Positions 1-28,675 of a stretch of 28,675 nucleotides of DNA are shown one piece after another. The notes below the pieces were generated by a model. It did no database searches and was not told the origin of the DNA. It worked only from the letters and a program-made list of their open reading frames with translations. The number at the start of each line of letters is the position of its first letter. Position 1 is the stretch's first letter. Position numbers and translations under genes: made by a program. Source of the DNA: a virus. Lineage: Duplodnaviria > Caudoviricetes. The stretch is taken from the IMG/VR virus record IMGVR_UViG_3300036815_000223, positions 1-28,675 of that record, one strand, 5' to 3'.

Positions 1-342
1 GGAAGATATCAGGGTCCATTGACCGCTGGTGGCGGGGTTATTGTTAAGGTTGTTCGTGATGTTGCTAGCGTACAAGCCCCCCAGGTACGTGACCAGGATT
101 CCTTTCCCATAGGTGGTGGAGGATGACCACACCCCCTCATAGGGAACCACTCCCGACCCGACCACCGAATCAAGGATGGACATGTTGTTATTCATGTAGT
201 ACGCCCAGTTGTTATACCCCTGGGGAGGCTGGGCCAGGTTAAGGTTGGGGGTATAGGTGATGACCTGGGCCTGCGACACGGTGTTAGCAACCACCATAAG
301 CAACAATGAGAATAAAAATGCAAGAGACACGGCGCGCTTCAT
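1..342 (-). CDS. Tail-fibre/adhesin-like protein with N-terminal signal peptide (partial, runs off the left edge; not in the ORF track)
   Basis: ATG at 342 with AGGAG upstream; open to base 1. Translates as MKRAVSLAFLFSLLLMVVANTVSQA-QVITYTPNLNLAQPPQGYNNWAYYMNNNMSILDS...YEGVWSSSTTYGKGILVTYLGGLYAS...NPATSGQWTLI. Contains a fibre-anchor-like TPNLNL..P..G..W...N.N..ILD segment and a CBM5/12-like W...Y..G..V.Y.G..Y...W segment. Confidence 0.75.
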   Translation of the reverse strand, partial: MKRAVSLAFLFSLLLMVVANTVSQAQVITYTPNLNLAQPPQGYNNWAYYMNNNMSILDSVVGSGVVPYEGVWSSSTTYGKGILVTYLGGLYASNITNNLNNNPATSGQWTLISS

Positions 343-350
343 GTGATCTC

Positions 351-878
351 CTAGTTGTGGTGCGAGTGACAGTCCGCAGTGGTGGCCGCAGATGAAGCAG
401 CACCGCAGTTGAATGTGCACGTGAGTACGTACGGAAACGAGCTTGACGCCTTGGATGTTTGGCCAGACATAGACACAAACGTTCCGTTGGAAGTAGTAGG
501 CATACACTCTACCGTGTAGCTAGCGTCTGCGTACGCTACTGGCAAACTGATGCTGCCTGAGCATCCACTGTCTGTAGAGTTGGCCAGAGAGCACAAAGCG
601 GATGATGTCCAATCTTGATCTTGCACAGACGTTATGCACGGAACACTCACGAGTAGACCTGTGCCGTCTGTACCTGTACACGGGGCGCTGACAACACCGG
701 TATCCTTAAGCGTAGTGAACGCGCCTGTAGATGGGGTTGTAGCCCCCACGGGAGAGCTGTCGAGAAAGCTGTGGGTGATTACCGCCGAACGAATGGGCGT
801 AGCCGCAAGACCCGTGATGAGTCCAACGAGCACCGCGCCGAATAGGGCTAGCTTCATCTTTGTGCTGATGTTATTCAT
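351..878 (-). CDS. Secreted Ser/Thr/Cys-rich protein in the tail fibre region (175 aa)
   Basis: Start reassigned to ATG 878 (AAGGAG upstream, no overlap with the preceding gene). Signal-like MKLALFGAVLVGLITGLAA; 8 Cys; visibly lower GC than neighbours. Confidence 0.75.
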   Translation of the reverse strand: MNNISTKMKLALFGAVLVGLITGLAATPIRSAVITHSFLDSSPVGATTPSTGAFTTLKDTGVVSAPCTGTDGTGLLVSVPCITSVQDQDWTSSALCSLANSTDSGCSGSISLPVAYADASYTVECMPTTSNGTFVSMSGQTSKASSSFPYVLTCTFNCGAASSAATTADCHSHHN

Positions 879-888
879 ACGCGCTCCT

Positions 889-1494
889 TTAGTTAGAAAC
901 CATCGGGCCGGTGGCGCTGGCAATGACGGTGCCGAATGGTTGATGAACAACAAACTCCTGTCGGTTGACAACTGACGTGGTGGTGTCAATGTCACCCGGG
1001 GCGTTTACGTTTGTAGGCCAGGTGAATGTATGGCCACCGAAGGAGTCCTCAACGATGATGAAGACGATCTTCTGGCCCTTCCTCAGGTTGACAAGCGTGG
1101 AGCTTGTAACGTTGCCGGTCAGCTTGATTTGGAATACAACAAACACAGGGTTACCGGCGTTGCAGTCGAAGACCGGCGTGGCGCTGAAGGCTACGTCTAC
1201 CTCTACCGGCGCCCCACCCGATGACGCGAGCGCCGAGATCACCGCCTGGACCCTCGACACCTGGGTGGCTAGGTTACCGTCGTCCAGGAAGTCTAGGGAG
1301 AGGATGTTTTTGACCAGCTCCCCCAGGACCGCGGTTCCTACGGTTCCCTGTCGAAGGCACTTGTTAAGCCGGCGGCCGAGGGTAATCCCCGGCTGAAGTC
1401 CATCGATTTGGTACCCCGAGCCGGCGTAGGTTCCCTGGGTGTCCACATAAGCGCCCGGGTCAGTTGCTACCGGAAGAAAGTCATTCACCGCCAT
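889..1494 (-). CDS. Short tail fibre / fibre adaptor protein
   Basis: Follows the baseplate wedge genes. N-terminus MAVNDFLPVAT...LNKCLRQ...LDDG resembles the baseplate-anchoring domain of fibres in this phage type. C-terminal beta-rich domain (LTGNVT...GQ....I.ED..GG.T.TWP). Confidence 0.7.
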   Translation of the reverse strand: MAVNDFLPVATDPGAYVDTQGTYAGSGYQIDGLQPGITLGRRLNKCLRQGTVGTAVLGELVKNILSLDFLDDGNLATQVSRVQAVISALASSGGAPVEVDVAFSATPVFDCNAGNPVFVVFQIKLTGNVTSSTLVNLRKGQKIVFIIVEDSFGGHTFTWPTNVNAPGDIDTTTSVVNRQEFVVHQPFGTVIASATGPMVSN

Positions 1495-1506
1495 GTTAGC
1501 TCTCCG

Positions 1507-2094
1507 TTACACCACAAGATCTTCAACCATGTAACCCACGTCCAGACCCGAGATGGTTGAGCTCTCGACATCTAACCCGAATACCGGGGAACCCGTGGCC
1601 TGATAAAACCCGCACCCAACCCCCGCCGGCCGGAGCTCAATGTATCCGTTGATCAGCAGGGCTAGGGCCACCGTACCGAGATCGGTTGCCAGGATAATCA
1701 CCGCCATGGTCATATCCTGATAGTCCTGGATGAGGACCTCGAAGACATTCCCCTGGAACACCGAGGCCCAGATCGCGTACATCCCCGGCACCGTACCGTC
1801 CCAGTAGTTCGTGGCCACCACGGCCTTTAGGAGGGTCCGGTAGTCCGCATCTCCCAGCACGGTGATTCCCGAGGGTGGTAGGGGAGCCTTGAGGTTGCGG
1901 CTCGCCCCGATCCACTCCCCGAGGATGTCCAGCTGGTCTCCCACCGCCTGGTCGAGGTCGAACAGGAAGGGGAACCGACTGAGCTGAAAGATGCCATCGG
2001 CCATTGGCTTACACGTCAGGTTAATCATGGCCATGTACTTAGGCCGCTGATTATGCTGCGAGACGATCAGGCCGAGATAATCTGATACCGCCAT
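1507..2094 (-). CDS. Baseplate wedge protein, DUF2612-like (P2 gpI equivalent)
   Basis: Motifs FDLDQAVGDQLDILGEWIG.SR, L.DADYR.LLKA....NYWDGT, RPAGV and C-terminal FGLD...GLD.G; directly after baseplate J. Confidence 0.85.
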   Translation of the reverse strand: MAVSDYLGLIVSQHNQRPKYMAMINLTCKPMADGIFQLSRFPFLFDLDQAVGDQLDILGEWIGASRNLKAPLPPSGITVLGDADYRTLLKAVVATNYWDGTVPGMYAIWASVFQGNVFEVLIQDYQDMTMAVIILATDLGTVALALLINGYIELRPAGVGCGFYQATGSPVFGLDVESSTISGLDVGYMVEDLVV

Positions 2095-3275
2095 TAGACC
2101 ACCGTCAGAACAATGTTGGGGGTTGAGGTTATGGCCGCCGCGTTGAAGTCAATCGGCAGGTCCACGGTTCCGACCGGGGCGGGAGCGATCCCGATGGTCA
2201 GGGCGGTGATGTTATAGGTAAGCCCGTCGGGGCTGCCATACAGGTTTGCCGGCCCGAACATCTTCGTATAGTAGACATCCGTGCCGATGCCAAGGCTATT
2301 GATGAACGCCACGATCGCCGCGATGAGCTCATCCCCAATTGAGGACGTGTACCCCGTCAGGGGGTGAATCGTCAGGCTCACGTAGATCTGAACCTCGGCC
2401 AGCTCAAAGAAGGCGATGTTGATCGGTACCCCCGAGGGGTCCTCCACCTCAACCATCGTGGTTCCATAGGTTCCCGTACCTGGCGACTTCTTCGACTCGA
2501 TGGCCTGGGCAATTTCGGTGATGTCCCCACCCTCGACCACCGCGGCGATGCTATGGCTCGGTATCCCGTTGCCGTCGGTGGTGGCTCCCTGGTTCTCGTA
2601 TACCGTCGACCGTCCCACACCTGCCAGGTTAGCGATCACCGCGGCAATCGAGCTGAGCGGCGTCTGGGCAGGTAGCGCCGTGCTTTTCGCCTGTCGTTGA
2701 CGAAGGATGCCATCCTGCTCCACCGGGATGCCGGGAGTAGCGGCCGCGGAGTTGGTCACCGAGGCCCAACCCCGGGTCGGGGTATACCTGATCGTTACCG
2801 TGTTGATTGCCGCGGCGATGTTCCCCGGCTGCTGGGCCGTAGCCGTCACCGCGATCACCCCGGCGGGTGGGATCGTCACCAGAACCGGGAGGTTCCATAG
2901 GTTTCCATTCTGATCCTGAACCACGCAATTGTTGAGGGGTGTGCCGGCGGTGCCAAAGACGCTGACCACCACCGTGCTGTTAGTGGCCTGAATCCGCCGG
3001 AGGCCGTTGATGAGCACGATGGCGCTCAACCCCGCTCCCTGGGCGCCCAGGGGCCGCATGGAGTTGTAGGCGGCGATGTTCGCGTTGTTCTCGTCGTTGT
3101 AAGCCGTGGCTAGGACCACCAACCACTCGTAGTCCTGGCTGTCCGGGGTCAGCACCACGTCGCTACCGTAGATCGTGGTGAACGACTCGATCAGGCTGTT
3201 GAGGATAGCCTCAAAGTCTCCGGGTGAGATGGGGCCACTCGGCCCATAGGTTATCGCTAAGGTCGCAAGGGGCAC
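2094..3275 (-). CDS. Baseplate J/gp47 family protein
   Basis: 393 aa; A.G.GL......NGLRR, E.D..LR.RQ, YEN.....D.NGIP.HSI..VVEGG and K.PG.GTYG motifs; gene order. Confidence 0.9.
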   Translation of the reverse strand: MPLATLAITYGPSGPISPGDFEAILNSLIESFTTIYGSDVVLTPDSQDYEWLVVLATAYNDENNANIAAYNSMRPLGAQGAGLSAIVLINGLRRIQATNSTVVVSVFGTAGTPLNNCVVQDQNGNLWNLPVLVTIPPAGVIAVTATAQQPGNIAAAINTVTIRYTPTRGWASVTNSAAATPGIPVEQDGILRQRQAKSTALPAQTPLSSIAAVIANLAGVGRSTVYENQGATTDGNGIPSHSIAAVVEGGDITEIAQAIESKKSPGTGTYGTTMVEVEDPSGVPINIAFFELAEVQIYVSLTIHPLTGYTSSIGDELIAAIVAFINSLGIGTDVYYTKMFGPANLYGSPDGLTYNITALTIGIAPAPVGTVDLPIDFNAAAITSTPNIVLTVV

Positions 3276-3278
3276 CGT

Positions 3279-3683
3279 TTATCCTCCGTACTTCCGGCCA
3301 TAAGCGCTCTGGCCGTATCCGCCGATTGCGGAGATGTTTTGAAGGTTTACCGTTCCGTACACGGTGATCACCGTGGCCTGGTTGATGGTCAGGGTTCGGC
3401 TTCCGGGATCTAGGGTGCTGGAGTAATCGGTAAGGTCCACCACCCCCTGGACCCCCTTGATGGTTGACTTTATGATCTGGTCGTAGGCATCCTTATGGTT
3501 TCGTCCCACCACCTGGGTCAGCCATGGAACCCCTTTGGTGGTGTCCAGGAACCACTCCCCTAGAAGCAACCTCAGGGTGGTAAAGATAAGCTGAGCCACC
3601 GTCTGGGCGGAGTCTACCAGGTAATCCGATCCCCCGTGGCCGAAGGTGTAGTCGTTGTTCGGGTCGAGCTTTCTATATCTCAC
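3279..3683 (-). CDS. gp25/gpW-like baseplate wedge (sheath initiator) protein
   Basis: MRYRKLD...DY.FG, L.L..GEWFLD...G.PW, I..V.GV motifs; lies between spike and J. Confidence 0.8.
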   Translation of the reverse strand: MRYRKLDPNNDYTFGHGGSDYLVDSAQTVAQLIFTTLRLLLGEWFLDTTKGVPWLTQVVGRNHKDAYDQIIKSTIKGVQGVVDLTDYSSTLDPGSRTLTINQATVITVYGTVNLQNISAIGGYGQSAYGRKYGG

Positions 3684-4339
3684 GGTATGGGCACCCCCGT
3701 CTCACTACCACCCGTCTGCACCCCACCATGAACATGAGCATGGAGGGTGGTGGTAACGGCCGTTATTTCCTCGGTGGCCTCGATGGTTCCCGTGACCACC
3801 AGGTTACCCATGATGTTTACCCCTCCCGGCGCCTTAAGGTTGATCACCCCACCCGGGGCGAGCTCAAGGACGCAGGTTCCATCCTCGGTGCGGATTTGAA
3901 GGTTGGTGGTGCTTACACCTGACAATACCCTCGGCTGGCTTCGCGGACCCGGTAAGGCGAAGCCATCCGAAAGAAAGTCATCTGGCCGAAGTTCGGCAGG
4001 CAGCTGGACACCCCCATTGGCCCACCAGTTGTCGACACATCGGCTGGCAATCACCACCAACACCTCGTCCCCCTCGTTGAGCGGCCAGGTGATAGCGTAG
4101 CCGCCTCCCGAGGGGAACACCACCGGAACGTCCACCATCAGGGGGAGAGGACCCCAGGTGAACGTCCCATCCGCAGACCGCAAGCTAACCTTGATTACCG
4201 GCTGGCAGGTTACGGTCATCTGAGTTTCATCGTAGCTCTCCACCAGGCAGGGGACCGCCACCCACAGACCGGACTTCAGGCCATCCATGGCGACCCTAAC
4301 CGCCTCCTCGAGGTCTACCCCACGCTCTCGCTGGTCCAT
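3680..4339 (-). CDS. Baseplate central spike (Gp138/gpV-like)
   Basis: Start reassigned to ATG 4339 (TAATG overlap with the upstream stop). DVPVVFP.GGG....P...GDE OB-fold motif; C-terminal metal-binding H-x-H tip (HVHGGVQTG). Confidence 0.88.
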   Translation of the reverse strand: MDQRERGVDLEEAVRVAMDGLKSGLWVAVPCLVESYDETQMTVTCQPVIKVSLRSADGTFTWGPLPLMVDVPVVFPSGGGYAITWPLNEGDEVLVVIASRCVDNWWANGGVQLPAELRPDDFLSDGFALPGPRSQPRVLSGVSTTNLQIRTEDGTCVLELAPGGVINLKAPGGVNIMGNLVVTGTIEATEEITAVTTTLHAHVHGGVQTGGSETGVPIP

Positions 4340-5286
4340 TAGGCGGCACCTCCATAGGCGAGGACCGCCGACTCCTGCTGCGCGCTTGGGTCGATCGACA
4401 CGCAGGTGACCCGGGTATACCACTCGTTAGCTCGGGTGTCCCCATCATGCTCGGCCACTAGCACTCGGTAGATTCCATTCCCCGGTGGGATCGAGGCGAT
4501 GTAGCTCAGGGAGGTGTAGTTCGGGTATCCCTGCTCTAGGATCGTGGTCCGAACGATGTCCGCTGAATTTATCTGAACCCGTTGTCCCACGATGATGAGG
4601 GGATTCATCAGGACCCTCACCTCTACCCCCTGGTCGGTAGCCTCGGGCACCCCGATCATGCCGGTATCGCTGTTGATTACCACCACGTCCCCCGGCAGGT
4701 ACCCGGTCAGGGGAATGAATGTTAGCTGGCCATTCTGAATGCTCCATCGAGATCCCGAGCTCTTCGCCATGTCCCTCAGGTAGGACCGAGCCAGGCCGAA
4801 CAGGACCTTGCCCCGGGCCAGGATGCCACCGGTAGCCTGCAGGTACCCCACGGCGTTTGGGTCCTTAGGAGCGCCCAAGGCGGTGCAGATCGCGTTGAAC
4901 CGGTCGGCGTACGTGGTACCGGCCTTGAGGGTCATGTTGACCACCCCGAAGTTGTACAGTTCGTCGCCATCCGCGGCGTGGATCTCCAGGAAGTTGTCTA
5001 CGTTCTTTTCCCGACCATACTTGAACTGCTTGATGGTTCCCTGGAACACGGTAGCCAGCTGGCCCTGGTACCCCGCCTGGACGATGACCGTGGTAAACTC
5101 CCGAATAATCTCCGCGGTGGTTGAGGCCTTGAGGTTGTACACCCGGATGATGGCGGTGTTGGGGCTTTCCTGGTCGCTAGCCCTAACCGAAAAGGTAAAG
5201 TGAAGCTGGCTGAGGTCCTTAGACACCGTCTGGCTGGCTACCACCAGGCTAGCTGACCGGAGAAATTGGAAACCGGTATAGCTCAT
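4339..5286 (-). CDS. Baseplate hub protein (gpD/gp27-like)
   Basis: PN.A.I.VYNL, AGY......F.G.I, WSIQ.G, TGMIG.P motifs; 315 aa; upstream of the spike. Confidence 0.8.
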   Translation of the reverse strand: MSYTGFQFLRSASLVVASQTVSKDLSQLHFTFSVRASDQESPNTAIIRVYNLKASTTAEIIREFTTVIVQAGYQGQLATVFQGTIKQFKYGREKNVDNFLEIHAADGDELYNFGVVNMTLKAGTTYADRFNAICTALGAPKDPNAVGYLQATGGILARGKVLFGLARSYLRDMAKSSGSRWSIQNGQLTFIPLTGYLPGDVVVINSDTGMIGVPEATDQGVEVRVLMNPLIIVGQRVQINSADIVRTTILEQGYPNYTSLSYIASIPPGNGIYRVLVAEHDGDTRANEWYTRVTCVSIDPSAQQESAVLAYGGAA

Positions 5287-5600
5287 GAGGTGCCATCCGG
5301 CACGTAGTACAGGTGGCTCGTGCTCCCGAGGTTGGTAAAGCTTGGAAGGGCTAAGGTATCCGTGTCGGTCTGAACATATAGGGAACCCACGAACCCCAGG
5401 TAGCGGTAGGGTTTTAGGAGATCCCCGCCCGTGGTCATGTTTATCCCCGTGACCACGGGGTTATTGCCCTGATCGTTGATGTCCAGCAGCCAGATCTGAT
5501 CGATCTGTGACCAACGGACCAATAAGTTGTACACCGTGCCCGACAGGGAGATGGTCAGGGTCTGGGGCGTGGCTGCCAGGGGAACCTCAAAGGCAATCAT
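5283..5600 (-). CDS. Small baseplate protein (plug-like)
   Basis: 105 aa with W.LDI.D....P...GI....G.DLL..Y.YLG and LG....LYY; coupled to the hub gene. Confidence 0.7.
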   Translation of the reverse strand: MIAFEVPLAATPQTLTISLSGTVYNLLVRWSQIDQIWLLDINDQGNNPVVTGINMTTGGDLLKPYRYLGFVGSLYVQTDTDTLALPSFTNLGSTSHLYYVPDGTS

Positions 5601-6196
5601 TCGGCACCCCCATTAAAGTTCGTTCCCGGCTGAAGGTTAACCTGACCCTGGGGCACGGTGGGGGCGGTCTTCTGGGGAAGCGACTGCTGGCTCATGGCGC
5701 TGATCGTGGAGCTTGAGGTCAGGGCCATCAGGATCTCCACGAGCTCGATCGTGAGGTCCAGCACGTTCTCGGTTTCCTTATCGGTAACCACCCCCAGGCT
5801 CTTGATCGCCATGTTCTCGTAGGTCCGCTTGCCGGTCACCACCCGGAACAAGGTAGCGTTGGCCTTCAATTGAAGCATCTGGCCGTACAGGGTATTCAGG
5901 AAGCCGGGGTCCTGGGATGTGTTGTACTGGCTTCCGGGCGCCCAGGCGTAGGTCAGGTCCAGGTGGGCCGGCCGGTTGAAGATATGGTCGGAGATCACGC
6001 TACCCTGCTCTACCGGGTGCTCGGTGATCTCGCTTTCGTCGTGGTGCCGCTCGGTCAGCACCGCATCCGCGGTGATGATCCCTACCTGGCCCGAGGCCAC
6101 GAAGGCTCCGTTAACCACGCTTCCCTCGGGGTACGACATCCCCCGCCGCGTGAGGGCGGCCTGGAGGGCGACGATGGAGGTAGGGGTGGTGCTCAT
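5597..6196 (-). CDS. Tail tube initiator / Dit-like baseplate protein
   Basis: E.H......T.HPVE.G..ISDH....P and VVTG.R.Y.NM.I motifs; directly after the tape measure gene. Confidence 0.8.
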   Translation of the reverse strand: MSTTPTSIVALQAALTRRGMSYPEGSVVNGAFVASGQVGIITADAVLTERHHDESEITEHPVEQGSVISDHIFNRPAHLDLTYAWAPGSQYNTSQDPGFLNTLYGQMLQLKANATLFRVVTGKRTYENMAIKSLGVVTDKETENVLDLTIELVEILMALTSSSTISAMSQQSLPQKTAPTVPQGQVNLQPGTNFNGGAE

Positions 6197-8058
6197 GGGG
6201 TGGCCACCGCGCCGGCCAGGGCGCCGGGGGAGTCGATAACCCCCGAAAGGTTGCGGACCAGTGTCCGGTTAACTCCATCCTGTCGCTTCGCCGCCTCCCG
6301 TGCGGCCGCCTGGGGATCGCTAACGCCATGGATGTTGATCTCGGTCTTCTGGTCCAGGCTAACCGCCTTACGGAACAGGTCCGACTCCTCCTTACGCCTA
6401 GCGACCAGGCCCTTGTCTACCAGGTACGTACCGTTAGGCTGCCGAACCTTGTTGAACCGCTCGAACTGGGCTGCGGCGCCGGCGAAGTCCCCCGAGTTAA
6501 GCTTCTTCAGAAGGGTTGACTGGTTGAAGTTCCCTGCCCCGATATTGTACTCGAGGCTGGTCAGGGCGCTCAGCTGGTTGCTGTTCAGGGTCTGGTGGAC
6601 CTTGGTCAGGATGTTCCGGACATACTTCAGGACATCCTGGTGAAGCAGACGGTCGGCCCCCACCCGGTCGATGGAGGTCAGGTTCTCTCCCGCCTGGATG
6701 TGGTGGCCGTGGCCAATGGCCCAGCCGTTCACGTCCCAGTAGGGCTTGCCCCTGAAACCCTCGGACTTGGCGATAACCGCCTCCATGAAGGCCGAGGCCT
6801 GCAGGACGTTCGACTTAACCACCGCACCGGCCAGGTCCTTTGCCCCGAGGGACAGGGTCTTCAGCTTTTGGGTGTCGATGTCCAAGCCCAGGGGGTTACC
6901 GGTCAGGCCCGTAGCCAGGGCCTGCTTGAGGAAGCTTAAGGGGTGGGCCTTGGCCTCGGGCAGAACCGCCTTTACGTCGCTCTTGAGATCGCCTCCGACC
7001 TTCTTGGCCCCCTCCCACACGGCCTTAGCGGCGGCGCGCACCTTGTCGGGGTGGAGCTGCATCCATACCAGGGCGGACCCAATCGCGGCGACCACCAGGA
7101 CGGGCAGGGCTATGGCCCCTAACCCCGCGGCCCCGGCCGCCTCTGCGCCACCAGCGGCACCCTCCGCAGCCAAAGCACCTTCCCCCGCCGCAGCACCTCC
7201 ACCTAGGGGAACCTTCCCCCCTAAGCCAATGGTCTTAATGAGCCACCGACCCGCGGCTAGGGCTCGGTTGACCGAAAGGAGGGCCGCGGCCACGGCCAGG
7301 AGCCGGGTGGACCACCCATGGGTCTTGGCGTCCAAGGGTCCGAGCAGGCCGAGGAGCTTGTCGAACAGCCTTACGGCCCCATCCATCAGGGGAAGGAAGT
7401 CTCGGGCCAGGACCATCCCCAGGACCTCGAACCGTTCCTGGATCTTGCCGAGGTCGTTATGGAACTGCCGGCTTTGAGCGGCCAGCTTCTCGGGGTCCAG
7501 CCCGAAGGCCGAGGCCATCCGCTGCCGAGCGTCGATGCCCGCCTTTAGCTGGTCGAAGTTCTTGCTCAGCATGAAGAACGTCTGCTCGTCGATGCCGAAC
7601 ATCCCGGCGATCGCCGATCCCTGGTAGTAGGGCATGCGGCGGAGGACGTCCACCAGCTTCAGCAGGATCTGGAGCTTGTCCTGGTGGGGGTCGATCCCCA
7701 GGCCGGACAGCACCCCCTGGGTCCCGGGCTGCAGCCTCATGGCCGCGGCGAGGCCCTCCAGGGAGGAGGTGGCCTGCTCAGCGGTAAGGCCGATCTGCTT
7801 AGCCCCGAACTGGAAGGCCTGGAGGCCACCCACCGAGGTGCCGGTTCGCTGGCTGATGTAGTACAGGTTGGTGAGCTGGTCCGCGATGACAGTGACCGCG
7901 GCGGCAATCTCCAGGGAAGCGGCGGCTGCCTGAGCGCTCAGGTCGGTAAAGCGGGTGCCGACCTTCTTCCAGAAGCCGTCAAACCGCTTCCACTCCTGGT
8001 CATCGATCTTAAAACCAAGACCGATCAGGAACGAACGGAGGACATTTTTTTCGGCCAT
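6193..8058 (-). CDS. Tape measure protein with C-terminal GH24 (phage lysozyme-like) domain
   Basis: N-terminal FL..LGFKID, Ala/Gly-rich helical body, then EGFRGKPYWD...IGHG, LN.NQ..AL.S..YNIG.GNF..STLLKKLN.GD, GLV.RR..E..LF (about 6373-6780). Confidence 0.9.
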   Translation of the reverse strand: MAEKNVLRSFLIGLGFKIDDQEWKRFDGFWKKVGTRFTDLSAQAAAASLEIAAAVTVIADQLTNLYYISQRTGTSVGGLQAFQFGAKQIGLTAEQATSSLEGLAAAMRLQPGTQGVLSGLGIDPHQDKLQILLKLVDVLRRMPYYQGSAIAGMFGIDEQTFFMLSKNFDQLKAGIDARQRMASAFGLDPEKLAAQSRQFHNDLGKIQERFEVLGMVLARDFLPLMDGAVRLFDKLLGLLGPLDAKTHGWSTRLLAVAAALLSVNRALAAGRWLIKTIGLGGKVPLGGGAAAGEGALAAEGAAGGAEAAGAAGLGAIALPVLVVAAIGSALVWMQLHPDKVRAAAKAVWEGAKKVGGDLKSDVKAVLPEAKAHPLSFLKQALATGLTGNPLGLDIDTQKLKTLSLGAKDLAGAVVKSNVLQASAFMEAVIAKSEGFRGKPYWDVNGWAIGHGHHIQAGENLTSIDRVGADRLLHQDVLKYVRNILTKVHQTLNSNQLSALTSLEYNIGAGNFNQSTLLKKLNSGDFAGAAAQFERFNKVRQPNGTYLVDKGLVARRKEESDLFRKAVSLDQKTEINIHGVSDPQAAAREAAKRQDGVNRTLVRNLSGVIDSPGALAGAVATP

Positions 8059-8061
8059 CGC

Positions 8062-8295
8062 TTACCTCTTCTCCGTTGCGTCCATCATCCTTCGGTTGTT
8101 TTCGTCCTGGACGTCCAGGGCGTCATTTAGCCTTGCCAGGTCCTCCAGATCCACGGTACCATCCAGCAGGCTTTCGTACTTCAGGCACCCTGCCAGCACC
8201 GGTCTCATGACCCAATCTTCCTCGGTGGCCATGGACACCGGGGTAAAGTTAGCCGACCGGCCCCCGCCTAGCTGGCTGGGCCGCCACGAAAAAAA
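8062..8295 (-). CDS. Tail assembly chaperone C-terminal extension (gpGT-like, -1 frame), or a small separate gene from ATG 8232
   Basis: The -1 frame is open from the T7 run (8289-8295) to 8062, encoding DWVMRPVLAG...YESL.DGT.DL.D.A.LNDALD; lies between chaperone and tape measure. Confidence 0.75.
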   Translation of the reverse strand, partial: FFSWRPSQLGGGRSANFTPVSMATEEDWVMRPVLAGCLKYESLLDGTVDLEDLARLNDALDVQDENNRRMMDATEKR

Positions 8296-8732
8296 CCGCC
8301 GAGGTTCTCTTTGACAACCTCCATGGTCACTCGGAGAAGGTCCGGAAGCTCTAGGTTGGCGTCCATGATCAGTCCCTGGGAGTTTGCCATGGGAGCCCAC
8401 CCGCCGGTGCCGGCCTGCTCGGCGTAGCAGACCTTAAGGCAGGTCTTAACGATGTATTCAACATCCTCGTCGCTCATGGACGAGAGGGCCGCGCCGACCG
8501 ATCCGACCACCTCGCCAATCACCTCTTCGGCCATGGCGTCGGTAGCCTTGTCCTCGGTGGCGGACCCGGGGAGCATCCCCTGGATCTTGGGGGCTAGCTT
8601 GCTTAACCCCGCGATGCATGGCATCAGCTTTCGGGCGACGTGCAGCTGAGTGAGGGCCGGTAACCTTCCTACCTGGTAACGCCGTCCGTTGACCTCAACG
8701 ATGGTCCTTTCCATGGTAACTCTCCGGGTCAT
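8268..8732 (-). CDS. Tail assembly chaperone
   Basis: Between tube and tape measure; Y..G.L.A..Q.HVARKL.P; ends ENLGGFF at a slippery run. The true start may be ATG 8714. Confidence 0.8.
   Translation of the reverse strand: MTRRVTMERTIVEVNGRRYQVGRLPALTQLHVARKLMPCIAGLSKLAPKIQGMLPGSATEDKATDAMAEEVIGEVVGSVGAALSSMSDEDVEYIVKTCLKVCYAEQAGTGGWAPMANSQGLIMDANLELPDLLRVTMEVVKENLGGFFRGGPAS
8289..8295 (-). promoter_or_regulatory. Putative -1 ribosomal frameshift site (T TTT TTT)
   Basis: GGC GGT TTT TTT CGT near the chaperone's end; the -1 frame reads TTT TTT TCG TGG and stays open to 8062. Confidence 0.75.
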
Positions 8733-8739
8733 GATGTTG

Positions 8740-8779
8740 CCCTGATGGGGTCAGGGGTTATGCTCCGCCTTAGAGGCGG
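8740..8779. repeat. Two short hairpins downstream of the tube gene
   Basis: CCCTGA-tgggg-TCAGGG (8740-8756) and CCGCCT-tag-AGGCGG (8765-8779). Confidence 0.45.
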
Positions 8780-8788
8780 GTCAGAGGT

Positions 8789-9268
8789 CTATATGGTCGC
8801 GGCGACGGTGCTCAGCGACCCGAGCACCGGGTCGATGATGCCGATGTTGAAATCCCATTCCAGGAAGCGGGAATCCTTTGCCCATTCGTTGGCGGGGTGC
8901 TTGGCGAAGGCCACCTGCTGGTTGGTGTACACGTCGCCGGTGATCGGGTTTGAAACCAGCAGAACGTTCTTTCCCCAGAACAGGGAGCTGGACCGCTGAA
9001 ATGTGTACATCGCGTTGAGCAGGCTGTTTGTGGGGCTGGTCTTGAGGACCCTCACCACGCCCCGACCGCTCTTGATGGCGTGGAGGCTGTGGACGATGGC
9101 ACCGTCCGCACCCTTCTGCATGCTGCCGGCGTCCTCGTCGAACTCGATCGAGATGCCCTCCTCGGCCATGGCTGCCCCCGCCCCCAGGCTAATGGTTCCG
9201 CCCGGTCCAGAGAGGGTAGCCGCCATGTCCAGGAAGGAGTAGGTGGGAAGGGGAGCTGGGTTGATCAT
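8789..9268 (-). CDS. Tail tube protein (DUF3277-like)
   Basis: TYSF.D....L.GP, GADG...HSL....SG......LKTSP.N motifs; follows the sheath; AAGGAG RBS. Confidence 0.88.
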   Translation of the reverse strand: MINPAPLPTYSFLDMAATLSGPGGTISLGAGAAMAEEGISIEFDEDAGSMQKGADGAIVHSLHAIKSGRGVVRVLKTSPTNSLLNAMYTFQRSSSLFWGKNVLLVSNPITGDVYTNQQVAFAKHPANEWAKDSRFLEWDFNIGIIDPVLGSLSTVAATI

Positions 9269-9290
9269 GTGCTTTCTCCTTTAGATTTTT

Positions 9291-9326
9291 ACTGACACAA
9301 TTAGGCTCGAGCCTAATTGTGTCAGT
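9291..9326. repeat. Perfect 36-bp palindrome overlapping the sheath stop codon
   Basis: ACTGACACAATTAGGCTC|GAGCCTAATTGTGTCAGT. Confidence 0.95.
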
Positions 9327-10842
9327 CGTTAACCGTCACGGATACATCCACCGTGTGCACGGCTCCTGACAACTTGCAGGCTACCTGGAAGGGTACGCTG
9401 ATGCGCTTGGCTCGGTTGCTGATCGACTGGGTGGCGACCGAGGGGGCGAACACATAGTAACCCTTTGGCATGTAGTCCCCGTTGTTCAGGCTGCCGATGT
9501 TCTGGCCGGTCCAGGTGCCCGGACCCAGGAGGCCATCGTTGGCAAACTGGATGCACTCGGACTCGATGGCGGTGGCCAGGACGTGCATTCCCTGGTCGGT
9601 CTGGGACACCTTCGTGGTCGTGCCGTACAGGGCGTTGAACAGGGCAATCTGGATTCCCAGCACCAGGGCGTCGATTCCCATCACGGTGTCGATGAACCAG
9701 GGGGCGCCCGCGCAGCTGATGCCCGGCTCGATGATCGCCGTACCATTGTTGAAGTTGTAGGTCACGAACACGTTGCAGTTCTTGCTCTCCAGGACATCGA
9801 TCTGGTTCTCGGTGAGCAGCTCGGGCATGACCACCGGCTCGTTCTTGTACATCAGGGTGATCACCGAGTTGTTCTGCGTGTAGTCCGTGGTCATAATACG
9901 GGCCAGCATGCTGATCACCGCGTAAAGGTCCGTGGAGCTGTACTGCACCGCGGTCCGCCGGTATCCACCCTGCTTCAGGATGTAGGCGATGTCCGTCGTG
10001 GATGACGAGCTGAGGACCCCGGCCTCCTGGGTGTTGACGCCATAGAAGTGGTAGTTGGCTGCCGCCTCGATGTAGGGGGCGATCGCCTCATGGTCCGCGT
10101 CCACCGCGCCACAAACGTACAGGCCGTACCAGGCGGTGCCGAATTGGATATCGAACAGGGTCACGCAGGCCAGGGCCGTCTCGGCCACGATGCCATTCGC
10201 CACGTAGGCCCCCGAGCTGGCGGCGGTCATGCCGAGCAGCGCGGAGATGTCCACCCCGGTCCCCTCGGGGGTCAAGAAGCTAACCGCCGAGGCGGCACCC
10301 GTGGTGGGGCTTTGAATCTCGAAGCATCCCTGGGCCGAGTTCCACACGCAGGTGGTACCGGTCAGGGCCGTGTTGAGGGCCGTCTGGATCGTGGCCGCTG
10401 CCCCCGGGAGGGTCGTGTCGGCGGTAAAGTCCAACCCGGTAATGTTGTGGGACGTCCCGTCGAGGTGCACCGTAAAGCTGCCGGTGGAGATGGCGATCAG
10501 GGCGGCCAGCAACGTGGCCTGCTGGGAGGCCGAGAACGTGGCGCCGATCAGGATACCCGCGGTAGCGGCCTGCGCCCACCGGCCGATCTTGAGCACGTTC
10601 GGCTGGGGCACCTGGCTAAACCAGCGAAGGGCCGCCAGGAACTCGGGATCGCTGTTGGAGAAGTCAGACCCGACCCCCTCAATGCTCGAGTAGGTGCGGA
10701 ACCGCTCCACCACGTCGATCACGGGGGTGCTTCCGAGAATCAGCATGTTTTCCTGGCTCTCGGCCTGAACCGCGGTGGGGGTTAAGGCCACCGAGATGTT
10801 GATTAGCCGCGAGATCGGAAGGGGCTGGGGTGAGGTCGGCAT
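9322..10842 (-). CDS. Tail sheath protein (DUF3383-like)
   Basis: 506 aa; PE..AA...FSQ.PQP..L.IGRW, TLMYK.EP, QTD.GM, GYYV.AP, R..R.S.P.Q.A.KL.GAVH motifs. Confidence 0.92.
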   Translation of the reverse strand: MPTSPQPLPISRLINISVALTPTAVQAESQENMLILGSTPVIDVVERFRTYSSIEGVGSDFSNSDPEFLAALRWFSQVPQPNVLKIGRWAQAATAGILIGATFSASQQATLLAALIAISTGSFTVHLDGTSHNITGLDFTADTTLPGAAATIQTALNTALTGTTCVWNSAQGCFEIQSPTTGAASAVSFLTPEGTGVDISALLGMTAASSGAYVANGIVAETALACVTLFDIQFGTAWYGLYVCGAVDADHEAIAPYIEAAANYHFYGVNTQEAGVLSSSSTTDIAYILKQGGYRRTAVQYSSTDLYAVISMLARIMTTDYTQNNSVITLMYKNEPVVMPELLTENQIDVLESKNCNVFVTYNFNNGTAIIEPGISCAGAPWFIDTVMGIDALVLGIQIALFNALYGTTTKVSQTDQGMHVLATAIESECIQFANDGLLGPGTWTGQNIGSLNNGDYMPKGYYVFAPSVATQSISNRAKRISVPFQVACKLSGAVHTVDVSVTVND

Positions 10843-10853
10843 GTTCTTTCTCC

Positions 10854-11477
10854 TTAAACGGCAGGTTCAACCTGAAAATTCTTGGTGTAGGCCGGCTCGT
10901 CAACCACGAGCTCAACCTCAGCGGAGTTGACCGCCCGGACAGCATAGCTTGCCTGCTGACGGCGGCGAAGGACGAAGGGTAGATCCTCGGTGTACAACCA
11001 GCGTTGGTTGCGGAGCACCGGAACCACGATCGGCTTGCCTACCTCCACCAGACCATACCCCTGGCGGGTAAGGTACTCTCGGTTCTGGGCAAGCTGCATG
11101 CCTACCGAGAACCGTTCGGAGACGGCCATGGCCTGTGGACCCTGGAAGGCGGCCCGCATGTTCAGGAGCTCATGCCGGATGACATCATGGACAATTACGT
11201 CACCCTGGAGGTCATCCCCCTCCCAGGCAAAGGTATCGGGCTCACGGTTCTCCAGGCGGATCGAACACCAGGTAGTCCCAAAGTCCGGCTCGTCGGGCGG
11301 CTCGGCCTGCCACTCGGGGCGGACCAGGGTGGGGTCGAGGCCGGTCACCCCCGCCACCATCTGCTGGATGAACCGGGCCAGGGCCTGGTCGTCCAGCTCC
11401 CCGTACACGCTGATGGGGGCCAGGAAACCCTGCTGGGTGGAATCCACGGCGATGGGAGGGATTGGGTTGGTGCTCAT
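10854..11477 (-). CDS. Tail terminator / tail completion protein
   Basis: Directly upstream of the sheath; G.TGL...LVRP.WQ..PP..P and G....QNRE.L motifs. Confidence 0.75.
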   Translation of the reverse strand: MSTNPIPPIAVDSTQQGFLAPISVYGELDDQALARFIQQMVAGVTGLDPTLVRPEWQAEPPDEPDFGTTWCSIRLENREPDTFAWEGDDLQGDVIVHDVIRHELLNMRAAFQGPQAMAVSERFSVGMQLAQNREYLTRQGYGLVEVGKPIVVPVLRNQRWLYTEDLPFVLRRRQQASYAVRAVNSAEVELVVDEPAYTKNFQVEPAV

Positions 11478-11905
11478 CGAGCCCCCTCAATCGTGACGCC
11501 CTTTGTCTCCGCACCGAGCTGAATCACCGGTTGGGCCGTGGCCATCGCGTGGGTAAACCCCGCGCCATACTGGGAGTAGTCATCCACCTTGATGACCGTA
11601 AACCGTACCCCGCGCCATTCAACCAGGTCCGCCTGGTAACGATCCCCGGTTTGCTCCTTGCTGGCGGCGCGGAAGGCAAACCGGCTTACCAGCTCGATGG
11701 TCTTGTCGGTGCTCTGGGCCTCGGGACGGCGGTCCAGCTTGTTGTCCCCCGAGGGCCACACCGCGCTCGGCACGTTCCTGAAGGGAACCTCCTCGGAGGT
11801 CCCCTCCCCAAACCCGTTCATAATCTCCCGCCGGCGGTACACGTTGACGGTATCCGCCAGCAGAACGTTAGAGATGGCCGGCAAAACGTTTATCATTGGA
11901 GCCAT
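11474..11905 (-). CDS. Head-closure / head-tail joining protein
   Basis: 143 aa; AD.V.W.G..F.V....DYS.YG.GF..A motif; neck module position. Confidence 0.72.
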   Translation of the reverse strand: MAPMINVLPAISNVLLADTVNVYRRREIMNGFGEGTSEEVPFRNVPSAVWPSGDNKLDRRPEAQSTDKTIELVSRFAFRAASKEQTGDRYQADLVEWRGVRFTVIKVDDYSQYGAGFTHAMATAQPVIQLGAETKGVTIEGAR

Positions 11906-12411
11906 CGTTCACCACCTCTTGTCCCCTTGTTCCACGGAACATTGCCCATCAATGATTTTGAGATCTTATCCCTTGTTTCTTGAGTAACTGTCTTGCCTTT
12001 CCCGCTAGATATACCGGTCCTATTCTTCGACATCTTTAGCTTTGAAGCTTCCGAGTGTTTGCGGCCCTTCATAGGGCTCACCCTCAGTTTCGCGGCATCC
12101 GATAGCTTCTTCCTGGTAAATTCTGATATTTCGGCAAGTCCCTCTCCACCCCCCGTAAGGTTGTAACCATTTGGGTATTGGGTATCAAGCTTCTTAATCC
12201 AAGCCTTTTCTTTTTCACACAAAGTATTCCAGTCGTTAGCCGAGTCAATTACCCTGATCTCAAAACTTTGAATCCCATACTTCTTAAGAGCATTCCCGAA
12301 ATATGAAGTGCTGAAGTTAAGATGGTGCCAAATTCGATTGTTGAGATTATTTCTAGTAATCCCGACATACTGTTTTCCGTCAACCCAGTTAGTAGCGAGA
12401 TAAACAATCAT
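11893..12411 (-). mobile_element. Free-standing GIY-YIG homing endonuclease with NUMOD3-like repeats
   Basis: IVY..TN...GK.YVG.T....R...H, E...I......PNGYN...GGE, then GRKHSEASK.KMS and GK....ETR.KIS.SL.G..PWNKG. AT-rich island in GC-rich surroundings; overlaps both neighbours. Confidence 0.92.
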
Positions 12412-12980
12412 GGTTTACCTCCGCCGTAGCCCTTGGTCCGTGCCCGGTCCGCCATGGCCCGGCCCTGCTGCGACTGGGTCAGGTCATCCTTGTTCATCAC
12501 CACGAAGTTGACCGCGTTGCGCATCTGGCTGGTGTCCTGAAGGGTCTTGGTACCTGTTCTCCCACGCTTGCGGCGGGCACGTAGTGTCCCAGCCGCGAGC
12601 GGGGGAGGAAGGTTCTCCCCGATCCGACCGCGGACCGCGGCCTGGGCCACCAGGCCTACCCGGCTGAGGCCGTCCCGCACCGGCCGGCCATCCAGGGCCT
12701 CGGTGGCGACCTTAGCCAGCTGATCGGTGATCTCTTCCTTCTTAGCCTCGATGCCCGACTCCATGAAGTTGCGCTGGGGAACCCCCAGGCCGTAGTTCTG
12801 CACATACCCGATCAGGGCATTCGTCGCGGCGCCCGCCTCCTCCGCCTTGCGGGGCGCGCCCTCCTCGGGAAATCCCACGGCCACGCCGAGCGTCGTCAGG
12901 TCATTAAGCTGCCTGATGAAGCTAGCGAGCTTGTCGACCGTGACGTTGACGTTCAGATTGATGTTGATCCGTGGTTTCAC
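12408..12980 (-). CDS. Neck / virion morphogenesis protein (Ne1-like)
   Basis: V.VG.P, NA.IG.V..YG...P.R.F, PPLA..T...R......K.L.DT.QMRNAV motifs. Confidence 0.8.
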   Translation of the reverse strand: MKPRININLNVNVTVDKLASFIRQLNDLTTLGVAVGFPEEGAPRKAEEAGAATNALIGYVQNYGLGVPQRNFMESGIEAKKEEITDQLAKVATEALDGRPVRDGLSRVGLVAQAAVRGRIGENLPPPLAAGTLRARRKRGRTGTKTLQDTSQMRNAVNFVVMNKDDLTQSQQGRAMADRARTKGYGGGKP

Positions 12981-13187
12981 TTAACTGGGCCTTCCAACTG
13001 GTCTGGTAGTGGAAGCCTTAAACCATGACCCAGGTTTACGGCTTCGGTTAACATAATCTTGGAGAACCGTCTTAGCTGTTTTCTCCTCCATATCAAAGGC
13101 TCGTTCTTCCCATACCGAACCATTCCACTCCCAGACCTTCCAATTAAGGTCATTTGAGTCATGAAAGTGAACATGAACGTGTCTCAT
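12981..13187 (-). CDS. Small Trp-rich hypothetical protein starting MRHVHVHFHDS (68 aa)
   Basis: ATG 13187 follows the upstream stop (TGAcATG), and its TAA abuts the next start at 12980, filling the gap exactly. AT-rich. Confidence 0.7.
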   Translation of the reverse strand: MRHVHVHFHDSNDLNWKVWEWNGSVWEERAFDMEEKTAKTVLQDYVNRSRKPGSWFKASTTRPVGRPS

Positions 13188-13188
13188 G

Positions 13189-13683
13189 TCAGTTGTTCGG
13201 CGACGGCAGGAACGCCGTCCAGGGTCCGGGCCACCCGGGGCCGTTGAAGGGTCCGGGGCACATGTCCCCGCCAAAATAAACCGGGCCGGCGCCGTATTGC
13301 CGGGCGAAGTGGATGTACCGGAGGCCGTACACCGTCAGGTTCCAGTTGCCAGCGTCCTCCTCCGTGGTGGTCGCCGTGTCGTAGCTGATCGACACCGGGC
13401 CGACCGATTCCGCGCTGATGGCCCCGCGGGTGAGGCCGGGGAGCGATCCCACGCTTACGTCCATGGTGTTGCGGACGTCGAGCACCACGTGGTGGGCCGT
13501 GAACATCTCGATGCCCAGGTAGGTCATGTCCATCCAACGGTTGGGGTCGACCATCTGGGTGGCCACCGTGAGCCAGAAGTTGATCACGTCGTCGGGGAAC
13601 AGGGCCTCGTCCTTAAACGCCTTCAGGTCACCACGAAACTTGGTGATGGTGACGGCGGACGGGTATGGGGAGGGGAAGGTCAT
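13189..13683 (-). CDS. Head-tail adaptor (DUF4054-like)
   Basis: FR.D...F.D...FPD..I.FWL, F.AH...L, S.SVG.VS.SYD, AG.WN.T.YG motifs. Confidence 0.88.
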
Positions 13684-14054
13684 TTTGAGTCGGCAATGTC
13701 TGACTTACCATGAGTTGGACAGTTAACACGAAGGTCGCCATTCGGAAGTTTGACGGCAGGGCAGGTCTTGTGACATACAGGGCAAGTAGCCGTCAGGCCA
13801 CCAGCATCCCCCGTGTTCGGAAACGTGGTCTCCCCTTCGAGCTGGCCATACAGCCGTTGGTTAGCCAGGTTCAGCTCGGCCAGCGAGCTGACGCTGCCCT
13901 TGATCGGAGCATAGCTTTCTTCCATCGAGTCGCCTGACCTTTCTTTCTCCGAATAAGCGATGGCCACCGCCTGCTTTGGGTCCTTACCCGCATGCACCTC
14001 GGTGGCCACGTTATGGCTGAATGCCGACTGACTTTTCCCGGGTTCCAGGGGCAC
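13680..14054 (-). CDS. Modular small head-associated protein with C-terminal Zn-ribbon-like motif
   Basis: N-terminal MPL..GKS.....N...[13 protein letters not shown] (a small domain I recognise from phages), a scaffold-like helix, and CPVC...CPTH. Confidence 0.72.
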
Positions 14055-14061
14055 GGGAGGC

Positions 14062-14676
14062 CTATCCTTTCTGGATGGCTTCCAGGATCTCCGTGATCAG
14101 GTCATCCTTCTTGGCCACGGGATCGAGCTCCAGGTTGTAGTCCTTCTTCCCCAGGTCGACCAGCTCCGCCTTGGTCAGCTTGCCGAGGGATTCCGCCGTG
14201 ACGGCTCCGGGTTCGGAGTCGTCACCATCGTCACCATCGTCGTCTTCGTCGTCGTCCTCGAGCTCCAGGCGGTCCTTCATGTCGTCGAGGTTCTCGCCTT
14301 CCAGGGCGTGGTCGGGGAACAGGTGCTGCGCGGCGCCGGGTCCCTCGAAGAAGTCCTTGACCTTCTGGTGGAACTCTTCCTTGGTCAGGGCCGGCACCTC
14401 GGGCAGGGCCGAGGCGATCACGCCCGAGCCGTGCCGCTTGACGCCGTTGAGCTCCAGGTAGGGGTGGCTCGCCAGGCTCTCGGGGACGTCGTTCACCCCG
14501 GCCGGGAAGTGGACCCGCTTGAACTTGTCGGTGGTGAGGGTCACCTTCTTGGGGAAGACCATGGTGACGGTTTTCTCGTCGGGCGCGATCTGCTTGGGCG
14601 TGGCTGGCTTGTCGTGGGGGCCGAACTCGCGGCCCTCCCCGTTGGCGATGCTGGGGGCGAAGTTTCCTTGGGTCAT
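14062..14676 (-). CDS. Head-associated protein with acidic linker and C-terminal Rho-N/HeH-like helical domain
   Basis: Follows the MCP; F.AG..DVPE.LA.HPY module, Asp/Glu run, then L..LTKAEL..L....Y.L......KK.DLI..I. Confidence 0.7.
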
Positions 14677-14747
14677 GATCTGTGTCCTCGCCCAGGACTT
14701 CCGGGTCCGTGGGCCGGTTGAATCAGTTTAGCTGGTCGAAGTGGAAA

Positions 14748-14786
14748 TTCGGTCAACTGTAAGTTAACAACTTACAGTTGATCGAA
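14748..14786. repeat. 18-bp inverted repeat (1 mismatch, 3-nt loop) overlapping the MCP stop codon; possible terminator or stabiliser
   Basis: TTCGGTCAACTGTAAGTT-aac-AACTTACAGTTGATCGAA; only TTT follows on the coding strand. Confidence 0.85.
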
Positions 14787-15833
14787 ATAACCCAAGGTTT
14801 CGGGGTAAACCACCTCGACGACTCCCAGCTTGCAGAAGTACGTCCGCTTGTGGTAGATCGAGTCGTACTGAATGGGCGTGCCCTGGAGCAGGGTCATCGG
14901 GAACCGCACCCGGTCCTTGTCCTTGGTGTACACGACCATGCGGTCATGACCGACCGTGCCGACCGTTCCGCCCGCGCCCGTCCCGATGCACCACTTGACC
15001 GGGAAGATGTCAAGCTTGCCCTTGCCGGTCGTCGCCAGGAGGTTGTTCTCCTGGATGTACTTCAGGACCGACACGTTGCCCGCCTGGGAAACCTTCTGGG
15101 TGCTGATCTGGCCGAACTGCTCCGGGGGAAGCAGGATGCGGCTGGGAACCACGGCCCAGGCCGAGGCGGCCCACACGGTGGTCAACGCGAAGTTGACGTC
15201 CGCCAGGATCTCGTCCGGGTTCTTGGTGCTCCACAGGGGAGACCCCGACCCGCCGTTGGGCAGGTTCGTGGCCGTGACCAGCGCGGAGTTGATCAGGCCG
15301 GTGAACCCCGAGGGGGTATCCCCGTAGTATACCTGCTCGTCCACGTCCATCTGGTACTTAAGCTGCATGGCCGCGTATTTTTGCTGGTCGATCGGCCGGC
15401 CCAGGCGCGCCGCGGATTCCAGCTCAAGGATGGTGTACTTGAGCTCGATACCGTAGGGCGTCAGGGGATTCGTGAGCTTCGCGAGGTCGACCGACACGCC
15501 GGTGATCTGGTCCGTGTTCTTGCCGATCCAGGCCTTACCGTTGCCGATCGTTTGACCGGTGCCAAGGCTGGAGGCCGAGTTATACGTGCTCAGCGTGAAG
15601 CTGGACACGTCATCGGCGATCGTGACGTCCTCACGGAGGTCGATGTCCCGACCCCAGCTAACCGCGGCCAGCGGTTCGTGGAGGGTTTGATCCAGGCGCT
15701 CCAGCTCGCCGACCATGAAGGCGCCGGTGGAGTCGACCGTCTTGCCGTCGTGGGTCAGGCACCGCATGCCCAGGGCCTTGCCCATGAAGTTTCCGGCGGC
15801 GTCGGTAGTTGGTCTGCTGTCAAAGGTATGCAC
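14772..15833 (-). CDS. Major capsid protein (DUF2184-like, HK97 fold)
   Basis: F..GELERLDQ.L.EPL....W.RDI.LREDV, YT..EL..A...GRP.D.QK, D.DEQVY.GD, V..VYPET..Y.D motifs; GTG start with GGAGG. Confidence 0.93.
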   Translation of the reverse strand: MHTFDSRPTTDAAGNFMGKALGMRCLTHDGKTVDSTGAFMVGELERLDQTLHEPLAAVSWGRDIDLREDVTIADDVSSFTLSTYNSASSLGTGQTIGNGKAWIGKNTDQITGVSVDLAKLTNPLTPYGIELKYTILELESAARLGRPIDQQKYAAMQLKYQMDVDEQVYYGDTPSGFTGLINSALVTATNLPNGGSGSPLWSTKNPDEILADVNFALTTVWAASAWAVVPSRILLPPEQFGQISTQKVSQAGNVSVLKYIQENNLLATTGKGKLDIFPVKWCIGTGAGGTVGTVGHDRMVVYTKDKDRVRFPMTLLQGTPIQYDSIYHKRTYFCKLGVVEVVYPETLGYFDQL

Positions 15834-15883
15834 CGTGATCGTCCTCCCTCGGTTTGAGGTAAACTACTGTTGCGGTCTCGCCG

Positions 15884-15906
15884 TTAACCGGCGGCAGGCC
15901 GGTTAA
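15884..15906. repeat. 9-bp hairpin overlapping the cement gene stop codon
   Basis: TTAACCGGC-ggcag-GCCGGTTAA. Confidence 0.7.
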
Positions 15907-16511
15907 ACGTTGAAGGCAAGCTCGCAAACGCCGTTCGCGTCGGCGGGGCTGTTGAAGTACGTCTTGTTGCTGGTCAGAGCCACCGTGTTGCCGCCACCGT
16001 TGAGGGCCTCGAAGCCGCCCACGATGTGGCCGCCACCCGCGGCGCCGATCCAGATGTAGACCGTGCCCTTCTTGGTCGGCGACTGGCCGGCCGGAACCTG
16101 GACCATGATGAACCCGCTGACCAAGCCATCGATCGGCTGCTTGGTGGGTGGGGTGCCGTTCCCGAAGCCAACCGCGCCATAGTTCGTGGCCACGGCCGTC
16201 TGGATCGGGTAGGGCCGAACCGTGATCGCGTCCACGTCCGTGATGGCATTGTCCGAGGCCAGGACCCCGCGGAGGCCGTTCGAGGCCGTGTTGATCAGGG
16301 CCGGATATCCGTACCCCACGGGTGGGTTCGTGGGGTCCACCAGGAAGGGTGGGATGTCCGCCGGATGGGTCCGGTTCACATCGCCGGGGGCGCCCGCGCC
16401 CATGCGGAAGGGGATGGCCACATCCTGGGTGAAGCGGCGGCCGACGAACCGGCCGACAGGCCGCGTCGGCCGGTTGAAGATCTTTCTCACGAGGGTGTCG
16501 AGGCTCATCAT
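15903..16511 (-). CDS. Head decoration / cement protein
   Basis: Between protease and MCP; RM..G.PG.V.R, VRPYP.Q, G.I.V, GG.EA, F..PADANG..E.AFN motifs; AAGGAG RBS. Confidence 0.8.
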   Translation of the reverse strand: MMSLDTLVRKIFNRPTRPVGRFVGRRFTQDVAIPFRMGAGAPGDVNRTHPADIPPFLVDPTNPPVGYGYPALINTASNGLRGVLASDNAITDVDAITVRPYPIQTAVATNYGAVGFGNGTPPTKQPIDGLVSGFIMVQVPAGQSPTKKGTVYIWIGAAGGGHIVGGFEALNGGGNTVALTSNKTYFNSPADANGVCELAFNV

Positions 16512-16570
16512 GTTCTTGGTTCTCCTTAGTTAGGCAGCAAGCTGCCTGAAGTTAGTTCGTCAGGCAACTA

Positions 16571-18139
16571 CTAGCTGCGGTTCTTCCAAAAGTCGGCGTT
16601 CTTCTTGTTCATGTCCGCCGGCGAGGCCGGCATCTTGATCACCGTGGCCGCGTCCGTGGTCTTCCGGCCAGCCGTGATGGAGGCGTTGTTGGCGGTCTTC
16701 TTGGCGGCGGCCGCCGTGTTGAACAGCATTCGCGTGGAGTCGCAGGTAAGCTTGCGGACCGTGGCCGCGTCCGTGGTCCGACCGCCCCGAGCCGACACGA
16801 TAAGCTCCTTGGTATCCGCGTCGCCCAGACCCTTAACCAGGGCGGCCTTGCGGAGCCGGCAGATGTTGTCCACCGTCACCCTTGGGTGCCAGGCGCGATC
16901 GAAGGTCGGGATCTTAACCCCCGGAGCGAGGATCTCGGCCATCGCCACCGTGTCACGGAACGATTCCACCAGGAAGGCTGAGTCGGTCGACTTCTTAGCG
17001 GCGTCCCCGGTTCCCTCGGGGGCCTCCTCCTCGAGCTCGCCCTCGATCTCCTTGGAATCATACGAGGTACCTTCCTTCGGCTTCATGTACCCCTCTTCGC
17101 CGTCGCCTTCCTTTTCCATGGCGTTGGGCGCGGTCTTCGGGGCAACCAGGCCCTTGATCTCCTCGAGCGCGTCCCCAATCGTCTTGAACCGGTTTTCCAG
17201 CTCCGCGTCGGTGAACTTCGAGCGACCGCCCTCTTCCTTGGCCTTCCTCTCGGCCTCCAGGCGAGCCGTCTCTTCCTCGGCGTCCTTGGTCTTCTTGTCG
17301 CCGCTGATCACCGCGGGGGCCGGGCCGGTGGGCGCGTGCACATGGACGTGAACACCGCCAGCCTCGCCGCCACCCTCATCACCGGTCATGGGCTCGACCT
17401 CGCCCTCCAGCATCTGGTTGAAGCCTTCCTCATCCTTCGTCTTGAAGGCCTTGCGCAGGCGACTGATAAGCGTCTCTTTGCTCATTTTCCGGGTCCTCTC
17501 TGTAAGGTGATCGGTGATCTTGCATCCTGATCCGCATCGACCGGCCTTGACCAGGGCGACGTGGTTGACGATGATGTTGACCTTGCGGCCCTTACCCGGC
17601 TCGAGCTGCTCGTAGTCAGCCTCATAACCCAGGCTGACCTCTCGCTTTCCCTTCCGGTTGTTGATCGCGTCCTTGATCTTGCCGGACTCGACCAGCGCGT
17701 GCAAACTTCCCGGGTCAATCCCGAGGATGTCCTCGATCAAGGATTGATCCTGAATCATCAGGTCAGCCATGAGGAGGTTGTTTCCCTCTTCCGCGCTTCC
17801 CCGGTGAGGGTTAAGCATCACCCCGCGGGCCAGCTGCGACCAGTTGTCCGACCCCACCCCGTGGTCCTGGTTGGTCGGGTGCTCATCCAGCACCGGCTTG
17901 CCGTTCGAGCTGCTGATCGTGTCCGCATGAAACAGATCCTGCGGCTCACAATCGATCAGCGCGTATCCCCCCGGGCCGACCTCAACATCCGTTTCCCCCG
18001 GTCCGTACAGCATGGACCCCGTTCGGGCCACCGGCACGTTGCGGCACAGCAGGAACCCATCCGGGGTAAGCTCCAGGTTGCCCGTGAGCTTCTCCGTGGT
18101 GTAGTACCGAACTGGCGCGTCAACCGTGGGCAAGGTCAC
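16571..18139 (-). CDS. Prohead protease-scaffold fusion (DUF2213-like)
   Basis: TP.GFLLC..VPVARTG...Y, GKPV..EHP, EVS.GY.A.Y, I..NHVALV..GRCG..C.I.D, followed by a long charged scaffold region. Confidence 0.92.
   Translation of the reverse strand: MTLPTVDAPVRYYTTEKLTGNLELTPDGFLLCRNVPVARTGSMLYGPGETDVEVGPGGYALIDCEPQDLFHADTISSSNGKPVLDEHPTNQDHGVGSDNWSQLARGVMLNPHRGSAEEGNNLLMADLMIQDQSLIEDILGIDPGSLHALVESGKIKDAINNRKGKREVSLGYEADYEQLEPGKGRKVNIIVNHVALVKAGRCGSGCKITDHLTERTRKMSKETLISRLRKAFKTKDEEGFNQMLEGEVEPMTGDEGGGEAGGVHVHVHAPTGPAPAVISGDKKTKDAEEETARLEAERKAKEEGGRSKFTDAELENRFKTIGDALEEIKGLVAPKTAPNAMEKEGDGEEGYMKPKEGTSYDSKEIEGELEEEAPEGTGDAAKKSTDSAFLVESFRDTVAMAEILAPGVKIPTFDRAWHPRVTVDNICRLRKAALVKGLGDADTKELIVSARGGRTTDAATVRKLTCDSTRMLFNTAAAAKKTANNASITAGRKTTDAATVIKMPASPADMNKKNADFWKNRS
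16641..16778. repeat. Exact 21-bp direct repeat encoding TTDAATV twice
   Basis: ACCGTGGCCGCGTCCGTGGTC at 16641-16661 and 16758-16778. Confidence 0.9.
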
Positions 18140-18165
18140 TCCCTCACTTCGTGAGGTTGAAAGTC

Positions 18166-18648
18166 TTACAAATAACCAGCGTTACCGCTGGCGGTCAGCT
18201 TAAGCGACAGGCTGGTGGCCGTAAACGTCCCGCTGGTGGTGGCAAACCTAAGGTTGGTAAACCCGGCCAGGTTGACCACATACACGGTGGCCGCGGTCGT
18301 GGTCTCCGACACGGCGGTCGTGGTGATGGGCACGGCGGTGGTGGGGTAGGCCGCGGTAGGGAGGTTGATCCAGGTGGTGCCGCCGTCGGCGGAACCTTGA
18401 ATCTGCCAGGTCGCCGTGGTCAGGGCCACGCCCGTGGCTGTAATCAAGCCGGACCTAAGACCACCGATGTTGATGGTGGCGCCCGTGGTGGAGATGGCCG
18501 TGAAAACCTGAGGGGCATAGCTGTAGTTCGGCAGAAGCGTGTTCTGGCTTCCCGGGTAGGCCTGGGCCGTGGCTTGCATGCCACCCAACGCCGCGAGGCA
18601 GACGAACAAGGCTGCCAGGATGTACAGCTTCAGGTCACGAAATCTCAT
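18166..18648 (-). CDS. Thr-rich beta-strand protein with signal peptide, in the head module
   Basis: MRFRDLKLYILAALFVCLAALGGMQATA-QA; Asp-box-like SADGGTTW; GGAG RBS. Confidence 0.8.
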   Translation of the reverse strand: MRFRDLKLYILAALFVCLAALGGMQATAQAYPGSQNTLLPNYSYAPQVFTAISTTGATINIGGLRSGLITATGVALTTATWQIQGSADGGTTWINLPTAAYPTTAVPITTTAVSETTTAATVYVVNLAGFTNLRFATTSGTFTATSLSLKLTASGNAGYL

Positions 18649-18651
18649 GGG

Positions 18652-18945
18652 TCAATCTCCAAAGGCCAATAGGAAGGTGGCCACATACAGGATAAGGTTG
18701 CTGGAAAGATCAAACTCAGGAAGGGCGGCGCTGAACGTGAAGGTAACGATGGTTCCCACCAGGGACGTGGTAAAGGTCACGATTCCCAGGTTGGTGATGG
18801 CAGGGACGAGCACCGCGTTCGGCAGGCTACCGCGGAAGTCCTCTGAAATCGGAAGAAGCGAAAGGTCGAAGGAAGCCGCCAGCGAGGTGCCGTCCGAGGT
18901 AAAGCTCAGCGAGTAGCTTTTAACTGGCTTGATCACTAGGTGCAA
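18652..18945 (-). CDS. Small beta-rich hypothetical protein
   Basis: 97 aa, ends 3 nt before the next start. Start uncertain (TTG 18945 or GTG 18936). Confidence 0.6.
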   Translation of the reverse strand: MHLVIKPVKSYSLSFTSDGTSLAASFDLSLLPISEDFRGSLPNAVLVPAITNLGIVTFTTSLVGTIVTFTFSAALPEFDLSSNLILYVATFLLAFGD

Positions 18946-18992
18946 TGATAAGCCCAGGAGGTGGTTTCAGTGAATACCCTGGGCTCATCATT
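18944..18992. repeat. 15-bp inverted repeat (1 mismatch) with 19-nt spacer in an AT-rich intergenic stretch
   Basis: AATGATAAGCCCAGG (18944-18958) and CCTGGGCTCATCATT (18978-18992). Confidence 0.8.
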
Positions 18993-19013
18993 TTAATAAA
19001 AGGCAAGCAAGGC

Positions 19014-19532
19014 TTACGAGGCCGCGGCGGAATCCTCAGTAAGATTTGCCTCTAACCTAGCCCTTTGCAGAACTTCTTTAGCACTCTCAAGATCTGAACT
19101 TACCAGACCCTTATCACCTCTTTCAATGCCCCTAACCAATTTCTGGGCATTTGAAATCACAAACGCAAGGGACATACTTCCACCGCCCGTCTTAAACAGT
19201 TTTCCGGCTTGTGCCGAGAGTCGAGGGCTAGCTTCCGTCTTATGAGGTTCCGCGTCGTGTGTCTCCGCCGCCGGGAACGTCTTCGCTAGCTCCCAGGCAT
19301 CCTCACGGCCATCCGGTAGCTTGACCACCACCCGGCCGCCCTCCACGCGGATCACCTTGCCCCGTGACCCCCTGCTGTTGTGAACCGTGACTCCCGGGTC
19401 AAGCTGCGACGACTTCGACGTCATGGAAGAATCACCCATCTCATGACAGTCATGAAACTGTTGATGCTTCCGGTTAAGGTCGGCCAGGGTCACGCTGGAC
19501 ACCGGCTTGAAGCTTTCCTTGTTCGTGGCCAT
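19014..19532 (-). CDS. Modular hypothetical protein (scaffold-like helix, SH3/KOW-like module, helical module)
   Basis: ATG 19532 preceded by AGGAGG. PG..V....G.RG.V..V.G..V.V...DG is an SH3-like pattern. The 3' part is AT-richer. Confidence 0.75.
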   Translation of the reverse strand: MATNKESFKPVSSVTLADLNRKHQQFHDCHEMGDSSMTSKSSQLDPGVTVHNSRGSRGKVIRVEGGRVVVKLPDGREDAWELAKTFPAAETHDAEPHKTEASPRLSAQAGKLFKTGGGSMSLAFVISNAQKLVRGIERGDKGLVSSDLESAKEVLQRARLEANLTEDSAAAS

Positions 19533-19541
19533 GGCCACCTC

Positions 19542-19958
19542 CTAAACCTTGATTCCCAGCTCCCTGAGCTTGTTCTTGCTGCTTTTGTACAGCTGCCAAA
19601 TTCGTTTTTCCTCGGCCGTCTTGAACTTCGGCTCCGGTTCCGGTGGTTTCGGTTCGGGCACCGGCTCGTTGGGGTCGTACGTCCAAAGGTTGAACCCGCC
19701 CTCATGGTACGCCTTGCCGACCATCTCATGCCGGTCCGTAATCCCTAGCTTCATGAACGCAAACCGCAGCGCGTTCTTAACCGTCTGCTCGGTGGTCTTA
19801 AGATCCTCCGCGATCGCCGCATTCTTCTTGCCCTGAAACACCAGGGCAACCGCCTTCTCTTCCCGCCTGGTTAAGGGCACCAGCCGTCGGTCGTTCAGCT
19901 CTAGGAGGCTAAGCTGCTTTGGCCGCTGTCTTCGCTTCCGTCTTCTCAAGAGCGCCAT
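19542..19958 (-). CDS. Stand-alone LuxR/GerE-type HTH protein
   Basis: LTRREEKAVALVFQGKKNAAIAEDLKTTEQTVKNALRFAFMKLGITDR. Start uncertain; ATG 19958 chosen over 20036 to limit overlap with MuF. Confidence 0.8.
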   Translation of the reverse strand: MALLRRRKRRQRPKQLSLLELNDRRLVPLTRREEKAVALVFQGKKNAAIAEDLKTTEQTVKNALRFAFMKLGITDRHEMVGKAYHEGGFNLWTYDPNEPVPEPKPPEPEPKFKTAEEKRIWQLYKSSKNKLRELGIKV

Positions 19959-20727
19959 ACATGACCCGTAGCCTCTCCTCGTCCAGGACCGGCTCGGGAT
20001 AGCATCGGCAATTGTAAATCTGACCCGCGTGGGCACGCTCGCCCCGTTCCCCTGAGATGGGCGGCTCGGCCCATCGATGAAAGGTACCGTTTAACTTCTG
20101 GTGGAGCTTGCGGACATCCGAATCCCCCACCGACCGCCAGATGTACCCGGGGGACCCCAGGTGCTCGGCCCGGGACTGCGTGACCAGGCTGGCGGTCCTA
20201 GCCACCTCGGTGCGGGCGATCAGGTTGGCGCGAGACGTGTTCACCGACCCCGAGCTCAGGATCATGTCTCGGATCTCCGCGGCCCGGGTGCTGTTGATGA
20301 TCCCCTCAAGCGTGAGCTCATGGACCCGCTTGGCGGCGTCCAGGGGAAGCGAGGTGATCAGGTTCACCTGGTCCGCCAGGTGCTGGCGGGCCAGCATCCC
20401 GGCCGGCGACTCGGCCAGCTCCCGTCGCAGCTCGCGTCCCAGGGAGTGGGCGGTTTCCAGCCAGGCCTTCTCGTCTCGCAGCATGACATCCGCCTGCATC
20501 CGTTCGGCCACGATCGACGCCCAGGGCCGGATGACCACCGCGTACTGGCGGAGGGCCATCTGGAGGTCGTGCTGATTCTGAATGACCCCATCGGGAGCCA
20601 TGCCCTTGACCAGATGCCCCACCTGCTCGCTTACCTTTCGCAGCTGCCGAGCAAAGTAGGACTCGGTCTGGCGGACGTGCCGCCAGCGGAGGCGGGCCAG
20701 GCGGCGCTCGTAGGCCTCACGGTTCAC
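19909..20727 (-). CDS. MuF / SPP1 gp7 family head morphogenesis protein
   Basis: RA.LIARTE, Y.W....D.DVR..H..L.G....W..PP, G...NCRC..EP motifs. Confidence 0.93.
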   Translation of the reverse strand: MNREAYERRLARLRWRHVRQTESYFARQLRKVSEQVGHLVKGMAPDGVIQNQHDLQMALRQYAVVIRPWASIVAERMQADVMLRDEKAWLETAHSLGRELRRELAESPAGMLARQHLADQVNLITSLPLDAAKRVHELTLEGIINSTRAAEIRDMILSSGSVNTSRANLIARTEVARTASLVTQSRAEHLGSPGYIWRSVGDSDVRKLHQKLNGTFHRWAEPPISGERGERAHAGQIYNCRCYPEPVLDEERLRVMYGALEKTEAKTAAKAA

Positions 20728-21053
20728 CCATTCCTCCCGATCCTCAGGTCGTCGATCTTCATGCGAAGCAGCTGACGGGAGGAGGTGCCGGTCCGGCTAT
20801 ACACGCCCCGGAGATAGTTCTTGACGGTAGCCTGGGTGGTCCCCATCCTGAAGGCTACCTCCCGAATCCGCAGGCCCTCGGCCAGGAGGGTCGCGGCCTG
20901 AAGCTCCTTGGGTCTCAGGTTAAACGAGACCAGGACCTCCATGACCGTGCGGATTCCCGCGGGCGGGCCGGGCACCACCTTGATTATTGGTGTAGGCGGG
21001 GGAGGAAGCTTGTGGTCCGGTATGTGGTACTCACAACGTGGGCAACAAATCAT
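20724..21053 (-). CDS. Stand-alone LuxR/GerE-type HTH protein with N-terminal CxxC
   Basis: LRPKELQAATLLAEGLRIREVAFRMGTTQATVKNYLRGVYSRTGTSSR; ATGA and GTGA overlaps with portal and MuF. Confidence 0.85.
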   Translation of the reverse strand: MICCPRCEYHIPDHKLPPPPTPIIKVVPGPPAGIRTVMEVLVSFNLRPKELQAATLLAEGLRIREVAFRMGTTQATVKNYLRGVYSRTGTSSRQLLRMKIDDLRIGRNG

Positions 21054-22963
21054 GCGGCGTCCTCCCCGACCAGCTTTCGCAGCTGGTCCATGCTGATTGG
21101 TTCAATGCTGCCAAACGTGTCTTGCCCACGGGAGTGACCGGCCAGGTAGCAGGCCAGAGCATCCCCCTTGTGCTTGAAGCCGAGGATCACCTTATCCTCG
21201 TCGTACGTGCCGGTGTCCGGGTGGTTCTGGTGGACCACCCAGGCCAGGTCGCTCGTGGCCTCGGGGCCTACGTAGCAATCCAGCTGGTCACCATCCGCGC
21301 CCATTGTCTTGCGGATGTAGCCGTAGTCGGCCGGCATGGTTACCGACCAGTCCTTGCCGTTGCGGACCGACCCCTTGGGGTTCTCGACCACGATCTGCAA
21401 ACCCTGCCGCCGTGCGAGCTCGGCCACGGTCGAGGCGGCGTCCCCGGTGTTCTGGCTGATGGCCGCGTCTACCTTGCTCGGACCCTTGAGCTGCAGGATG
21501 CCCCGGTCCAGGGCCGAGCCGCGGCCCAGCATCGCCAGGGCCTTGTCGGTGTTCGGAAGCGCGGCGGCGGCCCCCGGCGGGGCCACGTTGGCCTGCTCCG
21601 CCTCGTCGATCATCTCATCCGAGATGTTCGATCCCCGGCCGGTGACCTCGCTCAGCTGCTTGGCCTCCTTCATGGCGGTGGGCGGGTCGTAGACCCCGGC
21701 CTCCAGGTAGCCGGTGATGGTCACCATGTCACGGTTGGCCGTCTCGCTCTTGTCCTGCTCCGTCATCTGGTACAGGGGGTTGAACCCGAGCTTGAAGCCC
21801 TTCGGCAGGTCGATCCCCAGGCTGGAGGCGATCATCCGGTAGAACCGGGTCACCGGCACCTGGTAGTACCTCACCTGCTTTTGAAGGATGCCGTCGTAGT
21901 ACGTCTTCAGGTCCCCGTCCCCCGTGGAGTTAAGGCCGCCTGGTGACCGTCCTAGCAGGCGGGTGAGGGGAACCTGCACCGCACCAGCCAGCTGCTCGGC
22001 AAAGGCGGTCATGGCATCGGACATGCCGGTCATGGCACCCGACTGGTCAATCTGGAAGTCGTCCTTGGCGTCGATGAGGTTGATGCCCTCAAACCCCTGG
22101 AACCGCCGCATCATGTCCACGTACTTGCTTAGGCCGGCCATCTTCGCCCCACCGGCGCTGACGATCTCCCTCAGTCCGTCCACCTTGAGGGTGCGGAGGT
22201 AGATCTTATACATCAGCTGGGCGGCGCCCTGGCTGCTGGAGTCAAAGGCCACCAGGCGATCGTACATCCGTTCGTAGACCGAGGTCCCCCACATGTTCTC
22301 CATCACGCGCTGCCAGTATGGTAGGCGGTCACCAATCTGACGGAGCACCCGGGAGTAGTGAACCTTCTGGTTGCGGAGACCGGGGGCATCGGAGTTGACC
22401 CGGTAGAACTTGGGCTTGCCGAAGTTCGGTCCGAGGTCCTGCACCAGGTCCTCGATGGTGGGGTCTACCTGCCAGCGGTCCAGGGACAGGAACCCCTTGA
22501 GCTGACCGGTCGAGACCGTATCGGCTCGGAAGGGGGTGCTAAGGTCCTGGCCGTCTATCAAGGGAATCATGATCGAACCGCCGTACAGTCGAGCGCCCTG
22601 GGTAGCCTCGTTCAGGCCGTCCCACAGGCCGAGGGTCACGGCCGACTCCTGGATGGCCTCGATGGCCTCGGGGTCGAGATCCCCCTCGATCTTGACGCCC
22701 TCCCGGGTCATGTCATCGCACACCACGTCCACGGCCAGGCCACCCGCCCAGGACCCGCGGTGAATCCATTCCAGCAGGATGCGGTTGCGGGTGATGGGGT
22801 TGAACCCGTAGGTCGACCCCGAGGAGAGGTTGTCTGTGCCGATCCCGACCTGGGCCATGAAGTTCTGGAAGCTGTCGGTGGTGATCCCACGCTTCTTGGC
22901 CTGTCGGTTGTTGGCCGACTCCAGGCGGTTCGATAATCCCTTAACCGAAACTCGTGATGGCAT
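21050..22963 (-). CDS. Portal protein (DUF1073-like) fused to a C-terminal inorganic pyrophosphatase-like domain
   Basis: Start reassigned to ATG 22963 (AGGAG upstream). VD....DMTREG, ARLYGG, H.SR, GA..VPLTRL.G.SP.GLNSTG..D...YYD motifs; then ENPKGS.R...W...MP.DYGYI..T.GADGD.LD.Y.G...DEDKV.LGF. Confidence 0.92.
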   Translation of the reverse strand: MPSRVSVKGLSNRLESANNRQAKKRGITTDSFQNFMAQVGIGTDNLSSGSTYGFNPITRNRILLEWIHRGSWAGGLAVDVVCDDMTREGVKIEGDLDPEAIEAIQESAVTLGLWDGLNEATQGARLYGGSIMIPLIDGQDLSTPFRADTVSTGQLKGFLSLDRWQVDPTIEDLVQDLGPNFGKPKFYRVNSDAPGLRNQKVHYSRVLRQIGDRLPYWQRVMENMWGTSVYERMYDRLVAFDSSSQGAAQLMYKIYLRTLKVDGLREIVSAGGAKMAGLSKYVDMMRRFQGFEGINLIDAKDDFQIDQSGAMTGMSDAMTAFAEQLAGAVQVPLTRLLGRSPGGLNSTGDGDLKTYYDGILQKQVRYYQVPVTRFYRMIASSLGIDLPKGFKLGFNPLYQMTEQDKSETANRDMVTITGYLEAGVYDPPTAMKEAKQLSEVTGRGSNISDEMIDEAEQANVAPPGAAAALPNTDKALAMLGRGSALDRGILQLKGPSKVDAAISQNTGDAASTVAELARRQGLQIVVENPKGSVRNGKDWSVTMPADYGYIRKTMGADGDQLDCYVGPEATSDLAWVVHQNHPDTGTYDEDKVILGFKHKGDALACYLAGHSRGQDTFGSIEPISMDQLRKLVGEDAA

Positions 22964-22983
22964 TGACCTCTCTCCTTGCCTGT

Positions 22984-24285
22984 CTAATAGGTAACCCAAG
23001 CATATGCTGCGCCGTTGATGCCACGGCAAAGGATTCTAGCCTGCACGTTGCTTCCGCCGGTATACGCCACCATGAACGCAGGAGCAGTGGCATCCGAAAC
23101 GCCAGCCGTGGCACTCTTCGCCGCTATAGCTGAAACACATGTAGGCAATGCAACTGGTGTGCCCGGAGAAATTGGGTATGTAACCCCGGAGGTGAATATT
23201 CCGTTAACGATTCGGACCTGAGGATTGATGCCGACCAACAGGTCGCCTAAGAAGGCCCCAGTCCAAATGGTGGAATAGTCACCGTCCCAGCTTGTCATAG
23301 TGCCGTGCACAGCTTCGTCGCCGGAAGCGTCCCATTTAAAGTTGTGTTGTAAAGGGGAGAGACTAGAATGCAGCGTGGCGTTGATTAAGTCTACAGATTG
23401 CGCGCCGTTGGTTCCGAGACTGTCGGCAAATTCGAAACATACATCACCGCTGCCTGCTCCGTCCGACGCATCATACAGGCAAGTCAAATTTACATACGTA
23501 GACGCGGTGGCAGGCGAGTCGATCTCCACAGCGGAAATGTTTGTTGGCACAGCACCGTGAGTGCTGGCTGCATAATACTCGCTTTGCGAGTAAATGCCTA
23601 CGGTGTTCTGCAGTAAGAACCTTCCATCGGTTCCGCCGTAGTAACCGGTATATTGTGCTTGGTCAACGGCTTTCACAGCGTAGTACCCGGCCTGACCACC
23701 TGTGCTCCAGTAGGTCATCGTCAAGTTGGTACCGTCAACGTACACCGCTGTAGCGGCGCTGGTACCTCCCGTCAGATCGGCTTCCATGTTTTGCAAAGTT
23801 AAATATGTGCCGATGGGCGAGTAGCATCCTGTGCAGATGGCTTCGATCATGTGGCCGCTGCCGGTGTAGGCTATGAAAGAGTTGTTGAAGTTGATGGTCA
23901 AGTTCGAGTTAGCCGGAACCGTCAGCCCCGCGGTGCCTACATTGCACTGTTGCACGGTAGTTACGCTGGTAGACGGAGGCCACTCTACTACGCCAACACC
24001 GTTTCCAGCGGTGAGCACCGCGTTGATAGCAGACTGAATTGCTATGTGGTCGTCGGTATGACCATCGCACTTCGCGTTGTAGGGCGCATCCGTGATAAGC
24101 GCGGTCGGCACGGTCAACGAGGGCAGTGCAACGGGTCCGAATACGGGAAGGCCGCCCGAATACCTTTGCAGCTGAGGTACCGTGCCGACACCCATCGGGT
24201 TAAAGATGGCGGCTGATGTTGGCCCCTGGCACAAGGCCACCGCCGAAGTAATAAACACCGCTAAGGCAACGGTTAGCTTTTTCAT
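22984..24285 (-). CDS. Signal-peptide-bearing beta-helix (tailspike / pectate-lyase-superfamily-like) protein
   Basis: MKKLTVALAVFITSAVALC-Q; YNAKCDGHTDDHIAIQSAINA matches the YGA.GDG.TDD..AIQ.AI cap of beta-helix tailspikes; 8 Cys in the mature part; lower GC. Confidence 0.8.
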   Translation of the reverse strand: MKKLTVALAVFITSAVALCQGPTSAAIFNPMGVGTVPQLQRYSGGLPVFGPVALPSLTVPTALITDAPYNAKCDGHTDDHIAIQSAINAVLTAGNGVGVVEWPPSTSVTTVQQCNVGTAGLTVPANSNLTINFNNSFIAYTGSGHMIEAICTGCYSPIGTYLTLQNMEADLTGGTSAATAVYVDGTNLTMTYWSTGGQAGYYAVKAVDQAQYTGYYGGTDGRFLLQNTVGIYSQSEYYAASTHGAVPTNISAVEIDSPATASTYVNLTCLYDASDGAGSGDVCFEFADSLGTNGAQSVDLINATLHSSLSPLQHNFKWDASGDEAVHGTMTSWDGDYSTIWTGAFLGDLLVGINPQVRIVNGIFTSGVTYPISPGTPVALPTCVSAIAAKSATAGVSDATAPAFMVAYTGGSNVQARILCRGINGAAYAWVTY

Positions 24286-24516
24286 TTACTCTCCTCTAAC
24301 GCTTTCAGCTAAACGACCGGCCTTGAAGGCCGACTGCATCCTGGCAATTTGAACATAGGTGGTGTGATCATCCTCGGGGGTATTCGACCGATTCAACCGG
24401 GTAGCGAACCACTGGGCAAAATCTTGGTCATCAATCTCGGCGCCGAGCTCTCGAGCCTGGTCAATCACCTGCTGGGCCGTCCAGTCACGCCGAGGGTAAG
24501 TCAAAGCCTGTCCCAT
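24286..24516 (-). CDS. Hypothetical protein (76 aa)
   Basis: GGAGG upstream of ATG 24516; its stop abuts the next start. Confidence 0.65.
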   Translation of the reverse strand: MGQALTYPRRDWTAQQVIDQARELGAEIDDQDFAQWFATRLNRSNTPEDDHTTYVQIARMQSAFKAGRLAESVRGE

Positions 24517-25922
24517 ACGTCTAACCCTCCCTTGAACGCGAGCATCACGGCCTCCGCCTCATCCGGCGACGGCACGCCTCGCTTGACCATGTCTTCCTTG
24601 CTCTCAATCTTGACCTGCCCCCGGGCGGTATGCTCGTACCGGATCGTGGACAGCTGCTGGATCTGCTCGTCATCCAGGCCGCCGATGTCACCCTCACGGA
24701 CCCGGTCCGCCAATCCCCAGTACAGTTCGGCCTTCAGGTTGACATACTTTTCGGTGTCGCTCGAGGTCTCACCCACGTTGACCGCGGTGCACGGCCAACC
24801 AAGCTCGTTCAGGTGGCAGTACATGTACCAGCCAATGCCGGCCGTGTCCACGTTGAGGTTCGAGATTCGTTCCTTGCCGAACCCATTGAGCTCCGAGGCC
24901 ACCGCGCCGCGGGCATCCTGCTCGTGGAAGGCCCTCTTATGAACGATGTTCGGGCCGTCCCGCAGGACCAGGACCGTATCGGCCTCACCGGGGCCGGCCA
25001 CGTCCAGGCCTCCCACCAGGCCGGAGGTGCTGACGTGTTCCTTAACCACGCGGCCAGCCTCCAACCGGGCGATGCTGAACAGGCTGTCCTCGGACTGCTC
25101 CGGAAAGTTGCCCATCACACGGCTGACGTAGAACAGGCCGTGCTCCCCGTACTTCTTGTACTGGTCCAGGACCCACTTACGGCTGATGAGGTAGGAGACG
25201 GGGTTCCGGCCAAGCTCGTCGGGGTCGTCCCTTTCCATGCGGAGGAGATCCTCAATCGTAAGACCCATCAGGTTCGGGGTGTCGAAGGCTGAGATGGTAA
25301 AGGTGTTCCACATCGACCGGTGCCGGCCAAAGGTATCGGCGAAGGGACCGGACGGGATGGTGGGGTTCCCGATCTCCAGGATGTGGGCGTTTCCCGACGA
25401 TAGGGCGGCTTCCATCGACTCGTGGAGCTTCGGGTCCACGCCGGGCGCCTCATCGATGATGATCAGCACGTTCTCGGCATGGATGCCCTGGGACTTGACG
25501 CCCTCATCCTGCTTTTCCACCGAGGTGCTCATGCCGTACATGTACCGCTTCGGGCCGAGGCGGAGCTCGGTCTGTAAGGGCTTGGGGAAGGGGTAGCAGC
25601 TCTGACGGATCAGCTTATGAGCCTCACCCCATAGCAGCTTTTCCACCTGGGGCCAGGTAGGCGCCGTGGTTACCACCACCGCCTCCTTGAACCGCGTCAC
25701 GAAGGCCAGGCCGATTGCGGCGGCCACGTACGTCTTGCCGGACGCGTGGCAGGCCTTGACCGAGGTCCGCACGTTCTTGAACACCGAATCCACGATGTCC
25801 TGCTGCTTTTTCCATAGGTTGGCACGGAGGTAACCCTGGATGAACCGGTTGGGTGTTGCCTGCCAATACCGCATCTTGTGATCGATGCGGGCTTGCTCCG
25901 GATCAACCGATAAGGTCGCCAT
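24501..25922 (-). CDS. terL: Terminase large subunit
   Basis: Walker A-like ACHASGKT, Walker B IIIDEA, IGNP coupling motif, nuclease GLDVA..G...T and SPD.A.A. Start reassigned to ATG 25922. Confidence 0.93.
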   Translation of the reverse strand: MATLSVDPEQARIDHKMRYWQATPNRFIQGYLRANLWKKQQDIVDSVFKNVRTSVKACHASGKTYVAAAIGLAFVTRFKEAVVVTTAPTWPQVEKLLWGEAHKLIRQSCYPFPKPLQTELRLGPKRYMYGMSTSVEKQDEGVKSQGIHAENVLIIIDEAPGVDPKLHESMEAALSSGNAHILEIGNPTIPSGPFADTFGRHRSMWNTFTISAFDTPNLMGLTIEDLLRMERDDPDELGRNPVSYLISRKWVLDQYKKYGEHGLFYVSRVMGNFPEQSEDSLFSIARLEAGRVVKEHVSTSGLVGGLDVAGPGEADTVLVLRDGPNIVHKRAFHEQDARGAVASELNGFGKERISNLNVDTAGIGWYMYCHLNELGWPCTAVNVGETSSDTEKYVNLKAELYWGLADRVREGDIGGLDDEQIQQLSTIRYEHTARGQVKIESKEDMVKRGVPSPDEAEAVMLAFKGGLDVWDRL

Positions 25923-26346
25923 CGGGCACCCCCGGCAACGCCTGATCCAAGGTTTCGATGCTAAGGCCGCCAGATACCTGAACCTTCTGCAGGGGCTTGC
26001 CAAGGGATCGCTCCATCAGGAGCTGCGCGGCCCGGTCGTTGCCGTATGCGGCTTTCTGGATGAGGGCCTGAACGATCCGCCGTGACTCCAGGGCGTCGTT
26101 CGCCTCCAGGCAGTGGGTGATGACCTCATCAATGTTCCAGCGTTTCTGACCGACAGGCAAGTTCGGTATGTTCGGAAGACGGCCCTCTGCCTTAGCCGCC
26201 TGCTTTTCTTTGAAGTTATCGCGACGCTGCTGCCTGGCCTTCGCCATGTTCTGGCGACGCTTGGCAGTAACCTCAGGGGTCGGGCCTGGTTTTCCCAAGG
26301 TGTTGCTCTCCAGATTCTCTGATTTTCCGGCAGATACGAGAGTCAT
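25903..26346 (-). CDS. Probable terminase small subunit
   Basis: Directly upstream of and overlapping terL; basic N-terminus; L..KA..G...AA.LL.ER..GKP.Q motif. Confidence 0.6.
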   Translation of the reverse strand: MTLVSAGKSENLESNTLGKPGPTPEVTAKRRQNMAKARQQRRDNFKEKQAAKAEGRLPNIPNLPVGQKRWNIDEVITHCLEANDALESRRIVQALIQKAAYGNDRAAQLLMERSLGKPLQKVQVSGGLSIETLDQALPGVPDGDLIG

Positions 26347-26439
26347 CCTACCGCGAGCGGCGCCGCCCAGGCCAATGCAATTCGGCCTCCGTTTTCCAGC
26401 ACGTGCCTATACCTCGCGCGCGTATATACGCACACAGGA

Positions 26440-26492
26440 CTCATTGTTAACTTGTGCACTATGACTACGACTTAGCACAAGTTAACAATGAG
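26440..26492. repeat. Perfect 18-bp inverted repeat with 17-nt spacer in the divergent intergenic region
   Basis: CTCATTGTTAACTTGTGC (26440-26457) and GCACAAGTTAACAATGAG (26475-26492). Confidence 0.95.
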
Positions 26493-26615
26493 GCCCCGCG
26501 CGCGGTATACGCGGACGCGCCCGCGCACGATCCATATATGCAAAAGGCGATTTTTACCTAAACTAACCCCAGACCGCTCCTTGGCCAGGTAGTCAATGTG
26601 ACTTAAAAATTGTAT

Positions 26616-26644
26616 TTTACAACCCGAGTTAGTTGGCTTACTAT
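26616..26644 (+). promoter_or_regulatory. Sigma70-like promoter
   Basis: TTTACA-N17-TACTAT with an AT-rich upstream tract; ATG 7 nt after the -10 box. Confidence 0.7.
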
Positions 26645-26651
26645 AGCTAGT

Positions 26652-26867
26652 ATGTGGACCCAGGAAATACCCACCGAACCGGGATTCTATTGGTTCCGCG
26701 ACACCGGTCCTTTTTGTCGGGGCGAGGTTACCATCGCTTGGTTTGATGACGGTGAGTGGGCCGTTCCCGGCAACGACGTCACCTGGAGCTCACACGAGTT
26801 AGCCATAACCACCTCCTGTTGGTTCTGGCTACCGCGGCTAGTTAAACCTCAACCCGAAAGGATATGA
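26652..26867 (+). CDS. Small Trp-rich phage protein (71 aa), probably leaderless
   Basis: MWTQEIPTEPGFYWFR start motif; no SD; ATG at the predicted transcription start. Confidence 0.7.
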   Translation: MWTQEIPTEPGFYWFRDTGPFCRGEVTIAWFDDGEWAVPGNDVTWSSHELAITTSCWFWLPRLVKPQPERI

Positions 26868-26871
26868 ACCC

Positions 26872-27324
26872 ATGAAAAGGATCTCAATCATTTTGCTGCT
26901 GCTGTTGGCAGCACTACCGACACGCGCTCAAACCACACCCGCGGCAAGCACGTTTCACACGTTCACCGCCAACTTCACCCCCGTAACCACCCTGCCTCCG
27001 TGTTCGGCGACGGTTACAAAATCCTGCATTTGGGGCATCACCAACACCATCACCTCTCCCCTCTCACCAACGGATCAAAGCATAATTCCCTCCTGCTCGG
27101 CAACGGTGACCACGGGCTGCCTCGGACCCACGGCCACTACCTCCGCGTACACGCCGGGTGGCCTGCTTTACTGCGGGACCTGGACGGCTTCGCTGGTGAC
27201 CAACTATCTCGATGGGAATGGAAGCGCGGCGGTCTCTTCGCCCGCCACGGTGCTGACCGCGGTGGCTGCCTGCCCTTTTGCCCCGCCCGCAAGTCCCGCA
27301 AAGGGCGCTGCTAGCTTCCAATAA
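26872..27324 (+). CDS. Secreted Cys-rich protein, possibly Fn3/Ig-like
   Basis: MKRISIILLLLLAALPTRA-Q signal; two P.CSATVT..C repeats; 6 Cys; AAGGA RBS. Confidence 0.8.
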   Translation: MKRISIILLLLLAALPTRAQTTPAASTFHTFTANFTPVTTLPPCSATVTKSCIWGITNTITSPLSPTDQSIIPSCSATVTTGCLGPTATTSAYTPGGLLYCGTWTASLVTNYLDGNGSAAVSSPATVLTAVAACPFAPPASPAKGAASFQ

Positions 27325-27331
27325 GAAATCC

Positions 27332-27361
27332 CGAGGACCTCCCTCGCATGGGAGGTCCTCG
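27332..27361. repeat. Perfect 12-bp hairpin just after the secreted-protein gene
   Basis: CGAGGACCTCCC-tcgcat-GGGAGGTCCTCG; no U-tract on the plus strand. Confidence 0.85.
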
Positions 27362-27387
27362 TCAACCCATAAGTAGGAGATCTTATA

Positions 27388-27705
27388 ATGGGAGCCCTCG
27401 ACGCCAACCGCCTGAAGTTTACCTGGCCCCTAGCCCTAACCATCATCATCCTGGTGGTGGGGCTTTTCCTCCAGCAGCTCCAGCTGGTGGCCCAGCACGA
27501 CCGCCTTGACAAGGCCACGTCTGAGATCAACGCCCTGACCGAACAGGTAAACATCCTCGCCGATAGCCGGGACCAGCAGGGGGCCATCATCGATTCGCTG
27601 CAGGCCGATGTCATAGCCGACCATCAGGATCTCGAGGAGATGGATAAAATTGCCGGCAGAGTGATAATGATCTTAAAGTCCTGGAGAAGTAAGGAGAAGA
27701 AATGA
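27388..27705 (+). CDS. Membrane-anchored coiled-coil protein
   Basis: AGGAG RBS; one N-terminal hydrophobic helix, then a heptad-like region. Confidence 0.7.
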   Translation: MGALDANRLKFTWPLALTIIILVVGLFLQQLQLVAQHDRLDKATSEINALTEQVNILADSRDQQGAIIDSLQADVIADHQDLEEMDKIAGRVIMILKSWRSKEKK

Positions 27706-27995
27706 CCGCCAACGAGATCAGAGAGTGGAATAACTCGCTAGTAGAGCTTCAACGCGCGGGCGCGCTTAAGCCACACGAGGTGATTCGCGCGCTTGCGCGC
27801 GTCGAGATCGCCGCTCAGCTCGCCGAGCTGAACGAGAAGATCACCCCCCTCATGGATCGCCACCTCGACCACCTTCGCACCAACGTGGTGCTTGAAACCG
27901 CCCTCAACCTCCTGCGCACCCGCGGCGCCGACGACACCGTGAACCAGGTCATGGATGAGGCCGAGCGGATCGTCACGGCGAAAGGTTACAGGTAG
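27702..27995 (+). CDS. Hypothetical helical protein
   Basis: ATGA overlap with the upstream gene; AAGGAG RBS. Confidence 0.7.
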   Translation: MTANEIREWNNSLVELQRAGALKPHEVIRALARVEIAAQLAELNEKITPLMDRHLDHLRTNVVLETALNLLRTRGADDTVNQVMDEAERIVTAKGYR

Positions 27996-27997
27996 CC

Positions 27998-28291
27998 ATG
28001 ACCAGGTGGAAGGTACTTAAGCTAACGGTAGCCGCCTGCTCAATCCCGGCCGGGATCATCGTGGGGCTATGCCTCCTCGGCTCCTGGGCCGTTTACCAAG
28101 GCTACCAGGATCATGTCATTCACGCCCAGGTGACTACGTCGCTGGTTAACAAGGTATGGTCCTACGAGTTTGCCCGAGACGGCTACAACGAGCTGTGGTA
28201 CATCGAGGACCTGGAAACCGGAACCCGGTGCTATGCGGTAGTTACCCCGGGAAGCCAGGGAGGGAGCGCCATCTCATGCGTGAAAAAGTAA
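27998..28291 (+). CDS. Small membrane-anchored protein
   Basis: N-terminal hydrophobic helix; C-terminal D.ETG.RCY.......GG.AISCV with a Cys pair. Confidence 0.7.
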   Translation: MTRWKVLKLTVAACSIPAGIIVGLCLLGSWAVYQGYQDHVIHAQVTTSLVNKVWSYEFARDGYNELWYIEDLETGTRCYAVVTPGSQGGSAISCVKK

Positions 28292-28675
28292 GCCATAAAC
28301 CCAAGGACCTCTCCCCCAACTCCCGGCCTCCCTGGGCCAAGGGCCTGGAGCCGGTGCCGGTGAGCTTCGTGAATCCCCTGTTCGGGGACGAGGAAGAGGG
28401 GCGGCATGACGTGCGCCAGGTGGCGCATTTGTCATCATCCCAGGTTGCTGGGATGATGACAAACCGGGCTGCGCCCGACCAGGCCGAGGGTCCTGAGCCT
28501 CTCCGCGCCGCCCAGGTCCTCAACGCCCTGCTCCGTGACCCCCGGGAGGGGTTCTGGGTGCTGTGGCCCGCCGGCCCCGGCCCGGACTTCCGGCGGGCCT
28601 CGATCGGGCGCCTGGCCCGGCACCATGGGGTCAGGCTAGAGTACAAGGATGCCGGGAATAAGGACTTCCTCGTCA
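28276..28675 (+). CDS. Hypothetical protein (partial, runs off the right edge; not in the ORF track)
   Basis: ATG 28276 with GGGAG upstream; open to the end of the window: MREKVSHKPKDLSPNSRPPWAKGLEPV...AAQVLNALLRDPREGFWVLWP...RLEYKDAGNKDFLV. Confidence 0.65.
   Translation, partial: MREKVSHKPKDLSPNSRPPWAKGLEPVPVSFVNPLFGDEEEGRHDVRQVAHLSSSQVAGMMTNRAAPDQAEGPEPLRAAQVLNALLRDPREGFWVLWPAGPGPDFRRASIGRLARHHGVRLEYKDAGNKDFLV
28428..28463. repeat. Perfect 16-bp inverted repeat with 4-nt loop inside an ORF
   Basis: TTTGTCATCATCCCAG-gttg-CTGGGATGATGACAAA. Confidence 0.95.

What the first reader, a model, noticed from the sequence alone, without database searches (positions are those of the whole stretch)
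1..27324. Five signal-peptide proteins in and beside the virion operon: possible exported, disulfide-folded virion appendages
Seen: genes 1-342, 351-878, 18166-18648, 22984-24285 and 26872-27324 all begin with a basic n-region, a hydrophobic h-region and a small-residue cleavage site. Three have even numbers of Cys in the mature part (8, 8, 6). Two carry tail-fibre or tailspike hallmarks, and four are embedded in the structural gene array. Established: tailed virions assemble in the cytoplasm, and their fibres and spikes normally lack signal peptides. Inference: the phage may export receptor-binding or decoration proteins to the periplasm for oxidative folding, where they dock onto particles at or after lysis. 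Alternatively they act on the host envelope (receptor masking, capsule remodelling).
Basis: partly seen in the sequence, partly recalled or inferred. Interest (0 to 1): 0.85.

Follow-up and report, generated by a model that had tools for sequence, protein, structure and literature searches.

The report
Phage fibre proteins carry export signals
A contractile-tailed soil phage, likely of Acidobacteria, puts secretion-type leader peptides on its fibre-, spike- and decoration-like proteins, so these parts are likely folded outside the cytoplasm and would join the particle only at lysis, a route I did not find described for tailed phages.

Summary
Observation confirmed. The window is half of an E217/Pam3-type myophage; a sister prophage sits in an Acidobacteria chromosome. 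All five genes have a basic/hydrophobic leader, four with Gln at the predicted new N-terminus; none of 27 other morphogenesis-strand genes does (own heuristic, no SignalP). Gene 1-342 is only the start of a long fibre. Its N-terminal anchor occurs with a leader (126 of 150 best hits) and without (21); leader-bearing forms have even cysteine counts (114 of 122, versus 3 of 12). Leaderless homologues of both tail genes sit in the same gene slots and match tail-fibre families. 18166-18648 has the YomS/XepA fold and no mature cysteine, so disulfides are not the whole reason for export. 22984-24285 is a beta-helix; 26872-27324 is unassigned. Cultured Tunturi 2 has leader-bearing fibres; Tunturi 3 and 4 do not. 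Cellulophaga phage phi10:1 gp091-094, annotated structural from MS/MS, carry such leaders. Best reading: exported appendages docked at lysis (0.62; strong for the two tail genes, weaker for the rest). Against: XepA is exported yet absent from particles; no docking shown. The scan noted this before on other DNA (31 findings).

The parts
1..342 (-). SP1: leader (aa 1-25) + 'TPN' tail-fibre anchor (aa 26-64) + weak CBM5/12-like stretch; 5' part of a long fibre, cut by the record end
   Evidence: CBM_5_12 E 0.0035, under cut-off; phrog_9851 tail fibre E 0.009
351..878 (-). SP2: leader + short fibre-shaft repeat + Cys-rich tip domain (8 Cys), likely gp53-C/H-lectin-like
   Evidence: (Gp53-like_C E 0.29 in 1 of 6 members); own model low confidence
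889..1494 (-). Leaderless proximal tail fibre (baseplate-anchoring N-terminus), candidate cytoplasm-made docking platform
   Evidence: phrog_11303 tail fibre E 5e-12; 0 of 39 distinct homologues has a leader
1507..3275 (-). Baseplate wedge genes DUF2612 (1507-2094) and J-like (2094-3275)
3279..13683 (-). Contractile tail and neck genes (spike, hub, plug, Dit-like, tape measure with lysozyme, chaperone, tube, sheath, terminator, neck, adaptor); none has a leader
14772..18139 (-). Major capsid (14772-15833), cement (15903-16511), prohead protease (16571-18139)
18166..18648 (-). SP3: leader (aa 1-28) + Thr-rich YomS/XepA-type beta-sandwich, no mature Cys; candidate head-vertex decoration
   Evidence: pLDDT 84.5; YomS E 4.4e-5
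18652..18945 (-). Small leaderless gene that travels with SP3 in relatives; possible cytoplasmic partner (inferred from synteny only)
   Evidence: 10 loci hit at 40-53% identity, all in the MuF-protease slot region
19909..23029 (-). MuF head morphogenesis (19909-20727) and portal with InPase-like C-terminal domain (21050-23029)
22984..24285 (-). SP4: leader (aa 1-19) + right-handed beta-helix of tailspike/pectate-lyase type, 8 mature Cys; between terminase and portal
   Evidence: pectin lyase E 0.015; atlas: beta-helix, TM about 0.6; one homologue, also with leader and Gln
24501..26346 (-). Terminase large (24501-26003) and probable small subunit (25903-26346, by position)
26872..27324 (+). 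SP5: leader (aa 1-19) + 6-Cys Thr/Ser-rich domain of no assignable family, in a divergent unit

Best explanation
This myophage, likely of Acidobacteria, encodes its capsid, tail and baseplate without leaders but gives leader peptides to its distal fibre, fibre-tip, head-decoration-like and beta-helix proteins, which are likely exported by Sec, cut, folded in the periplasm and would dock on the finished particle when the inner membrane opens at lysis. Shown by sequence: leaders, their positions, Gln after the predicted cut, leaderless homologues in the same slots, even Cys counts tied to leaders. Predicted: folds of SP3 and SP4. Inferred: signal-peptidase cleavage, pyroglutamate formation (by analogy with the Bacteroidetes Q-rule; cyclase not checked in Acidobacteria), disulfide formation, docking of SP1 and SP2 at the baseplate or proximal fibre through N-termini freed by cleavage, SP3 as a pentamer on capsid vertices. 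My odds of being a virion part: SP1 0.8, SP2 0.75, SP3 0.5, SP4 0.45, SP5 0.3.
For: (1) Slot: behind the leaderless proximal fibre (0 of 39 with leader) relatives carry SP1- and SP2-like genes either with leader (e.g. L098, L102, L133, L157) or without (SP1-like L109, L115, L121, L130; SP2-like L094, L104). (2) Leaderless L115 (43% to SP1) matches the first 50 positions of tail-fibre phrog_7049 (E 1.4e-4) and five more fibre families; leader-bearing SP2-like L098 matches virion protein phrog_2557 (E 1e-12); leaderless L094 matches phrog_4209 tail fibre (E 5e-10). (3) Anchor profile built from 10 leaderless and 2 leader-bearing rows found 617 proteins; of the best 150, 126 have the anchor behind a leader, 21 at the start, 3 internal; small-residue-Gln junction in 124 of 126; even mature Cys 114 of 122 versus 3 of 12; Cys 1.6 versus 0.6 per 100 aa. 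Second set: 38 of 40 leader genes even versus 15 of 32 others and 11 of 32 proximal fibres. (4) SP3 family: 28 of 32 homologues pass the leader test although the leaders do not align; Gln is nearly invariant; also the N-terminal domain of 700-1800 aa proteins beside terminase or tail genes. (5) Cultured Tunturi 2 (podophage of Acidobacteria): 4 of 28 genes examined pass, including gp13 'tail fiber' with a weak anchor match (E 0.002). (6) Cellulophaga phage phi10:1 gp091-094, annotated 'structural protein, experimental MS/MS', all pass with Gln after the leader; gp087, 088, 090 do not. (7) Host: integrated sister prophage in G150 (J 50% identical, same tail order) flanked by TIGR03433 PadR and TIGR03434 ADOP genes above cut-off.
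Against: No experiment on this phage; no docking shown. SP3 has no mature Cys, and XepA, second-best solved match, is reported exported but absent from mature PBSX particles (PMC6834076, passage). Tunturi 3 and 4 have no leader in 28 and 22 structural-region genes, so the route is not required for Acidobacteria phages. The G150 prophage and 4 other loci lack a leader gene in the SP3 slot (5 of 18; 10 of the 18 were fetched through SP3 itself). SP4 and SP5 have no anchor that I could recognise and no homologue in any fetched locus. Disulfides alone need no export: Pam3 fibres are disulfide-linked to the wedge (PMC9942802, passages; 'periplasm' does not occur there). A leaderless anchor protein has 10 Cys (P0094). 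Family members are related, so the parity counts are not independent events. The phi10:1 proteins are not homologous to these, and MS/MS of phage preparations can include co-purifying proteins.
Confidence: 0.62

Rival explanations
1. The proteins are exported but stay off the particle: fibre-derived soluble or envelope-bound factors that mask receptors, act as decoys, or loosen capsule and exopolysaccharide so that progeny can leave (XepA-like or moron-like). Most plausible for SP3, SP4 and SP5.
For: XepA precedent for the SP3 fold; SP4 is a beta-helix without a recognised anchor, in a head-gene slot; SP5 lies in a divergent unit with a promoter-like site at 26616-26644 (consensus match only); Porphyromonas prophage Q-rule genes were read as outer-membrane modifiers (PMC10367356, passage); lambda Lom and T5 Llp sit among tail genes (recalled).
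Against: SP1 and SP2 keep the N-terminal segments that start leaderless fibres in the same slots; in many relatives every long fibre-like gene behind the short proximal fibre has a leader, leaving no other evident receptor-binding protein in the fetched DNA; phi10:1 leader proteins are annotated structural from MS/MS.
Confidence: 0.27
2. The leader is an uncleaved or slowly released membrane anchor that parks fibres at the inner membrane facing the cytoplasm (or acts as a folding delay), so assembly remains cytoplasmic.
For: My heuristic cannot tell cleaved from uncleaved leaders (2 anchor-like ORFs pass); SAR endolysins are a precedent for delayed release (recalled; two's loci show such N-termini).
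Against: Small residue plus Gln right after the h-region in 124 of 126 anchors; even-Cys bias only with leaders points to an oxidising compartment; the leader is an exact 22-24 aa addition in front of the leaderless start.
Confidence: 0.08
3. Artefact: wrong starts or chance hydrophobic N-termini.
For: A public gene call starts SP2 24 codons upstream; SignalP was not run.
Against: 0.8% background; leaders conserved in character in 28 of 32 SP3 homologues, 126 of 150 anchor hits and the one SP4 homologue; a second assembly agrees base for base over 2-6000 (may be the same source).
Confidence: 0.03

Closest known systems
Cellulophaga phage phi10:1 gp091-gp094 (GenBank KC821618; record annotation read; paper not seen)
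   Same: Tail-region genes with basic/hydrophobic leader and Gln at the predicted cut, annotated as structural proteins from MS/MS
   Different: Siphophage of Bacteroidota; no homology to SP1-3 profiles; 0-2 Cys; the record does not remark on the leaders
Tunturiibacter phage Tunturi 2 gp12, gp13, gp14, gp17 (PMC11924767; abstract, two results sections and passages read)
   Same: Acidobacteria host; long Cys-rich leader-bearing fibre/pectin-lyase genes in the tail module; gp13 has a weak match to the SP1 anchor
   Different: Podophage; no virion proteomics and no mention of signal peptides in the main text; supplement not read
E217 / Pam3 / XM1-type minimal myophages (Pfam E217_GP41, Pam3_gp18, XM1_gp53, Phage_cement; PMC9942802 passages)
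   Same: Same capsid, cement, sheath, baseplate gene set and order; Pam3 fibres use disulfides
   Different: Pam3 has one fibre type linked to Cys-rich wedge loops; here the wedge genes have 1-2 Cys and the Cys-rich proteins carry leaders
YomS (SPbeta) and XepA (PBSX), PDB 6i5o, 6i56 (PMC6834076 passages)
   Same: SP3 model matches (E 4.4e-5, TM 0.54/0.74); pentamers proposed to bind capsid vertices; XepA is exported
   Different: 12-19% identity; Gram-positive lysis-cassette genes; XepA reported absent from particles; oligomer of SP3 untested
Phage tailspike depolymerases (P22 gp9 type; Pect-lyase_RHGA_epim beta-helix)
   Same: SP4 has the beta-helix and typical start motif
   Different: Leader in place of a particle-binding domain; gene between terminase and portal; activity and trimer untested
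Filamentous phage pIII/pVIII (recalled; PMC4823517 seen in listing only)
   Same: Virion proteins routed through the secretion machinery, disulfides formed in the periplasm
   Different: Membrane-extruded non-lytic particles; not tailed phages

Membership tests
Sec/SPI substrate | basic n-region, uncharged hydrophobic h-region, small residues at -3/-1 | tested here: met
   own heuristic, 5 of 5; background 41 of 5091; SignalP not available
Sec/SPI substrate | leader conserved in character, not sequence, across homologues | tested here: met
   SP1, SP2, SP3, SP4 (87, one homologue); SP5 has no homologue to test
Sec/SPI substrate | not a lipoprotein or Tat substrate (no lipobox Cys at +1, no twin-Arg motif) | tested here: met
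   read from sequences; SP4 has Cys at -1 rather than +1 by the Gln rule, so a lipoprotein reading of SP4 is less likely but not formally excluded
Sec/SPI substrate | actual export and cleavage | not testable with these tools
   needs fusions and N-terminal MS
Phage tail fibre (SP1, SP2) | gene directly behind baseplate wedge and proximal fibre | tested here: met
Phage tail fibre (SP1, SP2) | homology to annotated fibres | tested here: met
   indirect, through homologues L115, L098, L094; direct match of SP1 only E 0.009; no PDB sequence match
Phage tail fibre (SP1, SP2) | trimer docked on the tail | not tested
   complex prediction not available; SP2 model pLDDT 46, fold search without match at E 0.001
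Phage tail fibre (canonical) | made and attached in the cytoplasm, no leader | tested here: not met
   leaders present; so a variant, not a canonical member
YomS/XepA beta-sandwich (SP3) | fold | tested here: met
YomS/XepA beta-sandwich (SP3) | pentamer | not tested
   no complex job; VIA search busy
Tailspike depolymerase (SP4) | right-handed beta-helix | tested here: met
   atlas model, TM about 0.6, pLDDT 0.58
Tailspike depolymerase (SP4) | N-terminal particle-binding domain | tested here: inconclusive
   about 40 aa between leader and helix, unlike its one homologue there; no family match
E217/Pam3-type myophage | DUF3383 sheath, E217 hub, Pam3 plug, cement, DUF2612 wedge in order | tested here: met
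Acidobacteria phage | host link | tested here: inconclusive
   indirect: sister prophage in G150 beside TIGR03433/TIGR03434 (1 of 401 genomes of that order); SP3 homologue in an Acidobacteriaceae MAG; no att site or spacer for this phage

The most novel reading that the evidence does not exclude
A large group of tailed phages finishes its particles outside the cytoplasm: head decorations, fibres and spikes are all secreted, oxidised and stockpiled in the periplasm, and the naked virion is armed only as it crosses the envelope at lysis; leaders are gained and lost on the same anchor domains across myo- and podophages.
Probability: 0.4. Interest if true: 0.9.

Novelty: new variant of a known kind. 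Interest (0 to 1): 0.76.

Why it matters
Tailed-phage morphogenesis is taken to be cytoplasmic. A periplasmic branch would add a maturation step coupled to lysis, make host export and disulfide machinery (Sec, signal peptidase, Dsb) determinants of phage yield and host range, and explain why fibres of abundant soil phages are unannotated or discarded as host contamination. It is directly testable with cultured Tunturi 2 and phi10:1. The mature parts hold only 1-2% Lys+Arg versus 7.7% in core proteins, so trypsin proteomics would tend to miss them.

Tried and rejected
P0080 looked like a fusion of proximal fibre and anchor; its sequence holds an internal leader behind a frameshift-like stretch, so it is no evidence. 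Direct searches of SP3, SP4 and the G150 SP1 homologue against cultured phages: no match. SP5: no relative in viral contigs, fetched loci or 112 short leader ORFs; atlas gives unnamed small viral proteins at 0.90-0.91, a lead only. Anchor profile against PDB and PHROGs: nothing; scan of viral contigs with it: no confirmed hit, query too short; metagenome scan not run (alignment too variable). SP2 model too poor; weak rows to H-type lectin and pyocin fibre tip are not significant. Profile comparison of SP2 with a long leaderless proximal fibre gave only an 18-residue repeat, probability 18%. Tree of 41 proximal fibres: leader state needs 8 changes, but only 2 are forced by well-supported branches, the bootstrap had not settled, and L104 was mislabelled 'leader' because of a membrane protein; weak support for repeated gain or loss. 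Sequencing runs: no RNA holder listed. The Q-rule paper has no mention of Acidobacteria in its main text. HFTV1 paper cites XepA/YomS only in its reference list in the passages seen. Tunturi 1 and the bulk of Tunturi 5 were not examined. Literature searches for a tailed-phage export route (listings only) found none; subscription journals and supplements are not covered.
Full report
What the window is. The window is a whole virus record of 28,675 bases, linear, estimated 48% complete. The minus strand holds a complete morphogenesis operon of an E217/Pam3/XM1-type myophage: terminase, portal, MuF, protease, cement, major capsid, neck, sheath, tube, tape measure, hub, spike, wedge and proximal fibre. 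One of 401 genomes of the order of an Acidobacteriaceae MAG holds a close relative (G150, baseplate J 50% identical). It is an integrated prophage with an integrase, flanked by acidobacterial PadR and ADOP permease genes above their cut-offs. An Acidobacteria host for the window's phage is therefore likely but indirect.

The observation. All five ORFs are real, with good starts and n/h/c leaders. With my heuristic (no SignalP here), 5 of 5 pass, 0 of 27 other minus-strand genes pass, 41 of 5091 internal windows pass, and 2 of 4 other plus-strand ORFs pass although they look like membrane anchors. Mature Cys counts are 0, 8, 0, 8, 6. Four have Gln right after the predicted cut, as in the Bacteroidetes Q-rule (PMC5837995 and PMC10653852, abstract starts in listing; Acidobacteria not mentioned in the former).

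SP1 (1-342). The record ends inside the gene; the G150 homologue in the same slot has 1256 aa, a leader and 24 mature Cys. Its first mature 40 residues form a motif that in a sister clade starts a small leaderless protein in the same slot. A profile of 10 leaderless and 2 leader-bearing copies found 617 proteins; among the best 150 the motif lies behind a leader in 126, at the start in 21 and internally in 3. Of the 126, 114 pass the heuristic (0 of 21 leaderless), 124 have a small-residue-Gln junction, and 114 of the 122 with any Cys have an even number, against 3 of 12 leaderless; Cys density is 1.6 versus 0.6 per 100 aa. Ten of the 21 leaderless are under 200 aa, one may be a clipped leader, and members are related, so the formal p-value overstates the case. 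A second set, genes of 150 aa or more behind the proximal fibre in 52 of the 73 loci, gave 38 of 40 even with leader, 15 of 32 without (this group includes lysis genes, spurious ORFs and some missed leaders), and 11 of 32 for the proximal fibres, none of 39 of which has a leader. The closest leaderless homologues, L115 (43%) and L109 (37%), sit directly behind the proximal fibre; L115 matches the N-terminus of tail-fibre phrog_7049 and five other fibre families. P0094 joins the leaderless motif to a tailspike-type beta-helix. A related strain differs from the mature part at 11 sites, all synonymous, and diverges at the leader boundary.

SP2 (351-878). Homologues in the same slot occur with leader (L097, L098, L100-L103, L105, L157) and without (L094, L104); the leader is a clean 22-24 residue addition before the shared start. 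L098 matches virion protein phrog_2557 at 1e-12 and L094 tail-fibre phrog_4209 at 5e-10. Its own model is poor (pLDDT 46) and the fold search empty.

SP3 (18166-18648). 32 homologues; 28 pass the leader test, the leaders do not align, the Gln is nearly invariant. In 13 of 18 loci with both MuF and protease the gap holds a leader gene, 10 of them SP3-like; 10 loci were fetched through SP3 and three are near-copies; G150 and four others have none. In other phages the domain starts proteins of 700-1800 aa beside terminase or among tail genes, and weak leaderless relatives follow long tail genes. The model (pLDDT 84.5) matches YomS (E 4.4e-5) and XepA, and 50 predicted viral proteins. YomS and XepA are pentamers proposed to bind capsid vertices, but XepA is reported exported and absent from particles (PMC6834076, passages). 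SP3 has no mature Cys, so its export needs another reason (inferred: timing, N-terminal capping, or glycosylation of a 30% Ser/Thr protein).

SP4 (22984-24285) is a beta-helix of tailspike/pectate-lyase type with one homologue, 51% identical, also with leader and Gln; no particle anchor was recognised. SP5 (26872-27324) has no homologue found and lies in a divergent unit with a promoter-like site upstream and a strong hairpin at 27332-27361.

Cultured phages. Tunturi 2, a plaque-forming podophage of Acidobacteria, has leaders on gp12, 13, 14 and 17 (4 of 28 genes examined), gp13 with a weak match to the SP1 anchor; Tunturi 3 and 4 have none in 28 and 22 genes. The paper does not mention signal peptides or virion MS in its main text (PMC11924767; supplement unread). 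Cellulophaga phage phi10:1 gp091-094 are annotated structural from MS/MS and all carry leader plus Gln: the nearest thing to experimental support, though for unrelated proteins and from a record note. Porphyromonas prophage Q-rule genes of unknown function were read as envelope modifiers (PMC10367356, passage). Pam3 shows fibre disulfides without any stated export (PMC9942802, passages).

Mechanism. Late genes are translated together; core parts assemble in the cytoplasm; leader-bearing parts likely go through Sec, are cut, and fold with disulfides in the periplasm; cleavage frees an N-terminus equal to that of the leaderless fibres; the parts would dock when holin action lets particles into the periplasm. 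The main rival is export without incorporation, strongest for SP3-SP5.

Novelty. Fibres, spikes and decorations are known; the route is what differs. Seven literature searches (listings only, open-access library) showed no description of it for tailed phages. The scan has noted the same trait in 31 findings on other genomes; none is a look-alike of this DNA. This window adds a myophage case with head and tail slots, natural pairs with and without leader in the same slots, an integrated host-linked sister prophage, and a Cys-free exported YomS-fold protein. Verdict: new variant of a known kind, interest 0.76.

Noticed in passing
window 21050-23029 (-): Portal carries a C-terminal InPase-like domain (PF18823, E 4e-36, aa 540-653); similar long portals in L084, L090, L091.
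   Followed up: no
window 11893-12411 (-): Low-GC (44%) GIY-YIG/NUMOD3 homing endonuclease inserted between neck and head-completion genes.
   Followed up: no
window 19542-20036 and 20724-21053 (-): Two LuxR/GerE-type HTH genes inside the head module; a similar gene follows the portal in L031.
   Followed up: no
window 8062-8732 (-): Tail chaperone followed by an overlapping DUF6889 ORF, suggestive of the usual programmed frameshift.
   Followed up: no
window 6193-8058 (-): Tape measure protein ends in a phage lysozyme domain (E 2.5e-29).
   Followed up: no
window 18652-18945 (-): Small leaderless gene conserved at 40-53% next to SP3 homologues in 10 loci; candidate cytoplasmic partner of SP3.
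   Followed up: partly
window 27388-27705 and 27998-28291 (+): Single-pass membrane proteins; the first has weak Rz-like spanin matches (E 5e-4).
   Followed up: no
window 1-2 and run X1 record 1: Two assemblies end at the same place inside SP1, hinting at a variable or repetitive fibre region.
   Followed up: no
L051:6050-16464, L052, L059: Podophages whose whole tailspike cluster bears leaders (proteins of 260-1630 aa, up to 37 Cys), one gene with an SP3-like domain; the first starts with what looks like a P22-type head-binding motif (recalled, no family match).
   Followed up: partly
L032, L036, L037, L043, L046: Another phage group has a Cys-rich leader gene between portal and MuF and a long SP3-domain protein beside terminase, one with a GDSL esterase domain (L032:9947-12919).
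   Followed up: partly
L002:4767-8852: DUF2612 wedge protein fused to an arabinofuranosidase-like domain (1361 aa), in a relative with no leader genes in the fetched DNA.
   Followed up: no
L074:3890-7955 (G150:C30): Four-gene cluster next to an integrase that looks like a nucleotidyltransferase/ATPase defence system (CBASS-like, by eye).
   Followed up: no
L076:7644-11683 (G150 prophage): Four short leader-bearing genes between head-tail adaptor genes.
   Followed up: no
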